Shown: positions 1 through 64,000 of the stretch, one piece after another | Layout: each line of letters starts with the position of its first letter | Position numbering within the stretch: the stretch's first letter is position 1 | Virus record (IMG/VR): IMGVR_UViG_3300042879_006196 | Coordinates: 1 to 64,000 of that record | Length of the DNA: 64,000 bases | Strand: one strand, 5' to 3' | The notes under the pieces: generated by a model | The model's database searches: none | Seen by the model: the letters and a program-made list of their open reading frames with translations, nothing else | What the model was told of the DNA's origin: nothing | Made by a program: the position numbers and the translations under genes

Positions 1-207
1 ATGGAATACATTGTAAAAGTAACTGGCTTGGCTCAGGTCGAACAGTTTTTAAAAATGGATGCAGAATCCGAAGAAGAAGCAATAATTGAAGTGAATAAGT
101 ATGAACTCTGGAATGATGGTGTTTGGAAATTCGTTCAACTTAACGATATTGATAGTGTTGATTTATTTCAACACCTCAACACTATCAATGGTGTTGAAAT
201 AAAATGA
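1..207 (+). CDS. Hypothetical protein of the local KVRVTG...ELWNDGVW paralogue family
   Basis: ORF similar to 47825..48016, 48013..48184 and 48429..48632. Confidence 0.75.
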   Translation: MEYIVKVTGLAQVEQFLKMDAESEEEAIIEVNKYELWNDGVWKFVQLNDIDSVDLFQHLNTINGVEIK

Positions 208-599
208 AAACTGAAGAGTCACTGGAAAAATCCAGAATAATCGAACAAGTCAAGCAACTTACCTATGAAGAAATCAAAGAACATAGCTGCACAAGTTATG
301 AACAAAAACAGATAAAACTACTCAATCGTATTGCTGATGATGTGGCTTTGAGAATTTCAGAATACATGAATGGAGGAGAGTATGATCCTTCGTATAAAGT
401 TGGTAAATGCCTTGTAAATCCAAAGAAACTTGAAGAACATTTGAACAGTGTATTTAATGTAGAGTTTAGGGTTGAATTTTTTGATGGCAATTATTGTTAT
501 GCCGCTCCCCCTTTGCCTCCAAGATATTATATACGCTTCAAAGCCGATGTTTCGAAACCTAAGTGGTGGAAGGCTTGGTTCCAACGTAAAAATAAATAG
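204..599 (+). CDS. Hypothetical protein
   Basis: 131-aa ORF with ATGA overlap to the upstream gene. Confidence 0.75.
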   Translation: MKTEESLEKSRIIEQVKQLTYEEIKEHSCTSYEQKQIKLLNRIADDVALRISEYMNGGEYDPSYKVGKCLVNPKKLEEHLNSVFNVEFRVEFFDGNYCYAAPPLPPRYYIRFKADVSKPKWWKAWFQRKNK

Positions 600-600
600 A

Positions 601-822
601 CATCAAATACTAATGAGAAAATAATGAAAAGAAGTTTTACAAAAAAACTACTAGATAAAATAGGTATAGTTCTGCTTGGAGCTTTAGTTGCGCCTATTAT
701 TACAGTTTTATCATCAAATACTAATGAGAAAATAATGAAAAGAAGTTTTACAAAAAAACTACTAGATAAAATAGGTATAGTTCTGCTTGGAGCTTTAGTT
801 GCGCCTATTATTACAGTTTTAT
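601..822 (+). repeat. Perfect 111-bp tandem duplication
   Basis: 601-711 is identical to 712-822. Confidence 0.95.
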
Positions 823-926
823 ATTTAGCTCTACTGTTTAATGAAATCAGAACTTATTTTTATTTTAAAAAAGCATTAAAGAAAGCTAAGCAAAAACATC
901 AAAATGGAATATGTGAAAGTGATTAA
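624..926 (+). CDS. Small membrane protein with an internal 37-aa duplication
   Basis: Hydrophobic segment IGIVLLGALVAPIITVL occurs twice. Confidence 0.6.
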   Translation: MKRSFTKKLLDKIGIVLLGALVAPIITVLSSNTNEKIMKRSFTKKLLDKIGIVLLGALVAPIITVLYLALLFNEIRTYFYFKKALKKAKQKHQNGICESD

Positions 927-994
927 AAATATTACAATTTTAAAATAATAAGAAATGAGATTGCAATTCTTACAATTCTTACGTACATATAAAT

Positions 995-1180
995 ATGACA
1001 GTAAAAGAACTAATAGAAAAGCTGCAAGTGATTGAAGACAAAAGCCAAGAATGTATAGTTAATGACGGTGACAACTTCTGGGACATTTGGTCGTTGTGTG
1101 AAGGAGAAGACGATGCTGGTGTTGTGTGGGGATATGAGAAAGAAAGCTATGTTGAAATCAGAATTTTTAGTGACATTTGA
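995..1180 (+). CDS. MTVxELIE-family small protein
   Basis: N-terminus MTVKELIEKLQVIEDKSQEC matches ORFs at 38549, 58159, 58729 and 59712. Confidence 0.75.
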   Translation: MTVKELIEKLQVIEDKSQECIVNDGDNFWDIWSLCEGEDDAGVVWGYEKESYVEIRIFSDI

Positions 1181-1260
1181 ATATTCTTCTAGTATCCCCC
1201 GACATGTGGCTGTCAGATTGTGTTTTTCCAGGTTTAACATTTTTAAAGTATAATAAATGT

Positions 1261-1470
1261 ATGAAAGAAAATGATCGAAAAAATGTAAACTCGTCAATGG
1301 GCTTTTTTGGCTGGTTGACTCTCCTATTCATTGGCTTGAAGCTGACAAACTATATTACCTGGGATTGGGTATGGGTTCTTTCACCTTTGTGGGTTCCATT
1401 TACTCTTATGATTGGCATTTTGATATTGTTGAAAATTCTTGTCAAATCTGATAAAAAGACAAACAAATGA
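1261..1470 (+). CDS. Small phage membrane protein (GFFGWLTLLFIGLKL..I.W.W.WVLSPLW type)
   Basis: ATG follows the repeated promoter; two hydrophobic segments; pattern common in phages. Confidence 0.7.
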   Translation: MKENDRKNVNSSMGFFGWLTLLFIGLKLTNYITWDWVWVLSPLWVPFTLMIGILILLKILVKSDKKTNK

Positions 1471-1688
1471 ACTTCAAACAAAAATCTGTTGCTTTCATAG
1501 AGAGATATCAAAGAGAAATGTCTCCAAGAAAGCCTAAATATTGCATGTGTAAGTATACCCCATCGTGTTCGGAGTATACCAAGCAAGCTATTTCAAAACA
1601 TGGTGCTTTTATTGGCTGGATCATGGGAGCTTGGAGAATACTAAGGTGCAATCCAATGTCTAAAGGAGGCTTTGACCCTGTAAAATGA
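1467..1688 (+). CDS. yidD: Membrane protein insertion efficiency factor YidD-like
   Basis: YQR..SP, CxYTPSCSEY, AI.KHG...G...G..RILRCNP...GGFDPV motifs. Confidence 0.9.
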   Translation: MNFKQKSVAFIERYQREMSPRKPKYCMCKYTPSCSEYTKQAISKHGAFIGWIMGAWRILRCNPMSKGGFDPVK

Positions 1689-2046
1689 TAGATGTTTTTG
1701 TAAATATTTTGAATTTTATTTCACAAGCAATTGCTTGGTTATTTCTAATTTGTTGTGTATCTTATTTCATTTTATTATTTATCTTTGATGAAGAAACTCG
1801 ACTCTATTGCTGTCTTGGTGCATTAGTTGGTTTTCTTTTAAGTGATTTTTCTGATAAAGATTAAGCAAGATTTTTTTAGATATTTTTCGTATAAATAACT
1901 ATGAATATTAATTTGCAAAAAATAGATAGATTGCAAAAAGAATACGAAAGATTAATCTCTTTAGAGAGATATGATGAAGCACAAATGGTAAAATCACAAT
2001 TAGAAACTGAAAAAAATCATTCTTTGAATGAGGATCATGTCGGGCA

Positions 2047-2559
2047 ATGAAAAAAACTTTCATTTTACTTAATGAAAAAGTTCTCAAGTTCAGAGAAGCT
2101 TTGGTTATAGGTAGTGACGGTAAGCCTCTTGGTGTAATAAATACTAGAGAAGCCTTGAATATTGCAAAAAACGAGGGTTTGGATTTATTTGCTGTAAATA
2201 CAAACGTTTCTCCAGTGGTTTGCAAAATCGTTGACTATGGTCGCATGAAATATGAAGAAGATAAAAGAGAGCGAGCCAACCATAAAGCTAAACAAGAAAC
2301 TAAAGAAATAAAAATTTCCCCACGTATTCAGCAAAACGATCTCAATACTTTTACAAAAAGAGCAATTGAATTTTTGGAGCATAATGATAAAGTAAAAATC
2401 ACTTGTGTTTTCAAACATCGTGAATTAGAACACTCTGAGCTTGGATTGAATAAAATCGAGATTATGCTAAAGAATTTGGAAGATTATTGCTCTTATGAGG
2501 GCAAACCTATTCTCAACGGCAAATACATGTCCATAACTGTAAACCCAAAGAAAAAATGA
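2047..2559 (+). CDS. infC: Translation initiation factor IF-3
   Basis: NE..., GLDL..V......VCKIVDYGRMKYE, KEIKISP.I...D, FL...DKVK motifs. Confidence 0.92.
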   Translation: MKKTFILLNEKVLKFREALVIGSDGKPLGVINTREALNIAKNEGLDLFAVNTNVSPVVCKIVDYGRMKYEEDKRERANHKAKQETKEIKISPRIQQNDLNTFTKRAIEFLEHNDKVKITCVFKHRELEHSELGLNKIEIMLKNLEDYCSYEGKPILNGKYMSITVNPKKK

Positions 2560-3458
2560 TCTTAGAAGAATTACATAAATTGGGATATGATAATGTATTT
2601 CAAAAATCTAAGTATACAATGCATGTGCTTGTTAATGACAAAAATCGAGTGAGTGAATTACAAAAAATTGCACACAATCTCAATGGAGTGTATGATTCTA
2701 CACCAACAAGCAGTAGTAGTGTGGGTAAAGTTAAAGTTGATAAGTATACCATTTTTGTCAAACCTATGAATAAACAAGGTGATGATTCTTATGGAAGGCA
2801 AAACGAACAGTTTTTCGTAGAAATGCTTAATAAGTATGCCGATAAAATTGATTTTATTGTATTTAATGCCTTAAACGCAACAAAAACTATTTCTTATACT
2901 AAGCATGAAGATGTCTCGAAAACTAAAACAAAAATACGAAACAAAGCTGATGTTAAAATTATTGGTAAAGTGGATGTAAATTTAATATCCATAAAACAAG
3001 AAAATGCTCAAATTTGGGAATCTGCTGACACCTATGCAAAAACTTTGGTTAAATTGTATGTTCAAAAAATGTTGATGGATAATCTTGTTACTCTTGAATT
3101 TGAAAATGGAGTGTATAAAATTTTTCCTAATATTGCCATAGAGTGTACAGACGATGAAGCAAAAGATGTGGTTTTTGGTGATGATATTTTGAACAATGGT
3201 TTTATATGTATTAAAAATTTCGAAGAGAGTGATTTTGTTTTAGAAAAAAATATATTGTTCATCAGATGTGATCAGATTGTGTTTAATATGAAAGACCTAA
3301 AAGACTATCAAAAACCTTTTTTTTTAATCAGAAATGACAGCACTAGAAACTGTGCATATAAAGGTTTGAGAATTCTTGCATGTTATGCGAGCAGAATTAA
3401 TAAAAACGTGCATACAATTTATATGAAAGACAGAATAGATTTTCCAGGTTTAACATAA
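2556..3458 (+). CDS. Hypothetical protein, possibly a PD-(D/E)XK-type nuclease
   Basis: E...KADV...ISIK arrangement resembles a restriction-endonuclease-like core; weak. Confidence 0.45.
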   Translation: MILEELHKLGYDNVFQKSKYTMHVLVNDKNRVSELQKIAHNLNGVYDSTPTSSSSVGKVKVDKYTIFVKPMNKQGDDSYGRQNEQFFVEMLNKYADKIDFIVFNALNATKTISYTKHEDVSKTKTKIRNKADVKIIGKVDVNLISIKQENAQIWESADTYAKTLVKLYVQKMLMDNLVTLEFENGVYKIFPNIAIECTDDEAKDVVFGDDILNNGFICIKNFEESDFVLEKNILFIRCDQIVFNMKDLKDYQKPFFLIRNDSTRNCAYKGLRILACYASRINKNVHTIYMKDRIDFPGLT

Positions 3459-3474
3459 TCTTGTTATAATTATC

Positions 3475-4080
3475 ATGCAAGTATTTATGCCCTATGCGGA
3501 TTTTGAAAAAAGTGTTCAAGCACTTGATGACTCGCGGCTTAGAAAACAAGCCTTAGAATCAACTCAATTATTAGACATCATGTTCAATATACCAACAAAA
3601 ACAGGAAAACCTCGCAAAGGTTGGATGACACACCCTGCTTTGATAGCTTGGCAAAGCACTCCTGGTGCCTTGATAGAACATTTAATTCACAATGTAATTG
3701 AAATTGAAAAGAGAGGATTCAAAACTGACTACGCAACAGCTAAAATCAAGCAATATGCAACATTCACGACAAGCCTGTTACGCCCAATTTGGCTAGGTGA
3801 CGAAGCAATACACTCTTCACACAGAATCAGATTATTGCAAAAAGGCTTCGAAGAGAAATTCAAAGACAGTAAGAAAGCTGACGAAACAATAAAATGGTAT
3901 TCACAGTTTAGCTGGGATGAAATGAATCATGATGATTTTTTTAATCAAGAATATTTTTGGGCTACAAACATTACTAGCAATTCTTATGATTTGTCTCAAC
4001 GTGTAGAAAAAAATACATTGAAGCTGAAAAAGGACTTAATCGAAAAATTTGGCACAAATCCTTTTGTTTCTAGCGTATAA
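3475..4080 (+). CDS. Pyrimidine-dimer DNA glycosylase-like protein (DenV/MSMEG_6728 type)
   Basis: MQ.FMPY.DF....ALD..RL.KQ..E..Q.L, GW..HPA...W, HSSHR..LL.K. Confidence 0.8.
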   Translation: MQVFMPYADFEKSVQALDDSRLRKQALESTQLLDIMFNIPTKTGKPRKGWMTHPALIAWQSTPGALIEHLIHNVIEIEKRGFKTDYATAKIKQYATFTTSLLRPIWLGDEAIHSSHRIRLLQKGFEEKFKDSKKADETIKWYSQFSWDEMNHDDFFNQEYFWATNITSNSYDLSQRVEKNTLKLKKDLIEKFGTNPFVSSV

Positions 4081-4090
4081 TTATATTGTT

Positions 4091-4384
4091 ATGAATGTAG
4101 AAAAATTTAAAAATCTTGTCTCTTCAGGCGAAAAGTGTGTGGTTAAACTCGGTGCCTCATGGTGTTCTCCATGTAAAGCTCTAGACAAAGAAATTGATCT
4201 TCTTTTATCTGAACATCCAGAAGTGGAAACCAAAATCTTTAAAGTAGATATTGATGATAGCCCTGAGCTTGCTCAAGAACTAAATATTATGTCTGTCCCA
4301 GTTTGTGTTTTTATTGGCGACAACACTTACACAATCAAAAAAGGACTTTTGGCAAGACAGGGAATTTTCGAGTGGATTAAATAA
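4091..4384 (+). CDS. Thioredoxin
   Basis: WCSPCK active site, VDID...ELA....IMSVP. Confidence 0.9.
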   Translation: MNVEKFKNLVSSGEKCVVKLGASWCSPCKALDKEIDLLLSEHPEVETKIFKVDIDDSPELAQELNIMSVPVCVFIGDNTYTIKKGLLARQGIFEWIK

Positions 4385-4442
4385 TTTATTTATTGCCGCT
4401 TACTGAGATTGTGTTTTTAATTTTAAAAAAAGAGAAAAAAAA

Positions 4443-4850
4443 ATGAGTATGGATTTAAATTGTGTATATAAGGAAGTTTTTACGAGTAAGTTTAACAAAG
4501 AATTAACATTTGTAGATGCTTTGCATTTACCCCAACAGCCATCAGGCACTGATGCTTATTTCATTATGTACTGGTCTGATGATTGGAAAGTACAAATACC
4601 AAATAAGACGAATCAACAAATATTTGATTCTTACTGTAAATATATTGTAGAGAAAAATCCTTCTTTATTTGAGATTAGGGCTTTTGCTACAGATTTTAGT
4701 GAATCTGTAAAATTGGCATTAGGTGCATTAGACCCTGAGGATTGCAAAACTGTTTATTATAAAAGCTCTTACGATTTCTTTTTAGAAGAAGCGAATAATT
4801 TTTTTGAGAAATATGGCGGGATAGAGAATGTGGAGTTTTATGTTAATTAA
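4443..4850 (+). CDS. Hypothetical protein
   Basis: 135-aa ORF on the dominant strand. Confidence 0.7.
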   Translation: MSMDLNCVYKEVFTSKFNKELTFVDALHLPQQPSGTDAYFIMYWSDDWKVQIPNKTNQQIFDSYCKYIVEKNPSLFEIRAFATDFSESVKLALGALDPEDCKTVYYKSSYDFFLEEANNFFEKYGGIENVEFYVN

Positions 4851-4896
4851 ACTTTAACACAATCTGATACACAATCTGAAACCTGAAGACACACTA

Positions 4897-4917
4897 TCGC
4901 CTCAATTTCTGAGGCGA
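4897..4917. terminator. Hairpin between convergent transcription units
   Basis: TCGCCTCA-ATTTC-TGAGGCGA. Confidence 0.55.
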
Positions 4918-4968
4918 ATAAATCAACTAATCGCCTCAGAACACACAGCAAACACTCAGATTGTGTGT

Positions 4969-5142
4969 TTATTTTTTAAGCACTAAAAATAATGTGAGCA
5001 GAGAAAGTAAAAGCGAAGCTAAGCCAACAAATGCACCAAAGATTGTGCCGAATGTATTCCAGAAAGCCATTTTTGTAGTCCAGCCTGTGTTTACCACCAC
5101 TTGCTTTGCATTTATCTCAACATCATGTTCTTCGCTTTCCAT
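4969..5142 (-). CDS. 57-aa membrane protein
   Basis: MESEEHDVEI...FGAFVGLASLLLSLLTLFLVLKK; GGAGG Shine-Dalgarno just upstream on the - strand. Confidence 0.65.
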   Translation of the reverse strand: MESEEHDVEINAKQVVVNTGWTTKMAFWNTFGTIFGAFVGLASLLLSLLTLFLVLKK

Positions 5143-5151
5143 TCCTGCCTC

Positions 5152-5397
5152 CTAATCTGTAAACTTTTGTAATTTTTTTGCTGTATTTAATGAAGTATAC
5201 ATTTCTGGGCTCACACCCTCAGGTAAATCACCCAGCAATCCTAATTTAGAAATCAATACTGGTTTATCCTCTGTTAAAACATTGGAAAATTCACTCGGAT
5301 CAAATTCAGATTGTGTTTGTTTTGAAATTAAATCTTGTGCCATTTTCGTAACAAAAGAAATTTCAAACTGTGATTTACCTAAAGGAGTGATTTTCAT
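5152..5397 (-). CDS. Hypothetical protein
   Basis: 81-aa ORF with GAGGA upstream; middle gene of a three-gene - strand unit. Confidence 0.65.
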   Translation of the reverse strand: MKITPLGKSQFEISFVTKMAQDLISKQTQSEFDPSEFSNVLTEDKPVLISKLGLLGDLPEGVSPEMYTSLNTAKKLQKFTD

Positions 5398-5400
5398 AAG

Positions 5401-5484
5401 TTATTCCTCAAATTTTATATGACCGAACAAAGTGTTGAACATTTCAGTGTAAAAATCTATGATCGCTTTTTCAAATTTCTTCAT
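5401..5484 (-). CDS. 27-aa peptide MKKFEKAIIDFYTEMFNTLFGHIKFEE
   Basis: GGAGGT Shine-Dalgarno upstream; CGTATAAT -10-like element on the - strand near 5550. Confidence 0.5.
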   Translation of the reverse strand: MKKFEKAIIDFYTEMFNTLFGHIKFEE

Positions 5485-5625
5485 GTAGTGTATTACCTCC
5501 TATTACACAATCTTTGTGTTTTTTGAAGCACTACTTTGAGCTACATTTAATTATACGGTTTTTTAATTACAAAAACCTGTTGAAAATTATGAAACTATTG
5601 ATTAGTAACTCTCGTATAAATTATT

Positions 5626-6111
5626 ATGGCTATAATATCACTAGCGAAGGCTTTAAAAATAAAAAATCGAATCACAAGTAAAATTACATCTATCAAAAAA
5701 GAAATTTCTGCACATAATGCTTACTTGGTTGACAAAGATATTCCTGTTGATGAAATTAAACTACAAGTTGATGTAAATAATTCAATTAAAGAATTGGAAA
5801 AACTCACAGCATTTCTTGTAAAGGTCAAAGCAGAAATCAATAAAAGTAATTCGGATTCTGCTGATCTAATTTTTGAGCTTTCTGAGACTAAAGGATTGAT
5901 TGCTTTTTACGAAAACTTAGATTGTTCACAAAATTTATCGTCTTATTATAGACCACAATCTAACGATATAAAAAGGGTTCAAATTGATGTAATTCAACAA
6001 AACTTAATTGTAAAAACTTTAATCAAAAAGTCTGAAAAATTACAAGATCAGTTGGATGAATTCAATGCAGTTAAAAAAGTAGTTATTGATGATGAAATTT
6101 TAGAGCTGTAA
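5626..6111 (+). CDS. Coiled-coil protein resembling the DIP1984 family
   Basis: SLAKALK.KNR...I..., K.EIN.SN, C-terminal L...LD.FNA; recognised from memory. Confidence 0.5.
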   Translation: MAIISLAKALKIKNRITSKITSIKKEISAHNAYLVDKDIPVDEIKLQVDVNNSIKELEKLTAFLVKVKAEINKSNSDSADLIFELSETKGLIAFYENLDCSQNLSSYYRPQSNDIKRVQIDVIQQNLIVKTLIKKSEKLQDQLDEFNAVKKVVIDDEILEL

Positions 6112-6432
6112 CATTTTGCTCCTTTGGGGGCAAAGAGGCAATCTGACAGAAATATTTTATTTCTGTGAGCAAAAAAAAACACTGTATGTTGAAAAACAGT
6201 TTATTGAAAAAGAAGAAGATGTGGTCAAAATTCACGAAAAATAACCATTGTCAAAATTCATTGATATAAAACTTAAAATTGACAACTCAAACCTTTTCTG
6301 CTCTTTACAGATTGTCTCATTTTTTTATAACAAAACATCAGCAGAAGCCAAATAAACTTCAGCTAACAAAATCGCCCATCTTTTCGGAGGTGGGTTTTTT
6401 TCCAGATTTAACAATCTGAGAGTATAATTGGC

Positions 6433-7545
6433 ATGACATCATTTGATACACTTTATCACAAAGGCAAAAACGGAGAACTTCGACAATGGCGCACTTGGGC
6501 AGACGGAGATTCTATTTATACTGAGTATGGCTTAGTTAATGGAGCTTTACAAACCTCCAGAAAAACATGCACTCCTAAAAACATTGGAAAGAAAAACTTC
6601 ACCACAGCATCTGAGCAAGCTATTGCTGAGTCCAAATCTCTGCATAAATTCAAAATAGAGAGGAAATACTCAGCCACAAAAGAAGAGGCACAAATGCCTC
6701 TATTGTTACCGATGCTTGCTGGCAAATATGATGCTAAAAAACATAATTCACATTATTTTTGCCAGCCTAAGCTAGATGGTGTACGATGTATTGCCAGATG
6801 GGAAGGAGATTCTGTTGTCTTGTATTCAAGGCAAGGCAAGATTTACGATGTTAAGCACATTTCCGAGCAATTAAAAGATGTACTTGGTAAAGATGATGTC
6901 TTTGATGGTGAAATCTACATTCATGGATTGTCTTTACAATCTTTAATTTCATTGGTTAAAAAACCACAATCTGATTCATTGAAGTTAGAGTATCACATCT
7001 ATGATTATCCTGTTGTTAATGGCAATGAAGACCTCACCACTCAGGAAAGACTAGAATTACTAGCTGATATTAATATTAGTAATAAGCAAAGCTTACAGAT
7101 TGTGTGTGGGTATGATATTGGTTATGACAAAAACGCTATTACAGACTATCAAAGCAAGTTTTTAGCCAATGGCTATGAAGGTCTAATGCTTAGAGAAAAA
7201 GACAGTAAGTATCTTTGGGGTTATCGCTCTAATGATTTGCTCAAAGTAAAAACTTTCCAAGATTCTGAATTTCTTGTGGTAGACATCATTGAAGGAGAAG
7301 GAAAAATGGAAGGACATGCTGTTGTTATCTGCAAGAATGATTTAACAGATGATACTTTCAAAGTAACACCTAAAACCACAATGGAATCAAGAAAAGAAAT
7401 CTATGATAATAAATCAGATTATGTGGGAAGAATGTACACAGTAAAGTATTTCGATAGAACTGATGATTTAATTCCAAGATTTCATGTTGGTATTGCTTTT
7501 CGAGAGGATTTAGATTTTCCAGAAAATTCCACATTGCATAATTAA
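6433..7545 (+). CDS. ATP-dependent DNA ligase
   Basis: PMLA, QPKLDGVRC (motif I), FDGEIY, GYEGLMLR, LLKVK, FDRT...PRF. Confidence 0.95.
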   Translation: MTSFDTLYHKGKNGELRQWRTWADGDSIYTEYGLVNGALQTSRKTCTPKNIGKKNFTTASEQAIAESKSLHKFKIERKYSATKEEAQMPLLLPMLAGKYDAKKHNSHYFCQPKLDGVRCIARWEGDSVVLYSRQGKIYDVKHISEQLKDVLGKDDVFDGEIYIHGLSLQSLISLVKKPQSDSLKLEYHIYDYPVVNGNEDLTTQERLELLADINISNKQSLQIVCGYDIGYDKNAITDYQSKFLANGYEGLMLREKDSKYLWGYRSNDLLKVKTFQDSEFLVVDIIEGEGKMEGHAVVICKNDLTDDTFKVTPKTTMESRKEIYDNKSDYVGRMYTVKYFDRTDDLIPRFHVGIAFREDLDFPENSTLHN

Positions 7546-7617
7546 GTATATTCAGATTGTGTGGAAAAGTTTGATTCACTTTATAAAAAACTTAAATATC
7601 GAGCGTATATATAATTG

Positions 7618-8145
7618 ATGAAGAAATTAACTCAAAAACAATACAACATAGATAGGCAAGTAATTGAAATTGATAATTCCTATGGCGAAGTTTTCTTTCC
7701 AGTAAAATTGAAAGAAGCATATTCTGTTTTTGACAATCATTTAAAAGTAAATTATATTGTCAAACAAATACATTTGAACCCAATTTACAAACATACAATC
7801 AAAGTGAACGATGAAGGTTTGACAGTTTTGGAAATTAAGGGTGCCAAAAGTCCTTTTTTGGTTGAATTCATTTTAGACGTAAGTCTTGAAGAATTCAAAC
7901 GAATTGCACATCTTGCTTTGACAAAATTTGAAGAAAATTTTGAATTTGACCGTAAAAAAGACTATTTTATTTGTAAATTGTATCCTTGTAAATTAAAAGA
8001 TTTTCAGCATCGAAAAGAAATAGAAAAACACTACAAAGGAACACGTTATGACGGTCGTATTTACCAAAGCTTTTGTCAAGATACAAATTCTTTACAAAAA
8101 GAAATAATGCTTTGTGAAAATAATCCTAATCAAGCGTATATATAA
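7618..8145 (+). CDS. Hypothetical protein
   Basis: ORF behind a GCGTATATAT -10-like element. Confidence 0.7.
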   Translation: MKKLTQKQYNIDRQVIEIDNSYGEVFFPVKLKEAYSVFDNHLKVNYIVKQIHLNPIYKHTIKVNDEGLTVLEIKGAKSPFLVEFILDVSLEEFKRIAHLALTKFEENFEFDRKKDYFICKLYPCKLKDFQHRKEIEKHYKGTRYDGRIYQSFCQDTNSLQKEIMLCENNPNQAYI

Positions 8146-8148
8146 TTG

Positions 8149-8283
8149 ATGAAGAAATTAATCTCTCTCGCACTCGTCGTTATGGCACTTTCGATGGTAG
8201 CATGCAATTCTACCACCACTGCCACCGAAACCAATGCCCCAGCACCTGTTGCCGAAGGCAATGCACCAGCAAAAGCTAAGTAA
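8149..8283 (+). CDS. 44-aa putative lipoprotein
   Basis: MKKLISLALVVMALSMVAC: basic N-terminus, hydrophobic core, lipobox Cys, then an Ala/Pro/Thr-rich tail. Confidence 0.7.
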   Translation: MKKLISLALVVMALSMVACNSTTTATETNAPAPVAEGNAPAKAK

Positions 8284-8360
8284 GCTTCAGCTAACGAAAT
8301 CGCCCATCTTTTCGAAGGTGGGTTTTTTTCCAGATTTAACATTAACGAAGTATATTAGAT

Positions 8361-9869
8361 ATGAATAATTTTATTAAAACACCATTCGAAATTACGGACG
8401 CATACAAGCTTTCTCACTGGAGACAATATCCAGAAGGAACCACTGGTGTGTACTCCAACTTTACACCTAGAAAATCACGAAGACCAGGAATTGACAAGTT
8501 TGTTTTCTTTGGAATGCAAGCTTTTTTACAAGAACTTAATGAGCAATTTGACAAAAATTTCTTTTCATTAACAACAGAAGAAGCTGTTCAAAGATTTGAT
8601 GCTTTTTACATTGGATTCTTCGGATTATCAAATCCACACAGCAATGAACAAGTTGGTAAACTTCACCAACTAGGCTATTTGCCGATTAGGATAAAAGCTT
8701 TACCTGAAGGCTCTGTGGTTAATCATAACATTCCTGTGGCAACTATGCAATCTACACACGAAGATTTCTTTTGGTTTACACAATGGATCGAAACTTGGAT
8801 GTCAGATTCAATTTGGAAACCATCCACTTCGGCAACCACTTCTTTTTATTATCGAAAAATATTCAATTTTTACAATAAACTTACATCCGATAATGATTGG
8901 TTTGTAGATTGGCAAGGACATGATTTTTCTATGAGAGGCATGTCAAATGTGCTTGACGCATGTGCTTCTGGAGCAGGACATTTGCTCAGCTTCAAAGGTA
9001 CAGACACTTGCCCTTCACTTTCATGGATTAATGAATATTATCCTGGTGAAAATGGTTTGCTTGGAAGTTCTGTCCCAGCTACAGAACACTCTGTACAAAC
9101 TGCATTTTTGCCTGAAGTAAGTAACGATACAGATGTTTGTGACGAACAGTACACGGCTCATACTCTTGAGCTTTATCCAGAAGGGATTGTATCTCAAGTA
9201 AGTGATGGATATGATTTTTGGCGATTCGTAACTGTCATTTTGCCTAAGTTCAAGGAACAAATCATGTCTAGAGATGGTAAATTTGTCATCAGACCTGATT
9301 CTTCTCCTAAAACTCCTGTTGAGGTTATCATCGGTGACTCAGAGGCTCCAGAAGGCACACCTGAAAACAAAGGATTAATTGAATGTCTGTATGAAATTTT
9401 TGGTGGTACTTTCAATTCAAAAGGCTATAAAGTATTGGATTCGCATATCGGTGCAATTTATGGTGATTCTATCACGCTGGAATACGCTGAAGCTATTCTT
9501 TCTGGTCTTGAAAAGAAAGGATATTCTTCTGACAATATTGTGCTCGGCATAGGGTCATTCACTTATCAATATGTTACAAGAGACACTCATGGCATAGCAA
9601 TTAAAGCCACTGCTGTTTCTTCTGGTCGCGGAGAAGATCAAAAGTGGAGAGCTACTTACAAAGACCCCAAAACAGACAACTCAGGTAAGAAATCAGCTAA
9701 AGGTTTCTTAAGAGTGGATATGTTTGATGGAGATTATGTTCTTTCACAAAATGTCACACAAGAAGAAGAAGGCGGCGCATTGGAACTTGTCTACGAAAAT
9801 AGCAAGATTCTCAGATCGGAATCCTTCGCAGAAGTTCGACAAACACTCTCTGGGTTTTTACCCAACTAA
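8361..9869 (+). CDS. nadV: Nicotinamide phosphoribosyltransferase-like protein (NadV/Namat)
   Basis: TDAYKLSH..QYP, HDF..RG, VPATEHSV, V.D.YD, VIRPDS, IYGDSIT, KDPKTD...KKSAKG. Confidence 0.95.
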   Translation: MNNFIKTPFEITDAYKLSHWRQYPEGTTGVYSNFTPRKSRRPGIDKFVFFGMQAFLQELNEQFDKNFFSLTTEEAVQRFDAFYIGFFGLSNPHSNEQVGKLHQLGYLPIRIKALPEGSVVNHNIPVATMQSTHEDFFWFTQWIETWMSDSIWKPSTSATTSFYYRKIFNFYNKLTSDNDWFVDWQGHDFSMRGMSNVLDACASGAGHLLSFKGTDTCPSLSWINEYYPGENGLLGSSVPATEHSVQTAFLPEVSNDTDVCDEQYTAHTLELYPEGIVSQVSDGYDFWRFVTVILPKFKEQIMSRDGKFVIRPDSSPKTPVEVIIGDSEAPEGTPENKGLIECLYEIFGGTFNSKGYKVLDSHIGAIYGDSITLEYAEAILSGLEKKGYSSDNIVLGIGSFTYQYVTRDTHGIAIKATAVSSGRGEDQKWRATYKDPKTDNSGKKSAKGFLRVDMFDGDYVLSQNVTQEEEGGALELVYENSKILRSESFAEVRQTLSGFLPN

Positions 9870-9913
9870 TTGACATCGGGCGAGAAATCGCCCGATTCTA
9901 CCAATACTATATT

Positions 9914-10732
9914 ATGAAAGCAAACGATCCAAACATACTATCACTGATGCAAATCAAAGACCAACATGGAACTATCATCCCTTGGGAATACAATCTCTTT
10001 CCAGATGGTCAAGTGCAATTTAAAATCAAAAAGAGTTATTTAGAAAATCAAGGACTGAGTTTAGAAGTAAAAGCATCCTTGTGTAATCCAACTATTTTAG
10101 ATTTATTTAATCAACTAAAATTCACTTTACCCTTTTGCTCGTTTAATATAAATTACTACTATGGAGCCAGATGTGATAAAAGTTCAACAGACGAATATAT
10201 TGTTTGCAATGTTGCACAACAACATGCCTCCACTGAGTATAGTACATCGTTTTTAGCACCACATTGTAACAAATTGCTTGAAAGTGATATGTACAAATAT
10301 TACATTCCAGATTGCATCAATTTAAATGATTATCATTTAATTGTCTGCCCTGATGAATCAGCTTTTGAAAGATACGAAGAATTCATTGAAAATCACAATT
10401 GTATGATCTGTGAGAAAGAAAGAGATCAAGATACAGGTAGAATTATTTCACACAAAATTCCAAATTTCTCGCCAAATTTCAGAAAAGTGTTAGTAATTGA
10501 TGATCTTTGTGATGGAGGTAATACCTTTATGTCTGTTGCAGATAGTATGCCTTCAGAAACAGAAAAACATCTATTCATTTTTCATGGTGTATTTAGTAAT
10601 AATGCTTTGGAAAAATTAACAGAAAAATTTGACAAGATATTCGTTTCTAATTCTTTACCAAATTACAAAGAACAAATGGCTAGAATTCCAAATTTTGAAG
10701 ATAAAGTGGTGGTTTTCGATGTCTGGAATTGA
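9914..10732 (+). CDS. Ribose-phosphate pyrophosphokinase-like protein (Adps-like)
   Basis: FPDGQV, AR.DK, PH, PD..A..R, VIDDLCDGGNTF PRPP-binding motif, HG.F. Confidence 0.88.
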   Translation: MKANDPNILSLMQIKDQHGTIIPWEYNLFPDGQVQFKIKKSYLENQGLSLEVKASLCNPTILDLFNQLKFTLPFCSFNINYYYGARCDKSSTDEYIVCNVAQQHASTEYSTSFLAPHCNKLLESDMYKYYIPDCINLNDYHLIVCPDESAFERYEEFIENHNCMICEKERDQDTGRIISHKIPNFSPNFRKVLVIDDLCDGGNTFMSVADSMPSETEKHLFIFHGVFSNNALEKLTEKFDKIFVSNSLPNYKEQMARIPNFEDKVVVFDVWN

Positions 10733-11102
10733 TTTTTCTCTCTCTGCAAGACAAATTGCAGAGATGATACACTCTGTTACGTGCCAAATCCCAAGAATGG
10801 ATGGGTCTGTTGTATTAAAATGGGAAAAGTTGTCTGAGGATGAAAAAGTATTAGCAGAAAAAGCTGTGATTGATTTGTATTCCAATCCACCTAGAACTGC
10901 TGAAGAAAATCACGAACTTTGGATGGATTTTAAATTGAAAGATGGTTGGACTTTAGGTGATTTTGATTACAATAACAAAAAACATCCATGTCTTATTCAT
11001 TTCAAAGATTTGCCTCCCTCAGAAGTGTGTAAAGATATTGTTTGGGAACATTTAATCAATGCCTTTCGCTCATTTTATTCTGAGAATTCTAACTCAAATT
11101 GA
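10719..11102 (+). CDS. RyR-domain protein
   Basis: E.NHE.WM..KL.DGW..G......KKHPCL..F.DLP.SE..KD signature. Confidence 0.8.
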   Translation: MSGIDFSLSARQIAEMIHSVTCQIPRMDGSVVLKWEKLSEDEKVLAEKAVIDLYSNPPRTAEENHELWMDFKLKDGWTLGDFDYNNKKHPCLIHFKDLPPSEVCKDIVWEHLINAFRSFYSENSNSN

Positions 11103-11126
11103 ATTACCTCTAACGTATATAAATTA

Positions 11127-11993
11127 ATGAGAGATTATTCAGAAAAACATTGTTGGCAGTATGACATCAGATTGAAAAATTTTGATCTTGATTTGAAAGA
11201 GGCTAATTTTACTGAAAACTATACACACAATCTCACTGTAAATGATTTCGAATACAAACATGTTGTAGATACAAAAGAAAAACAAGAACTTAAAAAATTT
11301 ATCGAACGACATGAATGGCTTGGTAATTTGTCACAAATGACAACACATTGGTTTGGTGCCTATCACAATGGAAAACTAGCTGGTGGCATTTTGTTCAATA
11401 TGCCAAATGCTTTTAGTAAGATTCTTGGAGAAAACACACCTGATTTAGAAAGACTTATCAGCAGAGGGGCATGCATTTCATGGTCGCCAAAATGTTTGGC
11501 ATCGTCTTTTATGATGTGGTGTATTAATTGGATGGTAAAAAACACTCAATATAGATTGTTCACAGCTTATTCTGATCCTGAAGCAAAAGAACTAGGAACA
11601 ATTTATCAAGCGTGTAATTTTTACTATCTTGGAAAAAATTCAGGAACTTTGACCAGATACATTAACCCCTACTCTGGTAAGATTGTGTCAGATAGATATT
11701 TTAGAACTACTTCAGCATATAAAAAATATGCCAAAGAGCTAGGCATTCAATGGCAGAAGTCGTGGAATAAACCAAATGGCAGAATAAATATATCTGCCGT
11801 CCCGAAAGAAATCATGGATCAATTAAGAAAAAAATCTAAAGAAAAAATATCTGAAACTCAACCAATCATTTCAACGTATAAACATAAATACGTGTATGTT
11901 TTAGGTGAAAATAAAAAAGAAACCAAAAAACTCAGAAAAGAATTTGAACTTAGAAATAAAACTTATCCTTATCCTAAAGAGAGAGGGCAGTAA
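11127..11993 (+). CDS. Mom-like GNAT (putative DNA adenine modification)
   Basis: FIE.HEWLG, LI.R, AYSDP...ELGTIYQACNFYYLG motif typical of Mom-family proteins. Confidence 0.7.
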   Translation: MRDYSEKHCWQYDIRLKNFDLDLKEANFTENYTHNLTVNDFEYKHVVDTKEKQELKKFIERHEWLGNLSQMTTHWFGAYHNGKLAGGILFNMPNAFSKILGENTPDLERLISRGACISWSPKCLASSFMMWCINWMVKNTQYRLFTAYSDPEAKELGTIYQACNFYYLGKNSGTLTRYINPYSGKIVSDRYFRTTSAYKKYAKELGIQWQKSWNKPNGRINISAVPKEIMDQLRKKSKEKISETQPIISTYKHKYVYVLGENKKETKKLRKEFELRNKTYPYPKERGQ

Positions 11994-12028
11994 TTTTCCA
12001 GGTTTAACAAAAACGGAATATAATCAAT

Positions 12029-13171
12029 ATGAACAATAATTCAAACAATCAACGAAGTGCTCCATCTGCTAAAATTATTAGACTTGGTGAAGGAGCATTT
12101 ATCACTGTCGTTATGGATGGTGAATCTTTGACTTTAAGAGCATCTGACTCTCAAGAATCATTTGACAAAGCATTAGAGGCTTGCAAAGCTGAAGACTGGG
12201 ACTTGCTTTATACTTGCATGAGACCTGTGAAAAAATATGTCTCTGAAATCAAAGGTGTCGAAATTAATGAAAATGGTGTGTTTTACAATGGTGAAATTAT
12301 TAACAACACTTTGTCAAAGAGAATTTTGGACTTTGCATTGTCTGGTCTTGATTCAAAACCATTGTGTAAGTTTTTAGAAAAACTCATGAATAATCCTTCT
12401 AGAAGAGCAGTGAATGAGCTTTACACATTCTTGGAACATCAAAACCTACCAATCACTGATAATGGTAATTTTCTTGCCTATAAGGGTTTGCTTTCAAATT
12501 ATTACTCAATCACCTCTGGTAGTGCACAACTTATCCAAGGAACAGTTAAAAGTGGCAGTATTTACAATGGTATTGGTGAAGTCATTGAAATGAAGCGTAA
12601 TGATGTTGATGATGATAAAGACAGAGGTTGCTCTTATGGGCTACATGCTGGAACTATGGAATATGCAAGTGGTTTTGCACAAGGAAAATGCGTGATTGTT
12701 GAAATTAATCCTGCTGATGTTGTAAGCATTCCTGTAGATTGTAATTTCCAAAAGCTGAGAACATGTAAATATAAGGTGGTTGGAGAATACGAAGCACCTC
12801 TTGTTGAACCACTCTATGCATCAAATTGGATTGAAGATGATATTGGATGTGATTGCACAGATTGTGATTGTGTAGAAACTACTGAGACTACAGAAGCCTC
12901 TGAGATTACCTTAGACACATCTAGCAATCCAATTGAAGTTTTTGCATTCGATACACCTAATTCAAGCTGGATTGATTTTGTTGAATGGGGAGTGAATGAA
13001 GAACTAGATCGTGTATTATCGGTGGTGCTTGGAACTGGTGAATCAATGGATTTCATTCATGTCCCACTGTGGCAATTCAGTCAATTCCAGAAATCTGTTG
13101 AATCAGGACAATCTGCTGGTAAGTTTTTCCACCAATTTATCAAATCAGTGTATGAGCAAATTCAGTATTGA
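12029..13171 (+). CDS. rIIB: rIIB-like protein with C-terminal KTSC-like domain
   Basis: NPS..AV.ELY.FL....LPIT..G.FLAYK, EM.R..V..D....CS.GLH, V.INPADVVSIP.D....K.R.C.Y.V; tail SS.I....VP....F....SAGKFF...IK. Confidence 0.88.
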   Translation: MNNNSNNQRSAPSAKIIRLGEGAFITVVMDGESLTLRASDSQESFDKALEACKAEDWDLLYTCMRPVKKYVSEIKGVEINENGVFYNGEIINNTLSKRILDFALSGLDSKPLCKFLEKLMNNPSRRAVNELYTFLEHQNLPITDNGNFLAYKGLLSNYYSITSGSAQLIQGTVKSGSIYNGIGEVIEMKRNDVDDDKDRGCSYGLHAGTMEYASGFAQGKCVIVEINPADVVSIPVDCNFQKLRTCKYKVVGEYEAPLVEPLYASNWIEDDIGCDCTDCDCVETTETTEASEITLDTSSNPIEVFAFDTPNSSWIDFVEWGVNEELDRVLSVVLGTGESMDFIHVPLWQFSQFQKSVESGQSAGKFFHQFIKSVYEQIQY

Positions 13172-13235
13172 AAATGAAATCGGGCAAAATCTGCCCGATT
13201 TTTTCCAGCTTTAACATAACCTGATTATTATAGAT

Positions 13236-13628
13236 ATGAAAGAATTCGGAAGTTTAGTAAATTACATCAAAACTGTGGCTACCAAAGGTATGCCAGCACC
13301 CCAAGTGGGAATGGGCGCAACCCTTCTTTGCTACACAGATAGACACGCTTGCACTGTCACAAAAGTATTCGAATTGAATAAAAAACTTTATGTTGAGATA
13401 CAGCAAGATTTTGCCTTTCGTATAGATGGAAATGGCATGAGTGAATGTCAAAAATATGATTTCAAACCTAATCCAAATGGATGCACTTACACTTATAGAT
13501 GGTGTGAAAAAAAGCAAAGATGGCTTAAAGTGTTCTTCAACGAAGAAACTAACAGATACAATTTAATTCAAAATGCATTTGGTTTATCTATTGGTAAAAG
13601 AGATGAATATTATGATTTTTGTTTTTAA
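13236..13628 (+). CDS. Phage hypothetical protein
   Basis: ORF starts directly at the repeated promoter. Confidence 0.75.
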   Translation: MKEFGSLVNYIKTVATKGMPAPQVGMGATLLCYTDRHACTVTKVFELNKKLYVEIQQDFAFRIDGNGMSECQKYDFKPNPNGCTYTYRWCEKKQRWLKVFFNEETNRYNLIQNAFGLSIGKRDEYYDFCF

Positions 13629-13665
13629 TTTAGCGTATAATAGATTGTAATTGAAAATTAAATAT

Positions 13666-13963
13666 CGGGGTGTGGTGAAATCGGTAGACACAACAGACTT
13701 GAAGTAAATTTGAGTGCTTGCATGACCCTTTTAGTGCGAGTAGAACCAGTCAAACTCGGTGAAGGCTTTGAAATGCTAATACCGAGCCAAGCCTAGAAAT
13801 AGGAAGGTGTAGAGACTAGACGGCTGGGCGATAAAGGAAATAAAAAAATCGCAAGGTATAGTCCAGAGTACAAACAAGAAAAATCTTGGTGGTGAAAACC
13901 ATAGTGCTACGAAAATCTGTCGGTAGCAATACTGTGAGGGTTCAAGTCCCTCTGCCCCGACCA
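13666..13963 (+). tRNA. trnL: tRNA-Leu(UAA) interrupted by a group I intron (exons 13666-13700 and 13912-13963)
   Basis: Joined exons give the stem-loop ACAGA-CT-TAA-AA-TCTGT, a long variable arm, GGTTCAAGTCC T-arm and CCA end. Confidence 0.92.
13701..13911 (+). ncRNA. Group I intron (211 nt) in the tRNA-Leu anticodon
   Basis: Inserted after U34 and ends in G; P/Q/R/S-like elements AAACTCGGTGAA, AATACCGAGCC, GTGTAGAGACTAGACGG, AAGGTATAGTCC. Confidence 0.9.
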
Positions 13964-13967
13964 ATCA

Positions 13968-14042
13968 GGGCTTATAGCTTAATGGTAAAGCGCTCGGCTC
14001 ATAACCGAAGGAGTGTAGGTTCAATCCCTACTGAGCCCACCA
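13968..14042 (+). tRNA. tRNA with CAU anticodon (Ile2 or elongator Met)
   Basis: GGGCTTA/TGAGCCC acceptor stem, CTCATAA loop, GGTTCAATCC, CCA. Confidence 0.9.
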
Positions 14043-14111
14043 ATCACACAATCTTAATTCAATAATTTGCCCGATTTTTTCCAGATTTAACACAATCTGA
14101 TTATAATAAAA

Positions 14112-14477
14112 ATGACATTTTTTGAAAACTTAATGATAGCACATTTTATTGGAGATTGGATTCTCCAACCTTCATCAATGGGAATACAAAAATCTTCCAA
14201 TTGGAAAATTAGATTTTTGCATTGCTTAATTTACACCGCTTGTTTTTTCTGGCTTAACTGGATTGCCTGTTTGTGGATTTTTATAACCCATTTTATCATT
14301 GACTCGTATATGCCTCTATTTTGGTTTAGAAAATTAAGAGGTGATTTTAAAACCATTGAAGAATTTAAAACTTCTTTTAACACACCTGCTGGCTTTTTTA
14401 TAAATGTTGTACTTGATCAAATTTTTCACATTATCACATTTTTGCCTGTAATTTTGTCCGTAAATTACAATAAATAA
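14112..14477 (+). CDS. DUF3307-like membrane protein
   Basis: AHFIGDW.LQ, LHC.IY, THFIID, DQ.FH motifs. Confidence 0.8.
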   Translation: MTFFENLMIAHFIGDWILQPSSMGIQKSSNWKIRFLHCLIYTACFFWLNWIACLWIFITHFIIDSYMPLFWFRKLRGDFKTIEEFKTSFNTPAGFFINVVLDQIFHIITFLPVILSVNYNK

Positions 14478-14478
14478 A

Positions 14479-17400
14479 ATGATTAATACAGATTGTGTGA
14501 AAATATATGAGGAAGAATATCAGGTGAGCAAGCAGGTGAGCCATCAGCAGGTGATGGATCGGGTGATGACTCTAGTGTGGTATCAGATTCGCCACGAGGT
14601 AGAGGATCAGGTATTAAGTGAGGTGTGGCTTAAGGTGTGGTATGATTAATACAGATTGTGTGGAAGTAAAAAAACAGGCACATAATCAGCTAAGGAATCA
14701 GGTGTTGAATCACGTGCGGTATCAGGTGTTGAATCACGTGCGGTATCAGGTGCTGAATCAGGTGTGGTATCTGGGGAGGGATCAGGTGTGGGTTAAGGTG
14801 TTTAGATGATTAATACAGATTGTGTGGAGATAAAAGATTGGGGTCATATAGAGGATCACGTGGAATATCAAACTTCGATTCAGGTATCAAATGAGGTGTG
14901 GAAGCAGGTGTATCTTCATCTGAGGAATCGAATGAAGAAAGAGATGTATTTCTACTTAAGGTGGGAGGTGTGGTTTAAGGTGTGGTTTGATTAATACAGA
15001 TTGTGTGGAGATAAAAGATTGGGGTCATATATTGGATCATGTGGAATATCAAATTTCGACTCAGGTGTCAAGTGAGGTGTGGAAGCAGGTGTATTCGCAG
15101 GTGAGAAATCAAACGATGGATGAAATGTATTTCTACGAGAGAAAACAGGTGTGGCTTAAGGTGTGGTTTGATTAATACAGATTGTGTGGAGATGTATGAG
15201 ATTAAAGATCAGGTGTGGGATAAGGTGGAGTATGAGGTTTCGATTCAAGTGAGGGATCAGGTGTGGGGTTATTTGTATTCCCTCATAAGGTACGAGGTGA
15301 GGCTTAAGGTGTGGTTTGATTAATACAGATTGTGTGGAGATAAAAGCGATTAGATATCAGGAGAGAAAACAGGTATGTGATCAGGTGAGAAATCAGGTGG
15401 GGAATGAGGTGAGGAATGAGGTGTGGCATCAGGTAGAGTATCAGGTGTGGGCAAAGGTGTGGTGGTCAGGTGAGGGGAATCACTTGAGTGATCGGATTTT
15501 CAAATGATTAATACAGATTGTTTAAAGGTGAAGGTTGAAGATCAGGTGCAGAATCAGGTGTATAATCTCCTAAGGATTCATGTGAAGCTCCAGTTGGACT
15601 ATCAGGTGTGGGATCGTTTGTTTTGGGAAATGCGGTGGAAGGTGTTCAAATGATTAATACAGATTGTGTGGAGATATTTGAGATTGAAAGTAAGGCGTAT
15701 GATCAGGTTATGGAACTGGTCTATTATCAGGTTTGGGAACAGGGGTGGTCGAGGGTAAGAGTGTATATGTGTCGTGAGGTGTTCAGATGATTAATACAGA
15801 TTGTGTGGAGATATTTAACATTAAAGATCGAGTGGGGGAGCAGGTGATATTTGAGGTGAGGATTAAGGTGGTGGATAAGGTGTTGTGGAAGGTGTATGAT
15901 TGGGCGAGGGATCAGGTAAAGGGTAAGGTAAGAGTGAAGGTGTTCAGATGATTAATACAGATTGTGTGGAAGTGAAGAATCAGGTGAAGAATCAAATGAG
16001 GAATCATGTACAGTATCATGTGCAGACTCAGGTGTATGAAAAGGTAGATTATCAGGTGTGGGATAAGGTGTGGTATCTAATGAGGAATAAGGTGATAAAT
16101 GATTGATATAGATTGTGTGGAGATATTTGAGATTAGAGATCGGGTGAAAAATCAGGTGGTGGATAAGGTGTTGTGGAAGGTGTGGTATCTGGCGAGGAAT
16201 CAGGTGAGGGGTCAGGTGTATCTAAAGGTGTGGGATAAGGTGTGTGATCAAGTTGTGTGTCAGGTGTGGCTTAAGGTGCTCAAATGATTAATACAGATTG
16301 TATGGTAGTGAAGAATCAGGTGAAGAATCAGGTGTTGGATCAGGTGAGTTATCAGGTGTGGGATCAGGTGCTGTATCAGATGTGGCATCAGGTGTATCAT
16401 CACGTGAGGGATCAGGTGTGGTATCAAGTGGAGGATCAGGTGTATGATAAGGTGTGGCATCCTGTGAAATATCGGGTAAAGGGTCAGGTGTTCGATGATT
16501 AATACAGATTGTTTGAAGGTGAAACATCAATTTAAGAAAGTGGAATCTCAGGTGTGGGATCAGGTGATAGATGATTAATACAGATTGTGTTGGAGTAAAT
16601 CATAAAGTATTTTTTGAGAATGTGTCCTTTGAATTGTGGCATCAGACGAGGAATAATCTAAGGTGGCAGGTGAGGAACCAGGTGTGGTTTAAGGTGTATC
16701 TTCAGGTATGGCATAAGGTGTTCAGATGATTAATACAGATTGTGTGGAGATATTTGAGAATCGAAATCAGGTGATAACTCAGTTGAGTGATCAGGTGAGT
16801 TCGAATCTGGTGCATAGTCAGGTGTGGTTTAAGGTGTTCAGATGATTAATACAGATTGTGTGGAGATATTTGAGAATCTAAATCGGGTAGAGGGTAAGGT
16901 GAGGCATCAGGCAAGAGATCAGGTGAGTAATCATGTGTGGTATAAGTTGCGGGATAAGGTGTGGTGGGAGATGTGGTGCTACGTAAGAGTGAAGGCGTGG
17001 AGGAAAATGTTCGAATGATTAATACAGATTGTGTGGAGATGTATGATAATATTGAGTTATGGTGGAAGGTGACAGATAAAGTGTATGCTGTGGCGAGGAG
17101 TCAGGTGCAGAATCAGGTATTGTTTCATACAAAGACTCATCCTAAGGTGAAACTGAAGGTGAAAGATCAGGTATATTATGAGGTGCTCAGATGATTAATA
17201 CAGATTGTGTGGAGATATTTGAGATTGAAGATCAGGGTTGGGATCAGGTGAGTGATCAGGTGAGTGATCAGGTGGAGTATCAGGTGTGGGAGCAGGTGTG
17301 GTGGAAGGTGTGGGATCAGGTGTGGTATCAGGTGTGGTATCAGGTGTGGTATCTGGCGTGGGATAAGGCGTGGGATGAGGTGATAAATGATTAATACAGA

Positions 17401-18082
17401 TTGTGTGGAGATGTATGAGATTGAAAATCAGGTGTGGGATCAGGTGAGTGATCAGGTGGAGCATCAAGTGTGGTATCAAGTGGAGCATCCTTTGTATGCT
17501 CAGGCGAGGGATCAAGTGATGAACCAGGTGTGGCTCAAGGTGTTCAGATGATTAATACAGATTGTGTTGAGATATTTGAGATTGAAGATCAGGCGTTGGA
17601 TCAGGTGAGTGATCAGGTGGAGTGGGAGGTGTGGCATCATGTGGAATATAAGGTGTGGTATAATGTGAGTAATCAGGTGAAAAACCCAGTGTGGTTTAAG
17701 GTGTTCGTATGATTAATACAGATTGTGTGGATGTGAAGGTTGAGGATCAGATTTGGCGTCAGGTGAGTTATCAGGTGGAGTGGGATACGCGGCATCATGT
17801 GGAGGTGTGGTATAATGTGAGTAAGCAGGTGAAAAACCCAGTGTGGTTTAAGGTGTTCGTATGATTAATACAGATTGTGTGGGTGTGAAGGTTGAGGATC
17901 AGATTTGGTGTCAAGTGGAAAATCAGGTGGAGTGTCAGTTGTCGTACTGGGTATGTGATGAGGTGAGATTTGATGCGGTTGATACAGTTTGGCATGAAGT
18001 GGGGTATAAGTTGTATGATCACATGGTTTTTCCAGGTTTAACATTACCCGATTATACTGGATATGATTCAAAAAAAAGATGA
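14479..18082 (+). repeat. MINTDCV micro-ORF array, block 1 (22 units by manual count)
   Basis: Repeat (A/T)TGATTAATACAGATTGTGTG at 14479, 14642, 14806, 14987, 15168, 15316, 15504, 15650, 15787, 15948, 16099, 16284, 16495, 16571, 16726, 16842, 17015, 17191, 17387, 17548, 17709, 17861; each opens a QVW-rich ORF that ends in the next repeat, except the last (17861), which runs on into the rIIA promoter. Confidence 0.95.
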
Positions 18083-20204
18083 CTTTGTAATCGACATGAA
18101 TTCCTCATTTGCACAACGAAAGTTCTCAGTTAAAACTGAGAATCTTGCTCATTTGTTCGACATAATGAGAAATTACATTTACTCAAACAAAATTCTTGCA
18201 GTTATTAGAGAGTACTCTACAAATGCAATTGATGCAAACATAAAAAATAACTTTGCATCTAGACCAATTTCAATCACATTGCCTACGTACTTCGAACCTA
18301 CATTTTCTGTAAGAGACTATGGCGCAGGTTTGAGCGAAGAAGAAATTTTTGAAATTTATTCTAGTTATGGAGAATCCACTAAAAGAGAAAGCAATGAATA
18401 CATTGGTAATCTTGGTATTGGAAGCAAATCTGGCTTCGCTTATTCTGATTCATTTACCATTACTTCATTCCATAATGGAACAAAAAAAATCTATGAAGCT
18501 TTCATTGATGAATCACAAATTGGTACAATTGCAAAAATTCATGAAGAAAAAAATGACAGTGAAAGCGGATTGTTAATATCTATTTCTGTTAATAAAAATG
18601 ACATCAATTATTTCAAAATTGAAGCAGAAAAGTTTTTCATGTGGTGGGATGTTACACCTGAATTTATTGGTGTCCAACCTGATTTTATGTCTCAATTTTC
18701 AACATACAAAAATGAATATTCTTCTAGTATTTGTCAAATCTTTTCAAAAAGATATTCTGAAACTTCAATTTCAGTTAAAATGGGTAATATTCTTTATCCA
18801 GTTACAAATTTTGATAAAATTGATTGTGATTGGTTGAAAGGTTTGTCTGTTGTCATTAAAGTAGGGCTTGGAGAAGTAAGTCACTCCGCTTCAAGAGAAT
18901 CTCTTGAAATGAATAGTTTAACTGTAGATACAATTAATACATATCTTCAAAAAATAAGAGAGACACTTACAGCACATTTCCTGAAGCAAATTGATGATTG
19001 CAAAACACCTTGGGGCGCAATCATAGAATATCATAATATGTCTTTTTTCGCTCAACAAACGATTGGTAAAAAAATATCTTGGAAAGGTAAAACTCTATCA
19101 ACGCAGTTACCGTCTAGTTTTCAATATTGTTTCTTTGATACATACTACAAAAAATGGAAGAAAAATGTAACTGTTCGATACTCCGCTGGAGACAGTGTGG
19201 CTTTTATTTTGAATGATGGAGGTTTTCCAGCGTCACAAACTAGAGCAAGGCTTCTAGCCGCACGTGATAAACTCAACAAGACAAACCTTTACACAAGTAT
19301 CATTTACATAAAAGGTTCAATCTCAGACACAAATGATTTACTAAAAAGTGACGAATTGATTGGATCAAATTATGTCAAGCTTTCAACGGTATTAGCAATT
19401 CCTACTAAAAATAAAAGTAAAAAAGCTGTTGCTGGAAAGATTCTTGAATGGAATTCCACAACAACATTTCCATACTCTACTTGCTGGGACTCTGTAGATA
19501 TACCAGACAGTGATGAAGAAATGATTTATGTTGAGATTGAAAAATTTGTGCCTGTCATGAGCAATTTTAATAACAGTAGCCGAGCGAGGTTTTATGATCT
19601 TAAAAATTGTTTGAATTTGATTCGTGATGTGGATAATAAAGTTTTCAAAATTTACGGAGTAAAAGCTGGTCAAAAATTACCTAAAAATTTTATTAGTCTG
19701 CATGATTACATGGAAAGGATGATTGTAAAATTCATTAAAACAGACGATTTTGTTGATAGTTATGTTCAACATGCAATTAGTCAAGTTAATTTAAGAACAT
19801 CATTCTTGAGTAGTGCAAGAACTCTAATGCAAACATTTGATACTGATATAATGAACAAATTCAATGATGTAAAATGCGAAAAGCTCAAGGCAATGTTTTA
19901 CTTTACTAAGCCTATGATGAATAAATTTTATCATCTTTTGACGAACATAAAAAACATTTCATTTCATTTTCCTAAAATAACCACTGCCTTGTCAGAGTTG
20001 GATGATTTGAAAGACAAAAGATTACAAGTTTGGAATCAAAACAAAAATTATTGTTTGGAAAATTATCCAATGATTGAATTTCATTATTCTCCAAACACTA
20101 TGGCTTTGACAAAAATGTTTGAATATGTAAATTCAATTCACGCAACACAAAACACTGAGAGGCACAAAAAGCCAATCAAAATTTCATCAAAAATTAATGT
20201 TTGA
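18063..20204 (+). CDS. rIIA: rIIA-like protein (N-terminal GHKL ATPase)
   Basis: Y.NK..AVIRE...NA.DA, F.VRDYG.GLS, YG.STKR.SN..IG.LG.GSKS.FAYSDSF, S.SRESL. Confidence 0.9.
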   Translation: MIQKKDDFVIDMNSSFAQRKFSVKTENLAHLFDIMRNYIYSNKILAVIREYSTNAIDANIKNNFASRPISITLPTYFEPTFSVRDYGAGLSEEEIFEIYSSYGESTKRESNEYIGNLGIGSKSGFAYSDSFTITSFHNGTKKIYEAFIDESQIGTIAKIHEEKNDSESGLLISISVNKNDINYFKIEAEKFFMWWDVTPEFIGVQPDFMSQFSTYKNEYSSSICQIFSKRYSETSISVKMGNILYPVTNFDKIDCDWLKGLSVVIKVGLGEVSHSASRESLEMNSLTVDTINTYLQKIRETLTAHFLKQIDDCKTPWGAIIEYHNMSFFAQQTIGKKISWKGKTLSTQLPSSFQYCFFDTYYKKWKKNVTVRYSAGDSVAFILNDGGFPASQTRARLLAARDKLNKTNLYTSIIYIKGSISDTNDLLKSDELIGSNYVKLSTVLAIPTKNKSKKAVAGKILEWNSTTTFPYSTCWDSVDIPDSDEEMIYVEIEKFVPVMSNFNNSSRARFYDLKNCLNLIRDVDNKVFKIYGVKAGQKLPKNFISLHDYMERMIVKFIKTDDFVDSYVQHAISQVNLRTSFLSSARTLMQTFDTDIMNKFNDVKCEKLKAMFYFTKPMMNKFYHLLTNIKNISFHFPKITTALSELDDLKDKRLQVWNQNKNYCLENYPMIEFHYSPNTMALTKMFEYVNSIHATQNTERHKKPIKISSKINV

Positions 20205-20474
20205 ATGACTTAGTTACCAACATGCAGAAAATTTAATCATGAAGTTTTTCAATAAATTCTTCTCACTGATTCAGATTGTGTGCATGTTGGTAATTTTGCC
20301 TTTTGCATTCTTTTACTTAACTATTTTAGATTTTTTGGATTACCAAAAATCAAAAAAAATGTAACTATTCTTGAATAGTTATCGTAAATAAAATTGTATT
20401 ATAGATTGAATCTTTTATAGAATTAGTGTGTAATACATTTTTTCCAGGTTTAACAAAACAGGATTATAATTAAC

Positions 20475-21569
20475 ATGGTTGAACAATTAACACAAGAACA
20501 AATAGACAGTTTTCCACGATTCAGAGATAAGTGGACAAACATCGGACGATCCACTGGCAGAGCTGACCTTTCAGTTGTAAAGCCAATTATCAACAAAATT
20601 TATGAGCAGAAAGATCTTGAAGCTCCAAAGTACTTCTTCCATTTTGGCAATCCGATGGATATGCTCAATGGACGAGTGATTTGCAGAATGCTCAACAGTT
20701 TTGATCCAAAAAATTATCAGAAAGATACAATCAATCTTGATAATGACTTCATGCGTATCTTTGATATGACCTATCAAATGTATTCTGAACAATTCGATTT
20801 GAAATCTGCACATGGTGTGGATTGGAGCGAAGACATCAAGCTTGGAATGCTTTCACATTGCCAAAATCTTTTGAAGTCTAAAAACATGCTTGCATACAGA
20901 AAAGAACTGGAAACTGATGTTCTTTATGGCAACCATGAAGCACACAATCTGGCTTACTACGAATTCTGGGACGAATGGTTCAAATTTGACTTCTTAAAGC
21001 CAATGCATGCATTTTTTGAACTCGCTAACCATCTTGGATGGTGGTGTGCTGAAAAAGAAGTGGCATATTTGTCAGACAAACCTGATGAAGTGCACGTGGA
21101 TGAACTAGGTAGACTTCACAACACCGCAGGACCAGCTGTCAAATACAGAGATGAATTCTCAATCTACTGCATCGAAAGCCATAGCGTTCCTGCCCACGTG
21201 GTAGAGGCACCAGACACAATTACAGTTGAAGAAATTGATTCTCAAACAAACGCTGAAGTTAGAAGAATTTTTATGACACAATTTGGATTCGAAAGATATT
21301 TCCAAGAAGCAAATTGTCAAATTATTGACCAGGATTTTACTGTTGTTGATTATAACAAACAAGAATCTATGCCAAGAATGCTCGTAAAAACTAAATTTGA
21401 TGATGTGTATTTGATCGGAACTGATGGCTCCACAAATCGTGTTTACTACATGCCAATTGGTAATGTAACCACAATCAAAGAAAGATTGGGTGTGAACATC
21501 AAAACCTGTAAGCAAGCACATGAAATCATTTCAGGTGTGAAAGAATCAAATATCATTTCGCAAAGCTAA
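20475..21569 (+). CDS. DUF6745-like protein
   Basis: N-terminal LT.EQ....R.KW..IG.ST..AD; C-terminal LH...GPA..Y.D.......VP..VV..P..IT...I....NAEVRR..M...G.ERY; recognised from memory. Confidence 0.75.
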   Translation: MVEQLTQEQIDSFPRFRDKWTNIGRSTGRADLSVVKPIINKIYEQKDLEAPKYFFHFGNPMDMLNGRVICRMLNSFDPKNYQKDTINLDNDFMRIFDMTYQMYSEQFDLKSAHGVDWSEDIKLGMLSHCQNLLKSKNMLAYRKELETDVLYGNHEAHNLAYYEFWDEWFKFDFLKPMHAFFELANHLGWWCAEKEVAYLSDKPDEVHVDELGRLHNTAGPAVKYRDEFSIYCIESHSVPAHVVEAPDTITVEEIDSQTNAEVRRIFMTQFGFERYFQEANCQIIDQDFTVVDYNKQESMPRMLVKTKFDDVYLIGTDGSTNRVYYMPIGNVTTIKERLGVNIKTCKQAHEIISGVKESNIISQS

Positions 21570-21599
21570 TATGTATAATAAATAACAAGGATAAAAAAA

Positions 21600-22037
21600 A
21601 TGACAAAAACCATTAAAAAAACCAAAGCTCAGAATAACCTTTCTGAAATTCAACAATTCGCCACTAAATCTAGCAACGATTGTCGCATCATTGACAAAAT
21701 TGAAGTGGGGCAGTGCGTGAGACAAGGGGATGTTTACATCACCCGAATCGAAAACTTCTCGAAAGTGGGATGCACTAAAGCAGGGCAAAAACTTGCTCCT
21801 GGTGACACCCCTGGCTCAAGACATTTTGTAGATGCACACGTTACTACTTGGCAAAATGAAAACACTGGAAAAGTTGTGCGAAATGAAGTGGGATTCACAT
21901 GTAAAGGATTGCTCCTTGAATGCGATAGAAGCTTCAAGGTCACACACCCTGAACATGCCCATTTCTATCTCCCTGCTGGCTCTTATGAAGTGAGCTATCA
22001 AGTTAACACCAAAGAAATGGCTAGAGTACTTGATTAA
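21600..22037 (+). CDS. Conserved small partner of DUF6745-type genes
   Basis: RQGDV, LA.G...G.RH, .THPEH....LP.G.YEV..Q, terminal RV.D. Confidence 0.7.
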   Translation: MTKTIKKTKAQNNLSEIQQFATKSSNDCRIIDKIEVGQCVRQGDVYITRIENFSKVGCTKAGQKLAPGDTPGSRHFVDAHVTTWQNENTGKVVRNEVGFTCKGLLLECDRSFKVTHPEHAHFYLPAGSYEVSYQVNTKEMARVLD

Positions 22038-22078
22038 AATCTAAAAACAACACACTCACATCTTTTCCAAAAACACCG

Positions 22079-22113
22079 AAGAGGACAATTCAAATATTGT
22101 CCTCTTTATTTTT
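22079..22113 (+). terminator. Intrinsic terminator closing the DUF6745 operon
   Basis: AAGAGGACAAT...ATTGTCCTCTT followed by a T-run. Confidence 0.8.
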
Positions 22114-22164
22114 CAATTTTTGCCCGATTTTTTCCAGATTTAACAATTATTATTTATATTAAAA

Positions 22165-25100
22165 ATGATCAACACAGATTGTGCGGAAGTAAATGAAAAA
22201 GTGAATCCTATACAGCATCATGCAATTAATCAAGTACAGTATGAATTGGAGATTGAAGTTTGGGATATGGTAAAATGTAAGGTATCAGGTGAGGTAAGTT
22301 GTCAGGTGTTCGATTGATTAATACAGATTGTGTGAAAGTGGAACATCCAGTGTGGACTCAAGTGCGAGATCAGCTGTTCTCTCAGGTGCAGTGGAAGGTG
22401 TGCCATAACGTGCTGACTCAGGTGGAGTGGAAGATGCATGATCAGGTGTGGTGGAAGGTGTTCGATTGATTAATACAGATTGTGTTAAGGTGTGGGAGAA
22501 AAAGGATAAGGTGAGGGGTCAGGTGTGTTATCAAGTGATGGGTCAGGTAGAAGATCAGGTGCATGGTCCTTTGTTTCGGGAAATGTGGTGGCAGGTGTGG
22601 TTTGAGGTTTTCAAATGATAAATACAGATTGTGTGAAGGTGAGGGAGAAAAAGATTCAGGAGTGCGATCAGGTGTATGAGCAGGTGTATGAGCAGGTGTA
22701 TTGTCAGGTGAGTAATCATGTGGAGTATCAGGTGTGGGAGCAGGTGTGGTGCAAGGTATGTAAAAAAGTGTGGTTTAAGGTCTATAATGATTAATACAGA
22801 TTGTGTGGAGGTGAGGGAGAAAAAGAATCAGGCGACTGAGCAGGTGTATGAGCAGGTGTGTGAGCAGGTGGGGTGGAATGTGGAGTATCAGGTGTGGGAG
22901 CAGGTAGAAGATCAGGTGTGGGATCGTTTGTTTTGGTACTCGCGCTTTGAGGTGTTCAAATGATTAATACAGATTGTGTGGTGAAGAAGCAGGTGTGGGA
23001 GTATGTAGAAAGTCAGGTGTTGTGGAAGGTGTATGATTGGGTGAGTGAGCAGGTGAATTGGCAAGTGGAGATTCAGTTGTGGGATAAGCTGTTTGCTCAG
23101 GAAAGACATCAGGTACGGCATCAGGTAAAAGTGAAGGTGTTCAAATGATTAATACAGATTGTGTGGAAGTTGAAAGCCATGTGAAGAATCAGGGGTTTGA
23201 TCAGGTGTGGAATCAGGTGGAACTTCAGGTGTGGGGTCAGGTGTGGGATTATTTGTGGTGGAAGGTGTGGCTTGAGGTGTTCGAATGATTAATACAGATT
23301 GTGTGTATGATTGGGTGAGTGGTGATTGGGTGAGTGATCAGGTGGAGCTTCATGTGAGGAATCAAGTGCGGGGTCAGGTGTGGGGTCAGGTGTGGGATAA
23401 GGTGCGGGATCAGGTGGAGTATCAGGTGTGGGAGCAGGTGTGGTTTGAGGTGCTCAGATGATTAATACAGATTGTGTGGAAGATCAGGTGGAGTATCAGG
23501 TGGAGTATCAGGTGGAGCTTCAGAAGTGGGGTCAGGTGTGGGATGAGGTGTGGTGGAAGGTGTGGCTTGAGGTAAGTGATCAAGTAAGGGATCAGGTGTT
23601 TTATAAGGTGTGGTTTGAGGTGTTCTATGATTAATACAGATTATGTGGTAAATAAGCAGGTGTGGTGGCATGCAGAAGATCAGGTGTTTTCGAATATGCG
23701 TGATTGGGTGTGGTGGCATGTAGAAGATCAGGTGTATGATCAGGTAAGGATATTGGTGCAGATTCATGTGTGGGATCAGGTGGGGGGTCAGGTGTATGAC
23801 CAGGTGTTCTATGATTAATACAGATTGTGTGAAGGTAAAGAAGCAGGTGTGGGAGCATGTAGAAAATCAGGTGTGGTTTGAGGTGTATGATTGGGTGAGT
23901 GAGCAGGTGAATTGGCAAGTGGAGATTCAGTTGTGGGATGAGGTGTTGTATCAGGTGTTGTGGATTAAGGTGTTTAGATGATTAATACAGATTGTGTGAA
24001 GATAAAAAATCAAATGTATGATCAGGTGGAGTGGAAGGTGTATGATCAGGAGTGGTGGTATCGGGTGAGCATTCTAGTGTTGGATCAGTTGGAGTATAAG
24101 GTGTGTAATCAGGTGTGGTGGGAGGTGTATAAGGGTGTGTGGCAGGTGTTAAAATGATTAATACAGATTGTGTGGAAGATCAGGTGTGGGATCAGGTGGA
24201 GCTTCAGGTGTGTAATCATGTGTGGTATCATGTGAGGTATCAGGCGTCTCAGCAGTTGGGGGTTAAGGTGAGAGGTCAGGTGAAATACAAGGTGAGGTAT
24301 CATGTGAGAGATCAAGTGGTGTGTGAGGTGTGGTATGATTAATACAGATTGTGTCAAGGTGAGGGAGCAAGATAAGGTGTGGGATCAGGTGTGGTGGAAG
24401 GTGCTCAAATGATTAAAACAGATATTGTGAAAGTGAAACGTGAAAATCAAATGTGTTTTAAGATTTATCACAATTTGGAACAACAAGTGCACTGGAATAT
24501 ACTTTATCTGGTGAAAGCTCAAACGAAAAATAGACTTTTTGCACAGAAGAATCTGCTGGGTAGGATTGTAGATCGCGAGATCAAAAGGCGCTCAAATGAT
24601 TAATACAGATTGTGTGGTTGTGTGGAATCAGGTGAGACATCAGGTACGGCATCAGGTAAAAGTGAAGGTGTTCAAATGATTAATACAGATTGTGTGGAGG
24701 TATGTGAGATTAATCATGTATGGACTCAGGTGAATTATAAGGTGACACATCAGGTGAAGAGAGTGGCATCTCAGGTTCACTCTGAGGTGAGACATCAGGT
24801 ACGGCATCAGGTGTGGTGTGAGGTAGAGGATCAGGTGGAGTGGAATGTGTGGAATAAGGTGCTGGGTCAGGTGTGGAATCAGGTGAGGATTCAGGTGTGG
24901 TATGATTAATACAGATTGTGTGGAAGATCAGGTGTGGGATCAGGTGGAGCTTCAGGTGTGTAATCAGGTGAGGTATCAGGTGAGGTATCAGGTGAGGGTT
25001 CAGGTGTGTGATAAGGTGAGGGGGAGGTGGTGCTACGTAAGAGTGAAGGTGTTGTTTAAGGTGTTCAGATGATTAATACAGATTGTGTGGAAGATCAGGT

Positions 25101-27430
25101 GTGGGATCAGGTGGAGCTTCAGGTGTGTAATCAGGCGAGGTATCAGGTGAGGTATCAGGTGAGGGAGGAGGTGTCTGATAAGGTGAGGGGTCAGGTGAGA
25201 TATAAGGTGAGGCATCATGTGAGAGATCAGGTGGTGTGTGAGGTGTTCTATGATTAATACAGATTGTGTAAAGGTGAGGGAGCAAGATAAGGTGTGGAAT
25301 CAGGTGCAGGATCATGTGTGGTTTGAGTTGTGGTATAAGGTGCGGGATCAGGTGAAGATTGAGGTGAGGTTTCAGGTGTGGGTTCAGGTGTTCAAATGAT
25401 AAATACAGATTGTGTGGAAGTGGAAGATGATTCAAATTTGACTAAAATGAAACATGTGTTGACTCATGTGCGCGATAGGGTGGAGGTTAGGGTGTGGTTT
25501 GCGGTGTCGGCTCTTGTGGAATGTCGGTATTGGTATGAAGTAAGAGATAATGTGTTCTAATGATTAATACAGATTGTGTGGAAGTGAAACATCCAGTGTG
25601 GGGTGAGGTGAGGGAACAGGCAAGGGTTACAATAGTTTATCATTTGTGGCATCAGGTGTGGTACCAGGTTGCGTGGGATGTAGAGGATCAGGTGTTGGAT
25701 CAGGTGTGGAATCAGGTGTTCTAATGATTAATACAGATTGTGTGGTAGCGAAGAATCTGGTGCGGAATCAAATGAGGAATCATGTACAGTATCAGGTGCA
25801 GACTCAGGTGTATGAAAAGGTAGATTATCAGGTGTGGGATAAGGTGCGATGGAAGGTGTATGCTCAGGTGCGGGATAAGGTGTTTAGATGATTAATACAG
25901 ATTGTGTGGAAGTGAGGGAGCGGGATCAGGCGTGGAAAAAAGTGCAGAATCATGTGTGGAATCAGGTGCAGGATCATGTGTGGTTTGAGTTGTGGTATAA
26001 GGTGCGGGATCAGGTGAAGATTGAGGTGTGGAATAGGGTGTGGTGGAAGGTGTTCAAATGATAAATACAGATTGTGTGAAAGATCAGGTGTGGAATCAGG
26101 TGTGGAATAAGGTGTTGAATCAGGCGTGGGGTCAGGTGGAGTATCAGGTGGAGATTCAGGTGTGGGATCAGGTATGGATTCAGGTATGGAAGGTGTGTTG
26201 TAAAATACAGAATCAGGTGTGGCATGATTAATACAGATTGTGTGGATGTATGTGATAATAATTATCAGTTTTGGTATGTAGTGTCTCAGGTTCAGGTTGA
26301 GGCAAATCAGGTGGAGATTCAGGTGTTTAGACAAGTGAGGAAACTAACGTGGGCTCAGGTAAGATATCAGGTGACACACAAGGTAATTGATCAGGTGTGG
26401 TATGATTAATACAGATTGTGTGAAAGATCAGGTGTGGAATAAGGCGCTGGATCAGAAGTGGGGTCAGGTGAGGAAACAGGTGTGTGAGCATGTATGGGAT
26501 CAGGTGTGGAATAAGGTGTGGGATCGTTTGTTTTGGGTAAGATTCAAGGTGAAGTATCAGGTGTGGCATGATTAATACAGATTGTGTGAAAGTGAGTGAG
26601 TGTGATAAGGTGCAGGATCAGGTGAGACAGCAGATGCGGGATCAGGTGAAAGATCAGGCGTTGAAGGGGTTTATTCAGGTATATTGGCAGGTGAGTAATC
26701 AGGTGGAGTATAAGGTGTGGGAGAAGGTGATCAAACAGGTACGACTTCAGGTGTGGTATGATTAATACAGATTGTGTGAAAGAGCAGGTGTGGAATAAGG
26801 TGCTGGGTCAGGTGAGATACAAGGTGAGGTATCAGGTAGAGGATAAGGTGGAGTGGAAGGTGTTAAATCAGGTATATGATAAGGTGTTTAAATTGAATTA
26901 TAAGGTGTTGAAAAAGGTGTTCAGATGATTAATACAGATTGTATAGAGATATTTGAGATTGAAGATCAGGCGTTGGATCAGGTGAGTGATCAGGTGGAGA
27001 TGGAGGTGAGGTATCAGGTGAGATATAAGGTGAGGCATCATGTGAGAGATCAGGTGTGGTGTGAGGTGTTCTATGATTAATACAGATTGTATAGAGATAT
27101 TTGAGATTGAAGATCAGGCGTTGGATCAGGTGAGTGATCAGGTGGAGATGGAGGTGTGGCATCATGTGTTGGATCAAGTTGTGGGTGAGGTGTGGTATCA
27201 GGTGTGGTATCAGGTGAATTATCAGGTGTGGTATGATTAATACAGATTGTGTGAAAGTGAAACGTGAAGATCAATTGTGTTTTAAGATTTATTATAATTT
27301 CGATCATAAAATGCACTGGGAGATGATGTATCAAGCGCATTACAAACCCCAATATCAAGCAGAATATTATTTATGCTGTAATATTTACAATAAAGGATGG
27401 AAGCAGATAACAGAGCAGATATTCAAATGA
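22165..27430 (+). repeat. MINTDCV micro-ORF array, block 2 (32 units by manual count)
   Basis: Repeats from 22165 to 27233 at about 75-230 bp spacing; first ATG lies directly behind the promoter at about 22126-22160. Confidence 0.95.
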
Positions 27431-27968
27431 TGAATCACTTCAAAGATTCCTTTTTTATGAAACATCCCACTGGACTCCGCGACAAAAAATGATCCCTCTT
27501 TAATGCAGAATAAAACACCTTTTCATCACCCTTTTTGTACCCCACACCTGACCAAAAACAAGGCTTCACACACACTAATTTATATGCCTTTCTGTTCATT
27601 TTTTACTCTATGAATTCCTATATGAACACACAATCTGAAACACGATCTCTATATCCCTAATACAATTAAGATACAATTAAAAAATCACATATTCATTATG
27701 CATTTTTTTCACCTTCCACCACCTCAAATGATAAAAAAAAAATTACACAAGATATATATGATTTTTTTCAATTTTTTCTACTCTATGAAAAATTAATGAG
27801 ATTTTTTGTCAAATCATTTTTCATCTCTGAAAAAATCATATCATTTTCTCTTTCTATTTTTTTCTGATTTTCGCCCGATTTTTCCTCATCAATTTTGCCC
27901 GATTTTTTCCAGTTTTAACATTTTCTTTTTATAATGTTTCCAAGACAAATTTCGTAGAATGTAGTGGT

Positions 27969-30900
27969 ATGATTAATATACATAATGTAGAATTGAATGA
28001 CAAGGATTACATAAAAATAAAAGATTTCATTTCTTCCCATGTAAATGAAAATGTCTGGTTTCGTGTGAATGATCAAGTGAGGAAATATTTCTGCCATAAA
28101 CACAGAGGTAAAATTTATAAGAGGATGTTCAAATGATTAATATAGATTGTGTGAAGGTATTTGATATGAAACAGGTGTGGGATGAGCTGACTTTTCAAGT
28201 GAGTGATCCAGTGGATAAGCATGTGCTGTCTGACGTGTGGTATCAAGTGAGGGATAAGGTGTGGATTCAGGTACGATTTAAGGTGTGGATTAGGGTGTTG
28301 TTATGGTTAATACAGATTGTGTGAAGGTGAGGGTGCTGAATCAGGTGAGTGATCAGGTGCGGGATCAAGTGAACTATCCAGAGGCAAATCATGTGCTGTC
28401 TGACGTGTGGCATCAAGTGAGGGATCAGGTGTGGATTCAGGTACGATTTAAGGTGTGGATTAGGGTGTTATGGTTAATACAGATTGTGTGAAGGTATTTA
28501 ACCTAATACAAGCGTGGGATGAACTAACAACTTATCAGGTAAGGTATTCAGTGAAATATCATGTGCTGCATAATCTCTGGTATGAAGTGGGGGCTGGGGT
28601 GAAGATTGAGGTGAGGCATAAGGTGTGGTTTGATTAATACAGATTGTTTGAAGTAAAAGTGATTAGATATCAGGTAAGTGATAAGTTGTGGGAGTTGGTG
28701 ATCAGACAGGTATGGAATCAGGTGAGGTATAATGGTCGGTGGCATCAGGTAGAGGGGAGGGTGCGGGATCGGTTGTTCAAATGATTAATACAGATTGTGT
28801 GGAAGTGAATTATAGGGGGTGGATTCAGGTACGATTTAAGGTGTGGTTTGAGGTGAGAGATCGGGTGTGGCTTGAGGTAAGTGAACATCCAGTGTGGAGT
28901 CAAATTTTTTTCCATCAGGTGTTTGAAAAGGTGGAGTGCGAAGTGTGGTATGATTAATATAGATTATGTGAGGGTGAGGAATCAGGTGGGTGAGCAGGTG
29001 AGCTGTCAGGTGTGGAATCAGGTGTTTGAGCATTTAGAAGATCAGGTAGAGTATCAAGTGTATAATCAGATTTTGTCTGAGTTGCATGATCAGTTGTATT
29101 ATAAGGACTGGGAGGTGTGTTATAAAATACGGCAAAAGGTGTGGTATGATTAATACAGATTGTGTGAAAGTGGAGAATCATGGTTGTTGGCAGTTTAGGG
29201 ATCAGGTGTGGTATCAAGTGGAGCAACAGGTGTGGCACAAGGTGTCTAATGGGGTTCGGGATAGGGTGTGGATTAAGGTGTTCAGATGATTAATACAGAT
29301 TGTGTGAAGGTATTTGAACTAAATCAATTGTGGAATCAAGTGAGTGATCAGGTGGAGTGGAAGGTGCGTGATGAGGTAGAGTATAAGGTGTGGCTTCAGG
29401 TAAGATACAAGGTGTGGGATCAGGTGCAGTTTTGGGTAAGATTCAAGGTGAAGTATCAGGTGTGGCATGATTAATACAGATTGTGTGGAAGTGAAACATC
29501 CAGTGTGGACTCAGGTGCAGAATCAGGTATATTGGCAGGTGAGTAAACAGGCATGTCATAAGGTGGAGTGGAAGGTGTGGCATAAGGTGTGTAGTGGGGT
29601 GCGGGAATGGGTTGTGTATCAGGTGTGGGATCGGGTTGTGTATCTAACGTTAAATGATTAATACAGATTGCGTGAAGGTATGTGAGATTAATCATGTATG
29701 GACTCAGGTGAATTATAAGGTGACACATCAGGTGAAAAGAGTGGCATCTCAGGTTCGCTTTGAGGTGATGAGTCAGGTGTGGGATCAGGTGTATTGGATG
29801 ATGTGGCAAAAGGTGGTGTGGTATGATTAATACAGATTGTGTGGAAGTGGAACATAAAGTGTTGGAGACGATGTGGTATCATATGTGGGAAAAGGTGTGC
29901 TATGGGCTGATATTTCAGGTATGTAGTGAAGTGAGGCTTAAAGTGAGGCTTAAGGTTTTTGTTTGAGGTGTGGTATGATTAATACAGATTGTGTGGAGAT
30001 GGTGCGTCCAGTGTGGACTCAGGTTCGAAATCAACTGTTTACTCAGGTGCAGAATCAGGTAGATCATAAGGTGAGGGCTCAGGTGTTCTTGAACGTGTGG
30101 TCTAAGGTGTGGGATCAGGGGTGGTATCAGGCGTGGGATAAGGTGATAAATGATTAATACAGATTTTGTGGAAGTGAAAAATCAAATGTGGGGTGAGGTG
30201 AGGGATCATGCGTGGTTGAAGGTGTGGTATCTGGCGAGGAATCAGGTGAGGAACCAGGTAAATGATCAGGTAAGTGGTGAGGTGATTAGTCTGCTTGTGT
30301 ATCAGGTGTGGCATCAGGTGTTGTATCAGTTGACTGATATGGTTTGGAATAAGGTGATAAATGATTAATACAGATTGTGTGGAAGTGAAAAATCATCCAC
30401 ATATGCAGGTAAGACAGCAGATGAGACACAGGGCGTGGTTTCAGGTGTGGAATCAGTTGGTTCCTATGGTTTGTGATCATGTGTGGAAGCACATGTATAT
30501 TCAGGTGCAAATTCAAGTGTTGGATAAAGTGATGTATGGATTGTATGAAGAAGGTGAACAATCAGGTGTGGCATGATTAATACAGATTATGTGGGCTTAC
30601 TCGGAGCGGCAAAAACTCAGGCTCAAAATGAAATTAACAGTATTGTGCAACTTGAAGTGTGGGAGAAGGTGATCAGTCAGGCATGGCTTAACACGTGGCA
30701 AAAGGTGTGGTATGATTAATACAGATTGTGTGAAAGTGGGGAATCCAGTGGGGAATCAGTTGGGGTTTGAGGTGAATTTTCAGGCGAGGTGGCAAGTGAT
30801 GTCTCATGTGGAATATGTGGTGCGGCATGATGTGAGGGATCAGCTGGAGTGCAAAGTTTGGTATATGTGGTGGAAGGTGTGCAAATGATTAATACAGATT

Positions 30901-33178
30901 GTGTGAAAGTGGAAAATCAAGTGTTTAATGAGGTGCAGAATCAGGTGTGGTGGAAGGTACATGCTCAGGTGTTCCGTAAGCTGAGAGGTAAGGAATGGTT
31001 GGCTGAGTTGTGGCAACAGAAAACATATGTTGTCACGTATCAGAATCAGGTTCTACTTAAAGTAAAACTTCAGGTGTGGTATGATTAATACAGATTGTGT
31101 GGAATTGTATAATGAGGTTTCGAATCAAGTGAGGGATCAGGCGTGGGCTCATGGACTTCAGGCGTGGTGGCAAGTGAGGAATAAGATAAGGTATCAGCCT
31201 TGGCATCAAATTAGTAGGAAGGTGAGAAAACAGGTATGGTATGAGGTGTGGTATGATTAATACAGATTGTGTGAAAGTGTATAATGAGGTGCAGAATCAA
31301 GTGAGGGATCATGTGTGGATTAATACAGATTGTGTTAATACAGATTATGTTGAATTGTATTATGAGGTTTCGATTCAAGTGAGGGATCAGGTGTGGTATC
31401 AGGCGTGGGATAAGGTTTGGGATCAAGTGAGGAATAAGATGAAGTATCAGGCTTGGCATCAAATTAGTAGGAAGGTTAGAAAACAGGTATGGTTTGAGGT
31501 GTAGTATGATTAATACAGATTTTGTGAAAGTGGAAATTTGGGTGTGGGATCAGCTAAAGAATCATGTGAAAAATGAATTTAGTAGTGAAGTGTGGCAACA
31601 GGTAAATGTTAGGATGTGCGATCAGGTGTGGGAGAAGGTGATCAGACAGGTACGATATAAGGTGTGGTATGATTAATACAGATTGTGTGAAGATATATAA
31701 TAGTAAAAATCCAATGATTGATCATATGTGGGATCTAGTGACAACCCAATCGTTTTATGAGTTTTTGAATTATGTGCTTTTCAAGGTAAAGAGACAGATA
31801 TGGAATAAGGTGTGGCTTGAGGTGTTCAAATGATTAATACAGATTGTGTGGAATTGAGCCATCACGCGCTGGATCAAGTGAGCAACAATACGCGGTATCA
31901 GCTGGAGTGGAAGGTATGGGCTCATGTGGATCATGCGGTAAAACAGATTGGTTTGCCGTTTAAGGTAAAGTTGCAGGTATGGAATAAGGTGATAAATGAT
32001 TAATACAGATTGTGTAAGGAATAAGATGAAGCAGAAGCACTTGGATTTTAGACATCAAACGCAAAAGTATGTATGGGCTAACTTTATATTAGGGCTTGAG
32101 TATCGTGTGAGACTTAATGTCTGTAGTAAGCTTACGAGTCAGATATATTATCAGGTGAGTGTATATATTTATAATAAGGTGTATGATGATTAATACAGAT
32201 TGTGTGCAGATAAATGATGATGAATATCAGGTAAAAAGTCAGAAGTATAAACATATATCTAATGAGATGTATCTTGAGGTGTGGTATGAGATGTCTCAAA
32301 AAGTATTATATTTTTCTGTGCGTGAGTTGTGCATTAAGGTGTTTAGATGATTAAAATAGATTGTGTGGAGATTAAGGTTCAACATCACATTTGTCTTGTG
32401 CACATTCATGTTTCTAATCAGGCTTATCAGGTGTGGGACAAGAATTGTAAAGGAGTGTGTTTTCCAAGGCGTCAGTTGTGGTTTGAGGTGTTTAGATGAT
32501 TAAAACAAATTGTGTGGAGATTAAGGTTCAAGATCAGATTTGGTTTGTGGATCATTATTTGTCCAATGAAATGTGGTGTCAGGCTTTGAACAATACAGTG
32601 CTTTGGGCAATTCCTAATGTGGTAATTTATAATGTGCGCGATAAAGCTTGGATCAAGGTGTTTAGATGATTAACACAGATTGTGTGAGAGTGGACAGTCT
32701 TGAAATAAAGCATGAAGTTGTTTTTGAGATGAGGAATAAAGTGTGGAATCAAATATATTATCATGTGTCTTGTAAGGTTTGGAGGCTGGTAAAGCTTCAG
32801 GTGTTTGGGTGTTCAGATGATTAATACAGATCGTGTGGATTTGAAAAATCATGATAATCTACATTATCATCTTACTAATTCACCAAGATGGTATGTGTGG
32901 GATCAAATTAATCTTCAAGTGAGGAATCATGTTTCTAAGGTAAGGTTTAAGTTGTGGGATGAGATGTTAAAATGATTAATACAGACTGTGTGAATATAAG
33001 GAATGGTGAAAAAATCCAAATGGATTTGCAGAACCATGTGGATATAGTTGATATCCATTCTGTTCGAAATTCTATTTATTATCAAGTAAGAAGATTAAGT
33101 AATGTAACTTTGATAAGATATAAATTACAAAAGATTTTTTTTGATTATTTGTCTTATGATTTATGTGGGATATTGTGA
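27969..33178 (+). repeat. MINTDCV micro-ORF array, block 3 (30 units by manual count)
   Basis: Repeats from 27969 to 32972; promoter at about 27903-27935; first and last units are the most diverged. Confidence 0.95.
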
Positions 33179-33350
33179 AAAAAAGTGGGAATCAGATTGT
33201 GTTAGATTGTGGTAAATTTATGGATAAAAAGTGGGAATTAGATTGTGTTAGATTGTGGTAAATTTATGGATAAAAAGTGGGAATTAGATTGTGTTAGATT
33301 GTGGTAAATTTATGGATAAAAAGTGGGAATTAGATTGTGTTAGATTGTGT
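33179..33350 (+). repeat. 46-bp tandem repeat, about 3.6 copies
   Basis: GTGGGA at 33185, 33231, 33277 and 33323; each unit carries two AGATTGTG. Confidence 0.92.
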
Positions 33351-33537
33351 TTTTATCGTTGCTCCTGCACACTCACCCCTCACACAATCTGAATTACTAT
33401 ATGAAGCCGATACACAATCTGAGTAATACTGGGGGTCATGGCTCCACAGACGTGCGGTTAAAAACTAAAATCAGATTGTGTATTTACGATCTGAATCAGA
33501 TTGTGTGTTTAGTTTTCGAGCAAATTTTTTTTCGAGC

Positions 33538-33601
33538 AAATGCCCGCATTAACGGGCGGGCAAATTTTTCGAGGAAATGCCCGCATTCGCGGGCGGGCAA
33601 A
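33538..33601. repeat. Two GC-rich palindromic direct repeats
   Basis: TGCCCGCATTAACGGGCGGGCA and TGCCCGCATTCGCGGGCGGGCA. Confidence 0.8.
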
Positions 33602-33918
33602 AATAAAAAAAAATCTGAAACTTTTCGAGATTGTGTATCGTATAATAATATGGAGGTTAAGCTTTTTCACTCTTCTGAACTTTGCTACGAGTAAATGTGC
33701 ACTGCAAGAAAGAAGTGTAGGAAGAATAAGTTTACCTTCTCCGCATCATCTACCAAGTTGTAGAAGGAGCTAGTAACTGCCTTAGGTTTAGGTCGTTGCT
33801 TTTAAGACACAGGTCTAATAGAACAGACACCATCTGCGGGTGGGGAAGTGAGGGGCAGAACCTTGCGTGTCATATACAATAAAATCAATGTGAGTTAATC
33901 GCCACGTTGAAAGTTGGA

Positions 33919-33944
33919 AGGGGGGTTGATTACCCCCTTTTTTA
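33919..33944 (+). terminator. Intrinsic terminator
   Basis: AGGGGG...CCCCCT followed by a T-run. Confidence 0.75.
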
Positions 33945-33946
33945 TT

Positions 33947-34225
33947 ATGAACGATTTCGAGGCTATTGACAGTATAGATTTTAATCACTCTTTTGAGATT
34001 TGGGAAGAGGGTGTGACTTTTTTGTTACCTGGTGATCACATGTTATTTGTAAAGCATGAGGAGCTAGATTATCTCAATGGAAATTCAGATTGTGTTTCAA
34101 AGATTGTTGATTCAGAAAATTTAAATTTCTTTATGGAATTGTTTGCGAAGGCATTTGAGGTTCGTGAGCAGAAGAGGAAAATTTTTCGAGCGAATTTGAG
34201 GCTAATCACACAATCTGGAAAGTAG
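33947..34225 (+). CDS. Hypothetical protein
   Basis: ORF. Confidence 0.6.
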   Translation: MNDFEAIDSIDFNHSFEIWEEGVTFLLPGDHMLFVKHEELDYLNGNSDCVSKIVDSENLNFFMELFAKAFEVREQKRKIFRANLRLITQSGK

Positions 34226-34263
34226 GTTTTTTCCAGGTTTAACACAATCTGATTATAATAGTC

Positions 34264-34542
34264 ATGGCTGATGTTGAATCATACAAAGTTGTGAAGGATT
34301 TCGAGGGCAATGGTTTTCGAGTATCTAAGGGTGTGATCATGCGCAACACTTTTATTGATTCTGGATCAGATTGTGTATCAGTGGTTGGTTCTTCAGTATT
34401 TGTAAACATTCCAAAAGATTGTTTAGAGAAAATCGAAGAGAAGAAATTCGAGAAAAAAATTCGAAAAAAGAAAAAAGAATCAGTGGTGCAATCAAGTTCT
34501 GCAAGAATTTCGAGCAGACCAGACTTATTGAAGAAAGAATGA
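34264..34542 (+). CDS. Hypothetical basic protein
   Basis: ORF at the repeated promoter. Confidence 0.7.
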   Translation: MADVESYKVVKDFEGNGFRVSKGVIMRNTFIDSGSDCVSVVGSSVFVNIPKDCLEKIEEKKFEKKIRKKKKESVVQSSSARISSRPDLLKKE

Positions 34543-34642
34543 AACAATTTGCTTTCAAATTTCGTATATTAAAGTGAAGAACAAAATCTGGTTTTTTCCA
34601 GGTTTAACAAAAACCAAATATAATCAAAGTAAAGAAAACACT

Positions 34643-35104
34643 ATGAGTAGTAAAACAAAACAAACTAACAGTGGCGCAACTGCCACCAATCGTCAAACTA
34701 TGGTCTACGCTCGCGATTCTCGCGGTAGATTCGCAAGTCCAAGTGCAGTGGTAAAGAGCAGCAATAAGAAGAAGGCAACTTCCTCTACTACATCTACTAC
34801 TAGCATTGTGCGAGACAGCAAGGGTCGGTTTTCGAGCAATCGAAATCAATCTGTACCTTCGAAGGCATCTAATGCTAAGAATGGTGGTCTTCCTACATCA
34901 AGTTTCATTAAGACAATCAATATTAATGAAGACAACACTGTTGAAGTGGTCATGACAAAAAATCCTAAGACTGTGTATAAGTATAAGCCCACTTTGAAGG
35001 GATTGTCAAGTCTTCGTTCGACATTGAAGCGTGGCGAAAGCCTTGGCGGTGCTTACAACAAGCACTTGCGTGGTCGAGAGATTTCTCGCACCATCTTCCG
35101 ATAA
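34643..35104 (+). CDS. Basic protein with two RDxxGRF motifs and a KTSC-like C-terminus
   Basis: ARDSRGRF, VRDSKGRF; SSFI........VEV......VY.Y.........GESLG.AYN..LR. Confidence 0.7.
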   Translation: MSSKTKQTNSGATATNRQTMVYARDSRGRFASPSAVVKSSNKKKATSSTTSTTSIVRDSKGRFSSNRNQSVPSKASNAKNGGLPTSSFIKTININEDNTVEVVMTKNPKTVYKYKPTLKGLSSLRSTLKRGESLGGAYNKHLRGREISRTIFR

Positions 35105-35468
35105 GATTTTCGAGCTCAGCTCGAAATAAGTTGAGAATAGAGTAAGAGGAGAACTCTTAACAAGGATCATCGGTTGTAATATTTGTTCCTCCTTGAACAC
35201 TCAACAAAACGTTCTATCTCGAATCGTTCAGCAATGAGCTTCGGAAACATCTCTTCCCAGTAATGGTTAGGAAGTAATAAGAGTAAAGAAACAGTGCAGA
35301 CCCCGTTTGAAATAACAACGTAATTGCACCCTGGTACAAGTCCTACCACCGAAGATAGAAGATTTTCGAGCTCAGCTCGAAATAAGTTGAGAATAGAGTA
35401 AGAGGAGAGCTCTTAACAAGGATCATCGGTTGTAATATTTGTTCCTCCTTGAAGACTCAACAAAACGT
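35104..35468 (+). repeat. 109-bp structured direct repeat, two copies (35104-35212 and 35360-35468)
   Basis: Near-identical copies containing TCGAGC-TCA-GCTCGA, AAGAG-N5-CTCTT and GTTGAG...CTCAAC stems. Confidence 0.9.
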
Positions 35469-35555
35469 CATACACTCTGTGTCAGTGCCAGGTGTTAAGC
35501 TTTAGCCTGGTTTAAACCAAATAAAGTGGTGCTGTGTGTTTATTGATTAGTATAT

Positions 35556-35581
35556 AAAAGCCTCGGATTTCGAGGCTTTTT
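35556..35581 (+). terminator. Intrinsic terminator
   Basis: AAAAGCCTCG-GATTT-CGAGGCTTTT. Confidence 0.85.
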
Positions 35582-35587
35582 CTATTT

Positions 35588-35926
35588 ATGAGAATGAAAA
35601 ATTTATCGAATAAAGAATTGAATAGATTGTTAATGAACAAAAAAGATGAAAATTTATTTCTAAAAAGAAATATTGATCACAGCATTAATCAAATTAGAGA
35701 ATTGAGTGAAGCATCCTCAAATCATTTGAGAGAAATTACTAGTTTGCAAAAAAACATACACAATCTCACCACAGACAAAGAAACTATTGAGGAGAAAAAT
35801 GAAAGCATTGAAAATGAGATTGAGGAAATCGAGGCTGAAATTGATATGAGAGATAGGGAAGGCATTGTGATCAATAGTTATGCAGAGCTAGAGGAAGCTG
35901 GTCAGATGGTGTTTGAAGTTTATTGA
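35588..35926 (+). CDS. Coiled-coil hypothetical protein
   Basis: Heptad-rich ORF. Confidence 0.7.
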   Translation: MRMKNLSNKELNRLLMNKKDENLFLKRNIDHSINQIRELSEASSNHLREITSLQKNIHNLTTDKETIEEKNESIENEIEEIEAEIDMRDREGIVINSYAELEEAGQMVFEVY

Positions 35927-35981
35927 TCAGATTGTGTTTTGGATGAAATTTCGAGTAAATTAGATACGTAGAAGATTGTGT

Positions 35982-36389
35982 ATGAAAATTATTTTCAAAG
36001 AAAATGATAATGGATTGATGTGTTTATTTGACACACGATCTGAAAAGTTTTTTCCCCAAACTGTAGTGGGATGTTGTGTTAGAGACATTGATTCCCCTAA
36101 TGCAAAAGACCTTTTAGATTTAGCAAATCAGATTGCTAGAAAGCCTTTCAAAAATATTTTAGAGTTAGCGCAAAGTATGGTATATCAAGACAATGGATAT
36201 CTTGAGTGTTTATTTGCCAAAGCTTATGTTCAGATTAATCCAGATTTGAAAGAAAAGGTATTAGAGAAATTAAACAAGCCGAAGGTCAATAAGAAGATGG
36301 AGATCAAAGGGAAGAAGGTTAGGAAGCCAAAAGCTGCAATTGAATTTTCGGGTACCAGGAAAAGGGGCAGACCAAAGAAGATTGTGTAA
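35982..36389 (+). CDS. Hypothetical protein with a C-terminal AT-hook-like motif
   Basis: Ends RKRGRPKKIV. Confidence 0.65.
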   Translation: MKIIFKENDNGLMCLFDTRSEKFFPQTVVGCCVRDIDSPNAKDLLDLANQIARKPFKNILELAQSMVYQDNGYLECLFAKAYVQINPDLKEKVLEKLNKPKVNKKMEIKGKKVRKPKAAIEFSGTRKRGRPKKIV

Positions 36390-36434
36390 AAAGCGCGGTT
36401 TTTCCAGCTTTAACAAATTTCGAATATATTGATT

Positions 36435-36644
36435 GTGAAAATATTAAAATTAGCAACAGGCATAATTATATTATCAACAATCATTATGATGATAATGAAA
36501 TTATGCGGGGTAAATATTAGTTGGGATGTAGTCTTTTCTCCAATTGCTTTTACCTTATTCACCCTCACAGGTTTTGCATGGTTAGTGGTGATATCACTCT
36601 TCCTTCTTGTTGTGAGTGATTCTGGTTCAAGGAGCAAGAAATAA
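36435..36644 (+). CDS. Small membrane protein related to 1261..1470
   Basis: MKLCGVNISWDVVFSP; two hydrophobic segments. Confidence 0.65.
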   Translation: MKILKLATGIIILSTIIMMIMKLCGVNISWDVVFSPIAFTLFTLTGFAWLVVISLFLLVVSDSGSRSKK

Positions 36645-37213
36645 TGACAGAAATAATCTTTAATAGAAGTTACATTGAAACACTTTATAGTGCTAACTAT
36701 TTCGGTAGTACTACAGACTATAGCGAAGAGGAAATCGAGCGAAATAAAGAGCGATGGATTGAAGAAATGAAATTGCTTGGCTGGAACCTTGGAGACACAA
36801 TCTTTCTTGAGTATGACTATGTATCCAAAGATATATTAAATGATGAATCTGATGAAGATGAAATTGACAAAGAAGATGAATTTGAAAAGGCTTGTGAGAA
36901 GGCATTAGAAAAAATATCTAGACCTGATGAATCTGAAGAATTTCAATATGAAGAGGGGGTGCCTTACACAGGCGACGAAATCCATTTCACAAATGGAACT
37001 ATCTGGTCATTGCTATTATTTTCTGATTTGTATCCATTATTAACAATGGAAGGCGGCGAAAAAGAGGTGATTCTTATACCTATGTCTTTTGAGCAAATGA
37101 GAGAACAAGGTTTTGTTAAAGATTATTATTTTTTGAATGATGTAGAAGGAGTGCTTAAAGATGCTTTGAAGGGTGGGGCTAAGATTGTGAGAGGAGTGGG
37201 AGTAGCAAAATGA
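36644..37213 (+). CDS. Acidic hypothetical protein
   Basis: TAATG overlap with the upstream gene. Confidence 0.75.
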   Translation: MTEIIFNRSYIETLYSANYFGSTTDYSEEEIERNKERWIEEMKLLGWNLGDTIFLEYDYVSKDILNDESDEDEIDKEDEFEKACEKALEKISRPDESEEFQYEEGVPYTGDEIHFTNGTIWSLLLFSDLYPLLTMEGGEKEVILIPMSFEQMREQGFVKDYYFLNDVEGVLKDALKGGAKIVRGVGVAK

Positions 37214-37422
37214 CCACTGAGAAAATGCTTGAGAAAATCGAGGCTAAAAATGACTTCTCAGATTGTGTGTTATTGGTGGGTTCTTTTGCTTCTTTGAAAT
37301 TTAATTTGGCATGTGTTGGAGATCAAGTGTGGGGTACTGGTCCTCGCGGCGATGAAATTGATACCACACGATCTGAGATGATGTCTGATTATGAGGGGTG
37401 CGCTTGGATTTTCCAGGTTTAA
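37210..37422 (+). CDS. Hypothetical protein, paralogue of 38771..38995
   Basis: EMLxKIE...DCV...VWG....G.EI..TR. Confidence 0.7.
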   Translation: MTTEKMLEKIEAKNDFSDCVLLVGSFASLKFNLACVGDQVWGTGPRGDEIDTTRSEMMSDYEGCAWIFQV

Positions 37423-37441
37423 CAGATTGTGTGTATATTAA

Positions 37442-38089
37442 ATGATGAAATATCTTGTTACTTTGAGCAAATACGACCCCAAAACTGAATCATGTCCCAG
37501 TTTAACAGAAATTCGTAATCATTTGGAGAAGATTTCTTGTCTTCCATATCTGATTGAAAACCAAACACACAATCTGGAAGGATACAAATACAGAATTAGT
37601 GTTCATGATGATTACACATTCGAGTGTGAAATCATGGATGGTGATTCTAAGATTCTTGGATATGTGAATGCAAATTTCGAGGTAGATGATGTTGAAAAAT
37701 ATTACATGGAGAAAATTATCAATGACAGTGATTATGTAGTCAAGACTATTCAAGATTTTGTTCATTATGTTCTTACGGATGACAACAGAGGTGAACGCTT
37801 GAAAATCGAGGTTCATACAATGGGATGGCTTGACCTCAGTTATTATGACACACTTCATAAGCACAGATTTGTTTTTGTAACACAAAATGCATCTAAAGAA
37901 GATTGTGTGGAAAAGCTTTATTCAAAAGCTTTTGATAAAGCTTGGGAACTTGAGATGAATCATAATTGTAATCGCACATGGGATTGTCATGGTTCTCTCA
38001 AGCATCAATTAGAAAATTGTTCTTTCATGATGGATGATAGCCAGATTGATTATTTCAAGAATAGATTGCAGATTTTAATGAATGCTTAA
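37442..38089 (+). CDS. Hypothetical protein
   Basis: 215-aa ORF at the repeated promoter. Confidence 0.75.
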   Translation: MMKYLVTLSKYDPKTESCPSLTEIRNHLEKISCLPYLIENQTHNLEGYKYRISVHDDYTFECEIMDGDSKILGYVNANFEVDDVEKYYMEKIINDSDYVVKTIQDFVHYVLTDDNRGERLKIEVHTMGWLDLSYYDTLHKHRFVFVTQNASKEDCVEKLYSKAFDKAWELEMNHNCNRTWDCHGSLKHQLENCSFMMDDSQIDYFKNRLQILMNA

Positions 38090-38129
38090 TCATATCGGGC
38101 GAAAATTCGCCCGATTTTTCGTATATTAA

Positions 38130-38507
38130 ATGATGAGATACAGAATAACAGTGACAGGAAATGCATACGTGGCAAATACTATAGAAGTGGATGCTGAATC
38201 AGAAGATGAAGCGGTGGAAAAATGGTATAATTCCAAAAGTGACTGGGAAGTTATTCAAGTTGATGACATGGACTTTGAAGTAGAAGTGCTCAACGATATA
38301 AAAAAATACCAAGTAAAAATAAATGGTTGGACTCCCATAACACATTTAGTAGAGGTGGATGCCAAATCAGAAGAAGAAGCAATCCAAGAAGTGAAAAATC
38401 GAGAGATTAAAAATCGAAATGGTAATAGATATATAGAATCTATCAATGAGGTGGGTGGCGTGGATTTTATTTTAATTGCTAATGAGCAGATTGAAGTAGT
38501 TTCTTAG
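38130..38507 (+). CDS. Two-module member of the Y.V.V.G...EV.AESE.EA family
   Basis: Module repeated twice within the ORF. Confidence 0.7.
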   Translation: MMRYRITVTGNAYVANTIEVDAESEDEAVEKWYNSKSDWEVIQVDDMDFEVEVLNDIKKYQVKINGWTPITHLVEVDAKSEEEAIQEVKNREIKNRNGNRYIESINEVGGVDFILIANEQIEVVS

Positions 38508-38548
38508 ATTGTGTTTTCCAGGTTTAACACAATCTGATTATAATAGAT

Positions 38549-38704
38549 ATGACAGTACAAGAATTAATTGAAAAGTTACAAGAAGTTGAAGATAAAAGCA
38601 GAATTTGCTTAGTTGAAGACTCTGATGAGAATTTATGGGAAATTAAACCTGGTGGTATTTACCATTGGTTTTACGAAGGATCGAATGCAATCGTGTTCAG
38701 CTAA
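38549..38704 (+). CDS. MTVxELIE-family small protein
   Basis: MTVQELIEKLQEVEDKSRIC; 51 aa. Confidence 0.7.
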   Translation: MTVQELIEKLQEVEDKSRICLVEDSDENLWEIKPGGIYHWFYEGSNAIVFS

Positions 38705-38770
38705 TATTCCCCGACATGTGGCTGTCAGATTGTGTTTTTCCAGATTTAACACAATCTGATTATAATAGAT

Positions 38771-38995
38771 ATGCTAACAACAATTGAAATGTTAAAGAAA
38801 ATCGAGGGTCACCCAGACTGCCGAGATTGTGTCACAGGTGGGCAGTATTTTACCAGAAGCTACTGGTTAGCCTGTGATGATGAAATGGTTTGGGGTGCAG
38901 ACCCTGATGGGCATGAGATAGAGATGACAAGGGTAGATTTTGAACGGCAATATCAAGGCTATCATTGGGTAACAGAAACAATAGAGGACAAATGA
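38771..38995 (+). CDS. Hypothetical protein, paralogue of 37210..37422
   Basis: ORF at the repeated promoter. Confidence 0.7.
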   Translation: MLTTIEMLKKIEGHPDCRDCVTGGQYFTRSYWLACDDEMVWGADPDGHEIEMTRVDFERQYQGYHWVTETIEDK

Positions 38996-39207
38996 CAAGA
39001 ACAAGAGATGAAATTATGCGTGACATTTGTGATATTTACGACAGAATGAGTGGTGAAAGAATCTCACATGATGGTGAGCTGTCACTATCAGTTATTAACA
39101 AAAAACGAAAATCATTGGAAAATAAATTGAACAAATTAAAAATCGAACTAAATGAAGATGTAAGCGAATATTCCGCATGGACTTGGTGGTTGGAGAATCA
39201 GCTATGA
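38992..39207 (+). CDS. Hypothetical protein
   Basis: GAGGA Shine-Dalgarno and ATGA overlap. Confidence 0.7.
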   Translation: MTRTRDEIMRDICDIYDRMSGERISHDGELSLSVINKKRKSLENKLNKLKIELNEDVSEYSAWTWWLENQL

Positions 39208-39518
39208 CACTTGACGAAGTAATTTTTGTAGAAGGCAGATGGAGAAAAGTTTGTATTCACGCTAAAGGATTCAAGGTGTTTACAATGAGAGGTGAACTAA
39301 TCTATCTTCATCGTTACATTTTCGAGCAACATCATAAAATTAAAGTAGAACCGCCACATCGCATTATTCACATTGATGGCAATAAAATGAATAATTCAAT
39401 TACAAATTTGAGGTTGAGACGCAGAGTTGAAGGCGGCAAAAGCAAAAAACTTGCTAAGTCTGCCTTAAATCAACACAATGATGATCGTAATTTTTCGCCC
39501 GATTTTTTCCAGGTTTAA
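39204..39518 (+). CDS. HNH endonuclease-like protein
   Basis: YLHR.I......I.HIDGNKMNNSITNL. Confidence 0.8.
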   Translation: MTLDEVIFVEGRWRKVCIHAKGFKVFTMRGELIYLHRYIFEQHHKIKVEPPHRIIHIDGNKMNNSITNLRLRRRVEGGKSKKLAKSALNQHNDDRNFSPDFFQV

Positions 39519-39530
39519 CACAATCTGATT

Positions 39531-40025
39531 ATGATAGATATGGGAAAAAGAAAAACTTACAGTTTGACACTTATTCAAGATTTCGAGTGCTTGCAATACG
39601 ACGTAGAAATTCAAGCCACAAGCTTAGATGAGGCAATGGAATTGGCAACAAAACCAGAGAACCGACCAGATTGGGTTAAAGAGGTGATTTCCAAAGCTGA
39701 AGACCTTGGTATTATCGAAGATCGGTGTGAGGTTTGGCAGTTTTGTACTTTAGTAGATGGAGAGGAAGTGGATGAAGATGAATCTGAAGAAGATGAAGAG
39801 GAAACTGTAAGTGTTATTGCCATCAAAAATGGTGTAGTAGAGGAATGTTATAATTTTTCTGGCAAGAACGATGAAATTGCAAAATTAGCTGAGAAGAAAT
39901 TTCTTGAACTATGTAGTGATAAAATTAGCAATTTTGATGAGTACACTCCTGATGACATTACAGCAATCTTGGATGATGGGCTGGCAGAATATGGCGGAGG
40001 ATCAATCAACATCCATTGGTTCTGA
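39531..40025 (+). CDS. Acidic hypothetical protein
   Basis: ORF at the repeated promoter. Confidence 0.7.
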   Translation: MIDMGKRKTYSLTLIQDFECLQYDVEIQATSLDEAMELATKPENRPDWVKEVISKAEDLGIIEDRCEVWQFCTLVDGEEVDEDESEEDEEETVSVIAIKNGVVEECYNFSGKNDEIAKLAEKKFLELCSDKISNFDEYTPDDITAILDDGLAEYGGGSINIHWF

Positions 40026-40058
40026 AGTTTATTAACAATGAAAAGGAAATAAAAAAAC

Positions 40059-40475
40059 ATGAAAACATATAAAGTATGCGTTATGAAGACAACTAGATAT
40101 CAACAAACGGTATTAGTTCAGGCACATAAAGAAATAGAAGCCGAAGAAAAAGTACAATATGATGAGCTGTGGAACGATGATTCTTGGGAATTCAGAGATA
40201 TGCACTGTGATGTTCTAGATGCAGAGGAAACAGAAGAAGATGAAATTGTAGAATGTATTTTGTCAGAAGCTACGCACTTCTGGAGTAATGGGGTTCTTCA
40301 CGAGATAGATGGGACAGTGGTTAAAATATGGATTGAAAATGAGAAAGATTTTATTGAAAATGGCAAAGCTTTTGGCATTAAAATCTATAATTCGGATAAA
40401 GGTCATCATACCTACATAGATGAACAAAACTTTACATTTTTGGGCATTAAACCAGTTAAAATTTCAATCCGCTAA
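40059..40475 (+). CDS. Hypothetical protein, paralogue of 54947..55336
   Basis: MKTYKV...ELW..DSW...LSEATH.W shared. Confidence 0.75.
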   Translation: MKTYKVCVMKTTRYQQTVLVQAHKEIEAEEKVQYDELWNDDSWEFRDMHCDVLDAEETEEDEIVECILSEATHFWSNGVLHEIDGTVVKIWIENEKDFIENGKAFGIKIYNSDKGHHTYIDEQNFTFLGIKPVKISIR

Positions 40476-40536
40476 CCCTAGCAAGGGTTAGCCACCCATT
40501 TTTTCCAGGTTTAACAAAATCTGATTATAATAGACG

Positions 40537-40767
40537 ATGACAATTAAAACTTTCCGTGACCTCCAAGAGGCACTCTCTAAACTAAACGACGACCAACTTA
40601 GCTGTGACCTCATTTTGTACGGAACTCTTGAGGATGATTGGTTCCCTTTCAAGGCAAAACTCAAAATTGCTAATGAAAAAGATATTGACGTGGTTGATGA
40701 CCAACACCCATATTTTGTGTTAGACTTTGAAGGAGACAATGAAGCGAACAATCAAGATATACTTTGA
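40537..40767 (+). CDS. Hypothetical protein
   Basis: ORF at the repeated promoter. Confidence 0.7.
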   Translation: MTIKTFRDLQEALSKLNDDQLSCDLILYGTLEDDWFPFKAKLKIANEKDIDVVDDQHPYFVLDFEGDNEANNQDIL

Positions 40768-41071
40768 ATTGGTGGTGGAAGCATCAGATGAAACACTAAT
40801 TGCAAGTTCACATACAATAAAAAAAAACCCTCTGGGTTGGGGTGAGCAACTTCATTCTGTATTTTATTTCTATGCAGATAAAAAATTATTGGGAGGAACA
40901 TTAAATAATGCAAAAGATTATACAAACAAAATCATTTCACATAGAATACCAAAATGCGAAGAGATTAGTTATGATGAAACCACAAACTCTACAATAATTA
41001 GAATTTTTGAAGAACATAGACCCAAGGTAAAAGATGAGGACAAAGACAATGAAGAAAATGAAGAAAATTAA
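40739..41071 (+). CDS. Hypothetical protein
   Basis: GGAG Shine-Dalgarno; overlapping ORF. Confidence 0.6.
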   Translation: MKRTIKIYFELVVEASDETLIASSHTIKKNPLGWGEQLHSVFYFYADKKLLGGTLNNAKDYTNKIISHRIPKCEEISYDETTNSTIIRIFEEHRPKVKDEDKDNEENEEN

Positions 41072-41297
41072 AGTGATTTTAGAAGTGATTTTGGATATCC
41101 CTGAGAAAATGGAGTTGGGAGTGGATGTAAATGACATTCCCTACTACTTTATTGCAACGGATGGTATGGCTAGACCATTGGAACTTCATCCCAATCTAGG
41201 CTTTGATGTTTCCTACGAAAAAGAAATGGCTAGACCATCTGATGAGGGATGCGAAGTGCTTGAAGTGAATACAAAAATCGAGGAATTAAATGGCTAA
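41049..41297 (+). CDS. Hypothetical protein
   Basis: ORF; start uncertain (41049 or 41058). Confidence 0.6.
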   Translation: MKKMKKIKVILEVILDIPEKMELGVDVNDIPYYFIATDGMARPLELHPNLGFDVSYEKEMARPSDEGCEVLEVNTKIEELNG

Positions 41298-41652
41298 TTG
41301 GATAACAAATACAGTAGAAATTAGAGGTGACAATCAGGAAATCGGTGTCATTCTTGCAATTCTCAATTCTGAAGATTGTGTAATTGATTTTACACAAGTT
41401 GGCGAGAACTTTGAAAATGTAAGGGTAGACCCAGACCCTGCCAATACATTTATTGTTCAAAGAACTGATAATCTTGTGGAATTCGAGGTTGAAACTGCTT
41501 GGCAATCACCTGATGAACCTATCCTTCAACTTTCGAGAGAGTTTCCAAATTGTACGTTTGAGATGTGGAGCCATGATGGTAATCAAGGTTGGCATTCAAT
41601 CTTCAAGGATGGGTTGACCACAGAAATCGAGGGTGAAAATGAACAGTCTTGA
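41290..41652 (+). CDS. DUF1281/YubB ferredoxin-like protein
   Basis: MANW..N...I.G, IDF, F.TAW.SP....QLS..FP...F. Confidence 0.65.
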   Translation: MANWITNTVEIRGDNQEIGVILAILNSEDCVIDFTQVGENFENVRVDPDPANTFIVQRTDNLVEFEVETAWQSPDEPILQLSREFPNCTFEMWSHDGNQGWHSIFKDGLTTEIEGENEQS

Positions 41653-41851
41653 ACTTAACACAGATGGTGGCTTAATCAAAGCCACCATGAACGATGACCC
41701 TGATTATCCATGTATTCAAATGGAAATGGATGGTTTGCTCATTGGGGTTTTCGAGTATGATTCATTGAACAAAATGTTAAGATATAGGATTTACAGCGAA
41801 GACCCAGATGTTGAAGAACCTATTATAAACACAAAACTGATAAGCCAATAA
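41639..41851 (+). CDS. Hypothetical protein
   Basis: GAGGG Shine-Dalgarno-like; overlapping ORF. Confidence 0.6.
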   Translation: MNSLELNTDGGLIKATMNDDPDYPCIQMEMDGLLIGVFEYDSLNKMLRYRIYSEDPDVEEPIINTKLISQ

Positions 41852-41945
41852 TATTGGCTTATCACAACTAGATCAGATTGTGTTTTTAGGATTTCGAATT
41901 TCGCCCGATTTTTTCCAGATTTAACAATTCCCAATTATAATAACC

Positions 41946-42230
41946 ATGAAAGAATTCAAAGTCTTTGACATTAGTGAAATTCCAAAAGAATTTCACTCTG
42001 GAATATCTGAGAAATCAGGATACGGCAACTTCGCTGTTCTTTGGTATAACCATGTTAACTCTAAACCATTAGAACAACATAATGGAGGAGAGATACTTTG
42101 GGATTCTAGGAATGATTCAGGATGTAGTCCCGATTTTCTTCACATTATCGAGCGAGGCGACCATCCTTTGTCAGATTTTTTCATGGACAACGGTGCTAAC
42201 TTCGGTGAAGATGTTTATATTCAGTGGTAA
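41946..42230 (+). CDS. Hypothetical protein
   Basis: ORF at the repeated promoter. Confidence 0.7.
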   Translation: MKEFKVFDISEIPKEFHSGISEKSGYGNFAVLWYNHVNSKPLEQHNGGEILWDSRNDSGCSPDFLHIIERGDHPLSDFFMDNGANFGEDVYIQW

Positions 42231-42276
42231 TTCGCCCGATTTTTTCCAGATTTAACAATTTCCAATTATAATAGAC

Positions 42277-42465
42277 ATGAAACAACACAATCTGCTTGAA
42301 GAAGCATATCAACATTATCAAGACGGTGGAACACCTGCCGTCTGTGATTTCGCTAATAAAGAAAACATCAATGAATGGAGTTTTTGCGAACCATGTGATT
42401 GCGAAACTCCAGTCTTAGAAAACACTTGTTTGGCTTGCGGTCAGACACTAAAAATCGAGCTATAA
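42277..42465 (+). CDS. Small Zn-ribbon-like protein
   Basis: CxxC...CxxC at the C-terminus. Confidence 0.65.
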   Translation: MKQHNLLEEAYQHYQDGGTPAVCDFANKENINEWSFCEPCDCETPVLENTCLACGQTLKIEL

Positions 42466-42467
42466 CC

Positions 42468-42683
42468 ATGAAAATCAAAACAAAAAAACTTTCAGCAATT
42501 GTACCACATAATTCAGATTTTGAGCCAAATGTCCTTCAGATTGGGTATTTGTTAAACAACAGTTGGATTGGAGTACACAACATTTATCGTACAAAAGGTG
42601 GATGGAAGAGTGACAACTACTCTGGTTGGTACAAAACAATCACCGAGTGGAAAGCAAAAACAAAGTGGTGGCTGGAAGATTGA
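42468..42683 (+). CDS. Hypothetical protein
   Basis: ORF immediately after 42465. Confidence 0.6.
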   Translation: MKIKTKKLSAIVPHNSDFEPNVLQIGYLLNNSWIGVHNIYRTKGGWKSDNYSGWYKTITEWKAKTKWWLED

Positions 42684-42815
42684 AATAATATTTCCAAAAT
42701 ACCCACTATTTCCAATGTTGGAAAACCCACAAATATTGGAAATACCAATGACAGAGCACTAACAATTAATTCGCCCGATTTTTTCCAGATTTAACAATCC
42801 CCAATTATAATAACC

Positions 42816-43247
42816 ATGACAACAGTAAACGACATCAAAATTTCAGCAGACAAATCAAAACTCCTAGAAATTGAAGCCTTCCTCAAAAATGAGGATTATA
42901 ATGGCAACACACTAGTACTTGACTTTTCAAAAGTGAGACAATTCCACAATCGGTTTCATGAATTACCCATTTCAGAGTGGACTGTGGATGAAAACGGTTC
43001 CAGCATTTTGTGGTACGCCGCAGATACAGATTCTGAACCTCTTTATTTTGAACTCACCGCATTGGCAGAAGAGTTCCCCGATGCGAAAATCGAATTGATT
43101 TGTGAGGGTTCAGATGTTGAATATTATATGTGGCACAATGGTTCACTCAATGCAAATTTCATGCTTGATTTGGAAGACATGGAAGAATATGACATGGATG
43201 ACCTCTGGGCTGAAGTAAAAAGACTCAAACTGGATGTGGTAAACTGA
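42816..43247 (+). CDS. Hypothetical protein, weakly DUF1281-like
   Basis: LDFSK, L.EEFP...I.L pattern similar to 41290..41652. Confidence 0.6.
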   Translation: MTTVNDIKISADKSKLLEIEAFLKNEDYNGNTLVLDFSKVRQFHNRFHELPISEWTVDENGSSILWYAADTDSEPLYFELTALAEEFPDAKIELICEGSDVEYYMWHNGSLNANFMLDLEDMEEYDMDDLWAEVKRLKLDVVN

Positions 43248-43675
43248 TGATTGATTTTATTTCTAAAGATGTAGATGAAGCATTTGAGGAGTGGACGAAA
43301 CAACCTTTTTGGAAAGCTTTTGTTGAACACGGATTATCTCTTGAAGATAAAAAAAAGGATTTTTACTGCCAGCATAATTATTATTGGAATAAATTGAGCA
43401 AACTTGGATGTAAACCTGGAGATGAAATCCCTATTGATGAATTTCATAGAATTGCTGGGAAATTATTCGATGACTATAGCAAAGCATTCGAAAATATTCC
43501 TCTCAATACGTGTCTGGAATATCTTGCAGAGGAGGAAAACAAGCCCTTGGATGAATTAAGAGTAAAAGATTTAGATAGGGCTACTTTTGCAGGAGTAGGT
43601 TTGATGTTTGCACTAAGAGATTCAATTCCTTTTCATCTGGTAATGTCATATCTACCAGAGGAGGACACAATCTGA
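43247..43675 (+). CDS. Hypothetical protein, tandem paralogue 1
   Basis: SKDVDEAFEE...AFENIPLNTC.EY...H.VMSYLPEEDTI. Confidence 0.75.
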   Translation: MIDFISKDVDEAFEEWTKQPFWKAFVEHGLSLEDKKKDFYCQHNYYWNKLSKLGCKPGDEIPIDEFHRIAGKLFDDYSKAFENIPLNTCLEYLAEEENKPLDELRVKDLDRATFAGVGLMFALRDSIPFHLVMSYLPEEDTI

Positions 43676-44121
43676 TGACAGAACTGATAGGACTCAATTT
43701 GGTTTCTAAAGATGTAGATGAAGCATTTGAGGAGTTTTCGAAAATAATTCCTGAAAATAATGTTTTCGAAGGAGTCTCTTTTGAAGATATAAAAAAGGAT
43801 TTTTATTTGTCCCACAATTATGCTCGCAATGAATTAAGAAAACTCGGTTGGAAGCATGGAGATGAAATTCCTATTGATGAAATACCCTGGAATCTTTTCT
43901 GGTATGATTATCACAAAGCTTTCAAAAATATTCCTCTCAATACGTGTTTCGAATATATTACAAAATATACTGCAAAGAAGAAAAACATACCAGCAGATGA
44001 ATTGACAGTAAAAGATTTAGGATGGGGTACTCGTGTAGAAATAGGTTTGATGTTGGCACTAAGATATTCAATTCCTCTTCATGTGGTAATGTCATATCTA
44101 CCAGAGGAGGACACAATCTGA
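43675..44121 (+). CDS. Hypothetical protein, tandem paralogue 2
   Basis: Same motifs and identical C-terminus as 43247..43675. Confidence 0.75.
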   Translation: MTELIGLNLVSKDVDEAFEEFSKIIPENNVFEGVSFEDIKKDFYLSHNYARNELRKLGWKHGDEIPIDEIPWNLFWYDYHKAFKNIPLNTCFEYITKYTAKKKNIPADELTVKDLGWGTRVEIGLMLALRYSIPLHVVMSYLPEEDTI

Positions 44122-44354
44122 TGGAGGCAATGACACTTACTAAAAGAGCCATTAAAGATTTGATGGCTCAAGGATATTTTAGTCCCACGCCTCATCATCA
44201 AAAGGGCATCAAAGATCTATGGCTTATTGAAATGCAAAAACGAGGCTGGGATATCGGAACTACTGGAGATGGGAATGATTATGATCTAGCCTGTAAAGAA
44301 TCATTAAGGGTTGCACGAACCAAATATAAGATATCAGTAATTTTCCAGATTTAA
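44121..44354 (+). CDS. Hypothetical protein
   Basis: TGATG overlap; the last codons are encoded by the promoter repeat. Confidence 0.6.
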   Translation: MEAMTLTKRAIKDLMAQGYFSPTPHHQKGIKDLWLIEMQKRGWDIGTTGDGNDYDLACKESLRVARTKYKISVIFQI

Positions 44355-44376
44355 CAGATTGTGTTTATAATGTAAG

Positions 44377-44673
44377 ATGATAACAACACCAAAACAAATC
44401 AACACGTTTTTCGACATTCGTGAGTGCGTGAAATTCTACGACATCAAACCCATTAACCCCGATAGATGGAATGAAATTGATGGTTATGATACTCTTCAGG
44501 AATACTATGATGACTACCACCCCAATGTTCTTTTCTTGGATTTTGAAACTGATATCTACGAACTTGAATTAGGAAAACTTGAGAACAGAAACTTTTTAGT
44601 TTTCGAAGGAGAACAAGTATACGACGCACAAACCACGATTCATGTAGTTGAACTTGAAATGCCAAATAAATAA
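44377..44673 (+). CDS. Hypothetical protein
   Basis: ORF at the repeated promoter. Confidence 0.7.
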   Translation: MITTPKQINTFFDIRECVKFYDIKPINPDRWNEIDGYDTLQEYYDDYHPNVLFLDFETDIYELELGKLENRNFLVFEGEQVYDAQTTIHVVELEMPNK

Positions 44674-44774
44674 ATTTCCAGATTGTGTGTGAGGAGGGGG
44701 AATACCTTGTTTCCCCCTCCAAGGGCGGCGCCGAACTAATTTTCCAGGTTTAACATTTTCGAGTTATAATAGGT

Positions 44775-45071
44775 ATGATAGAACTAAACCCTAAACAACA
44801 AGAAGATTTTGATGCCATGCTCATCAAATTTGCATCATCGGATGTGCTTTACGATGAGAAGGAGTTTCTCAAATCGTGGAACGATCAAAACGTGGATGAA
44901 GAACAAATTGCTGAAATTGCAAAAGAGTACGTTTGGGAAGCCTATGAGCATTTAGATGGCTATGATATTGTATCAAAAATAGTTGATATAAAAGACGTGA
45001 TGGAACATCGCTTGAAAGACTACCTTGAGTGGCTTGTCAAAGAAAATAAGATTACAATCAACACTGCTTAA
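44775..45071 (+). CDS. Hypothetical protein
   Basis: Single-gene cassette. Confidence 0.7.
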   Translation: MIELNPKQQEDFDAMLIKFASSDVLYDEKEFLKSWNDQNVDEEQIAEIAKEYVWEAYEHLDGYDIVSKIVDIKDVMEHRLKDYLEWLVKENKITINTA

Positions 45072-45134
45072 TCCCCCTCCAAAGGGGAGACAGCCCGTTT
45101 TTTCCAGGTTTAACATTTCCTGATTATAATAGAT

Positions 45135-46010
45135 ATGAAATCAAAAGCACACGAAGCAGTTTTTAATCAAATGATGTCCCTAATGGAGCAAGGTCATATC
45201 CCTTGGAGAAAGCCTTGGAAGAACTCCGCACCTCGCAATGGTTCTACCAACCGCAGATATTCAGGTATCAACTTTTTCATTCTCTCAGCTAGTGGGTATG
45301 CTGATGAACGTTGGCTAACTTACAATCAAGTGAAAGAACTTGGCGGTGATGTCAAGAAAGGCGAAAAGTCTCGTCAGATTGTGTTCTGGAATATCCTTTC
45401 TAAAGAACAAGACGGCAAGAAAAAAAATATTCCAATCCTTAAATACTTCAATGTTTTTAATATTGAGCAAACTGAAGGAATCAAGTTTTCAAAGGAAGAA
45501 CTAGCCAAACTTGAAGAGTTGCGAAAATCTGAAGTTATTGAAGCTGAGGAGATTATCACTAAATACTCTGACAAACCCAAGACATTGTTTAACTATTCTT
45601 TGGCTTGTTATTCTCCAACTCAAGATACTGTGATGATGCCAGACAAAGCAAAGTTTAACACTACTGAGCATTTTTATGCAACATTATTTCATGAATACGC
45701 ACACAGCACAGGACACGCTAACCGCTTAAATCGTAAAGGTATTGCAAACTTTGACGCCTTTGCTTCAGAGCAATATTCTGAGGAAGAGCTTATTGCTGAG
45801 TTCACATCTGCATTTCTGTGCAATTACGCAGGTATTGACAACACCCTTGAGAACTCTACTGCATACATTCAAGGTTGGATGAAAGCCTTCAAAAATAACC
45901 CTGAAATGATTATAAGCTGTGCAAACAAGGCACAAAAGGCTGTAGATTACATTCTAGGAACAAATTCCGCAACTGAATCGCCAATTGTCAAAACAGAGAA
46001 CACTGCATAA
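45135..46010 (+). CDS. ardC: ArdC-like ssDNA-binding antirestriction protein with zincin-like domain
   Basis: PWRKPW, Y.GIN...L, WLTYNQ....GG.VKKGEK...I.FW, YF.VFNIEQT, FHEYAHSTGH..RL.R, YSEEEL.AE. Confidence 0.9.
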   Translation: MKSKAHEAVFNQMMSLMEQGHIPWRKPWKNSAPRNGSTNRRYSGINFFILSASGYADERWLTYNQVKELGGDVKKGEKSRQIVFWNILSKEQDGKKKNIPILKYFNVFNIEQTEGIKFSKEELAKLEELRKSEVIEAEEIITKYSDKPKTLFNYSLACYSPTQDTVMMPDKAKFNTTEHFYATLFHEYAHSTGHANRLNRKGIANFDAFASEQYSEEELIAEFTSAFLCNYAGIDNTLENSTAYIQGWMKAFKNNPEMIISCANKAQKAVDYILGTNSATESPIVKTENTA

Positions 46011-46073
46011 TCCCCCTCCAAAGGGGAGGCAGACCATATTTTCCAGGTTTAACATAATCTGATTATAATAGAT

Positions 46074-46724
46074 ATGGCACTTGACACAGTTTTCAACAAT
46101 ATCAGCTCACAAGAAATTAAGCACTACACTAAGTATTGGAAATCTATTCAACCCAAAACAGATGAGGAGATTTTCAAGCGTTGGCTTTTCGCCTACACCT
46201 CTATCCATACAACTTGGCAAGGAAACTTGAGAGGATACAATGCAATCAAAAACTTTGATGAGTGGATTGGTAGCAAGCAGATTCTGTCTGAGAAGTTGTT
46301 TGAATCTAAATGCGGTATGCACAACAAACGCACTGAATTCATTTGGAATTTTGCCCAAGATTTTTTCGCTAATACCAAAGATTTTCACAAGCAAAAAAAC
46401 GAGAGTTGGATTGATTTTCGTAATCGCTTAGTTAAAAAGTGTAATGGGATTGGTATTGCAAAAGTAAGTTTCACTTTAGAAATGTGCTTCCCAACACAAG
46501 CTGAAGTGGTATGTCTTGATGTTCATATGTTAAGACTATATGAAATTCCAATATTAAAGTTTGGTAGTAAAAAAGATATTGAAATTTATCAAAGCCATGA
46601 GCAGGATTGGATTCATCGTAGCAAGGCACTCAGAACGTCACCATACATCTCCAGATGTATTTTTTGGGACAAAAAGCAAAAACAATCTGATTCACGCTAT
46701 TGGAGTTGGGTTCTGGAGGGCTAA
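46074..46724 (+). CDS. HhH-type DNA N-glycosylase-like protein
   Basis: GIG.AK.SF...CLDVHMLR resembles the Ogg-type HhH motif with catalytic Lys and Asp. Confidence 0.6.
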   Translation: MALDTVFNNISSQEIKHYTKYWKSIQPKTDEEIFKRWLFAYTSIHTTWQGNLRGYNAIKNFDEWIGSKQILSEKLFESKCGMHNKRTEFIWNFAQDFFANTKDFHKQKNESWIDFRNRLVKKCNGIGIAKVSFTLEMCFPTQAEVVCLDVHMLRLYEIPILKFGSKKDIEIYQSHEQDWIHRSKALRTSPYISRCIFWDKKQKQSDSRYWSWVLEG

Positions 46725-46806
46725 TCCCCCTCCAAAGGGGTGGCAGAGCATTTTTTCCAGGTTTAACATTTCCCGATTATAATAAATGTAAGATTAAAGG
46801 AGAAAA

Positions 46807-47115
46807 ATGTTTAACCACACACTTAACAAAATCGCAGTAGACTTCACTTCCCGAACTGGCTCACGAAAGCGAGTCAGAGTCCCTGTCGCTGGTACTCGCC
46901 ACATCGGTTATCAGCCTGGTCAAAAGGTTGCCGTCGTCGCCTCTGACAAGGGTGGAGTAGAAATCTTCCCCGTCAGTGACCCTAAACGCTATGTCAACAC
47001 CTACACTGTTGAGAAGGATGGTGCAATTCGCATCTCAGCAGAAAAGTTCGGGTTGAAGACAGAAGACCTGTCTGTGACCTGTGACAAGCTCACAAACCAC
47101 GTGTTTGTGGCATAA
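46807..47115 (+). CDS. Hypothetical protein, possibly AbrB/MraZ-like fold
   Basis: AAGGAG Shine-Dalgarno; R.RVP...G..PG.KV and V..DG.IRI patterns; weak. Confidence 0.5.
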   Translation: MFNHTLNKIAVDFTSRTGSRKRVRVPVAGTRHIGYQPGQKVAVVASDKGGVEIFPVSDPKRYVNTYTVEKDGAIRISAEKFGLKTEDLSVTCDKLTNHVFVA

Positions 47116-47318
47116 GACTCGAAGGGGCAGGTATGGGTTGAACCTGCCCCAGACCTATAACGAGCTATGGTATGTAAGGAGAGCTTACATCGCCTCAAAG
47201 ATAACGGAGGTCATGAAACACTCGTTCCCTCACGGGGGGGGGGGGGGGAACCTTATCCCCCTCCAAGGGCTCCGCCGACCAAATTTTCCAGATTTAACAT
47301 ATTTCGATTATAATAGAT

Positions 47319-47603
47319 ATGTTAGATTACAAAACTAGAGAAGAAATTGAAAAAATTAATGCCGACACTTCCTTGGATACTCCAAAATCATTTGCTCCAT
47401 TTTTGAAAGCTGATTTGAATGGTTATAGTACCAACAGCTTAAGGTTTGCTACAGTTAAAGAATGTGACGAATTTTTGAGTGATTGTGCTTCTCGGTGGAC
47501 ATTAGTTCTGGATACAATTTCTTGTGTATCCTCAGATGAACCTAATTATATGTTCACTGAAGGTGAATTGAAAGAGTTAAATGAGGTTGGTGAAGATGCC
47601 TAA
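47319..47603 (+). CDS. Hypothetical protein
   Basis: Cassette ORF. Confidence 0.7.
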   Translation: MLDYKTREEIEKINADTSLDTPKSFAPFLKADLNGYSTNSLRFATVKECDEFLSDCASRWTLVLDTISCVSSDEPNYMFTEGELKELNEVGEDA

Positions 47604-47824
47604 TCCAAATTCCAGACCATGTGTGTTAAGATTTACTCATAATGGGCATAGCTATCAAATTGAATACCCAAGCATCCAGCAAGGGCAAAAAGCTATGCAG
47701 AGTTGGTTAAAGAAAAGCAAAATTGAAAACGTAAAGATTGTGGTGACCAGATAAAGCCAAATCCCCCTCCAAAGGGGAGGCAGACTGTTTTTTCCAGGTT
47801 TAACATTTCGAGATTATAATAGGT

Positions 47825-48016
47825 ATGAAACAAAAATATAGAGTGGTTCTTAGTACAATGGCTTATATGTCGCAAACTTTGGTAGTAGAAGCTGATTCAG
47901 AGAGTGATGCTGAAGATATTGTTTACGATAACGAGCTTTGGAATGACGGTGTATGGGAATACAATGGTATTACTTCTCAAACACCTGAATTAAATTATGT
48001 TGAGGAGGATAATTGA
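47825..48016 (+). CDS. KVRV...ELWNDGVW family protein
   Basis: Paralogue of 1..207. Confidence 0.7.
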   Translation: MKQKYRVVLSTMAYMSQTLVVEADSESDAEDIVYDNELWNDGVWEYNGITSQTPELNYVEEDN

Positions 48017-48184
48017 AACACAAAGTAAGAGTTACTGGTTGGGCTTATGTTGAGCAATACATAGAAGTGAATGCGGAAACCGAGGATGAAGCAGTGGATA
48101 AAGTAGAAAAAGCAGAGCTTTGGAATGATGGTGTTTGGAACTACATTCAGCTTGACGATATTGATTGTGTGGAGGTGGAGAAAT
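48013..48184 (+). CDS. KVRV...ELWNDGVW family protein (TTG start; end approximate)
   Basis: LKHKVRVTGWAYVEQYIEV.AETEDEA...ELWNDGVW; GAGGAGG Shine-Dalgarno. Confidence 0.65.
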
Positions 48185-48359
48185 GAAATTCATTGTTGAG
48201 ATAGGTGACGAGGTTGTTGCTGATTTACTTGGAATTGATCATCTAACACCTGAAGAGATAGAAAAATGTTTAAGTGATAGATATGATGAAATTGATGAGG
48301 TTATTCAAACAGGTTGCGACCAAGCATTAGAGATGTACTTTGATGAAGTGAAAGGATAG
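48183..48359 (+). CDS. Acidic hypothetical protein
   Basis: GGAG Shine-Dalgarno and overlap with the upstream ORF. Confidence 0.6.
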   Translation: MKFIVEIGDEVVADLLGIDHLTPEEIEKCLSDRYDEIDEVIQTGCDQALEMYFDEVKG

Positions 48360-48428
48360 TTTCAATCCCCCTCCAAAGGGGAGGCAGACTGTTTTTTCCA
48401 GGTTTAACATTTCGAGATTATAATAGAT

Positions 48429-48632
48429 ATGAAACACAAAGTAAGAGTTACAGGGTGGGGTTATATAGAAAAATACATCGAAGTGGAATCAGAATCCGAA
48501 GAGGAGGCAGTGGAGAAAGTAGAAAGTGGCAAGTTCGATGGAGTGTTCCAACTTTGGAATGGTGGAACTTGGAAATGTATTATACTTGAAAAAATTGATG
48601 TCGTTGAGGTGGAAGATGCTGTTAAAGATTAA
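48429..48632 (+). CDS. KVRV family protein
   Basis: MKHKVRVTGWGYIEKYIEVESESEEEA. Confidence 0.7.
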   Translation: MKHKVRVTGWGYIEKYIEVESESEEEAVEKVESGKFDGVFQLWNGGTWKCIILEKIDVVEVEDAVKD

Positions 48633-48846
48633 AACCGCCACCACCTACGACGATGCTCATGAGTTTTTGCAGTGCTGGGGTATTGAGAATCCAGAATCTT
48701 ATGGCATAAATAAAATCTTTTCTTTTGATGATTACGAGTTTGAACTATCTGATTTGGAAATAATTGAAAAGATTCTTGATTTGTGGATTGGGAAGTTTTC
48801 AGTACTTCATAGTGAGATTGGGTATGTGGTTACGGAATTTGAATAA
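48616..48846 (+). CDS. Hypothetical protein
   Basis: GAGGTG Shine-Dalgarno; overlapping ORF. Confidence 0.6.
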   Translation: MLLKIKTATTYDDAHEFLQCWGIENPESYGINKIFSFDDYEFELSDLEIIEKILDLWIGKFSVLHSEIGYVVTEFE

Positions 48847-48945
48847 TCCCCCTCCAAAGGGGAGGCAGACTGTTTTTTCCAGGTTTAACATATTATTTTT
48901 ATAATACAAGGAAGATTCAATTTAGATTGTGTATAATTAAAGAGT

Positions 48946-49021
48946 GGCTCATAGGACAACTGGTGGAGTCGCCGCCCTGTCACGGCGGAGATGGAGGGTT
49001 CAATGCCCTCATGGGTCGCCA
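48946..49021 (+). tRNA. trnD: tRNA-Asp(GUC)
   Basis: CCGCC-CTGTCAC-GGCGG anticodon arm, T-arm, CCA. Confidence 0.9.
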
Positions 49022-49027
49022 ACATAC

Positions 49028-49102
49028 TGACACCTAGCTCAACGGTAGAGCTTTTCGCTGTTAACGAAGGGGTTATAGGTTCGAATCCTATGGTGTCAGC
49101 CA
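49028..49102 (+). tRNA. trnN: tRNA-Asn(GUU)
   Basis: TGACACC/GGTGTCA acceptor stem, CTGTTAA loop, GGTTCGAATCC, CCA. Confidence 0.92.
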
Positions 49103-49105
49103 TAA

Positions 49106-49180
49106 GCTGGATTAGCTCAGCGATAGAGCAACCGCCTTGTAAGCGGTAGGTCAAGAGTTTGAATCTCTTATCCAGCTCCA
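49106..49180 (+). tRNA. trnT: tRNA-Thr(UGU)
   Basis: GCTGGAT/ATCCAGC acceptor stem, ACCGC-CTTGTAA-GCGGT, CCA; atypical TTTGAAT T-loop. Confidence 0.88.
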
Positions 49181-49235
49181 CATCCACACAATCTCACCAA
49201 TTTTCCAGGTTTAACACAATCTGATTATAATAGAT

Positions 49236-49940
49236 ATGGAAATCATTTACACAGCTACTGTTGGTTCTAAAATGCATGGTTTGTCAACACCACAATCTGA
49301 CGAAGACACCAGATACATTTACAAACTCTCTCTCAGAGAAGTGATTTCACCATTTGCCACCGATAGAACTAAAACCACTTCTTCCAATGGCGAAGATACC
49401 GAATCTTGGGAGCTAAGAAACTTTGTTAAGCATCTTACCTCAGGCAATCCTACAATGTATGAAGTAATTAAATCACCATTGTATAAAAAAGATGGTGATT
49501 CTGAATTGCTCAGAATAATTCCTAACTATGCTTTTGATGGAAGAAAGATTTTATTGGCTCACATTGGTTATGCTGAGGCACAACTAAAAAGATACTTGAG
49601 AAACTTTAAGCAACCAGCTGAGGCTAACACATTGAAAAGAATACCTAAATCAATTGTTGCCGCTTATAGAGTATTAGCACAGGCTGACCAGCTTCTTAAT
49701 ACAGGAACATTTGAGCCTGTAATAAAAGACTACTCACAATCTTTACATGATAAGCTGATGACAATCAAGTTGATGTCCACTGACGACATCACTTTAGATT
49801 TTGTCAAAGAACATGAGTTAGGTATTGAAAAAGGTATTCAAGATTTGAAGACTATGTTTGAGGATTTGCCAAGTTCAATAAAAGATAAAAAGCCAGATAT
49901 TGATGCCTTAGAGTTACTGCTCATGCAGTTTTACAAGTGA
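49236..49940 (+). CDS. Pol-beta-superfamily nucleotidyltransferase
   Basis: GS..HGL.TP.SD.D.R, D....EL..F...L..GNP...E. Confidence 0.8.
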   Translation: MEIIYTATVGSKMHGLSTPQSDEDTRYIYKLSLREVISPFATDRTKTTSSNGEDTESWELRNFVKHLTSGNPTMYEVIKSPLYKKDGDSELLRIIPNYAFDGRKILLAHIGYAEAQLKRYLRNFKQPAEANTLKRIPKSIVAAYRVLAQADQLLNTGTFEPVIKDYSQSLHDKLMTIKLMSTDDITLDFVKEHELGIEKGIQDLKTMFEDLPSSIKDKKPDIDALELLLMQFYK

Positions 49941-50002
49941 CCCCCTCCAAAGGGGAGGCAGATCGTTTTTTCCAGGTTTAACATAATCTGATTATAATAG
50001 AT

Positions 50003-50245
50003 ATGGATATCAACAACAAGGAGTATATCGAAGATTTAACCTCAATCCGCACAGCTTTTTCTAGTATTTTGTCTGAACTCAAGACTTCGGAAGTCAGAAA
50101 AAAAATCGAATTAAACATTGCTGAACTTACTTTTGCAATTAAAATCTCAGAAATTGAATCTGAAGTTGATGATGAAGAACTGTCAAATGAAGGAGTTCAA
50201 GATTCATTGATAAATGATATTTCTAGTTGTAGTGGTGAAATTTGA
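50003..50245 (+). CDS. Hypothetical protein
   Basis: Cassette ORF. Confidence 0.65.
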   Translation: MDINNKEYIEDLTSIRTAFSSILSELKTSEVRKKIELNIAELTFAIKISEIESEVDDEELSNEGVQDSLINDISSCSGEI

Positions 50246-50442
50246 GGCAACATTTAGAAAATCACATGATTCATGGAATCAATATTGAAGTAGATTGTGT
50301 AGATGATGGAGATGATACTTATTATGAGCTGTACGATGGCGACGATTGTATCAATCTTGGTGTTCCTTTCTATGAAAAGCCCACAGAGACACAAATCAAA
50401 GAATTTTTGATTAAAGAAAAAATTTTGCAAGACCATGTTTAA
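50242..50442 (+). CDS. Hypothetical protein (TTG start)
   Basis: TTGA overlap. Confidence 0.6.
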   Translation: MRQHLENHMIHGINIEVDCVDDGDDTYYELYDGDDCINLGVPFYEKPTETQIKEFLIKEKILQDHV

Positions 50443-50508
50443 TTCTCCCCCTCCAAAGGGGAGTCAGATTGTGTTTTCCAGGTTTAACACAATCTGATTA
50501 TAATAGAT

Positions 50509-50784
50509 ATGAGTCACGATTTAACATCATTACTTATGTGTTGGTTTGACACAGGTACTTTGGATTTTTTGATTATTGATAAAAAAGAAATTTTTGATAC
50601 AACTTTTATTGATATTATCTTTGAAAAAAGAAATTATTTTGAAGATTTTCTAAAATGTGTAAATGGACAGATACCTTCGTGGCTTGAAGACGACCACAAT
50701 ATCTTTGACATTAAACCTTTTGTTGAAGACATATCTTATTCTGATATGATTGTTAGGCTCAAGGCTGGAGGATTGCATCTTTAA
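50509..50784 (+). CDS. Hypothetical protein
   Basis: Cassette ORF. Confidence 0.7.
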   Translation: MSHDLTSLLMCWFDTGTLDFLIIDKKEIFDTTFIDIIFEKRNYFEDFLKCVNGQIPSWLEDDHNIFDIKPFVEDISYSDMIVRLKAGGLHL

Positions 50785-50847
50785 TTCCCCTCCAAAGGGG
50801 AGTCAGATTGTGTTTTCCAGGTTTAACACAATCTGATTATAATAGAT

Positions 50848-51129
50848 ATGATTCAGGAAGAAAAGAATAACAGCGAAAAATTTCCAATCCACATATCAGA
50901 CATGCCTTACTGGTCAGGCATGCCTTACTGGATAACAGTTTTTGGGAAAGTTATAGGAGAAGCTGTTTACATTGAAGTTCACAGCAGTGTACACAAAACC
51001 AAGGTCTGGACAATGCCAACTGGATTCCAAATTGAATACTGGAATGATTACAACAAAACAGCTATGCAAGATATTTTAACTAAAATTGTTGAAAGATATG
51101 GCTTGGTACAAGTGACCCGCTGGGAATAA
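50848..51129 (+). CDS. Hypothetical protein
   Basis: Cassette ORF. Confidence 0.7.
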   Translation: MIQEEKNNSEKFPIHISDMPYWSGMPYWITVFGKVIGEAVYIEVHSSVHKTKVWTMPTGFQIEYWNDYNKTAMQDILTKIVERYGLVQVTRWE

Positions 51130-51279
51130 ATTTCAAACTCAATGAAACGAAGTGTTCACTAAAATAGCTATATTCACCACGGTGGTAAATATAGCACAAA
51201 CTGTGAACAGAGAGCAATCCCCTCATAACAATCTCAGCCCGTTTTTTTCCAGGTTTAACATAATCTGATTATAATAGAT

Positions 51280-51519
51280 ATGGAAAAGATTACCCTTAAC
51301 CTTCAAAACATTGAAGTAGTACTTACACCTGAAGAATTACAATCTTTCTTTTCTGGCGTTCTCAAGTCAGATTTGCATATGAACAATGATTCAGTTTATA
51401 AGCTATTAAAAGTGCTTGAGTATGCAAAGTACCCTGACCAAGAGTATGTACTTCTTAACCCAGAAGGTTGCTTTACAGGTAAGCAACTAGCCGAAAAGAA
51501 TGGTGTCAAGTTTGGATAA
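51280..51519 (+). CDS. Hypothetical protein
   Basis: Cassette ORF. Confidence 0.7.
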   Translation: MEKITLNLQNIEVVLTPEELQSFFSGVLKSDLHMNNDSVYKLLKVLEYAKYPDQEYVLLNPEGCFTGKQLAEKNGVKFG

Positions 51520-51693
51520 TCACGAAGATATTGATTACGAAGAATTATTTAATCTTAGCGAAGAAGAATTATTCTCTTTGATTCAAATTTGCGAAATTGG
51601 TTTATTAAGTATTTTTGCATGGGAATAACCCCCTCCAAAGGGGAGCCAGCCCGTTTTTTCCAGATTTAACAGATTGTGTTTATATTAGATTGT

Positions 51694-51975
51694 ATGATAG
51701 TTAAAACAAAAAACGTTTGGTTTTACAAAAGTTTGGAAGAGTTCCTAGAAGGTTGGTTAGAAGGTTGGTCATTTGACATTGCAATCGAAGACGAAAATGG
51801 CGTAATGCCTATGAGTAACATGAGCAGGAAAGAAATTTTTCAACACTTTGGTACTAACGATGAATTGGAAACTTTTGAAAATGTTCTTGAAAAAACTCCT
51901 GGTAAATATGCTGTGTCTGTACTTTTACCAGTTTCAAAAATGGAATTCATCATATTTCAACTAGATGAAGATTAA
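51694..51975 (+). CDS. Hypothetical protein
   Basis: Cassette ORF. Confidence 0.65.
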   Translation: MIVKTKNVWFYKSLEEFLEGWLEGWSFDIAIEDENGVMPMSNMSRKEIFQHFGTNDELETFENVLEKTPGKYAVSVLLPVSKMEFIIFQLDED

Positions 51976-52043
51976 GTATAACCCCCTCCAAAGGGGAGGC
52001 AGACTGTGTTTTCCAGGTTTAACATTTCCTGATTATAATAGAT

Positions 52044-52226
52044 ATGGACAGAAATGTATATGTAAACGTAACAACTCGTCTCGTCATTCGTTGTTCAGAA
52101 GGTGAGGACATCGCTCAAGTGTTAGCAAACATGGATTACAACTTCATTGCTAGTGGTTTTGATAATGCTGACATTTTTGAAACTGAAATCCTTGACTGGG
52201 AGATAGTTGACAGCAGATACGACTAA
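52044..52226 (+). CDS. Hypothetical protein
   Basis: Cassette ORF. Confidence 0.7.
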   Translation: MDRNVYVNVTTRLVIRCSEGEDIAQVLANMDYNFIASGFDNADIFETEILDWEIVDSRYD

Positions 52227-52243
52227 TAACAAGGAACACAACC

Positions 52244-52480
52244 ATGAAAGAGCCTTTAATAAAAAGAACATTGACCAATAAAAATGAACGCACTGTTGCT
52301 GAAAAAATTCACAAGGATGGCAGACTTGCATATGAACAAGGGTACTGTGAAAACGATAATCCTTATGAAAAATGCTCAGACATTTATTCATTGAAATGGG
52401 TAGCATGGAAAAACTGGGGAAATGGCTGGAGATTTGCTTTGGGGGCTAAGATGCGTTCTGAAAGGGTAGATAGCAAATGA
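52244..52480 (+). CDS. Hypothetical protein
   Basis: AAGGA Shine-Dalgarno; GY...ENDNPY...W..GW pattern. Confidence 0.65.
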   Translation: MKEPLIKRTLTNKNERTVAEKIHKDGRLAYEQGYCENDNPYEKCSDIYSLKWVAWKNWGNGWRFALGAKMRSERVDSK

Positions 52481-52695
52481 AACTCATAACAAGGGATCAC
52501 CCAGATTTCTACAAGTCACTGCCAAACTATGTTTTTATCAGCATAAATGCTGAGATTAACCAAGAAACCAATTTGCCTTTTGATGAAAATCAATACATGA
52601 TAGTTGATATGGATTGGGCATCAGATAATGGTGTTCCGCCTATTGATGATGATGGTTGTGACATGATACTTCATGCAATAGTGGTTAAAGAATAA
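52477..52695 (+). CDS. Hypothetical protein
   Basis: ATGA overlap. Confidence 0.65.
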   Translation: MKLITRDHPDFYKSLPNYVFISINAEINQETNLPFDENQYMIVDMDWASDNGVPPIDDDGCDMILHAIVVKE

Positions 52696-52762
52696 TCTTT
52701 CCCCCTCCAAAGGGGAGCCAGCCCGTTTTTTCCAGGTTTAACATAATCTGATTATAATAGAT

Positions 52763-53449
52763 ATGAAACTATTAGGAGTTAATTCTGACGCAAAAACAAC
52801 AAAAGGCACGAAATATGGTTACCTTACTGGGATTCTCTATCTCGCACCTGCGAAGCAATCAGGGTTTGAAGTCTGTCCTTCACGCTCAGTGGGTTGCACT
52901 GAGGCTTGTTTGTACACTAGCGGTCATGGTAGCTTTCAAAATGTTAAAGACGCACGAATAAGAAAAACACAATGGTTATTCAATGACCGACCAGGTTTTT
53001 TACAAGCTCTGCGGGCTGACGTGAAGGCACTTGTAAAGAAAGCTGAAAAACAAGGTTTAGTCCCATGCGTTAGGCTTAATGGGACATCTGACATAGGGTG
53101 GGAAGGTGTAGCGAATGACCTTATGGCTGAATTTAGTAACGTTCAATGGTATGATTATACTAAAATACAAGCCAGAATGATGCGATATCTTGAAGGTAAA
53201 ATGCCTAGCAATTATCATCTCACTTTTAGTAAGAGTGAAAACAATTGGGATAAATGTCTAGAGGTATTGAAACATGGCGGTAACGTAGCCGCAGTATTCA
53301 ATAAACTACCAGAAACATTCATGGGTTATGCCGTCATTGACGGCGATAAATCAGATCTACGCTTCCTAGACCCTTTTAACGTTATTGTGGGCTTAAAAGC
53401 CAAAGGAATGGCAAGAAAAGATAAATCTGGATTCGTAATAACAATTTAG
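52763..53449 (+). CDS. GP88-like Cys-rich phage protein
   Basis: LYLAPA...VCP..S.GC...CL..SG.G, AR..KT, RLNGTSDI.WE, YDYTK, D..DLRFLDP. Confidence 0.75.
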   Translation: MKLLGVNSDAKTTKGTKYGYLTGILYLAPAKQSGFEVCPSRSVGCTEACLYTSGHGSFQNVKDARIRKTQWLFNDRPGFLQALRADVKALVKKAEKQGLVPCVRLNGTSDIGWEGVANDLMAEFSNVQWYDYTKIQARMMRYLEGKMPSNYHLTFSKSENNWDKCLEVLKHGGNVAAVFNKLPETFMGYAVIDGDKSDLRFLDPFNVIVGLKAKGMARKDKSGFVITI

Positions 53450-53535
53450 TTCTGAATATGAAATTTATTCATTCCCCCTCCAAAGGGGCGGCAGCCCGTT
53501 TTTTCCAGGTTTAACATAATCTGATTATAATAGAT

Positions 53536-54111
53536 ATGACATTATTAGGAATTGACACAGAATCAGGGGGAATTTCATTAGATTATGACTTACTCACGCT
53601 TACTATGTGTATTATAAAGGATTATGAAATTGTAAGAACAATTGATATGAAATTAAAACCAGACCCTATTGATGGTCGTTCCTCATACTATGTTCAAGCT
53701 GAGGCTTTGGGAGTGAATGGCATTAACATTCCAGAACACGATTTGAAAGCTATGCCTTACAAAGAATCAAAACAATTTATTTATGATTGGCTCAAAGATG
53801 CTAAAAATGATTTTGGTAAACTTTTACCTTTTGGCAATGGTGTAAGCAGAGACATTCAACTCATCACTAAATTTACAATCTCACCAAAAACATGGGAGAC
53901 GGTTGTTATGAAAAATCCAATTGAGCTTACTTCTATTGGCAATAACCTTAAAATGCTAGGTCTGATACCTATGGAGCAATCCTTAGCACTTAGCAAAATT
54001 GCCTCATACTTTGGCGTAGAAATTGACGAAGAAAAAGTACACACTGCTGAATACGATGTTTGGCTAGGTACTCAAGTGTTGAAGCACTATAACCAATTGA
54101 TAACAAAATGA
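53536..54111 (+). CDS. DnaQ/DEDDh 3'-5' exonuclease
   Basis: GIDTE.GG (ExoI), AL.VNGI, HTAEYDV (ExoIII). Confidence 0.85.
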   Translation: MTLLGIDTESGGISLDYDLLTLTMCIIKDYEIVRTIDMKLKPDPIDGRSSYYVQAEALGVNGINIPEHDLKAMPYKESKQFIYDWLKDAKNDFGKLLPFGNGVSRDIQLITKFTISPKTWETVVMKNPIELTSIGNNLKMLGLIPMEQSLALSKIASYFGVEIDEEKVHTAEYDVWLGTQVLKHYNQLITK

Positions 54112-54343
54112 AAAAATTCAAACTAGGCGACAAATGCCGAATGAAAAATGATAGAATTAAACAACTAACTGATAAAGATTTAGTGGTTGTTAGTGTATGG
54201 GCTGGTAAGTATGAAATCTATACTGTAAGGTTAGATAAACATTACTACAATGTAATGGGTGATTGGCTGGCAACCATGTAATCCCCTCCAAAGGGGAGGC
54301 AGCCCGTTTTTTCCAGCTTTAACACAATCTGATTATAATAGAT

Positions 54344-54859
54344 GTGAAGGAAACATTTACAATCAAACTAGGAAACACCGCTCACCTTGCAGACCCTTGC
54401 TACACAACCGAAGACGATTACAACAATGGAGCAGGTACACACTTGTACACGCCTTGCGTGAGTGGAGATTGGGAAATCACTGTGCAAAAAAACGAGCGTG
54501 GCGAACTTGTTGTTTTACGAGGTCAATCGCCTGACGCATCACGCTCTAGCAATGTATGGTATTTTGCTTGGGTATTTTCTGGTCAGTTTGGCATCTTTGA
54601 TAGTACAATCTGGGATGATGTAAAAGAAGTGGATAATCCTGATAACTTCTTTGGCAAAGCTACTAACCTCACTCTCAGTGAACAAGGTTGCGGAGTAATT
54701 GATAACGCTGGTTTTGTAACTGGCACTCCTCATGATATCAGCACTTATAATTTAGTAAAATACTTTAACGCTGAAGGTGAGCTTACAGAATTTGAGCTTA
54801 CAGAATTTGAGCTTGTTTCTGCTGAAGAAGATGAAGAAGATGAAGATTTTTCTGATTGA
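54344..54859 (+). CDS. DUF4241-like protein (GTG start)
   Basis: LADPCY, SGQFGIFD; paralogue of 55406..55975. Confidence 0.65.
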   Translation: MKETFTIKLGNTAHLADPCYTTEDDYNNGAGTHLYTPCVSGDWEITVQKNERGELVVLRGQSPDASRSSNVWYFAWVFSGQFGIFDSTIWDDVKEVDNPDNFFGKATNLTLSEQGCGVIDNAGFVTGTPHDISTYNLVKYFNAEGELTEFELTEFELVSAEEDEEDEDFSD

Positions 54860-54946
54860 AAATTTAACCAAAGTCATTCAGTTTCCCCCTCCAAAGGGGA
54901 GGCAGATTGTGTTTTCCAGGTTTAACAATCTGAGAGTATAATAGAT

Positions 54947-55336
54947 ATGAAAACATATAAAGTATTAGTTTATAACACAAGTAGATATTTCCAATGGGTA
55001 TCAGTTCAAGCAAATTCAGAAGAAGAAGCCGAAGAAAAAGTAGAACTTCATGAGCTATGGGACAAAGATTCTTGGTTATTAGATAATGAACACTGTGAAG
55101 TAGATTATGTAGAGACAGAAGAAGAAGAAGTGGCAGTAGACTTGTCAGAAGCTACGCACGTTTGGATTAACGAGACTCTTCACAAGATAGATGATGGGAA
55201 AGGTGTTTTCAAATGGATTGTTGATGGGCAAACACTTGGTATTATAATCACAAATGGGTTTTTTGATTCAAGAATGCATACCAAAATTGATAAAACACTA
55301 TTTGCACTTTTGAGTATTCGACCAGTAAAACTTTAA
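54947..55336 (+). CDS. Hypothetical protein, paralogue of 40059..40475
   Basis: Shared N- and C-terminal motifs. Confidence 0.75.
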   Translation: MKTYKVLVYNTSRYFQWVSVQANSEEEAEEKVELHELWDKDSWLLDNEHCEVDYVETEEEEVAVDLSEATHVWINETLHKIDDGKGVFKWIVDGQTLGIIITNGFFDSRMHTKIDKTLFALLSIRPVKL

Positions 55337-55405
55337 TCCGCTAACCCCTCCAAAGGGGAGGCAGCCCGTTTTTTCCAGGTTTAACACAATCTGATTATAA
55401 TAGAT

Positions 55406-55975
55406 ATGGAACATTATTACACTTTCCAACTTGGCGAACTCGCTCATCTTTCAGACCCTTGCTACAGCACACAGGAAGATGGCAATTACTCAAAGTTCAA
55501 CCAACCTTGCCACCCTGGTCTTTGGGATGCAAAGGTTGCCCTAGATGACGGATGCGTGGTTTCGGTAGAATACTGCCATACTAACACCCTCTTGCTTCAC
55601 AAAGCTGAAATGCAAAACTTCCAAGTTGCGGTAGACAGTGGTCAATTTGGCATCTTTGATGCGAGCATTTGGGAAGATGAAAGCGATTTCGAAGCAAGTG
55701 GAAGTTTCTACAGAGAGTGTTGCGATGCCACTTTGAGTGGTTTCATGGTAAGTCCAATTTACAAACAGGAATATGGCAAATTAAGTGAATTTGGTTTCGG
55801 CTTTGTATCTCGCACAGGGTATGGCGATGGCTCATACAATGTAGAAGCCTACTATAATAATGGAAAACTTGTGAAAGCAAAAATTACTTTCATTGAGCAA
55901 GATGAAAATGATGATGATGACTACGATGAATCAGATTATGATTGGGAAGGAGACCCACTTCACTCTGGTTATTGA
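55406..55975 (+). CDS. DUF4241-like protein
   Basis: LSDPCY, VDSGQFGIFD, F.S.TGYGDGSY. Confidence 0.75.
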   Translation: MEHYYTFQLGELAHLSDPCYSTQEDGNYSKFNQPCHPGLWDAKVALDDGCVVSVEYCHTNTLLLHKAEMQNFQVAVDSGQFGIFDASIWEDESDFEASGSFYRECCDATLSGFMVSPIYKQEYGKLSEFGFGFVSRTGYGDGSYNVEAYYNNGKLVKAKITFIEQDENDDDDYDESDYDWEGDPLHSGY

Positions 55976-56041
55976 GTTTCCCCCTCCAAGGGGGAGCCAG
56001 ATCGTTTTTTCCAGCTTTAACACAATCTGATTATAATAGAT

Positions 56042-56365
56042 ATGGAATTGTTAAAAATTTACAATGATGACCCAGGATTTTTGGGCTCACCAAAACTCTG
56101 TGCTATATTTGAGTGCCTTGCAAGAATTCCTCAAGATAGTCGAGCGGTCAAGCCAACCATTGGTGGAATAAGTATCACTTCTGATGGGTTCATCATTGCT
56201 GACCAGAACTTTCTTGGCTCAGTAGAAGAACTTGAAACAAACTTGTATGGACTATGCGAACATTTTGGTATAGACACTTCAGAAGCTGACTTGTTGCTTT
56301 CTAACGCCTTAGACTGGAGGCAGGGTGGTAACGCTTACAGTGATGCAAGAATACTTTCTTTCTAA
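56042..56365 (+). CDS. Hypothetical protein
   Basis: Cassette ORF. Confidence 0.7.
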   Translation: MELLKIYNDDPGFLGSPKLCAIFECLARIPQDSRAVKPTIGGISITSDGFIIADQNFLGSVEELETNLYGLCEHFGIDTSEADLLLSNALDWRQGGNAYSDARILSF

Positions 56366-56439
56366 CAATTGCTCATCCCCCCTCCAAAGGGGAATCAGCC
56401 CGTTTTTTCCAGGTTTAACACAATCTGATTATAATAGAT

Positions 56440-56805
56440 ATGGAAAGTCTGTCTATCATTCAAATCAATCAAATCAAAGATTCACTTAACAGAATAGAAT
56501 CTAAGTTAGATGCTTTGTTGCAAAATACCACAATACCCTTGTCTACTTGCACATACAAAGATATTACAATTGAATGTCGTTATGTGACTGTGCCTTTTGA
56601 ATATGAGGATGGTGAAATCGAGGAAAACGAGTATACCGTGGTTTCAAATCCTATTGCAAAATTAATTTACTGGGGCATTGATAATGAAGAGCCTGAGGCT
56701 TTGGCATGGGATGAAGGTTGCTGGTTTTCTGTTAGCACTCATGAGCTAAAAACATTCACTGATGAAGACTTAATACAAATGATAAGAAAAATAAATTCAT
56801 ATTAA
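56440..56805 (+). CDS. Hypothetical protein
   Basis: Cassette ORF. Confidence 0.7.
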   Translation: MESLSIIQINQIKDSLNRIESKLDALLQNTTIPLSTCTYKDITIECRYVTVPFEYEDGEIEENEYTVVSNPIAKLIYWGIDNEEPEALAWDEGCWFSVSTHELKTFTDEDLIQMIRKINSY

Positions 56806-56828
56806 CATTTTTATCGTATAATAGGTTG

Positions 56829-56904
56829 GGGTGCATAACTCAATGGCTAGAGTAACTCGCTTTTAACGAGTAAGTTCTGGGTTCGAGTCCCAGTGCACCC
56901 ACCA
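56829..56904 (+). tRNA. trnK: tRNA-Lys(UUU)
   Basis: GGGTGCA/TGCACCC acceptor stem, ACTCG-CTTTTAA-CGAGT, GGTTCGAGTCC, CCA. Confidence 0.93.
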
Positions 56905-56968
56905 ATCCCCCTCCAAGAGGGCGGCAGATCGTTTTTTCCAGGTTTAACACAATCTGATTATAATAGAT

Positions 56969-57673
56969 ATGATTCTTTATCAAGGACCAAGCGAAATAGA
57001 CGGCAAGCCAATCATTGCAATTATGACTGGTTTCAACTCCAAGTCTCAAAATTCAAAAACTGGCGAAATGCCACAAGTTTGGATTATCAGAGATGGAATT
57101 CATCCCGTAGACGCTTTGAGAACTGGTCAAGATGACAGTATCTGCGGTGATTGTATTCATAGACCAAAATATCTTGGCGATGATGCACTCAGAAAGTGGT
57201 CGAGAACGTGCTATGTCAATACAATGGCATTAAGCCAAGTTTATAAGTCATATTTAGCCAATACTTATGAATTGGTTGACCTTGATGAACTGGCAGTAAA
57301 ATTATCAGGGTTGAATATTCGTTTGGGTGCTTATGGCGACCCGGCCGCGGTTCCGATTCACATTTGGGATAAACTTTGTGCACATTGCAAATCTACTGGC
57401 TATACGCACCAATGGAAACGCTGTGATTCACGTTACGCAGAATATTGCATGGCAAGTTGTGATTCAATTCTTGACGTTGTGCAGTCAACCGCGAAAGGCT
57501 ATCGTGTCTATTTTGTGCAAACTGATAACCAAGTAAAGCAAGTAAGCGATATAAAACTTGCTTGGTGTCCAGCAAGCAAAGAAATGGGCAGAGTTACCAC
57601 GTGTTCAAAGTGTATGGCTTGCTCAGGCACTCGCTCAAACCTTCATTCAAATATCAGCATTATGCTCCACTAG
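56969..57673 (+). CDS. Cys-rich phage protein (GP88-related or radical-SAM-like)
   Basis: N.KTG.M.Q.W, SICGDC.HR, CYV, RLG.YGDPAAVP, TGYTHQW, CPA...C..C..C. Confidence 0.65.
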   Translation: MILYQGPSEIDGKPIIAIMTGFNSKSQNSKTGEMPQVWIIRDGIHPVDALRTGQDDSICGDCIHRPKYLGDDALRKWSRTCYVNTMALSQVYKSYLANTYELVDLDELAVKLSGLNIRLGAYGDPAAVPIHIWDKLCAHCKSTGYTHQWKRCDSRYAEYCMASCDSILDVVQSTAKGYRVYFVQTDNQVKQVSDIKLAWCPASKEMGRVTTCSKCMACSGTRSNLHSNISIMLH

Positions 57674-57761
57674 GGCTTCAAAACGCCCCACAGAGCATTC
57701 CCCCTCCAAAGGGGCGGCAGACCATTTTTTCCAGGTTTAACACAATCTGATTATAATAGAT

Positions 57762-58079
57762 ATGGGAAATATTCTTGACGTAACAGTAAGAGATTATACA
57801 ATCCGCTATCATAAGCTCTACGAAGAAGTAGGCACTTTAACAGATGTAGTCATATCAGATGACTATGATAGGATTGATTTGTCATTGGAAGACGATAGCT
57901 TCAACTGTGAAGACCCGTTCGCCCTGATAGAATGGATTTTTAAGAGAACTAAATACAATTCCGAACTAACTGAACTACTTTTTTTTCATTACAACGTGGC
58001 ACAAGGTGTGAGAATTCACGGTAAGTACTATGTTTTCGAGGATTGGAAAGAACTCTACGAAAAACATATTAGTGATTAA
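57762..58079 (+). CDS. Hypothetical protein
   Basis: Cassette ORF. Confidence 0.7.
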   Translation: MGNILDVTVRDYTIRYHKLYEEVGTLTDVVISDDYDRIDLSLEDDSFNCEDPFALIEWIFKRTKYNSELTELLFFHYNVAQGVRIHGKYYVFEDWKELYEKHISD

Positions 58080-58158
58080 ATGATTCACTAATAAATCCCC
58101 CTCCAAAGGGGAGGCAGATTGTGTTTTCCAGGTTTAACACAATCTGATTATAATAGAT

Positions 58159-58299
58159 ATGACAGTACAAGAACTGATAGAAAAGTTGCAAGAGATTGAA
58201 GACAAAAGCAAAATTTGCATGCTTAATGACCCAGAGGGTACATTAGTGAATGAAATTACATGGATTGGTGAGTGGGAGTGTGTTGTAGAAATCAGATAA
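58159..58299 (+). CDS. MTVxELIE-family small protein
   Basis: MTVQELIEKLQEIEDKSKIC; 46 aa. Confidence 0.7.
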   Translation: MTVQELIEKLQEIEDKSKICMLNDPEGTLVNEITWIGEWECVVEIR

Positions 58300-58401
58300 A
58301 ATATTCAGACAAGTATTGCTGAGTGTTCTTTTAGCTTTCCCCTCCAAAGGGGAGGCAGATTGTGTTTTCCAGGTTTAACACAATCTGATTATAATAGATA
58401 T

Positions 58402-58668
58402 ATGAGCGAACTTCATGAAATTAAAAACAAATTTGACGTGGGTGATATTTATCTCTACTATACGCCAGTAGATAACCCATATAAGTTCCGCAAAAGTGAA
58501 ATTACCTATGACGAGCGCAAGGAAACTTTTGACTTTCTTAAGGCAAATGACAAACTCCCAGATTATGTCCAAGATGTTTGGTATGCCCCATCAAGTGGAG
58601 GAGCTAAAAAGCTTTCATTATCCACTGTTAAATACACTGGTGCTTTCATCACTGGAATGCCAGTGTAA
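58402..58668 (+). CDS. Hypothetical protein
   Basis: Cassette ORF. Confidence 0.7.
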   Translation: MSELHEIKNKFDVGDIYLYYTPVDNPYKFRKSEITYDERKETFDFLKANDKLPDYVQDVWYAPSSGGAKKLSLSTVKYTGAFITGMPV

Positions 58669-58728
58669 TCCCCCAAAGGGGAGGCAGATTGTGTTTTCCA
58701 GGTTTAACACAATCTGATTATAATAGAT

Positions 58729-58896
58729 ATGACTATGACAGTACAAGAACTAATTGAACAACTACAAAAGATTGGTGATAAAAGCAAAATTTGCTTAGTT
58801 GATGACGGAGACGGCGGGGCATTAGGTGAAATTAAATCTGTTTATGATGCACAATATGTAGAAATCAACATAAGATATTCATACAAGTATTGCTGA
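58729..58896 (+). CDS. MTVxELIE-family small protein
   Basis: MTMTVQELIEQLQKIGDKSKIC; 55 aa. Confidence 0.7.
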   Translation: MTMTVQELIEQLQKIGDKSKICLVDDGDGGALGEIKSVYDAQYVEINIRYSYKYC

Positions 58897-59171
58897 GTGT
58901 TCTTTTAGCTTCCCCCTCCAAAGGGGAGGCAGATTGTGTTTTCCAGGTTTAACATAATCTGATTATAATAGATATATGGAAGATGAAGCATATTTCTTTT
59001 GGAAAAATTTGGCAGATCTATTGGAGCTTGAATTGATCGGGTGGAGTAATTTTGCAACTGGAACTTTCAGGGACGCCTCACTTAATACAAGCGTTCAAAT
59101 TCAATATTGGTTTGCTAAGAGAATACAGGATAAAATCATAGAATTATGAATTCTGAAGGTATAATAGATAT

Positions 59172-59648
59172 ATGAGCCATCTTTACGAGGATTTAGATTC
59201 AGCTTTCTCCGCACTCTATGATTATAGTTGTGAGGGCGGTTCTTACGGGGTTGATGAAGATGATAATTCCAAAAGCCACCATTATAAAAGTGTCGATGGC
59301 ATGATTCTTATGGAATTGAGCAGGGATTGCTTGGTTTCAACAATTACCGTAGGTGATGAATTCCGTGTAGTGCGTAACCTTGACTGGGAAGACTGGTATC
59401 ACTTTGTAACTGGTGACGAAGAAAGTTTCATTGCATTTGTTTCTGAGTTGATTCCACCGCCTAAAAATACATGGCATCATACTTGCGAAAAATGCTACAA
59501 GCAAAACTCTAGTGTTTCAATGATTTATGACCCATTTGAGTATGATATAAATAACCGCGAGGTGGTACTGGCAACATTGTGTTCAGATTGTTTTAGTGAG
59601 GACTATGGTCTTCAACAAGAATTACACAATCTTGCAATGGAAGTGTAA
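59172..59648 (+). CDS. Hypothetical protein with C-terminal CxxC pairs
   Basis: TATAATAGATAT-ATG start; CEKC...CSDC. Confidence 0.7.
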   Translation: MSHLYEDLDSAFSALYDYSCEGGSYGVDEDDNSKSHHYKSVDGMILMELSRDCLVSTITVGDEFRVVRNLDWEDWYHFVTGDEESFIAFVSELIPPPKNTWHHTCEKCYKQNSSVSMIYDPFEYDINNREVVLATLCSDCFSEDYGLQQELHNLAMEV

Positions 59649-59711
59649 TTCCCCTCCAAAGGGGAGGCAGATTGTGTTTTCCAGGTTTAACACAATCTGA
59701 TTATAATAGAT

Positions 59712-59945
59712 ATGACAGTACAAGAACTAATTGAACAACTACAAAAGATTGAAGACAAAAGCAGAGAGTGCATAATAGATGATGGTGGCGGCGGTGCATT
59801 TTATGATGTTGAATCTGTTTTTACTGAGAGAGAGTATGTACTAATCTCAAGATATTCAAGCGAGTATAATAATTCAATATATTCAAACGAGTATAATAAT
59901 TCAACAGTAGTAATGTGTGAAGAATATTCAGACAAGTATTGCTGA
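59712..59945 (+). CDS. MTVxELIE-family small protein
   Basis: MTVQELIEQLQKIEDKSREC. Confidence 0.75.
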   Translation: MTVQELIEQLQKIEDKSRECIIDDGGGGAFYDVESVFTEREYVLISRYSSEYNNSIYSNEYNNSTVVMCEEYSDKYC

Positions 59946-60020
59946 ATGTTCTTTTAGCTTTCCCCTCCAAAAGGGAGGCAGATTGTTTTTTCCAGGTTTA
60001 ACATTTCCTGATTATAATAG

Positions 60021-60410
60021 ATGTAAGAACATTGAAAAGAGAATAAGAATCGCCCGAATTAAGTATCGGAAAGAGGAGCTGACCCAACAGTGAACTCTAA
60101 AAAACGCTGGGTAATTGGGTAAGACGAGCCACACGTCATAAAGAAAGTGGTGAAGCGGGAAACAAATGAAAGTGAAAGGCTTTCTGGGTTTTTAACTTGG
60201 CATCCGTGTATAAGGGGTATGCTCCCACCGAGGCGATTTTTAATCTTATATCTCTTACAGAATAATGTAAAAAGTTTAGGGGACGCCCTATAGGGACTCA
60301 CGTAACCCGAAATACGTGGTTGAACAATCATGTTCCGATGAGGCAAGTACATCGTTAAATCAATCTGCTAGGGAGGTGGGCTAATTACCCACCCCCGCAT
60401 GTTTTTAAGA
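60021..60410 (+). ncRNA. Candidate structured ncRNA cassette of about 390 nt
   Basis: Full promoter module but no ORF; hairpins CACGTA/TACGTG, CGATG/CATCG, GTGGG/CCCAC, TTACA/TGTAA. Confidence 0.5.
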
Positions 60411-60474
60411 TTCCCCCTCCAAAGGGCAGGCAGATCGTGTTTTCCAGGTTTAACATTTTCGAGTTATAATAGGT

Positions 60475-60741
60475 ATGAGCAGACACTCAGCACAAACAAA
60501 AGATGGAAGAAGCATGGTTATCGGTTTTGATGCCCCCTTAAGCGAATACTTTATTCAGGTATATGGGGACAATGATGAGTTGGTGGCTGACTTTTCTTCA
60601 TCAGGAATGTCAATGGTAAAAATGCACCCACCAATGTCAAATTCAAAAATTCTGGAAACTATTCAGTCAATCATGAGCGATGATGACCAGAAGCGACTGG
60701 CTCCTCAGATTGAACTACTATGCTTGGATTTACCTTTCTGA
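60475..60741 (+). CDS. Hypothetical protein
   Basis: Cassette ORF. Confidence 0.7.
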   Translation: MSRHSAQTKDGRSMVIGFDAPLSEYFIQVYGDNDELVADFSSSGMSMVKMHPPMSNSKILETIQSIMSDDDQKRLAPQIELLCLDLPF

Positions 60742-60810
60742 GCAGATTCCCCCTCCAAAGGGGCGGCAGCCCGTTTTTTCCAGGTTTAACACAATCTGAT
60801 TATAATAGAT

Positions 60811-61209
60811 ATGAGCGAAAAAAACCTAGTTTTTCATGTTTTCGGATTTAACATCATTCAGCGACCAGTTCACAGTTACCTTGATGGCAGAGCGGGAAAG
60901 CTAAGAAGACTTCCACAAATACAAGTAGGTGAAACTGTTAGTTATTATGGGCATTCTCACACAGAGTACGGAAGATGTATAGAAGATGATATTTTTGACA
61001 CAGTAGACGAGGCTTTGGAAGTAGCTAAAACCCGTTTAGAGCATGAAAAATTGTCTTTGGCAGAAAAAATCCAATACCTACAAGAAAAATTAGCAGAGTG
61101 TGAAAATCAAGAAATAAAAATAAAACTTTATGAAGACATTCTGAAGGAAACAGCAATTAAAGAAATGAAAAGACTTGCCAAGGAGAATAACCTTGAAGTT
61201 TCATTTTAA
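60811..61209 (+). CDS. Hypothetical protein
   Basis: Cassette ORF. Confidence 0.7.
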   Translation: MSEKNLVFHVFGFNIIQRPVHSYLDGRAGKLRRLPQIQVGETVSYYGHSHTEYGRCIEDDIFDTVDEALEVAKTRLEHEKLSLAEKIQYLQEKLAECENQEIKIKLYEDILKETAIKEMKRLAKENNLEVSF

Positions 61210-61223
61210 TTAAAAATAAAAAT

Positions 61224-61303
61224 TGGGCATGTTGCATTGTTAAGAATATTTGGAAAATCACCTTTTAGGTTTAAGTGCGGGTTCAAATCCCACTGCTCCA
61301 CCA
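61224..61303 (+). pseudogene. Degenerate tRNA-like element
   Basis: GCGGGTTCAAATCCCAC T-arm and GCTCCACCA 3' end; no recognisable D-arm or anticodon arm. Confidence 0.55.
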
Positions 61304-61366
61304 ATTCCCCCTCCAAGAGGGAGTCAGCCCGTTTTTTCCAGGTTTAACATAATCTGATTATAATAG

Positions 61367-61750
61367 ATGTACCTACAAGGTAACATCAAGGAAAAAAAGA
61401 TGCCAAAATCAGCCCTATATCAATCAGCAATCACAAATCGAAAACTCCTCACTGACCACCTCACGTTAATCGAGGAATATCTTGAAGCAGGAGAAGCGAC
61501 CACAGAAATTTACTTCTATGGTGCGAACAACTCCATCATCAGAAAATACACAAAAACCTCTAAGTGGTCAACATCAATTGGCAAGCAGAGAGTCAGAACA
61601 AGCCATGAGATTTTTGTCTCCATTAATACAGGCTTTCTTCCTCGTGGCACAAAGCGAATGAAGGTGAAAAGCCCATTTGTTGAAAATGAAACCAAGACTG
61701 TTTTGAGTAGTATGCCAGTTACAGTTCAATGCCAATCAATTGCCATCTAG
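61367..61750 (+). CDS. Hypothetical protein
   Basis: Cassette ORF; alternative start at MPKS. Confidence 0.65.
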   Translation: MYLQGNIKEKKMPKSALYQSAITNRKLLTDHLTLIEEYLEAGEATTEIYFYGANNSIIRKYTKTSKWSTSIGKQRVRTSHEIFVSINTGFLPRGTKRMKVKSPFVENETKTVLSSMPVTVQCQSIAI

Positions 61751-61829
61751 TAAGATGGCAATTGATTCCCCCTCCAAAGGGGAGGCAGAAAATTTTTTCC
61801 AGGTTTAACATTTCCTGATTATAATAGAT

Positions 61830-62099
61830 ATGGGTAAGAACCATAAAATCAAAGAAACCTTCGAAGTAGGTAGAAACTTCATCTCAATCTTCCCTGAAGA
61901 ATCCTTCCTTGAGCAACTTGTTCTTGAGGGTGATGTTCTCAAGTTCAAGATGAAATCTGGTGCAAGTGTTTACAGCACTACCATCACTGATACCATGAAG
62001 CGAGAATTGCTCGCTGTTGCCAGAGAAGGTGGCTCAATCGGCACCTTTTACAATACAAGGCTTCGACCCTTGCCTATAACAAAGTCAGATTCTTTCTGA
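61830..62099 (+). CDS. KTSC-like domain protein
   Basis: SFL......L...KSG..VY........GGSIG.FYN..LR. Confidence 0.55.
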   Translation: MGKNHKIKETFEVGRNFISIFPEESFLEQLVLEGDVLKFKMKSGASVYSTTITDTMKRELLAVAREGGSIGTFYNTRLRPLPITKSDSF

Positions 62100-62164
62100 A
62101 TGATAGGGGAATAAAATCCCCTATCTAAAATTTTCCAGGTTTAACAAAACCTGATTATAATGAA

Positions 62165-62304
62165 TGTAAGAACGAAAGTTCTACAAGGTGACGACTCTGC
62201 ACCTTGAGGGGAACGGAATTGCCCCTTGAAACCAGTAGCTCCTGTCAAATGGAGTGACGACATCTATTAAGTGCTTTGGGAATAGTTTCTAGAAAGAGGC
62301 TATT
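62165..62304 (+). ncRNA. Candidate small structured RNA cassette of about 140 nt
   Basis: Promoter but no ORF; AGAAC-GAAA-GTTCT, CAAGGTG/CACCTTG, AGGGG/CCCCT, CTCC/GGAG and GAATAG/CTATTC stems in series. Confidence 0.6.
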
Positions 62305-62366
62305 CCCCCTCCAAGAGCCCCGCCGCCCGCTTTTTCCAGGTTTAACACAATCTGATTATAATAGAT

Positions 62367-62765
62367 ATGACATTAGAACAACTGCAACAAATCTTTCCAG
62401 GTGCTACGGCTGATACTTGGCATCAGCACCCAAACGGTGGTGGATGGGTGCAAAATACTGCAAAGGTATATGAAACTGCTTGGGTTGGCAAAGATGCCGT
62501 AGTGTATGGGGATGCTGTGGTGCTTTGGAATTCTTCTATATCGGGGAATGCTAGGGTGTTGGCTGACGGGTATGGGTCTGGAGGAGAAGAAATGACCTTA
62601 GAAAAAGCGTTGGAGCGGATTGAGTTCCTTGAGAACGCTCTGAACGGAGCGATTGGTTCCTGCATTAAGGATGAGGAATGTGATTTCACGAAAAAGCCAG
62701 AACTGGTGGAATACATTAAGCAAAACTGGTTGAATGCATTAATCAAAGAAATAGATAATGAATAA
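62367..62765 (+). CDS. Protein with a short beta-helix-like repeat fused to an MTLE.AL.RIEFLENAL module
   Basis: HPNGGGWV.NTA.V...AWVG.DAVVYGDA; second half similar to 62758..62964. Confidence 0.65.
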   Translation: MTLEQLQQIFPGATADTWHQHPNGGGWVQNTAKVYETAWVGKDAVVYGDAVVLWNSSISGNARVLADGYGSGGEEMTLEKALERIEFLENALNGAIGSCIKDEECDFTKKPELVEYIKQNWLNALIKEIDNE

Positions 62766-62964
62766 CATGACATTAGAAGAGGCATTGAAACGGATTGAGT
62801 TCCTTGAGAACGCTTTAGACCAAGCCATTGACTTGGCAGTAATCCGAACTTGGGATTTAGGATATATTGTAGCAGGTTATGGTGGTGATAATGCAACTTA
62901 TGACGTTAGAGAGCCACAAAGAGCTTTTCCTGCTCTAGTGGAATACTTGGAGGGGAAGGAGTGA
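62758..62964 (+). CDS. Hypothetical protein
   Basis: MTLEEALKRIEFLENAL. Confidence 0.7.
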   Translation: MNNMTLEEALKRIEFLENALDQAIDLAVIRTWDLGYIVAGYGGDNATYDVREPQRAFPALVEYLEGKE

Positions 62965-63029
62965 AAACCCCCTCCAAGAGTTTCGCTGCCCGCTTTTTCC
63001 AGGTTTAACACAATCTGATTATAATAGAT

Positions 63030-63248
63030 GTGATGTTACCTTACGAATATCTCAACGAAGTGCTTCAAAAGGGCGTTTGCCCAAATTGCAACAAGCCCAG
63101 CAAGTCTATTGACTTCCAATTCTCATATGGCGTGTACGCTGGTGTGATGTGCACTAAATGTGCCATCAATGGCTACAGAGACTCCTGCGGTCACAAGCGA
63201 CCAATGGGCACTAGAGCCGAGTACGAGTCCTTTGGAGAGGATTATTAA
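63030..63248 (+). CDS. Small Zn-finger-like protein (GTG start)
   Basis: CPNC...CTKC. Confidence 0.65.
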   Translation: MMLPYEYLNEVLQKGVCPNCNKPSKSIDFQFSYGVYAGVMCTKCAINGYRDSCGHKRPMGTRAEYESFGEDY

Positions 63249-63311
63249 TCCCCCTCCAAAGGGGCGGCAGATCGTTTTTTCCAGGTTTAACACAATCTGA
63301 TTATAATAGAT

Positions 63312-63515
63312 ATGAGCAGTGATACAAAAGAATCGTTGGTTGTACTATCTCTCCTCGGAGGATTTGTTCCGTTGGTCTTTGCAATAGTGTGTCTCCCCAA
63401 GTATACGGAAGCCTCACTTTATTGGCTGAAGTTCGCCATGACCGCTTCAATTGTGTGTCCCGCAGTTGGATTTACAATTGACAGAGTGTGGAGAAAAGTC
63501 ACAAAAAATGACTAG
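63312..63515 (+). CDS. Small membrane protein
   Basis: Two hydrophobic segments. Confidence 0.7.
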   Translation: MSSDTKESLVVLSLLGGFVPLVFAIVCLPKYTEASLYWLKFAMTASIVCPAVGFTIDRVWRKVTKND

Positions 63516-63723
63516 CATCTATGAAGAACTCAAAAACGCTGGTGTGGAAATCTCCAACTGGCAAAGTGACCTTTATTGTCCAAAAAATGCCCAGACTATC
63601 CCAATAGTCAAAAAGTATGAAAAAGAACACTATATTTCTACTTTCAAAAACTTAAACGACGGTCTCACTTGGTATGATGTTGCTTTTGCTTACGACCCTT
63701 ACTGGTCAAAATTAGGAAAGTAA
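63508..63723 (+). CDS. Hypothetical protein
   Basis: Overlapping ORF; SDLY.P, AFAYDPYW. Confidence 0.65.
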   Translation: MTSIYEELKNAGVEISNWQSDLYCPKNAQTIPIVKKYEKEHYISTFKNLNDGLTWYDVAFAYDPYWSKLGK

Positions 63724-63786
63724 TTCCCCTCCAAGGGGGCGGCAGACCATTTTTTCCAGGTTTAACACAATCTGATTATAATAAAT

Positions 63787-63981
63787 ATGAGCAATAAAAA
63801 GGCTTCAATCAAAAAACGAATAACAATGAATGGCAAAACATCAATTGTTGAAATAGATGTCTTCCAGCCCACTGGACATATGTCTTACTCAGGATTCGGT
63901 GCTCATGGAAGACAAAATCGAAAATCCGAGCGTCGCCAAAATCGAGCTGAAGCTCGCAACGTAATGAGAGGTGCATTTTAA
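63787..63981 (+). CDS. Small basic protein
   Basis: Cassette ORF. Confidence 0.7.
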   Translation: MSNKKASIKKRITMNGKTSIVEIDVFQPTGHMSYSGFGAHGRQNRKSERRQNRAEARNVMRGAF

Positions 63982-64000
63982 TGATTGACCCAAATGAATA

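What the first reader, a model, noticed from the sequence alone, without database searches (positions are those of the whole stretch)
1214..63780. One 10-mer, CAGATTGTGT, links the array head, the promoter spacer and the origin-like repeats
Seen: CAGATTGTGT is inside most array heads (e.g. 14489-14498, encoding T-D-C-V). Its reverse complement ACACAATCTG fills the -35/-10 spacer of the commonest promoter variant. It also recurs in the 46-bp tandem repeat and at scattered sites, including inside or at the ends of genes (about 4858-4877, 4957, 5308, 7553, 20272, 33383-33505, 34086, 35926, 37259, 43665, 44110, 45374). Inference: it is a binding site for a phage protein (repressor/activator, nucleoid or partition factor). 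The array would then double as a lattice of about 80 co-oriented operators at about 170-bp spacing, acting as a titration sink or centromere-like region, so the D-C-V conservation may be selected at DNA level.
Basis: partly seen in the sequence, partly recalled or inferred. Interest (0 to 1): 0.82.

Follow-up and report, generated by a model that had tools for sequence, protein, structure and literature searches.

The report
Promoter word reused in gene-array heads
A 10-letter DNA word that sits inside the promoters of a 347-kb lake-water phage, and of a distant relative, is also kept letter for letter at the start of 63 of 83 tiny tandem genes, so it is most likely a protein docking site that the gene arrays copy many times.

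Summary
CAGATTGTGT occurs 127 times in 64 kb, against 0.22 expected. There are 64 copies in the arrays (63 of 83 heads), 36 in terminator-promoter cassettes and 27 elsewhere. After masking all repeats, its 9-mer core is still the most enriched word (38 against 0.55). It also beats codon-preserving shuffles.

New findings:
- The word is the commonest spacer of 62 near-identical promoters (TTTCCA, 18 nt, TATAAT, 4 nt, ATG). It is flipped in three of them.
- It sits at the same promoter position in a relative whose rIIA-like protein is only 36% identical. So it is an old functional promoter element, not a local repeat relic.
- The arrays are real, translationally coupled mini-genes. Each encodes a single helix related to the repeat tract of DUF6745 proteins.
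- The array heads are conserved at nucleotide level. Third codon positions are as fixed as the others, and variants are 8 synonymous against 19 non-synonymous.
- Read on the other strand, a head equals the promoter module without a -35 box.

The best reading is a binding site for a promoter-controlling factor, with the arrays as a large cluster of decoy sites. The sink or centromere role remains untested. No binding protein and no transcript start data could be found.

The parts
14479..18082 (+). Array 1: 22 tandem mini-ORFs. Each starts ATGATTAATA-CAGATTGTGT-GRAR (M-I-N-T-D-C-V-E/K). It lies downstream of a motif-bearing promoter at 14079 and a DUF3307 gene.
22165..27430 (+). Array 2: tandem mini-ORFs. 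The first unit follows promoter 22132 directly and is the only head with synonymous ATC/AAC codons.
28133..33178 (+). Array 3: tandem mini-ORFs. It includes a 15-nt internal head duplication at 31316-31345.
14479..14502 (+). Example head. ATGATTAA gives a stop in both other frames for the preceding ORF. The 10-mer is at 14489-14498. Read on the - strand, a typical head is YTYC-ACACAATCTG-TATTAAT, which is the promoter module without a -35 box.
58097..58161 (+). Typical terminator-promoter cassette: hairpin 58097-58114, + copy of the 10-mer 58115-58124 (also the T-rich tail), -35-like TTTCCA 58125-58130, ACACAATCTG 58137-58146, TATAAT 58149-58154, ATG 58159. The two copies can form an 11-bp stem with the loop TTCCAGGTTT.
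1226..63790 (+). 62 co-oriented cassettes of the form TTCCAG[G/A/C]TTTAA, 11 nt, TATAAT, (4 nt in 45 of 62), ATG. The spacer is CACAATCTGAT in 23, has one mismatch in 8, is flipped in 3 and is something else in 28. The cassettes are densest from 44 to 64 kb and continue past the window end (L001).
37411..37447 (+). Promoter with the 10-mer flipped in the spacer (CAGATTGTGT at 37423-37432). The spacer length is the same, 11 nt.
44343..44380 (+). Second promoter with a flipped 10-mer (44355-44364).
51658..51700 (+). Third promoter with a flipped 10-mer (51670-51679).
33180..33349 (+). 46-bp tandem repeat, 3.7 copies. Each unit has two adjacent AGATTGTG cores (8 cores in all).
33382..33506 (.). 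Nested inverted repeats: two ACACAATCTG (33382, 33412) facing two CAGATTGTGT (33472, 33497). As a single strand they fold into nested stems (z -3.6).
4857..4966 (.). Intergenic cluster: two tandem ACACAATCTG 12 nt apart (4857, 4869) and one CAGATTGTGT (4957).
43665..43674 (-). The 10-mer forms the spacer between GGAGG and the ATG at a gene junction. A paralogous junction lies at 44111-44120.
20475..21569 (+). DUF6745 gene between arrays 1 and 2. In other organisms this family carries the (xQVW)n tract from which the array bodies appear to derive. This copy lacks the tract.

Best explanation
The 10-mer (minimal core AGATTGTGT; in promoter orientation ACACAATCTG) is a short double-strand DNA element that belongs to the promoter architecture of this phage lineage.

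Position. It lies between a -35-like TTTCCA and a TATAAT box that is followed 4 nt later by the ATG. That places it at about -22 to -13 relative to the start codon.

Likely role. I think it is the docking site of a trans-acting protein, phage-encoded or host, that controls this promoter class. The protein could be a repressor or timer, or a specificity factor.

Extra copies. These would be further binding sites:
- an inverted partner between the terminator hairpin and the -35 box, two helical turns away, which also serves as the T-rich terminator tail;
- a dense locus at 33.2-33.5 kb with 8 tandem cores and 2+2 nested inverted copies;
- about 30-40 dispersed copies;
- 63 exact copies (81 with at most one mismatch) in the heads of 83 mini-genes, in the opposite orientation.

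The arrays. They are genuinely coding. They encode translationally coupled single-helix peptides derived from the DUF6745 tetrapeptide tract. Their 24-nt junction is held at nucleotide level for two reasons. ATGATTAA supplies a stop in both other frames plus the start codon. ACAGATTGTGTGRAR is, on the other strand, the promoter module YTYC-ACACAATCTG followed by an AT-rich box, without a -35 box. So whatever binds the promoters should also load onto the arrays.

Shown: the counts, positions, orientation flips, nucleotide-level conservation and conservation in relatives.

Inferred: that a protein binds, and what binding does at the arrays (decoy or titration, roadblock or silencing, or organising the DNA).
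For: - Enrichment is 127 against 0.22 expected. The core is still the top word after masking all repeats, 38 against 0.55.
- It exceeds codon-preserving shuffles both in ordinary genes (14 against 2.0) and in the arrays (66 against 42.6).
- It is concentrated in non-coding DNA: 16 of 38 sites in about 12% of the sequence.
- Intragenic copies occur in all frames and both orientations.
- There are 62 promoters with an invariant 11-nt spacer between TTTAA and TATAAT: 23 exact, 8 with one mismatch, 3 flipped at the same position. The cassettes score as sigma-70-like promoters (TTTCCA, 18 nt, TATAAT) and as hairpin terminators in an independent scan.
- Relative L028 (rIIA 36% identical) has promoters TTTCAAyyTTTCA-CACAATCTG-NNG-TATAAT-N5-ATG. 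12 of about 15 carry the motif, and the 10-mer occurs 10 times against 0.06 expected.
- Relative L024 (39% identical) has ACACAATC 14 times against 0.91 expected.
- A second promoter class elsewhere in the same genome (L016) reads TTCC-ACACAATCTG-AGCG-TATAAAA.
- Heads read on the - strand give TTCC, CTCC, TTTC or CTTC, then ACACAATCTG, then TATTAATC. This is the same 14-mer as in L016 and L028 promoters.
- Third codon positions in the head are as conserved as the others. Head variants are 8 synonymous against 19 non-synonymous. Codon 8 is R-A-R in 66 of 83 heads.
- Paired sites exist: 10 cassettes have inverted copies 22 bp centre to centre, and nested inverted repeats lie at 33382-33506.
Against: - No binding protein was identified. 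Pfam and PHROGs scans of 84 non-array proteins gave no HTH, RHH or ParB-type hit.
- 28 of 62 promoters lack the word, and spacer types cluster by region and co-vary with cassette subtype. Descent and local homogenisation would produce the same pattern.
- The 10-mer is not a good palindrome.
- Spacing to the -10 box varies between classes and phages (2, 3 or 4 nt).
- Relatives L025 and L027 show little (L025) or no clear (L027) enrichment.
- Array heads could owe part of their uniformity to unequal crossing-over, because units are gained and lost between strains.
- No transcript 5' ends could be obtained, so even the promoter assignment rests on sequence alone.
Confidence: 0.5

Rival explanations
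1. Direct polymerase contact. The word is a spacer or upstream -10 element read by the RNA polymerase holoenzyme itself (host sigma or a phage sigma-like subunit), not by a separate factor. The array heads would then be -35-less promoter-like modules that attract polymerase or fire weak antisense transcripts.
For: - The word has a fixed place just upstream of TATAAT in three promoter classes and in two distant phages.
- The rc-head equals the 14-nt promoter module followed by TATTAAT.
Against: - The element works in both orientations at the same place in three promoters. That is hard to reconcile with a directional polymerase contact.
- Its TG is 2, 3 or 4 nt from the -10 hexamer, not the 1 nt of an extended -10.
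- Half of the otherwise identical promoters lack it.
- The heads do not score as sigma-70-like promoters on the - strand, and the array has fewer promoter-like sites than shuffles, 8 against 13.
Confidence: 0.18
2. No function of its own. The word is inherited baggage of mobile terminator-promoter cassettes (PeSL-like) and of an array that grows by unequal crossing-over. Identity between contexts arose by recombination or chance, and homogenisation keeps it uniform.
For: - Spacer variants co-vary with hairpin and -35 subtype and cluster by region.
- The arrays differ between strains by unit gain, loss and chimeras, while the flanks are 95-99% identical.
- Contigs of other samples show joints between cassettes (weak evidence).
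Against: - The word is conserved at the same promoter position in a phage with 36% rIIA identity, where the rest of the upstream promoter has diverged.
- It is strongly enriched outside all repeats and above codon-preserving shuffles.
- Orientation is flipped with spacer length preserved.
- The match is confined to a sharp 9-10 nt with different flanks in each context.
Confidence: 0.12
3. RNA-level element. In read-through transcripts the two copies form a stem, which could be a processing or stability site. Alternatively the word near start codons tunes translation, possibly together with the phage-encoded IF3. Array-head mRNA (CAGAUUGUGU at +10 to +19) could pair with ACACAAUCUG near other start codons.
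For: - The heads sit at a fixed distance from the AUG.
- Inverted copies give an 11-bp stem, z -4.3.
- In L016, L024 and the window the word also lies directly after or just before start codons: ATG-ACACAATCTG, ATG-AACACAATC, GGAGG-ACACAATCTG-ATG.
- The phage encodes IF3.
Against: - In cassettes the word lies upstream of the -10 box, so it is absent from transcripts that start there.
- Both orientations occupy equivalent positions.
- Dispersed copies show no clear strand bias, 23 on + and 15 on -.
- The tandem and nested repeats at 33.2-33.5 kb look like a DNA locus.
Confidence: 0.12
4. The arrays act as a titration sink or centromere-like lattice of about 80 operators, and the 33.2-33.5 kb repeats are an origin or partition site.
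For: - There are 63 exact and 18 one-mismatch co-oriented sites at a median spacing of 167 bp.
- The heads show nucleotide-level conservation.
- A tandem plus inverted repeat locus is present.
- From established knowledge, precedents for titration loci exist: P1 incA, E. coli datA and F sopC.
Against: - No partition or replication-initiator gene was detected next to the repeats or anywhere in the window.
- Site spacing is irregular (74-253 bp).
- The arrays are under selection to stay translatable, so they are not merely DNA lattices.
- None of this is testable with these tools.
Confidence: 0.15

Closest known systems
PeSLs: composite terminator/early-promoter cassettes of T4-type phages (PMC2839356, PMC4122927)
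   Same: A stem-loop lies directly upstream of a sigma-70-like promoter. Dozens of near-identical copies flank small orphan genes. The phage carries an rIIA-like gene, and its relatives carry rIIA plus rIIB.
   Different: The promoter consensus is different (TTTCCA, 18 nt, TATAAT). The ATG follows the -10 box by only 4 nt. The spacer carries a discrete 10-mer that also occurs outside the cassettes, in both orientations and in gene-array heads. A role in gene shuffling was not shown here.
Operators that overlap core promoters, and phage global early-gene regulators (lambda/P22 operators, phi29 p4/p6, SPO1 TF1). Named from established knowledge, not tested here.
   Same: A short conserved sequence inside or next to the -35/-10 interval of many promoters, sometimes as paired inverted sites on the same face of the helix (22 bp apart).
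   Different: No regulator was identified. The site is barely palindromic. There are hundreds of copies per genome, including 63 inside coding array heads.
Titration or handcuffing loci and repeat centromeres (P1 incA, E. coli datA, F sopC, R1 parC). Named from established knowledge.
   Same: Clusters of co-oriented copies of the same short site that also occurs at a regulated promoter. A 46-bp tandem repeat resembles the sopC type of layout.
   Different: No Rep or Par gene was found. The large clusters here are inside translated genes. The spacing is irregular.
T4 MotA box (middle-promoter element read by a phage activator). Named from established knowledge.
   Same: A phage-lineage-specific promoter word combined with a host-type -10 box.
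   Different: The MotA box replaces the -35 box at about -30. Here a -35-like box is kept and the word lies at about -22 to -13. No MotA or AsiA homologue was seen in the window.
Central tetrapeptide-repeat tract of DUF6745 proteins
   Same: The array bodies match the (D/N)(Q/K)V(W/R/E/G) repeat tract of long DUF6745 proteins. 1438 proteins hit at E<=0.001, and the top hits are 300-600 aa with 4-7 matched stretches. A DUF6745 gene sits between arrays 1 and 2.
   Different: Here the tract is cut into 83 separate 25-83 aa ORFs by a 24-nt stop-start junction that carries the promoter word. The units lack the DUF6745 domain itself.

Membership tests
PeSL-type composite terminator-promoter cassette | Stem-loop immediately upstream of the promoter | tested here: met
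   The hairpin CCCCTCC-AAA-GGGGAGG lies 9-13 nt upstream of the -35-like box in 30 of 62 cassettes. Others carry a GCCCGA-type element.
PeSL-type composite terminator-promoter cassette | Sigma-70-like -35 and -10 boxes at about 17 nt | tested here: met
   TTTCCA, 18 nt, TATAAT, matching 10 of 12 positions in most cassettes.
PeSL-type composite terminator-promoter cassette | Copies flank insertions, deletions and swaps between close relatives | tested here: inconclusive
   The only evidence is contig joints between cassettes at 59708/58939 in one sample. No strain contig covering the cassette-rich part was obtained.
PeSL-type composite terminator-promoter cassette | Host phage is a T4-type myovirus | not tested
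   An rIIA-like gene is present, and relatives carry rIIA plus rIIB. Structural genes were not examined.
Operator / transcription-factor site | A protein binds it sequence-specifically | not testable with these tools
   No candidate was found by Pfam or PHROGs.
Operator / transcription-factor site | Overlaps the core promoter at a fixed position | tested here: met
   The word is at the same spacer position in 23 exact, 8 one-mismatch and 3 flipped promoters out of 62.
Operator / transcription-factor site | Conserved in relatives while the surrounding sequence diverges | tested here: met
   In L028 (rIIA 36% identical), 12 of about 15 promoters carry CACAATCTG upstream of TATAAT.
Operator / transcription-factor site | Dyad symmetry or paired sites | tested here: inconclusive
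   The 10-mer itself is only weakly symmetric. Paired inverted copies occur in 10 cassettes and at 33382-33506.
Extended -10 (TGn) element | TG exactly one base upstream of the -10 hexamer | tested here: not met
   The TG of the word is 2 nt (window), 3 nt (L028) or 4 nt (L016 class) from the hexamer.
Iteron origin / repeat centromere | Tandem direct repeats carrying the binding core | tested here: met
   A 46-bp repeat of 3.7 copies has two cores per unit.
Iteron origin / repeat centromere | Adjacent initiator or partition gene | tested here: not met
   Neighbouring ORFs at 33947-35101 and all 84 non-array proteins gave no Rep, ParA, ParB or ParR hit. Small novel proteins could have been missed.
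T4 MotA-box promoter | Element centred near -30 that replaces the -35 box | tested here: not met
   The element lies at about -22 to -13 and a -35-like box is retained.
DUF6745 repeat tract (array bodies) | Profile similarity to the tetrapeptide tract of DUF6745 proteins | tested here: met
DUF6745 repeat tract (array bodies) | Presence of the DUF6745 domain | tested here: not met
   Array units gave no Pfam hit.

The most novel reading that the evidence does not exclude
The 83 mini-gene heads are a built-in lattice of decoy promoter modules. On this reading, a translated tandem gene family has stop-start punctuation that is selected as DNA to load the same factor (or polymerase) that reads the phage's early promoters. 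The array would then act as a timer, sink or chromosome-organising region while still encoding peptides. A distant relative may do something similar: L028 carries a near-copy of the word (CAGATCGTG) 12 times inside the 69-bp coding repeats of one gene.
Probability: 0.17. Interest if true: 0.85.

Novelty: new variant of a known kind. Interest (0 to 1): 0.62.

Why it matters
It gives a concrete, testable cis-element for transcription control in an uncultured lineage of freshwater jumbo phages. One 10-bp probe could be used to fish out the regulator. It also shows a case where the most conserved 'amino-acid motif' of a large gene family is probably conserved as DNA. That matters for how tandem phage gene families and their conserved N-termini are interpreted. 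If the arrays really are decoy lattices, this would be a new way for a virus to build a regulatory sink inside coding sequence.

Tried and rejected
- Relatives in GenBank phages: none for the array, and only weak NAMPT-type hits for the flank.
- IMG/VR scans for the promoter 22-mer, the head 20-mer, the promoter with a free spacer, and one protein: all returned only the source contig.
- Degenerate metagenome scan for MINTDCV[EK]: only strains with identical codons were found, so the synonymous test in relatives was impossible. All small hits of the exhaustive profile search also start MINTDCV.
- RNA evidence: the only 'RNA' runs are kept as contigs, are probably DNA and carry no read ends. No transcript starts were obtained.
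- DNA-binding candidates: none by Pfam or PHROGs.
- Rfam: only tRNAs.
- Bacterial genome scan for the word plus TATAAT: 120 or more single hits spread over many phyla, as chance would give, and no host clue.
- Heads as sigma-70-type antisense promoters: not supported.
- Resemblance to DnaA, IHF, CRP, LexA or Fur boxes was considered from memory and dropped, because none fits better than 6-7 of 9 positions.
- A Chi-like hotspot was dropped because orientation is mixed between contexts.
- Assembly artefact was dropped because the arrays recur in independent JGI, ENA and Logan assemblies.

Full report
**Source and setting.** The window is positions 1-64000 of IMG/VR contig IMGVR_UViG_3300042879_006196. 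This is a 347-kb phage contig found in many lake-water metagenomes. Nothing close exists in GenBank phages. Almost all genes are on the + strand. Recognisable genes include DNA ligase, NAMPT, a Mom-like protein, an rIIA-like ATPase, DUF6745, ArdC, RlaP, IF3 and five tRNAs.

- CAGATTGTGT occurs 127 times, against 0.22 expected by chance.
- 64 copies are in three arrays, 36 in promoter cassettes and 27 elsewhere.
- The common core is AGATTGTGT. Outside the arrays the consensus is T-C-AGATTGTGT-T.
- With arrays, cassettes and the 46-bp tandem masked, the core is still the most enriched 9-mer in the remaining 44 kb. It occurs 38 times against 0.55 expected, and no unrelated word comes close.
- 16 of these 38 copies lie in the roughly 12% of sequence that is non-coding.
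- Intragenic copies occur in all three frames and both orientations.
- A shuffle that keeps every protein and each gene's codon set gives 2.0 +/- 1.1 copies in ordinary genes, against 14 observed.

**The arrays are real genes.**
- 83 heads define 83 ORFs of 8-83 aa (all but one of 25 aa or more). Nearly every ORF runs exactly to the next head.
- The ORF frame has no stop in 14 kb. The other two forward frames have 438 and 506.
- Junctions are of two kinds. The previous ORF ends in the TGA or in the TAA of ATGATTAA (37 and 36 cases).
- Successive units are never in the same frame.
- An AAGGTG Shine-Dalgarno-like sequence precedes most heads.
- AlphaFold predicts one long helix (pLDDT 89).
- An exhaustive profile search shows that the bodies are the (D/N)(Q/K)V(W/R/E/G) tetrapeptide tract found in the middle of long DUF6745 proteins. 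A DUF6745 gene without the tract lies between arrays 1 and 2.
- Codon use in the bodies is far from the rest of the genome: CAG 83% against 16%, and GTG 78% against 24%.
- A close strain (flanks 95-99% identical) differs in the arrays by unit gain, loss and chimeras, with only 65-85% identity.
- In 34 matched unit pairs, pN/pS in the body is about 0.8.

**The head is conserved as nucleotides.**
- Information content is about 1.6-2.0 bits at every position from the A of ATG to position +19, with no dip at third codon positions. The third positions of Thr4, Asp5 and Cys6 score 2.0, 1.91 and 1.91.
- Variant heads carry 8 synonymous and 19 non-synonymous changes in codons 4-7. That ratio is about what unselected mutation would give.
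- Thr is ACA in 79 of 79 heads, but in only 29% of Thr codons in the bodies.
- Codon 8 is GAA, GAG, AAA or AAG in 66 of 83 heads. E and K have opposite charges, but as DNA the pattern is simply R-A-R.
- ATGATTAA is explained by the overlapping stops. The one head with no upstream unit (22165) is also the one that uses ATC and AAC.
- The remainder, ACAGATTGTGTGRAR, is not explained by coding.
- Concerted evolution remains a confounder. The test in divergent relatives could not be run, because all relatives found share the same codons.

**The promoters.**
- 62 co-oriented cassettes read TTCCAG[G/A/C]TTTAA, 11 nt, TATAAT. The ATG follows 4 nt later in 45 of them.
- An independent scan calls them sigma-70-like (TTTCCA, 18 nt, TATAAT). 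It also calls the upstream CCCCTCC-AAA-GGGGAGG hairpins terminators.
- This layout is that of the PeSL terminator-promoter cassettes of T4-type phages (PMC4122927).
- The spacer is CACAATCTGAT in 23 cassettes, has one mismatch in 8, and is something else in 28. In three it is the reverse complement, CAGATTGTGTT or CAGATTGTGTG, at the same place and with the same length.
- In ten cassettes a + copy lies between the hairpin and the -35-like box. It forms an 11-bp inverted repeat around TTCCAGGTTT and supplies the T-rich terminator tail.
- Because the -10 box is only 4 nt from the ATG, transcripts from these promoters would have little or no leader. This is an inference. No 5'-end data could be obtained.

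**Conservation in distant relatives is the key new evidence.**
- Homologues of the rIIA-like protein at 36-42% identity led to contigs with shared gene content: ligase, rIIA/rIIB, NAMPT, RyR and, in L028, IF3.
- In L028 the promoters read TTTCAAyyTTTCA-CACAATCTG-NNG-TATAAT-N5-ATG. 12 of about 15 carry the word, and the exact 10-mer occurs 10 times against 0.06 expected.
- In L024, ACACAATC occurs 14 times against 0.91 expected. Three of these come directly after a start codon. The promoter spacer there is a diverged AAATCTTG version.
- L025 and L027 show little (L025) or no clear (L027) enrichment.
- Elsewhere in the same 347-kb genome, a second promoter type reads TTCC-ACACAATCTG-AGCG-TATAAAA.
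- The word is therefore an old element of this lineage's promoters, kept while the upstream promoter half diverged. That argues against a mere repeat relic.

**Link between heads and promoters.**
- Read on the - strand, the heads are TTCC, CTCC, TTTC or CTTC, then ACACAATCTG, then TATTAATC.
- The first 14 nt equal the module in L016 and L028 promoters.
- An AT-rich box follows at once, instead of after 2-4 nt, and there is no -35 box.
- The heads do not score as sigma-70-like promoters.
- So the heads look like promoter modules without the parts needed to fire. Any factor that reads the module in promoters should also bind the arrays.

**Other clusters.**
- 33180-33349 is a 46-bp repeat of 3.7 copies with two cores per unit.
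- 33382-33506 holds two copies facing two copies, which fold as nested stems.
- 4857-4966 holds three copies.
- At 43665 and 44111 the word is the spacer between GGAGG and ATG.
- Neither a replication-initiator nor a partition gene was detected nearby.

**Verdict.** The most likely explanation (about 0.5) is a protein-binding DNA element of the lineage's promoter class, with the array heads as a large set of extra sites. Four rivals remain:
- direct polymerase contact (0.18);
- no function beyond descent and homogenisation (0.12);
- an RNA-level role (0.12);

The finding is a new variant of known kinds (promoter operators and PeSL-like cassettes), joined to an unusual coding array.

Noticed in passing
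window 2047-2559 (+); also L028 2379-2891: The phage encodes a full translation initiation factor IF3, with both the N and C domains. A relative with 36% rIIA identity encodes one too. This is of interest because most early genes here appear to have almost no leader, and IF3 is known to discriminate against leaderless mRNAs.
   Followed up: partly
window, 62 cassettes from 1226 to 63790: The -10 box is followed by the ATG after 4 nt in 45 of 62 cassettes (5 nt in L028, 4 nt in L024). This implies leaderless or near-leaderless early mRNAs across the lineage.
   Followed up: partly
window 33626-33945 (+): About 300 nt have no convincing ORF. The region is preceded by GAGATTGTGT-ATCG-TATAAT and ends in a GC hairpin plus a T-run. 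The fold z-score is -2.7 and there is no Rfam match. It may be a small RNA.
   Followed up: partly
window 14479-33178 (the three arrays): GC skew is up to +0.6 and codons ending in G dominate (CAG, GTG, GAG, AAG), unlike the rest of the genome. The array bodies derive from the DUF6745 tetrapeptide tract.
   Followed up: partly
window 31316-31345; L008 5144-5190: A 15-nt piece of the head (AATACAGATTGTGTT, encoding N-T-D-C-V) is duplicated in tandem inside one unit. The window has two copies and a close strain has three.
   Followed up: no
L028 15638-16975: A 445-aa protein is made of 23-aa repeats (LSEEFIEKYADRVDW..IS..QK). The DNA of 12 of these repeats contains CAGATCGTG, mostly extended to CAGATCGTGTGGATTGG. 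That is one mismatch from the word, in the same codon phase as in the array heads.
   Followed up: no
L016 10378-11760 (same contig, outside the window): A second promoter type, TTCC-ACACAATCTG-AGCG-TATAAAATAAT-ATG, occurs in front of four consecutive genes.
   Followed up: partly
window 58939-59708: Contigs from another sample join 59708 back to 58939, and 58410 to 59181. The first pair of end points lies in two cassettes; the second lies just after the ATGs at 58402 and 59172. This would fit cassette-mediated duplication or deletion, but the support is weak.
   Followed up: no
window 38549, 58159, 58729, 59712: Several small genes that follow cassettes begin with the same peptide (M-T-V-Q-E-L-I-E...). 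They form a dispersed paralogous family of early genes.
   Followed up: no
window 18063-20204; L024, L025, L027, L028: The 713-aa HATPase protein is rIIA-like. In relatives it sits next to an rIIB gene. L024 also carries three TnpB/IS605-type genes.
   Followed up: partly
window 48877-48946: The tRNA-Asp/Asn/Thr cluster is preceded by a cassette and then by TAGATTGTG-TATAAT, 8 nt before the tRNA 5' end.
   Followed up: no

What the first reader, a model, noticed from the sequence alone, without database searches (positions are those of the whole stretch)
8361..11102. NARP1-like NAD+ reconstitution pair with an overlapping RyR-domain gene
Seen: a NAMPT-like gene, a PRS-like gene and a RyR-domain ORF overlapping the PRS stop, all behind one promoter. 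Established: phage NARP1 (Adps, a PRS homologue, plus Namat, a NAMPT homologue) rebuilds NAD+ from ADP-ribose and nicotinamide to counter NAD-depleting defences such as Thoeris, DSR and SIR2-HerA. No NMNAT (NARP2) is visible in this window. Inference: the RyR protein may be a third component that handles ADPR-derived signals or substrates.
Basis: partly seen in the sequence, partly recalled or inferred. Interest (0 to 1): 0.62.

Follow-up and report, generated by a model that had tools for sequence, protein, structure and literature searches.

The report
Phage NAD-rebuilding operon with RyDEP-like gene
A large lake-water phage carries three co-transcribed genes that most likely rebuild the host's NAD+ and disarm the cyclic ADP-ribose alarm signal of Thoeris defence, a combination first described in a mycobacteriophage in a 2026 preprint.

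Summary
Window 8361-11102 holds three + strand genes: a Namat-type NAMPT homologue (8361-9869), an Adps-type PRPP-synthetase homologue (9914-10732) and a 127-aa RyR-domain gene (10719-11102) whose ATG overlaps the Adps stop by 14 nt. One promoter-like motif (8327-8356) precedes them; the next lies at 11995.

The enzymes carry the published NARP1 signatures: the Namat clamp motif GSFTYQYVTRD, and the Adps loop DDLCDGGNTF with all mutationally tested Adps residues. The whole 347-kb record has no NMNAT or Nudix gene.

The RyR protein keeps the catalytic dyad and ligand residues of RyDEP, the RyR-domain glycosidase that sits inside the NARP1 operon of mycobacteriophage DyoEdafos. A May 2026 preprint showed that RyDEP cleaves 2'/3'cADPR to ADPR and so feeds NARP1.

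What I add:
- The module is conserved, under purifying selection, in related lake phages.
- RyR-NARP1 adjacency recurs in four gene orders but is rare overall.
- A Trp three residues after the catalytic Asp marks DyoEdafos RyDEP and most NARP1-linked copies. Tested non-catalytic homologues and unlinked copies have Phe.

Sequence cannot decide whether this protein is a glycosidase or a sponge. Verdict: a new member of a known kind.

The parts
8302..8330 (+). Terminator-like hairpin plus T-run that closes the upstream unit. Its T-run runs into the promoter-like motif.
   Evidence: -13.3 kcal/mol, z -2.6; sequence
8327..8356 (+). Phage-specific promoter-like motif TTTCCAGATTTAACA-N9-TATATT, ending 4 nt before the Namat ATG.
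   Evidence: about 64 copies on the + strand, 0 on the - strand, about 1 expected; 45 of 64 end exactly 4 nt before an ATG
8361..9869 (+). Namat-type nicotinamide ADP-ribose transferase (NAMPT homologue), 502 aa. Clamp-helix motif GSFTYQYVTRD at residues 398-408; catalytic His243.
   Evidence: motif definition from PMC12774641
9872..9898 (+). Strong intergenic hairpin between Namat and Adps. No U-run and no promoter motif follow it, so it is a possible attenuator, processing site or stabiliser (inferred).
   Evidence: -17 kcal/mol, z -4.6, 0 of 200 shuffles fold as well
9914..10732 (+). Adps-type ADP-ribose pyrophosphokinase (PRPP-synthetase-like), 272 aa. PP loop DDLCDGGNTF (residues 196-205); K168 corresponds to ICP1 Lys185.
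   Evidence: residue roles from PMC13586617
10719..11102 (+). RyDEP-family RyR (R12) domain protein, 127 aa, with its start overlapping the Adps stop by 14 nt. H65, W68, H89 and D106 correspond to RyDEP H75, W78, H100 and D117. W109 is the Trp three residues after the catalytic Asp.
11127..11993 (+). Mom-like DNA-modification gene in the same promoter-to-promoter unit. It is a neighbouring counter-defence candidate, not part of the NAD pathway.
   Evidence: PF25680 9e-15, phrog_1384; no promoter motif between 8356 and 11995
11995..12024 (+). Next copy of the promoter-like motif, with no terminator before it. It precedes the rIIB-like gene 12029-13171.
13176..13207 (+). First strong terminator-like hairpin plus U-run downstream of the module.
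   Evidence: -15.9 kcal/mol, z -4.2

Best explanation
This is a three-gene counter-defence module of a freshwater jumbo phage (347 kb). It combines NARP1 with a RyDEP-family protein.

**Proposed mechanism**
- When a host system such as type I Thoeris, DSR, SIR2-HerA or SEFIR splits NAD+ into ADP-ribose and nicotinamide, Adps (9914-10732) pyrophosphorylates ADPR with ATP to give ADPR-PP.
- Namat (8361-9869) joins ADPR-PP to nicotinamide and so restores NAD+.
- The RyR-domain protein (10719-11102) is translationally coupled to Adps. It binds the Thoeris second messengers 2'cADPR and 3'cADPR.
- It either hydrolyses their ribose-ribose bond to linear ADPR, which silences the alarm and supplies NARP1 with substrate (favoured, about 0.55), or only sequesters them as a sponge (about 0.35).

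**Shown here by sequence or structure prediction**
- Family membership of all three proteins.
- Conservation of the catalytic and ligand residues.
- The operon layout.
- Conservation of the module and purifying selection on it.

**Taken from the literature**
- The chemistry of Adps, Namat and RyDEP.

**Inferred**
- That these particular proteins perform that chemistry.
- That they are co-transcribed.
For: **Namat**
- The motif GSFTYQYVTRD fits the Namat-specific consensus GS-X-phi-X-phi-X-phi-TRD.
- The best solved relatives are 9W5W/9W5X, the SpbetaL1 Namat, at E 4e-126. Nampts score about 1e-55.
- It is 46% identical to DyoEdafos Namat.

**Adps**
- It scores 51.6 bits against the 113-bit cut-off of TIGR01251. 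The validated DyoEdafos Adps is also below cut-off, at 81.7 bits.
- It is 37% identical to DyoEdafos Adps over the C-terminal domain, E 8e-23.
- ICP1 Adps residues R87, H121, D161, K185, D212, D213, C215, D216 and F221 correspond to window R86, H117, D147, K168, D196, D197, C199, D200 and F205.
- The loop DDICDGG.TF is the consensus of 44 NARP1-linked homologues.
- The predicted structure is a full two-domain PRPS fold.

**RyR protein**
- PF02026 at 3e-8.
- A hit to PDB 35TM, which is RyDEP.
- All four key RyDEP residues are aligned.
- The AF2 model has pLDDT 89.5 and matches R12 domains.

**Genome and context**
- No NMNAT or Nudix gene and only one RyR gene occur in the whole record.
- The module Namat-Adps-RyR, with its 14-nt overlap, is kept in relatives down to 65% RyR identity. 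dN/dS is about 0.1.
- Independent RyR-NARP1 adjacency is seen in DyoEdafos (Adps-RyDEP-Namat), L012 (RyR-Namat-Adps) and an Ackermannviridae-like record (RyR-Adps-Namat).

**Trp signature**
- Trp at the third position after the catalytic Asp is shared with the only proven glycosidase.
- It is absent from 74 of 74 unlinked homologues and from the non-catalytic homologues H1 and H3-H8.
Against: - There is no biochemical or expression evidence for these proteins. The 'RNA?' runs are probably DNA.
- The catalytic dyad is also conserved in homologues that the preprint found to be non-catalytic sponges. Residue conservation therefore does not show hydrolysis.
- RyDEP Q54, which the preprint mutated, aligns to L45 here.
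- The Adps adenine-contact residues Phe18, Phe92 and Phe223 of ICP1 are not recognisably kept.
- Only the C-terminal half of Adps matches sequence profiles.
- Linkage is rare: 1 of 80 Namat loci and 0 of 80 RyR loci in IMG/VR.
- One NARP1-linked RyR is of the Phe type.
- The host, and whether it carries Thoeris, are unknown.
Confidence: 0.78

Rival explanations
1. The RyR protein is only a sponge. It binds 2'/3'cADPR tightly without cleaving it. It sits beside NARP1 because counter-defence genes cluster, not because it feeds the pathway.
For: - All 8 other RyDEP homologues tested in the preprint were non-catalytic, and 6 of them bound the signals, despite a conserved dyad.
- Most RyR genes are not near NARP1.
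- The neighbours here are other counter-defence candidates, Mom-like and rIIB-like.
- In Ackermannviridae, RyR and NARP1 alternate at one locus, as in an anti-defence hot spot.
- RyDEP Q54 is not conserved here.
Against: - The start/stop overlap with Adps is kept across diverged relatives. DyoEdafos shows the same tight coupling.
- The Trp after the catalytic Asp is shared with the one proven glycosidase. Seven of the eight tested non-catalytic homologues have Phe there.
Confidence: 0.35
2. The two enzymes are an ordinary PRPP synthetase plus Nampt that boost nucleotide or NMN supply (NARP2-like or general metabolism). The RyR gene is then unrelated.
For: - Both belong to the Prs and Nampt superfamilies and are usually annotated as such.
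- Namat retains some PRPP activity in vitro according to PMC12774641.
Against: - The Namat clamp motif is present, and the protein is far closer to Namat than to Nampt.
- The PRS-like protein fails every PRS equivalog cut-off and carries the Adps loop.
- There is no NMNAT in the 347-kb record to convert NMN to NAD+.
- 77 of 80 Namat relatives sit beside an Adps.
Confidence: 0.05
3. The RyR protein acts on or senses a different adenine nucleotide, for example ATP, ADPR itself, His-ADPR or another ADPR conjugate. It might act as a regulator or substrate carrier for Adps rather than against Thoeris cADPR signals.
For: - R12 domains of animal RyRs bind ATP, ADP and AMP-PCP with the same residues.
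- 2 of 8 tested homologues did not bind cADPR isomers.
- Translational coupling to Adps is compatible with a partner role.
Against: - The only experimental data for phage members of this family concern 2'/3'cADPR.
- PMC12774641 reports no stable Adps-Namat complex, so no scaffold role is indicated (section title).
Confidence: 0.1

Closest known systems
RyDEP within the NARP1 operon of Mycobacterium phage DyoEdafos (gp77 Adps, gp78 RyDEP, gp79 Namat; bioRxiv 10.64898/2026.05.28.727677)
   Same: - The same three protein families sit in one tight same-strand cluster.
- The RyR gene directly follows Adps with overlapping start and stop.
- The H/D dyad, the Trp and His ligand residues, and the Trp three residues after the Asp are conserved.
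- The proteins are small single-domain ones (127 against 138 aa).
   Different: - The gene order is Namat-Adps-RyR instead of Adps-RyDEP-Namat.
- RyR identity is only about 25-31%, and Q54 is not conserved.
- The phage is a 347-kb low-GC lake phage with non-SD starts, not a 78-kb actinophage.
- Activity is untested.
NARP1 (Adps + Namat) of phages SpbetaL1, Bas63, ICP1 and FADO (Osterman et al., bioRxiv 10.1101/2024.02.11.579819; PMC12774641; PMC13586617)
   Same: - The Namat clamp motif and the Adps PP loop with its catalytic Lys are present.
- The genes are adjacent.
- NMNAT is absent from the genome.
   Different: - The order Namat then Adps is the minority arrangement. Most of the 77 sampled IMG/VR pairs run Adps then Namat, and L012, L036 and L047 run Namat then Adps.
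- A strong hairpin separates the two genes.
- A third, RyR-domain gene is attached.
- The N-terminal domain of Adps is very diverged.
Sponge-type phage RyR-domain proteins (preprint homologues H4 from a Ruegeria phage and H7 from a Pectobacterium phage)
   Same: - The same Pfam family and about 30% identity.
- The same conserved His, Trp, His and Asp.
   Different: - Those genes stand alone, away from NARP1.
- They have Phe, not Trp, three residues after the Asp.
NARP2 (Nampt + NMNAT, Vibrio phage KVP40) and NARP3 (PnuC + NadR)
   Same: They are phage NAD+ restoration pathways against NAD-depleting defence.
   Different: - No NMNAT/NadR-type adenylyltransferase domain (PF01467) and no Nudix gene occur anywhere in the record.
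- The NAMPT homologue here has the Namat motif.

Membership tests
Namat (NARP1 nicotinamide ADP-ribose transferase) | Nampt-like catalytic core with the conserved catalytic histidine | tested here: met
   PF04095 and PF18127 hits. NF006629 scores 477 bits against a 405-bit cut-off. The block VPATEHSV with H243 is invariant among four Namats.
Namat (NARP1 nicotinamide ADP-ribose transferase) | Selectivity-clamp helix motif GS-X-phi1-X-phi2-X-phi3-TRD with aromatic X (PMC12774641) | tested here: met
   GSFTYQYVTRD at residues 398-408: X = F, Y, Y; phi = T, Q, V. The motif is also present in the DyoEdafos, Mvi-JY20 and JSF12 homologues.
Namat (NARP1 nicotinamide ADP-ribose transferase) | Closer to validated Namat than to Nampt, and encoded next to Adps | tested here: met
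   9W5W/9W5X score E 4e-126, while all Nampts score 1e-55 or worse. The Adps gene begins 45 nt after the Namat stop codon, with 44 nt between the two genes. 77 of 80 relatives are Adps-linked.
Namat (NARP1 nicotinamide ADP-ribose transferase) | Preference for ADPR-PP over PRPP | not testable with these tools
   This needs an enzyme assay.
Adps (NARP1 ADP-ribose pyrophosphokinase) | PRPS-like two-domain fold that falls outside canonical Prs families | tested here: met
   The AF2 model (pLDDT 80.7) matches PRPP synthetases over about 280 columns, TM 0.6-0.7. TIGR01251 scores 51.6 bits against a 113-bit cut-off, and every equivalog is far below cut-off.
Adps (NARP1 ADP-ribose pyrophosphokinase) | Acceptor and catalytic residues of ICP1 Adps: R87, H121, D161, K185, D212, D213, D216 | tested here: met
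   They align to R86, H117, D147, K168, D196, D197 and D200. They are invariant or nearly so in 44 NARP1-linked homologues. Most are shared with Prs, so they show competence, not specificity.
Adps (NARP1 ADP-ribose pyrophosphokinase) | Remodelled PP loop (ICP1 C215-S220 plus F221) conserved across Adps homologues | tested here: met
   The window has DDLCDGGNTF; ICP1 has DDICDGAASF; DyoEdafos has DDICDGGGTF; the family consensus is DDICDGGRTF. From my own knowledge, canonical Prs has DD[MI]ID/ST[GA]GT here.
Adps (NARP1 ADP-ribose pyrophosphokinase) | Adenine-contact aromatics Phe18, Phe92 and Phe223 of ICP1 | tested here: inconclusive
   They are not recognisably conserved here or in DyoEdafos Adps. 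The N-terminal alignment is uncertain.
RyDEP family (phage RyR/R12-domain defence-evasion proteins) | PF02026 domain and R12-like four-helix fold | tested here: met
   PF02026 scores 34.3 bits against a 27.4-bit cut-off. PDB 35TM scores E 1e-3, and RyR R12 domains reach 1e-17. The AF2 model (pLDDT 89.5) matches the B. thetaiotaomicron RyR-like protein and human RyR3 R12.
RyDEP family (phage RyR/R12-domain defence-evasion proteins) | Catalytic dyad H75/D117 and ligand residues W78/H100 | tested here: met
   H65, D106, W68 and H89 align to them. They are invariant in 42 homologues. This is not sufficient for catalysis, because sponges keep them too.
RyDEP family (phage RyR/R12-domain defence-evasion proteins) | Q54, a further residue mutated in the preprint | tested here: not met
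   It aligns to L45, with a one-residue gap nearby, so the alignment is uncertain. It is not conserved in the other homologues either.
RyDEP family (phage RyR/R12-domain defence-evasion proteins) | Glycosidase activity on 2'/3'cADPR, or nanomolar binding | not testable with these tools
   This needs TLC, LC-MS or EMSA.
NARP2 | An NMNAT encoded in the same genome | tested here: not met
   PF01467 finds no match in the 347-kb record, while the control rings in 14 of 14 genomes. There is no Nudix gene either.

The most novel reading that the evidence does not exclude
NARP1-linked RyR proteins that carry Trp three residues after the catalytic Asp (K-D-x-x-W) may form the catalytic, glycosidase branch of the RyDEP family. 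Those found so far are DyoEdafos RyDEP, this lake-phage family and contig L012.

The far more common K-D-x-x-F proteins would then be sponges. On this reading the window protein would be the second known cADPR glycosidase lineage. A single aromatic residue would be a readable marker, or even a determinant, of the switch between enzyme and sponge.
Probability: 0.35. Interest if true: 0.55.

Novelty: new member of a known kind. Interest (0 to 1): 0.36.

Why it matters
- The finding extends the RyDEP-plus-NARP1 combination from one actinophage to an abundant freshwater jumbo-phage family found in 17 or more lake metagenome runs. The gene order differs there.
- Silencing the Thoeris signal and repairing the NAD+ damage have been coupled several times independently.
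- It gives a concrete candidate for a second catalytic RyDEP.
- It gives a testable sequence marker, Trp versus Phe after the catalytic Asp, for a question the preprint left open: what makes a RyR-domain protein an enzyme rather than a sponge.
- As annotation, it corrects the usual labels 'nicotinamide phosphoribosyltransferase', 'ribose-phosphate pyrophosphokinase' and 'hypothetical protein'.

Tried and rejected
- **Single-protein scan.** The search for related loci with the RyR protein alone found nothing in IMG/VR. The word-based homologue search gave only 3 relatives. Alignments were needed to reach further.
- **Expression.** Two runs labelled RNA-Seq hold parts of the region, but the tool rates them as probably DNA. 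They are short Logan contigs, so they give no evidence on transcription, strand or co-transcription.
- **RyR tree.** The tree (47 rows, 125 columns) stayed largely unresolved, with very long DyoEdafos and L012 branches. The grouping of window family with L012 (SH-aLRT 82) may be long-branch attraction. I do not rely on it.
- **Adps structure.** The ICP1 Adps structure is not in the PDB copies, so Adps was compared by sequence to ICP1 taken from its genome record.
- **PDB 35TM.** It is absent from the Foldseek library, which ends in April 2026, so fold support rests on R12 domains.
- **Trp marker is not exclusive.** I considered that NARP1 linkage is exclusive to Trp-type RyRs. This is rejected: a Phe-type two-domain RyR lies directly upstream of Adps-Namat in record OR844942.1.
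- **P0007 relative.** I first thought that the relative P0007 lacks linkage. The C-terminal end of an Adps gene in fact lies 0.9 kb upstream of it.
- **Other points.** No alternative genetic code was used.
Full report
**Setting**

The window is the first 64 kb of a 347,392-bp virus record rated 99% complete. Its GC content is 32-44%. The same DNA is held by at least 17 lake-water metagenome runs. The exact RyR protein occurs in 112 blocks of the assembly collection. This is therefore an abundant freshwater jumbo phage, and its host is unknown.

**Observation**

Three + strand ORFs lie at 8361-9869, 9914-10732 and 10629/10719-11102.

- The first hits NAPRTase and NAMPT_N in Pfam, and phrog_448 at 3e-177.
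- The second hits phrog_619, ribose-phosphate pyrophosphokinase, at 5e-31.
- The third hits PF02026 (RyR) above its gathering score.
- The RyR gene most likely starts at the ATG at 10719. Independent gene calls on other contigs use that start, and homologues begin at the equivalent Met.
- That ATG lies 14 nt before the end of the Adps stop codon.
- The same overlap is conserved in relatives whose RyR proteins are 92% and 66% identical.
- Against those relatives, dN/dS is 0.04 for Namat, 0.15 for Adps and 0.10-0.12 for RyR. All three are selected genes.

**Transcription unit**

- A 30-nt motif, TTTCCAGNTTTAACA-N9-TATWWT, occurs 61-64 times on the + strand of the window and never on the - strand. 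About 1 match is expected by chance.
- In 45 of 64 copies the motif ends exactly 4 nt before an ATG.
- One copy lies at 8327-8356, fused to a terminator-like hairpin at 8302-8323.
- No further copy appears until 11995, even allowing three mismatches.
- Between Namat and Adps lies a strong hairpin at 9872-9898 (-17 kcal/mol, z -4.6). It has no U-run.
- The first clear terminator downstream is at 13176-13207.
The unit also carries a Mom-like gene (11127-11993) and may read into an rIIB-like gene (12029-13171).
- I could get no RNA evidence. The two 'RNA?' runs are probably DNA.

**Namat or Nampt**

- PMC12774641 defines a Namat-specific clamp-helix motif, GS-X-phi-X-phi-X-phi-TRD, with aromatic X residues that stack on the adenine of ADPR-PP.
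- The window protein reads GSFTYQYVTRD, which is a perfect fit.
- Its best solved relatives are 9W5W and 9W5X, the SpbetaL1 Namat, at E 4e-126. Every Nampt scores about 1e-55 or worse.
- It is 46% identical to DyoEdafos gp79, which was used as Namat in vitro.

**Adps or Prs**

- The protein scores 51.6 bits on TIGR01251, whose cut-off is 113. It fails every Prs equivalog, as does the validated DyoEdafos Adps.
- I took ICP1 Adps from its genome record, and its numbering reproduces the residues named in PMC13586617.
- In alignment, R87, H121, D161, K185, D212, D213, C215, D216 and F221 correspond to window R86, H117, D147, K168, D196, D197, C199, D200 and F205.
- In 44 homologues that sit next to a Namat, the loop consensus is DDICDGGRTF. 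The window has DDLCDGGNTF.
- A predicted structure (pLDDT 80.7) is a complete two-domain PRPS fold. The poorly matching N-terminal half is therefore diverged, not missing.
- The adenine-contact phenylalanines of ICP1 are not recognisably kept. That point stays open.
- The whole record has no NMNAT (PF01467) and no Nudix gene, so NARP2 and a NadR-type route are excluded.

**The RyR protein**

- A May 2026 preprint (10.64898/2026.05.28.727677) describes RyDEP, gp78 of mycobacteriophage DyoEdafos. Its gene is inserted between Adps (gp77) and Namat (gp79).
- RyDEP is an inverting glycosidase that opens 2'cADPR and 3'cADPR to linear ADPR. [quoted passage not shown] Together with Adps and Namat it converts 2'cADPR into NAD+.
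- Its catalytic dyad is H75/D117. W78 stacks on the adenine and H100 holds the phosphates.
- The window protein aligns with H65, D106, W68 and H89 at those positions.
- It hits the RyDEP entry 35TM and many R12 domains. Its model (pLDDT 89.5) matches R12-type structures.
- It is therefore a member of the RyDEP family, in the same operon context.
- The preprint also shows that eight other homologues keep these residues, that none of the eight is catalytic, and that six bind the signals as sponges. Conservation therefore cannot decide between enzyme and sponge.

**Linkage elsewhere**

- Of 80 IMG/VR loci with a Namat relative, 77 carry Adps but only one carries a RyR gene. That one is L012, a 197-kb contig with the order RyR-Namat-Adps.
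- Of 80 IMG/VR loci with a RyR relative, none carries NARP1.
- In the Lewando, PhiEaH1, phiAS5, Nepra, Kuttervirus Phi_10, Moby, KpS110 and Ruegeria V12 records, the stretch fetched around the RyR gene (1.5-9 kb each side) holds no NARP1 gene.
- Within the window's own phage family the module is constant. Eight metagenome loci with RyR identity from 65 to 99% all keep Namat-Adps-RyR. The 51%-identical relative has an Adps end 0.9 kb upstream.
- A fourth arrangement, two-domain RyR followed by Adps and Namat, occurs in record OR844942.1, an Ackermannviridae-like sequence.
- In Agtrevirus Gloob, NARP1 occupies the locus where Kuttervirus and Taipeivirus carry RyR.
- Adjacency is thus rare, but it has arisen repeatedly, in four gene orders. 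That argues for a functional tie or a shared anti-defence hot spot.

**A possible marker**

- Three residues after the catalytic Asp, DyoEdafos RyDEP, the window family and L012 all have Trp.
- 73 of 74 distinct unlinked IMG/VR homologues have Phe there, and one has Leu.
- The non-catalytic homologues H1 and H3-H8 in the preprint's Supplementary Table 1 also have Phe. H2 reads A-D-A-I-T-W and is unlinked.
- The NARP1-linked Ackermannviridae-like copy is of the Phe type, so the marker tracks the RyDEP-like branch and not linkage as such.
- This is a correlation over few independent lineages and is a lead only. It raises my odds for hydrolysis to about 0.55.

**Verdict**

This is a new member of a known kind: NARP1 with a RyDEP-family third gene, in a new phage lineage and a new gene order. 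It comes with one testable addition, the Trp/Phe marker.

Noticed in passing
window 14479-18082 and about 22100-32000 (+ strand): These regions have extreme GC skew (0.5-0.6) and no ORF of 150 aa or more. They consist of tandem arrays of dozens of small paralogous genes of 46-73 aa.

Each gene starts MINTDCVE and continues with 4-residue periodic x-Q-V-x repeats (DNA period 12, unit GATCAGGTGTGG). Each start overlaps the previous stop. About 20 copies lie in the first array. I know of no function or family for them.
   Followed up: partly
window, about 64 sites on the + strand, e.g. 1225, 6399, 8327, 11995, 13202; dense from 34 kb onward: A near-invariant 30-nt motif, TTTCCAGGTTTAACA-N9-TTATAAT, occurs only on the + strand. 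It usually ends exactly 4 nt before an ATG and often follows directly on a terminator hairpin.

The few starts I inspected by eye (Namat, Adps, RyR, Mom-like) show no clear Shine-Dalgarno sequence. This suggests a phage promoter that gives leaderless or near-leaderless mRNAs.
   Followed up: partly
window 2047-2559 (+): The phage encodes a full-length translation initiation factor IF-3 homologue (IF3_N 6e-21, IF3_C 6e-24). That is notable beside the apparently leaderless gene starts.
   Followed up: no
L188 (OR844942.1) 4883-8382; L191 (Shigella phage Gloob); L176 (Salmonella phage Phi_10); L190 (Klebsiella phage KpS110): In Ackermannviridae, one locus upstream of a VWA-domain gene holds different cargo in different phages:
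- a two-domain RyR gene in Kuttervirus and Taipeivirus;
- NARP1 in Agtrevirus Gloob;
- both in the unverified 'Enterococcus phage Efm 3-10' record.

This looks like a counter-defence hot spot.
   Followed up: partly
L008 (Arthrobacter phage Lewando) 5016-5853: The RyR gene (gp74) lies two genes upstream of a gene annotated as a PnuC-like nicotinamide riboside transporter (gp76). This may link RyR to another NAD-salvage part, as in NARP3.
   Followed up: no
L172 and L183 (metagenome relatives), directly downstream of the RyR gene: In relatives with 65-67% identical RyR, the gene after RyR is a Thg1-like gene (PF04446, tRNA-His guanylyltransferase family) instead of the Mom-like gene of the window.
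   Followed up: no
window 8146-8283 (+), overlapping 8130-8342 (-): A small ORF has a lipoprotein-like signal (MKKLISLALVVMALSMVAC...) just before the terminator at 8302. Gene callers instead call the 70-aa ORF on the opposite strand. It is unclear which is real.
   Followed up: no
window 6433-7545, 3475-4080, 18063-20204, 20475-21569, 13968-14042: Neighbouring genes are an ATP-dependent DNA ligase, a pyrimidine-dimer glycosylase, a 713-aa HATPase_c_3 protein, a DUF6745 protein and a tRNA-Met. Four more tRNAs lie at 48.9-56.9 kb.
   Followed up: no

Follow-up and report, generated by a model that had tools for sequence, protein, structure and literature searches.

The window, a 64,000-nucleotide stretch of DNA, comes from a 347-kb freshwater jumbo phage. 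On its + strand it carries rIIB (12029–13171; 380 aa) and, downstream, rIIA (18063–20204; 713 aa), which family profiles identify as true rII orthologues (PHROG 609 over residues 12–257 of rIIB, E = 7e-60; PHROG 612 over residues 1–690 of rIIA, E = 1.6e-103). The order is B-then-A, and the 4.9 kb between the two genes hold a 130-aa open reading frame (ORF; 13236–13628), tRNA-Leu(UAA) (13666–13963), tRNA-Met(CAT) (13968–14042), a 121-aa DUF3307 protein (14112–14477; PHROG 2470; Pfam PF11750, E = 2.8e-11, 44 bits against a gathering cut-off of 23) and 22 micro-ORFs of 27–73 aa that make up block 1 of a repeat array (14479–18082). Beyond rIIA lie a conserved hydrophobic 41-aa ORF (20239–20364), a 364-aa DUF6745 protein (20475–21569; PF20530, E = 3.6e-28, 98.7 bits against a gathering cut-off of 27), its 145-aa partner (21600–22037), a terminator-like hairpin (22078–22107), a promoter cassette with the 32 units of array block 2 (22131–27430), and a promoter motif with block 3 (27907–33178), which has a degenerate first unit at 27969 and then 30 more units; all of these features are on the + strand. 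DUF3307 and the 41-aa ORF are predicted membrane proteins. The original prediction that rIIB stands upstream of rIIA with tRNAs and 22 micro-genes between them is borne out. All the genes it named are present, but its gene order left out the 130-aa ORF and the cassette of that ORF, and it listed tRNAs but did not mention that one of the two is interrupted.

The interruption is a 211-nt group I intron (13701–13911) in the anticodon loop of tRNA-Leu(UAA). It matches the full length of the Rfam Intron_gpI model (38.3 bits, E = 6e-7, below the gathering cut-off of 50), aragorn -i reports a tRNA-Leu(taa) with a 211-nt intron, and manual splicing yields an 87-nt sequence that folds as a type II tRNA, with U and G at the splice sites.

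Much of the region is organized by a nearly identical promoter-like cassette, TTCCAGNTTTAAC followed by TATAAT, that occurs 80 times, always on the + strand and nearly always within the first 68 kb. The hexamers score 9–10 of 12, the ATG lies exactly 33 nt from the start of the motif, and an SD-like sequence precedes none of the 80 cassette starts; the fixed ATG distance and the lack of an SD imply leaderless mRNAs. In the rIIB cassette (11995–12024; TTTCCA, 18 nt, TATAAT) only 4 nt separate the −10 element from the ATG. At this distance a canonical transcription start would lie on the A or immediately beyond it, and leaderless initiation is plausible. Further cassettes stand before DUF3307 (14078–14107), rIIA (18029–18058, with TATACT as its −10 element) and DUF6745 (20441–20470), and the one before the 130-aa ORF (13202–13231) is fused to a hairpin and T-run that follow rIIB (13177–13201). 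A strict hairpin lies directly upstream of 20 of the 80 cassettes, against 3% at random positions, and other copies have hairpins further upstream. Throughout the clade each rII gene has such a promoter-like cassette, which leaves no space for a leader; variants of it stand before rIIA as well as rIIB in nine relative lineages.

Each gene had been assigned a promoter of its own, which agrees with what we see for rIIB, the 130-aa ORF, DUF3307, rIIA, DUF6745 and block 2 but not for block 1 or the tRNAs. Block 1 begins 1 nt past the DUF3307 stop codon and has no cassette, the DUF3307 cassette being the sole one upstream of it, and the tRNAs are not preceded by the full motif. Nor does the 41-aa ORF have a cassette, and none separates DUF6745 from its 145-aa partner. 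The hairpin at 22078–22107 is the first terminator-like element on the + strand after the DUF3307 promoter, bar two weak 5-bp stems inside rIIA. The cassettes are putative promoters; because each rII gene sits in its own cassette, the two need not adjoin for co-expression. rIIA would be made from its own leaderless transcript, and perhaps also by read-through of the DUF3307-array transcript.

rIIB consists of a core (residues 7–270), a disordered Asp/Cys-rich linker (271–301) and a KTSC domain (302–380; nucleotides 12932–13168). An AlphaFold2 (AF2) model has a pLDDT of 84.5, falling below 50 in the linker, which varies across the clade and is Asp/Cys-rich throughout, as the earlier description of an acidic Cys-containing linker had it. 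All 120 rIIB homologues listed carry a precomputed match to PF26926 (Phage_T4_rIIB), and 38 of 44 aligned homologues match the Pfam KTSC family (PF13619) at E ≤ 0.01 (best 5.3e-12); the tail of the rIIB in the window itself falls under the Pfam gathering cut-off (15 bits against 25, E = 0.021). The profile check proposed for the tail retrieves solved KTSC proteins from the PDB, 7x8c at E = 4e-8 and 4rgi at E = 5.9e-4, as well as residues 631–692 of HerA (E = 8.9e-5). The predicted fold superposes on 4rgi with Z 11.1 and an rmsd of 2.3 over 70 of 71 residues, and on 7x8c with Z 10.5 and an rmsd of 2.1 over 68 of 69, the next unrelated chain scoring Z 5.4. By homologue, profile and fold matches, what had been called a KTSC-like tail is a genuine KTSC domain. 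The KTSC domain and linker were matched in no GenBank phage rIIB, where tblastn coverage ends near residue 265, and this rIIB belongs to a subfamily so far seen only in metagenomes.

The KTSC domain of rIIB is a predicted nucleic-acid binder. A KTSC domain also closes the C terminus of HerA in the SIR2-HerA anti-phage system, and most relatives have NAD+ salvage genes less than 10 kb from rII. One might imagine that the rIIB tail mimics or competes with the HerA KTSC module of SIR2-HerA-type NAD+-depleting systems and so disarms them, acting together with the NAD+ salvage genes, and that rIIB, rIIA, DUF6745 and its partner form a mobile counter-defence cassette group, while the hypervariable array that reads into rIIA supplies a diversifying repertoire of helical peptides for the same conflict; we regard this scenario as speculative and distinctly improbable. 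The rIIB core may have an ADP-ribosyltransferase-like fold, a weaker companion lead.

The N, G1 and G2 boxes are established hallmarks of the GHKL ATPase family. The N terminus of rIIA is such an ATPase (HATPase_c_3, E = 8.7e-10), and the residues of its boxes are invariant in 12 relatives (E50, N54, A55 and D57; D85, G87 and G89; G115, G118 and G120). rIIA and rIIB co-occur in every relative examined. Complex prediction for rIIA with rIIB(7–270) gave an ipSAE of 0.37 (best of three controls 0.00), with at least 60% of contacts agreeing between runs and partner pLDDT of at least 74, which is weak support for a complex. Overall, 58 of the 80 solved complexes compared reached the mark, as did 2 of the 110 mismatched pairs; within the band at or below 0.60, into which this value falls, it was reached by just 7 of the 80 solved complexes and by the two passing mismatches. 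In T4, rIIA and rIIB are required for growth on RexAB-carrying hosts, and rIIB also triggers CARD/gasdermin defence (PMC10312443). By analogy, rIIA, with its intact GHKL ATPase, and rIIB may constitute an early counter-defence pair whose members act together.

The array is defined by a 20-nt repeat. The window has 84 copies of it where chance would give 0.03, and 22 of these are at 14479–17861. Block 1 micro-ORFs begin with MINTDCV, adjacent units are joined by overlapping stop and start codons, and the SD-like AGGTG precedes 70 of the 84 unit starts. These micro-genes look translated. The frame opened by the ATG is closed in 3 of 81 units, compared with 79–80 of 81 for each other frame. Unit spacing is divisible by 3 in 1 of the 81 cases in this phage, in none of 51 in the strain L025 and in 2 of 69 in a further strain. 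Array indels are in frame, yet not multiples of 12, and an AF2 model of an array unit forms one confident helix (pLDDT 85). All of this tells against reading the 22 units as a non-coding DNA or RNA repeat array, for example of regulator-binding sites, that separates rIIB from rIIA. Such an array would fit the presence within the conserved 20-mer of CAGATTGTGT, a 10-mer that also precedes about 20 promoters and whose reverse complement lies within the promoter spacer, as well as a dN/dS of 0.79 for orthologous units and an internal 12-nt period that is strongest at the DNA level, but on balance we judge it very unlikely.

Near-identical strains differ in unit count (84, 72 and 54), and their neighbouring genes are 98–100% identical. 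The arrays are absent from every relative outside this species-level lineage. The three array-bearing strains have identical block boundaries, so no intermediate state was found.

The same layout and block boundaries recur in three independent assemblies from other samples, on contigs of 231.7, 33.9 and 27.9 kb. We rejected on this ground the idea that the split rII arrangement is a repeat-driven assembly artefact; repeat arrays often break or mis-join assemblies, and the contig of L015, whose rIIB is 96% identical, stops just past rIIB, but an artefact is extremely improbable.

In five relative lineages (rIIB 46–65% identical) rIIB is directly followed by rIIA, and in one further lineage B-then-A order is kept with 6.4 kb between the genes. 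Three sampled isolated phages have adjacent A-then-B genes, in keeping with the original view that this is the usual rII order. Because the nearest relatives have adjacent B-then-A, the reversed order is probably inherited and no peculiarity of the present phage; the wider clade contains both orders, which leaves no root from which to read the direction of the rearrangement. Copies of the 130-aa ORF occur elsewhere, downstream of rIIA in lineages L011, L012 and L016 (93–95% identical) and directly after rIIB in L013 (49% identical). The gene order and the KTSC tail are thus common to relatives, and only the inserted block and its rapidly changing array of micro-genes set this phage apart.

We therefore favour, as the probable best explanation taken as a whole, an early, host-takeover region assembled from autonomous gene cassettes, in which the rII orthologues occupy cassettes of their own, a 4.9-kb block has been inserted between them, rIIB bears a KTSC tail, and rIIA and rIIB serve as a counter-defence pair. 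The ancestral-like state would be rIIB immediately followed by rIIA, as in the nearest relatives, and the block, made up of the 130-aa ORF, the tRNA pair, DUF3307 and the 22 micro-genes downstream of DUF3307, would most simply have been inserted between the two. The repeated cassette ends would enable recombination like that of the promoter-early stem-loop (PeSL) cassettes of T4-type phages (PMC2839356, PMC4122927), which reorders, inserts and deletes genes. The 80 motif copies fit such shuffling; the analogy is incomplete because a strict hairpin stands directly upstream of just a quarter of them, and neither a recombination intermediate nor a mini-circle was seen.

The original prediction had instead seen the rIIA–DUF6745 segment as dropped into a once continuous array; on this model the three blocks would have been one array, and the 145-aa gene would belong to the segment. 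It had noted that the last unit of block 1 (17861–18082; 73 aa) has no closing repeat and reads into rIIA, and this is confirmed, here and in L025 and L038: no repeat follows the unit, which crosses the promoter-like site of rIIA and ends 20 nt inside the gene, where it could couple translation to that of rIIA. Units of all three blocks also come from a common pool, and some of them have their nearest relative in another block (15948 with 25724 at 0.83; 17548 with 26925 and 27073 at 0.80). However, the 17861 unit is intact as far as the usual C-terminal motif, and neither junction cuts through a micro-gene; on the right, past the 145-aa gene, there are only a terminator hairpin and a promoter cassette, and no leftover 3′ fragment of a unit. 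Block 1 is moreover tied to the DUF3307 promoter, and insertion between B and A needs fewer steps because the closest array-less relatives have adjacent B-then-A.

The same account joined rII, DUF6745 and the peptides into one membrane or anti-abortive-infection module. DUF6745 and its 145-aa partner do adjoin rII in two arrangements, here and in the differently ordered L011/L012 (DUF6745 54% identical in L011), and DUF3307 and the 41-aa ORF add putative membrane proteins. Synteny in relatives upholds the linkage in L011 and L012 but not beyond: DUF6745 is absent from the fetched rII flanks, some on short contigs, of seven to eight lineages (L002, L009, L013, L019, L021, L022, L023 and L024), and the arrays are confined to the species. 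The case for a single module is weak, and the account that combines it with insertion into an array is unlikely. The original observation as a whole is confirmed, and its interpretation is partly supported.

The gene orders also allow rIIB, rIIA, DUF6745 and the 145-aa gene to be a mobile four-gene group, which would leave as a circle formed between repeated cassettes and re-enter at a different cassette. L011 (DUF6745, 145 aa, B, A) and the present locus (B ... A, DUF6745, 145 aa) are circular permutations, both lineages have cassette repeats, and PeSL mini-circles are documented in T4-type phages (PMC2839356). Yet only two lineages support the idea, inherited synteny with independent shuffling accounts for these orders as well, additional events are needed for the 4.9-kb insert and the arrays, and no circle junctions were observed; we hold it to be quite unlikely. 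The cassette-built region with a block inserted between B and A remains our preferred reading.

Several known systems resemble parts of this locus. Like PeSL cassettes, those described here combine a short, highly repeated sigma-70-like promoter before small early genes, in one orientation, in some copies with a terminator-like hairpin directly upstream, and gene content and order at cassette sites differ between close relatives, which is compatible with, and not proof of, recombination. They differ in sequence, in having the ATG fixed 4 nt after the −10 element without an SD, and in having a strict hairpin directly upstream of only 20 of 80 copies; their promoter and terminator functions are predicted ones. 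Both rII proteins match the T4 families and rIIA keeps the GHKL ATPase boxes, whereas here the order is B-then-A, a gap of 4.9 kb parts the genes, each has a promoter-like cassette to itself, and rIIB bears an extra linker and KTSC domain. The profile and predicted fold of that tail resemble KTSC proteins (PF13619; 7x8c, 4rgi) and the C-terminal domain of HerA (8wiv, 8wld), but in rIIB the domain is joined to the rIIB core by the disordered Asp/Cys-rich linker. The tRNA-Leu(UAA) intron is inserted in the anticodon loop between U34 and A35, as in cyanobacteria and plastids, with a 5′ exon ending in U and an intron ending in G; here it is phage-encoded, and its Rfam score is below the cut-off. 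Finally, the array recalls Bacillus phage G, another jumbo phage in whose genome one small protein family has expanded many-fold, with about 35 zinc-ribbon copies in a lineage-specific expansion (PMC7824862). In the present phage, by contrast, the expanded family is a single-helix protein in which every fourth residue is valine. Its 54–84 copies stand in tandem and are translationally coupled, and their number varies among strains that are 98–100% identical in the neighbouring genes.

The rII locus is among the oldest in genetics. The record is 347,392 bp long, is rated 99% complete and contributes its first 64 kb to the window, in which all sizeable open reading frames (ORFs) lie on the + strand and no alternative genetic code is required. 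Its split rII locus is confirmed at the coordinates first assigned to it: rIIB (12029–13171, + strand) matches PHROG 609 (E = 7e-60, residues 12–257), and rIIA (18063–20204, +) matches PHROG 612 (E = 1.6e-103) and HATPase_c_3 (8.7e-10), with GHKL N, G1 and G2 boxes that are invariant in an alignment of 12 rIIA relatives. Between them on the + strand lie a 130-aa ORF (13236–13628) that the original prediction omitted, tRNA-Leu(UAA) (13666–13963), tRNA-Met (13968–14042), DUF3307 (14112–14477) and array block 1 (14479–18082), which consists of 22 tandem micro-genes ('units'), each opening with a 20-nt repeat. A strongly hydrophobic 41-aa ORF (20239–20364, +), DUF6745 (20475–21569, +), a 145-aa ORF (21600–22037) and array blocks 2 (22131–27430) and 3 (27907–33178) lie, in that order, 3′ of rIIA. 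The 41-aa ORF lacks a dedicated promoter cassette and is kept with one substitution in L025, an array-bearing strain of the same species. PADLOC and NCBIfam scans gave only GHKL-type matches for rIIA of use, and the sole megablast match of the region to GenBank phages is 76 nt within the tRNA-Leu intron.

This 211-nt group I intron (13701–13911) was called by aragorn -i, leaves a spliced tRNA-Leu(UAA) with a normal type II fold, and matches Rfam at E = 6e-7 with a score below the gathering score. It occupies the position typical of the cyanobacterial and plastid intron. The 76-nt stretch is 91% identical to the uncultured marine phage contig KT997847.

The tail of rIIB is a real KTSC domain, as originally suspected. 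The window's own tail matches the Pfam family weakly (E = 0.021, 15 bits vs a cut-off of 25), and because a tail-only word search was uninformative, recovering no more than part of the query protein itself, its relationships were resolved through full-length homologues. A word-index search with full-length rIIB found about 2,500 of these, the best 40 or so aligning over the full length at 46–66% identity, many with precomputed KTSC matches. The tail is conserved in a 44-sequence alignment (S312, W314, S362, A363 and G364 are invariant or nearly so), and the Pfam KTSC model recognises 38 of the 44 homologues at E ≤ 0.01, the strongest at 5.3e-12. AlphaFold2 run on this alignment gives a confident core (7–270) and a confident tail (302–380) joined by a disordered linker (271–301) with pLDDT below 50; the length of this Asp/Cys-rich linker varies across the clade. 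The top structural match of the tail fold is the KTSC structure 4rgi (Z 11.1, rmsd 2.3, 70 aligned), with 7x8c also matched (Z 10.5, rmsd 2.1, 68 aligned), and a profile of 19 tails matches 7x8c at 4e-8 and 4rgi at 5.9e-4. The tail (12932–13168) profile also matches residues 631–692 of HerA (E = 8.9e-5; fold Z 8.9), the C-terminal domain of that protein in the SIR2–HerA anti-phage complex (8wiv/8wld).

No GenBank phage rIIB aligns past about residue 265, so the rIIB–KTSC fusion is known only from metagenomes, and our literature search found no work linking rIIB and KTSC as a fusion. In published comparative studies KTSC is regarded as binding nucleic acids, and jumbo phages are noted to encode stand-alone KTSC proteins (PMC7824862, PMC9503650). 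With KTSC also present in the solved SIR2–HerA complex, the rIIB–KTSC subfamily offers a testable handle on rIIB.

A phmmer search of rIIB against the PDB gave no significant match. Residues ~120–257 of the modelled core (12380–12800) show consistent weak matches to ADP-ribosyltransferase (ART) folds, with overall Z of 3.1–5.2 (Arr 5.2, 4.7 and 4.6; diphtheria toxin 4.3; PE-like toxin 3.4; tankyrase 3.1), and Pfam scans of the core recover no ART family even at E = 10. We take a possible ART-like fold of the core as a lead only.

The reversed order of the two rII genes recurs in relatives. rIIB directly precedes rIIA (B-then-A) in the lineages of relatives L016 and L011, whose rIIB is ~64% identical, and in those of L019, L023 and L024; adjacent A-then-B order is found in four relatives (L002, L009, L021 and L022) and in three isolated phages sampled. 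In L013 rIIB again comes first, and 6.4 kb containing seven genes separates it from rIIA; the first of the seven is a homologue of the 130-aa ORF. The B-then-A order was thus inherited, and separation of the two genes arose more than once. The fusion predates the order flip, given that KTSC tails accompany both the A-then-B and the B-then-A arrangement. Judged by these comparisons, B-then-A order and the KTSC tail are clade traits. IMG/VR scans with rIIA and with DUF6745 found no relatives, and a scan with rIIB found one distant locus. The 130-aa ORF is 93–95% identical in L011, L012 and L016, where rIIB is ~64% and rIIA ~40% identical, suggesting that its cassette was exchanged recently and alone.

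A second proposal was that an rIIA–DUF6745 segment was dropped into a once continuous array. The unit at 17861 is array-like up to the usual C-terminal motif; all that it misses is a stop, which other units obtain from the repeat that follows them. The right junction is clean, with a promoter cassette behind a terminator hairpin and no leftover unit fragment; the junctions thus give no sign that the segment was inserted. Units are 60–86% identical to one another, and their best matches are spread over all blocks, so the blocks share one pool of units. The units are old and diverged, and the shared pool does not show which sequence entered which. The block boundaries are the same in three other same-species assemblies (the 231.7-kb contig that carries L025, a contig of 33.9 kb, and L030+L038). 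Insertion between rIIB and rIIA is simpler, because array-free relatives have the two genes adjacent in B-then-A order. Block 1 as a segmental duplication of block 2 was rejected, the best matches being scattered, at 60–86% identity, and not collinear. Blocks 2 and 3 are separated by a stretch (27430–27900) that contains a short minus-strand ORF that is also called in relatives, two partial copies of the upstream part of the cassette and one promoter motif.

The units look translated and fast-evolving. Their spacing is rarely a multiple of 3 (1 of 81 cases in the window, 0 of 51 in L025, 2 of 69 in a third strain), the ATG frame is closed in only 3 of 81 units and each alternative frame in 79–80 of 81, and a Shine–Dalgarno (SD)-like AGGTG precedes 70 of 84 unit starts. 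AlphaFold2 models a unit as a single long helix (pLDDT 85), and valine recurs with a period of four residues. Between the window and L025, orthologous units share 93.7% identity with a dN/dS of 0.79, vs 97.5–99.3% and 0.06–0.55 for neighbouring genes; roughly half of the units lack an orthologue in that strain. The reading of the units as translated, fast-evolving genes follows from this spacing, open frame, AGGTG, single-helix fold and dN/dS. Copy number across three strains is 84 (window; 85 if a degenerate unit at 27969 is included), 72 and 54, and the flanking genes are 98–100% identical. Arrays that vary in copy number and sequence only a few kilobases from such conserved genes mark where selection acts. 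A search of IMG/VR with the exact repeat pattern gave six single matches, which on inspection were chance or unrelated N-termini.

The suggestion that rII, DUF6745 and the peptides form one module is weakly supported: DUF6745 and its 145-aa partner are absent from the fetched rII flanks of the other lineages. In L011 and L012 the two genes (54% and 55% identical, respectively) lie directly upstream of rIIB, and in the window directly downstream of rIIA, so that the L011 order is a circular permutation of the window order. Such a permutation could come from a mini-circle, a model that only two lineages support. Among GenBank phages DUF6745 is rare, occurring in 2 records, phmmer searches of both proteins against the PDB gave no significant match, and our literature search found no paper mentioning DUF6745. 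In an atlas search the 145-aa protein matched nothing but unnamed viral clusters, and DUF6745 matched its own clusters, some cyanobacterial ones being fused to LRRs. Co-folding rIIA with the rIIB core gave weak support for a complex, with an ipSAE of 0.37 (runs 0.37, 0.32 and 0.39; best control 0.00) in a band (≤0.60) that holds 7 of 80 solved complexes and both of the mismatched pairs that pass; in all, 58 of 80 solved complexes pass the mark, as do 2 of 110 mismatched pairs. At least 60% of contacts recur between runs, and partner pLDDT is 74 or higher.

In most relatives (L002, L009, L013, L015, L021 and L022) NAMPT is found no more than 10 kb from rIIB. At 8361–10732 in the window it is paired with a PRPP-synthetase-like gene, and the two may serve to reconstitute NAD+. 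Near rII, relatives also have Macro, PARP, NUDIX and NADAR genes.

The motif TTCCAGNTTTAAC has 80 copies on the + strand and none on the − strand, nearly all within the first 68 kb. For about 60 of them an ATG lies exactly 33 nt downstream, 4 nt past TATAAT, and no SD-like sequence precedes any of the 80 cassette starts; the simplest reading is that initiation there would be leaderless. The 80 copies, with their fixed ATG distance and missing SD, suggest a genome-wide system of leaderless cassettes for early genes. A hairpin and T-run lie directly upstream of 20 of the 80 motifs, vs 3% at random positions. The promoter spacer ACACAATCTG and the micro-gene repeat core CAGATTGTGT are reverse complements; the core also occurs upstream of about 20 promoters as an inverted repeat.

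The motif is found upstream of rIIB, the 130-aa ORF, DUF3307, rIIA, DUF6745 and block 2. The claim that each gene has its own promoter thus holds for rIIB, DUF3307, rIIA and DUF6745 and fails for block 1, which has no motif and begins 1 nt past the DUF3307 stop. From the DUF3307 promoter to 22078 a scan of the + strand finds no terminator-like sites bar two weak 5-bp stems inside rIIA. Variants of the cassette precede both rII genes in nine relative lineages. As rIIA and rIIB are independent cassettes whose order flips and which can lie kilobases apart, rII needs neither adjacency nor an operon, within the scope of one large environmental clade. The separation of rIIB from rIIA is best explained by ordinary cassette shuffling. 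The cassettes resemble the promoter-early stem-loop (PeSL) cassettes through which genes are shuffled in T4-type phages (PMC2839356, PMC4122927).

What the first reader, a model, noticed from the sequence alone, without database searches (positions are those of the whole stretch)
13666..13963. Phage tRNA-Leu(UAA) carrying a self-splicing group I intron
Seen: a 211-nt insertion after U34, ending in G, with P/Q/R/S-like core elements and no ORF. Established: this is the insertion site of the trnL(UAA) intron of cyanobacteria and plastids, whereas phage group I introns are mostly known from protein genes. tRNA finders will miss or mis-call this gene. Inference: it may indicate host lineage or act as a vehicle for intron spread. 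An unspliced anticodon loop could also be shielded from host anticodon nucleases.
Basis: partly seen in the sequence, partly recalled or inferred. Interest (0 to 1): 0.7.

Follow-up and report, generated by a model that had tools for sequence, protein, structure and literature searches.

The report
Phage tRNA-Leu split by group I intron
A 347-kb lake-water jumbo phage carries a leucine tRNA gene interrupted in its anticodon loop by a 211-base self-splicing-type (group I) intron, a kind of intron that reviews say had been seen in phages only inside protein genes, and the same arrangement turns out to be common but unannotated in other phages.

Summary
Window 13666-13963 (+) is a type II tRNA-Leu(UAA) gene. 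A 211-nt ORF-less group I intron (13701-13911) sits between U34 and A35.

Evidence:
- ARAGORN in intron mode calls exactly these coordinates.
- Rfam Intron_gpI matches at 38.3 bits (E 2e-8), below its gathering score of 50. Homologous introns score 49-96.
- In 26 homologues, RNAalifold and my pair counts recover P1-P9 and the tRNA stems. 48 of 61 predicted pairs show compensatory changes.
- The U·G pair at the 5' splice site and the terminal G are invariant.
- Metagenome relatives 91-93% identical in the flanks carry the same tRNA uninterrupted, joined exactly at 13700|13912.

Splicing itself is not shown. RNA libraries hold only unspliced forms.

The feature is not unique. Agrobacterium phage Atu_ph07 (not annotated there), megaphage LR756501 and at least 62 IMG/VR contigs have it, and some introns carry HNH endonuclease ORFs. 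The nearest cellular relatives sampled are alphaproteobacterial, not cyanobacterial, so the intron gives no cyanobacterial host signal. Shielding from anticodon nucleases has no support.

I rate it a new member of a known kind, in a setting I found unreported.

The parts
13666..13963 (+). Split tRNA-Leu(UAA) gene: 87-nt type II tRNA with encoded CCA, plus a 211-nt intron
   Evidence: ARAGORN -i. The in-silico spliced product folds as a canonical tRNA-Leu(taa) cloverleaf with a 5-bp variable arm and A73.
13666..13700 (+). 5' exon: acceptor 5' strand 13666-13672, D arm, anticodon stem 5' strand 13693-13697, C32 U33 U34 (U34 = 13700)
   Evidence: Acceptor and anticodon stems covary across 26 homologues.
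13701..13911 (+). Group I intron, IC3-like, ORF-less, ending in omega-G 13911
   Evidence: RF00028 38.3 bits, E 2.4e-8. Covariation. Exactly this stretch is absent in relatives.
13697..13715 (+). P1: exon ACUU 13697-13700 pairs with intron GAGU 13712-15; the 5' splice-site wobble is U13700·G13712
   Evidence: The U·G and the two adjacent exon-side pairs are 26/26; the outermost, A13697-U13715, is 22/26. Rfam alignment.
13717..13740 (+). P2 (13717-22 / 13735-40) with an unusual 12-nt loop (13723-34) where all 25 homologues have a GAAA tetraloop
   Evidence: Alignment A2. P2 pairs covary. MFE fold.
13746..13827 (+). P3 (13746-51 / 13822-27), enclosing P4-P6 and the 5' strand of P7
   Evidence: All six pairs have compensatory changes (columns 86-91 / 280-285).
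13755..13786 (+). P4 (13755-61 / 13780-86) and P5 (13764-66 / 13775-77)
   Evidence: columns 95-106 / 139-150. Also in the MFE fold.
13792..13803 (+). P6 hairpin CCUA-GAAA-UAGG
13812..13864 (+). P7 pseudoknot: G13812 and GACU 13814-17 pair with AGUC 13860-63 and C13864. This is the guanosine-binding helix. A13813 is bulged.
   Evidence: Four of the five pairs are kept in 26/26 and U13817-A13860 in 25/26; two positions show compensatory changes.
13828..13852 (+). P8 (13828-32 / 13848-52). It lacks the CCUAA..UAUGG receptor motif present in most homologues.
13867..13908 (+). P9 (13867-71 / 13904-08), enclosing hairpins P9a (13875-79 / 13884-88) and P9b (13889-93 / 13898-13902, GAAA loop)
   Evidence: P9 and P9b covary. 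P9a is seen only in the single-sequence fold.
13912..13963 (+). 3' exon: A35 A36 (13912-13), anticodon stem 3' strand 13916-20, variable arm, T arm 13936-52, acceptor 3' strand 13953-59, A73, CCA
13968..14042 (+). Adjacent tRNA-Met(CAU), 4 nt downstream. It is syntenic in all relatives, with or without the intron.

Best explanation
Window 13666-13963 is a functional phage tRNA-Leu(UAA) gene interrupted between U34 and A35 by a small ORF-less group I intron of the IC3-like type found in bacterial tRNA genes.

Inferred mechanism, which follows from the group I family:
1. The pre-tRNA is transcribed.
2. The intron folds into P1-P9.
3. A free guanosine bound in P7 attacks after U13700, which sits in the U13700·G13712 wobble of P1.
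4. The freed 3'-OH of U34 then attacks after omega-G 13911. This joins the exons into an 87-nt type II tRNA that reads UUA/UUG.

These two codons make up 63% of leucine codons in this phage's long ORFs, and the phage has no other tRNA for them.

The intron itself is best seen as a selfish element. It is now immobile, having no endonuclease gene. It belongs to a lineage that circulates among phage tRNA(UAA) genes and is gained or lost precisely between closely related strains.

Shown here: gene and intron boundaries, conserved and covarying structure, presence/absence polymorphism, transcription of the unspliced form, and distribution in other phages. Inferred: catalytic activity and aminoacylation.
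For: - Boundaries: ARAGORN -i. Relatives from JGI lake metagenomes, 91-93% identical in the flanks, carry the same 87-nt tRNA uninterrupted, with the BLAST pieces abutting at 13700|13912. The 99%-identical contigs L283 and L291 carry the identical intron. A Logan contig in run X15 shows the same 211-nt skip.
- Structure: RF00028 E 2.4e-8. RNAalifold on 26 homologues recovers P2, P3, P4, P5, P6, P8, P9, P9b and three tRNA stems, with 48 of 61 pairs compensated. P1, with an invariant U·G, and the P7 pseudoknot hold in 25-26 of 26 sequences for every pair but the outermost P1 exon pair (22/26). The terminal G is invariant. MFE z = -3.6.
- Homologues pass Rfam's curated cut-off: 52-57 bits in three phage genomes, and 51-88 bits in the best-scoring bacterial hits.
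- tRNA: canonical cloverleaf after in-silico splicing. TTA is 41.6% and TTG 21.0% of Leu codons, and the only other phage tRNA-Leu has anticodon UAG.
- Expression: in lake and soil RNA libraries, contigs 95-98% identical cover only 13645-13961. Depth is zero on 11.2-13.6 kb and on 13.97-17.1 kb. Three contigs end at the tRNA 3' end.
- Lineage: the same split gene is in Atu_ph07, LR756501 and 62 IMG/VR contigs. Two long introns carry HNH ORFs, one over Pfam's cut-off.
Against: - No spliced junction was seen in any library that is certainly RNA. Only unspliced forms appear, although standard RNA-seq rarely captures mature tRNAs and Logan contigs drop rare forms.
- The Rfam score is below the gathering threshold.
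- This copy sits on a long branch.
- Alone among the 26 aligned sequences, it lacks both the L2 GAAA tetraloop and the CCUAA..UAUGG receptor motif in P8. In the related Azoarcus ribozyme these form a stabilising tertiary contact (my own knowledge).
- The first tRNA pair is C1-G72, which is unusual for a bacterial-type tRNA.
Confidence: 0.8

Rival explanations
1. The intron is real but decayed. This copy no longer splices, or splices too poorly to matter, so the gene is effectively a tRNA pseudogene carried neutrally.
For: - Only unspliced RNA was seen.
- RF00028 scores 38.3 bits, below the cut-off, against 49-96 for the other phage copies.
- Long branch.
- The L2 tetraloop and the P8 receptor motif are both lost.
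- Intron-less alleles of the same tRNA exist in co-occurring strains.
Against: - Every core helix and the splice-site determinants are intact.
- The exons keep a perfect cloverleaf.
- The intron is identical in two independent 99% contigs.
- It is the phage's only tRNA for its commonest Leu codons.
- L2 (CCUUU 13727-31) and L8 (AAAGG 13833-37) are complementary and could replace the lost contact. This is inference, and such a match could arise by chance.
Confidence: 0.13
2. The intron is kept because it benefits the phage. It might delay or gate maturation of the tRNA, or keep a precursor pool whose anticodon loop is not yet formed and so cannot be cut by host anticodon nucleases. The second is the reader's idea.
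For: - Unspliced, end-trimmed precursor is abundant enough to assemble in several metatranscriptomes.
- The arrangement recurs in many phages whose terminases show no detectable similarity to this one's.
Against:
- Close relatives do without the intron, which fits neutrality.
- The mature spliced tRNA would be as exposed as any other tRNA.
- I know of no defence nuclease reported to target tRNA-Leu(UAA) specifically (own knowledge).
- A literature search pairing group I introns with anticodon nucleases found nothing relevant.
Confidence: 0.05
3. The region is not phage DNA. It is host chromosome at the edge of a 'provirus' call, so this is an ordinary bacterial split tRNA.
For: IMG/VR classes the record as a provirus, and the gene lies 13.6 kb from the record's left end.
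Against: - Flanking genes are phage-typical and co-oriented: eIF-like PHROG, DNA ligase, NAMPT, PRPP synthase, Mom, rIIB-like 12029-13171, rIIA-like 18063-20204.
- CheckV completeness is 99%, and 23 further tRNAs, TerL and other phage genes lie elsewhere in the record.
Confidence: 0.02

Closest known systems
Group I intron of cyanobacterial and plastid tRNA-Leu(UAA) genes (Kuhsel 1990; Xu 1990; as cited in PMC3984707 and PMC4033280)
   Same: Same gene, same insertion point (U34|A35), same overall architecture (P1-P9, no ORF), and the anticodon stem closes the intron. Two cyanobacterial examples fetched here (L245, L246) align throughout.
   Different: Only 52-55% identical over 196-197 core columns. 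The cyanobacterial pair forms a separate long branch. Host genome is a phage. L2 and P8 differ.
Alphaproteobacterial chromosomal tRNA-Leu(UAA) introns (found here in Rhodobacteraceae-, Rhodospirillaceae- and Rhizobiaceae-labelled genomes)
   Same: Same site and size (204-251 nt). These are the closest cellular relatives sampled (59-67% identity). One of them (L171) has an ordinary chromosomal setting of ABC transporter and oxidoreductase genes.
   Different: Cellular, not viral. In my trees the viral introns form their own cluster beside or within them. I do not know whether these alphaproteobacterial Leu introns have been described. The reviews I read name only tRNA-Arg(CCU) and tRNA-Ile for proteobacteria.
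Azoarcus tRNA-Ile(CAU) and Agrobacterium tRNA-Arg(CCU) IC3 introns (Reinhold-Hurek & Shub 1992; cited in PMC4033280)
   Same: Small (about 200 nt) ORF-less introns in bacterial tRNA anticodon loops, with GAAA tetraloops and the same core sequence motifs (own knowledge of the Azoarcus sequence). tRNA-Arg(CCU) introns were recovered here in 9 Rhizobiaceae-family genomes.
   Different: Different tRNA and a different insertion position in the loop.
Phage group I introns in protein-coding genes (T4 td/nrdB/nrdD, SPO1, Twort; Jug phages, PMC12880540; pelagiphage capsid genes seen here)
   Same: Same class of ribozyme in phage genomes. The introns splitting the capsid genes of pelagiphage HTVC120P and phage KT997847 share 85-91% identity with the window's P4-P7 core over about 75 nt.
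   Different: Those interrupt ORFs. This one interrupts a tRNA, which a 2014 review states had not been observed in phages.

Membership tests
Group I intron (Rfam RF00028; IC3-like) | 5' splice site follows a U that forms a U·G wobble in P1 | tested here: met
   U13700·G13712. The wobble is kept in 26/26 homologues.
Group I intron (Rfam RF00028; IC3-like) | Intron ends in G (omega-G) | tested here: met
   G13911. The column is invariant in alignment A2.
Group I intron (Rfam RF00028; IC3-like) | Conserved core helices P3-P8, including the P3/P7 pseudoknot, supported by covariation | tested here: met
   RNAalifold: 48 of 61 pairs compensated. P7 pairs are 25-26 of 26, with two compensatory changes.
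Group I intron (Rfam RF00028; IC3-like) | Score at or above Rfam's curated gathering threshold (50 bits) | tested here: not met
   38.3 bits, E 2.4e-8. Homologous introns at the same site score 48.9-56.6 in other phages (a second, unplaced intron in LR756501 scores 96.1) and 33.7-87.7 in bacteria.
Group I intron (Rfam RF00028; IC3-like) | Precise removal: an allele or product lacking exactly the intron | tested here: met
   DNA alleles L286, L288-L290 and L292, and the X15 contig, join 13700 to 13912. These are most likely DNA, not spliced RNA.
Group I intron (Rfam RF00028; IC3-like) | Guanosine-dependent self-splicing | not testable with these tools
   Needs an in vitro assay. RNA libraries showed only unspliced forms.
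Cyanobacterial/plastid trnL(UAA) intron lineage | Insertion between U34 and A35 of tRNA-Leu(UAA) | tested here: met
Cyanobacterial/plastid trnL(UAA) intron lineage | Groups with cyanobacterial/plastid introns by sequence | tested here: not met
   52-55% identity. It clusters with viral introns, then alphaproteobacterial ones. Only two cyanobacterial references and no plastid were used, so the test is weak.
Bacterial type II tRNA-Leu | Cloverleaf with long variable arm, A73 discriminator, Leu anticodon | tested here: met
   ARAGORN on the in-silico spliced 87-mer.
Bacterial type II tRNA-Leu | Charged by leucyl-tRNA synthetase | not testable with these tools
   -
Mobile group I intron with homing endonuclease | Endonuclease ORF inside the intron | tested here: not met
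   No ORF with any Pfam match. The related viral intron L043 (704 nt) has a 151-aa HNH ORF at 23.9 bits against a cut-off of 21.4. L261 has a weaker one at 18.3 bits.
Mobile group I intron with homing endonuclease | Presence/absence polymorphism among close relatives | tested here: met
   Intron-plus and intron-minus alleles occur in the same JGI data set (Ga0315901: L283 against L292).

The most novel reading that the evidence does not exclude
Group I introns in phage tRNA genes are a widespread and so far unrecognised class. The picture would be a phage-borne lineage that targets the anticodon loop of tRNA(UAA) genes. It moves between unrelated phages and between type II and compact type I tRNA bodies, sometimes with an HNH endonuclease. 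It also exchanges with bacterial chromosomes. Phages would then be the long-sought vehicle for the sporadic, horizontally patterned distribution of trnL(UAA) introns in bacteria.
Probability: 0.35. Interest if true: 0.75.

Novelty: new member of a known kind. Interest (0 to 1): 0.62.

Why it matters
- A 2014 review of bacterial group I introns states that all phage introns seen to date lie in protein genes, despite the many phage tRNA genes (PMC3984707). A 2014 tRNA review lists group I tRNA introns only for cyanobacteria, alpha- and beta-proteobacteria and plastids (PMC4033280). Ten full-text searches found no later report for phages. This locus and its many relatives fill that gap.
- Annotation pipelines miss these genes, so phage tRNA repertoires and codon-usage arguments are incomplete. 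In this phage the missed tRNA serves 63% of leucine codons. In cultured phage Atu_ph07 a 'hypothetical protein' is annotated over part of the gene.
- Atu_ph07 grows on a tractable host, so splicing, fitness effects and mobility can be tested directly.
- Phage-borne copies bear on the old debate over whether the trnL(UAA) intron is ancient and vertical or horizontally mobile.

Tried and rejected
- Rfam at gathering threshold gave no intron hit. The match appears only with the E-value threshold.
- Promoter and terminator scan of 13200-14400 gave nothing above the shuffle expectation. A TATAAT at 13636-41 is visible, but I make no claim from it.
- The search for related loci with the upstream ORF in IMG/VR found no relatives. 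The metagenome scan succeeded.
Of 120 stretches, 118 were chance matches and only 2 were split tRNA-Leu genes, so it gives no census.
- TerL of this phage found no match at E <= 1e-5 in five other intron-bearing phage genomes. Its best match among cultured phages is 27% identity. Host and phage family therefore remain unknown. The empty result had no positive control.
- The spliced junction was sought in 8 RNA-labelled runs (two of them, X16 and X25, look like one data set filed twice). It was seen only in X15, which is probably DNA and 6% diverged, so I read it as an intron-less allele and not as a spliced product.
- I did not build a custom covariance model. The alignment exceeds 400 columns, and a model of about 290 positions would exceed the calibration limit.
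- I did not use the count of structure pairs, because it needs a 535-character typed structure. I counted pairs by script instead.
- Co-conversion signal: the three exon differences between intron-plus and intron-minus alleles all lie in the 3' exon, but at about the flank divergence rate. I claim no signal.
- The anticodon-nuclease shielding idea found no support in the literature and no testable signal in the sequence.

Full report
**What is there**

The window is the first 64 kb of a 347,392-bp IMG/VR virus record with CheckV completeness of 99%. Around the finding lie co-oriented phage genes. They include a translation-factor-like PHROG, an ATP-dependent DNA ligase, NAMPT, PRPP synthase and a Mom-family protein. 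An rIIB-like gene sits at 12029-13171 and an rIIA-like gene at 18063-20204. A large terminase, helicases, RecJ and GroEL lie further on. The DNA recurs at 98-99% of sampled words in 14 lake-water metagenome runs.

At 13666-13963 the sequence reads as a tRNA whose anticodon loop is broken after ...GACUU by 211 nt ending in G. It resumes with AAAAUCUGU. Default ARAGORN and the Rfam tRNA model do not see the gene.

Joined in silico, the exons give an 87-nt type II tRNA. It has a 7-bp acceptor stem, a 5-bp variable arm with a GCAA loop, A73 and an encoded CCA.

**Is it a group I intron?**

- Rfam's Intron_gpI model matches 13691-13878 at 38.3 bits, E 2.4e-8. This is under the curated 50-bit threshold. 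It is the only such match in the genome.
- The intron alone folds at z = -3.6 against shuffles. The fold shows the hairpins expected for P2, P3, P4, P5, P6, P8, P9a and P9b.
- I aligned 26 homologous split genes: 22 from phage records or viral contigs, two from alphaproteobacterial MAGs and two from cyanobacteria.
- On that alignment RNAalifold recovers the acceptor, anticodon and T stems. It also recovers P2, P3, P4, P5, P6, P8, P9 and P9b. Of 61 pairs, 48 keep pairing through changes on both sides.
- RNAalifold cannot draw P1 or the P7 pseudoknot, so I counted them by script.
  - The splice-site wobble U13700·G13712 is kept in 26/26 sequences.
  - The P7 pairs GACU 13814-17 / AGUC 13860-63 and G13812-C13864 are kept in 25-26 of 26, with compensatory changes at two positions.
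- The last intron base is G in every sequence.
- No ORF with any Pfam match lies in the intron.

**Independent proof of the boundaries**

I searched JGI metagenomes with the small ORF just upstream (13236-13628). This returned ten contigs of close relatives.

- Two contigs, 99% identical, carry the identical 298-nt split gene.
- Five contigs, 91-93% identical in the flanks, carry the same 87-nt tRNA-Leu(UAA) uninterrupted. It is followed by the same tRNA-Met. The two BLAST pieces abut so that exactly 13701-13911 is missing.
- Three contigs have a different 88-nt tRNA-Leu(UAA) at the locus.
- Intron-plus and intron-minus forms come from the same data set (Ga0315901).
- A Logan contig in run X15 shows the same 211-nt skip. 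That library is probably DNA and the contig is 6% diverged, so I read it as the intron-less allele and not as spliced RNA.

**Expression**

Contigs 95-98% identical to the window appear in five distinct RNA libraries: X16 (filed again as X25), X18, X19 and X20 from lake water, and X17, an oligo-dT soil library. They lie only on 13645-13961.

- Some cross the 5' splice site and some the 3' splice site, all unspliced.
- Three end at 13961, inside the CCA.
- Depth is zero over 11.2-13.6 kb and over 13.97-17.1 kb, including the adjacent tRNA-Met.

This argues for a transcribed, fairly stable precursor or intron-3'-exon species rather than DNA carry-over. It gives no evidence of the spliced product. 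Mature tRNAs are poorly captured by such libraries, so the absence is uninformative.

**How it most likely works**

By homology, guanosine bound at P7 attacks after U34. The freed exon then attacks after omega-G 13911. This yields the tRNA that reads UUA and UUG. TTA and TTG make up 41.6% and 21.0% of leucine codons in the phage's 167 ORFs of 200 aa or more. The only other phage tRNA-Leu has anticodon UAG. The tRNA therefore has a clear use.

The intron looks like a selfish passenger. It has no endonuclease gene and close relatives do without it.

One peculiarity stands out. All 25 other sequences have a GAAA tetraloop on P2, and most have a CCUAA..UAUGG motif in P8. The window's intron lacks both. 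In the Azoarcus ribozyme these make a tertiary contact (my own knowledge). Instead its 12-nt L2 contains CCUUU (13727-31), which is complementary to AAAGG (13833-37) in L8. A loop-loop contact may have replaced the tetraloop-receptor pair. This is inference only, and five complementary bases in two A/U-rich loops could be chance. The change, the long branch and the sub-threshold Rfam score leave about a one-in-eight chance that this copy splices poorly or not at all.

**Distribution**

- BLAST against GenBank phages found the same split tRNA-Leu(UAA) in two genomes.
  - Agrobacterium phage Atu_ph07 has a 278-nt intron. The gene is not annotated there, and a 'hypothetical protein' CDS overlaps its 3' part.
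  - The 735-kb uncultured phage LR756501 has a 205-nt intron.
- A stringent pattern found 62 IMG/VR contigs, several of them 160-676 kb.
- In four of these genomes the tRNA intron is the only group I hit, or one of two. It scores 49-57 bits.
- The window's TerL finds no match in five of them (no positive control).
- Two long introns carry HNH ORFs: L043 over Pfam's cut-off and L261 under it.
- Many viral contigs carry the same intron in compact 74-77-nt tRNAs with anticodon UAA, a 5-nt variable loop, G1·U72 and A73. In intron trees these interleave with the type II genes. Either the intron has moved between tRNA bodies or the bodies have been exchanged.

**Cellular relatives**

- Two alphaproteobacterial MAG contigs have the split gene, one of them (L171) in an ordinary chromosomal setting.
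- Among 151 genomes sampled from the family of each of two alphaproteobacterial MAGs, labelled Rhodobacteraceae and Rhizobiaceae in their record titles, 10 and 20 have group I hits.
- All of these hits lie in tRNA genes. About half are tRNA-Leu(UAA). In the second family, 9 are the known tRNA-Arg(CCU) intron.
- Over 196-197 core columns the window's intron shows these identities:
  - up to 76% to viral copies;
  - 59-67% to the alphaproteobacterial ones;
  - 52-55% to two cyanobacterial ones.
- When the tree is rooted on the cyanobacterial pair, the viral introns cluster together next to alphaproteobacterial lineages.
- Caveats apply. The viral set was collected with a sequence pattern, the alignment is short, supports are FastTree local values, and the root rests on two sequences.

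The intron therefore does not point to a cyanobacterial host, and the host remains unknown.

**Literature**

A 2014 review says all phage introns observed to date are in protein-coding genes despite the many phage tRNA genes (PMC3984707). A 2014 tRNA review lists group I tRNA introns only for cyanobacteria, alpha- and beta-proteobacteria and plastids (PMC4033280). Recent work on intron-rich jumbo and crAss-like phages again reports protein genes only. Ten full-text searches found no report of a group I intron in a phage tRNA gene. Subscription journals are not covered, so prior description cannot be excluded.

**Verdict**

Catalysis is still to be shown. In mechanism it is a new member of a well-known kind. 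The setting, a phage tRNA gene, and its breadth across phage metagenomes appear to be unreported. They are directly testable in a cultured phage.

Noticed in passing
window 22600-31500: GC skew of about 0.5 and no ORF of 160 aa or more. The stretch holds dozens of arrays of a 12-nt unit, GATCAGGTGTGG or GATCAGGTGAGG (DQVW / DQVR if read in frame). These are nested in higher-order units of 148-190 nt, several of which contain ATGATTAATACAGATTGTGTGAA or a close variant. It looks like a tandem family of small repeat-protein genes.
   Followed up: partly
IMG/VR loci, e.g. L013:5025-5295, L016:10032-10307(-), L017:8269-8602, L028:685-965, L058:1378-1648(-): Compact type I tRNAs (74-77 nt, 5-nt variable loop, G1·U72, A73) with anticodon UAA carry the same phage-type group I intron. 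Bacterial tRNA-Leu is normally type II, so their amino-acid identity is open. ARAGORN mis-calls several as tRNA-Phe(gaa) by taking the intron's last G as nucleotide 34.
   Followed up: partly
L284, L285, L287 (3420-3507), against window 13666-13963: In some close relatives of this phage the same locus, between the upstream ORF and tRNA-Met, holds a quite different 88-nt intron-less tRNA-Leu(UAA). The locus is therefore a hot spot for tRNA replacement.
   Followed up: partly
window 13917 (also 13922, 13934): The intron-plus allele has C13917, giving a G-C pair in the anticodon stem. Intron-less alleles have T there, giving G·U. That pair is G-C in all 26 intron-bearing genes aligned. This may reflect a splicing or homing-site constraint.
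   Followed up: no
L001:1495-1856 (Atu_ph07, MF403008.1 ~112890-113251, minus strand): The GenBank record of this cultured jumbo phage does not annotate the split tRNA-Leu(UAA). CDS AUZ94936.1 ('hypothetical protein') overlaps its 3' end.
   Followed up: yes
L003:1501-1576 and L004:1501-1578: The capsid genes of uncultured phage KT997847 and pelagiphage HTVC120P are annotated as two CDS pieces. A gap of about 190 nt between them holds a group I core 85-91% identical to window 13750-13825. These are probably unannotated introns in the major capsid gene.
   Followed up: no
L278:4178-4740: This viral contig has, besides its split tRNA(UAA), a second tRNA-like gene with an insertion of about 476 nt. 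ARAGORN calls it 'Asn gtt', which is probably a mis-call.
   Followed up: no
L304-L317, L293-L302 (alphaproteobacterial genomes): Chromosomal tRNA-Leu(UAA) group I introns occur in roughly 6% of sampled genomes of two alphaproteobacterial families. In the same sample the known tRNA-Arg(CCU) intron occurs too, along with single calls in Thr(CGU), Arg(ACG) and Asn(GUU), which may be ARAGORN mis-calls.
   Followed up: partly
LR756501.1 718159-718390 (minus strand): The 735-kb phage has a second, stronger group I intron hit (96.1 bits) elsewhere in its genome. Its host gene was not examined.
   Followed up: no
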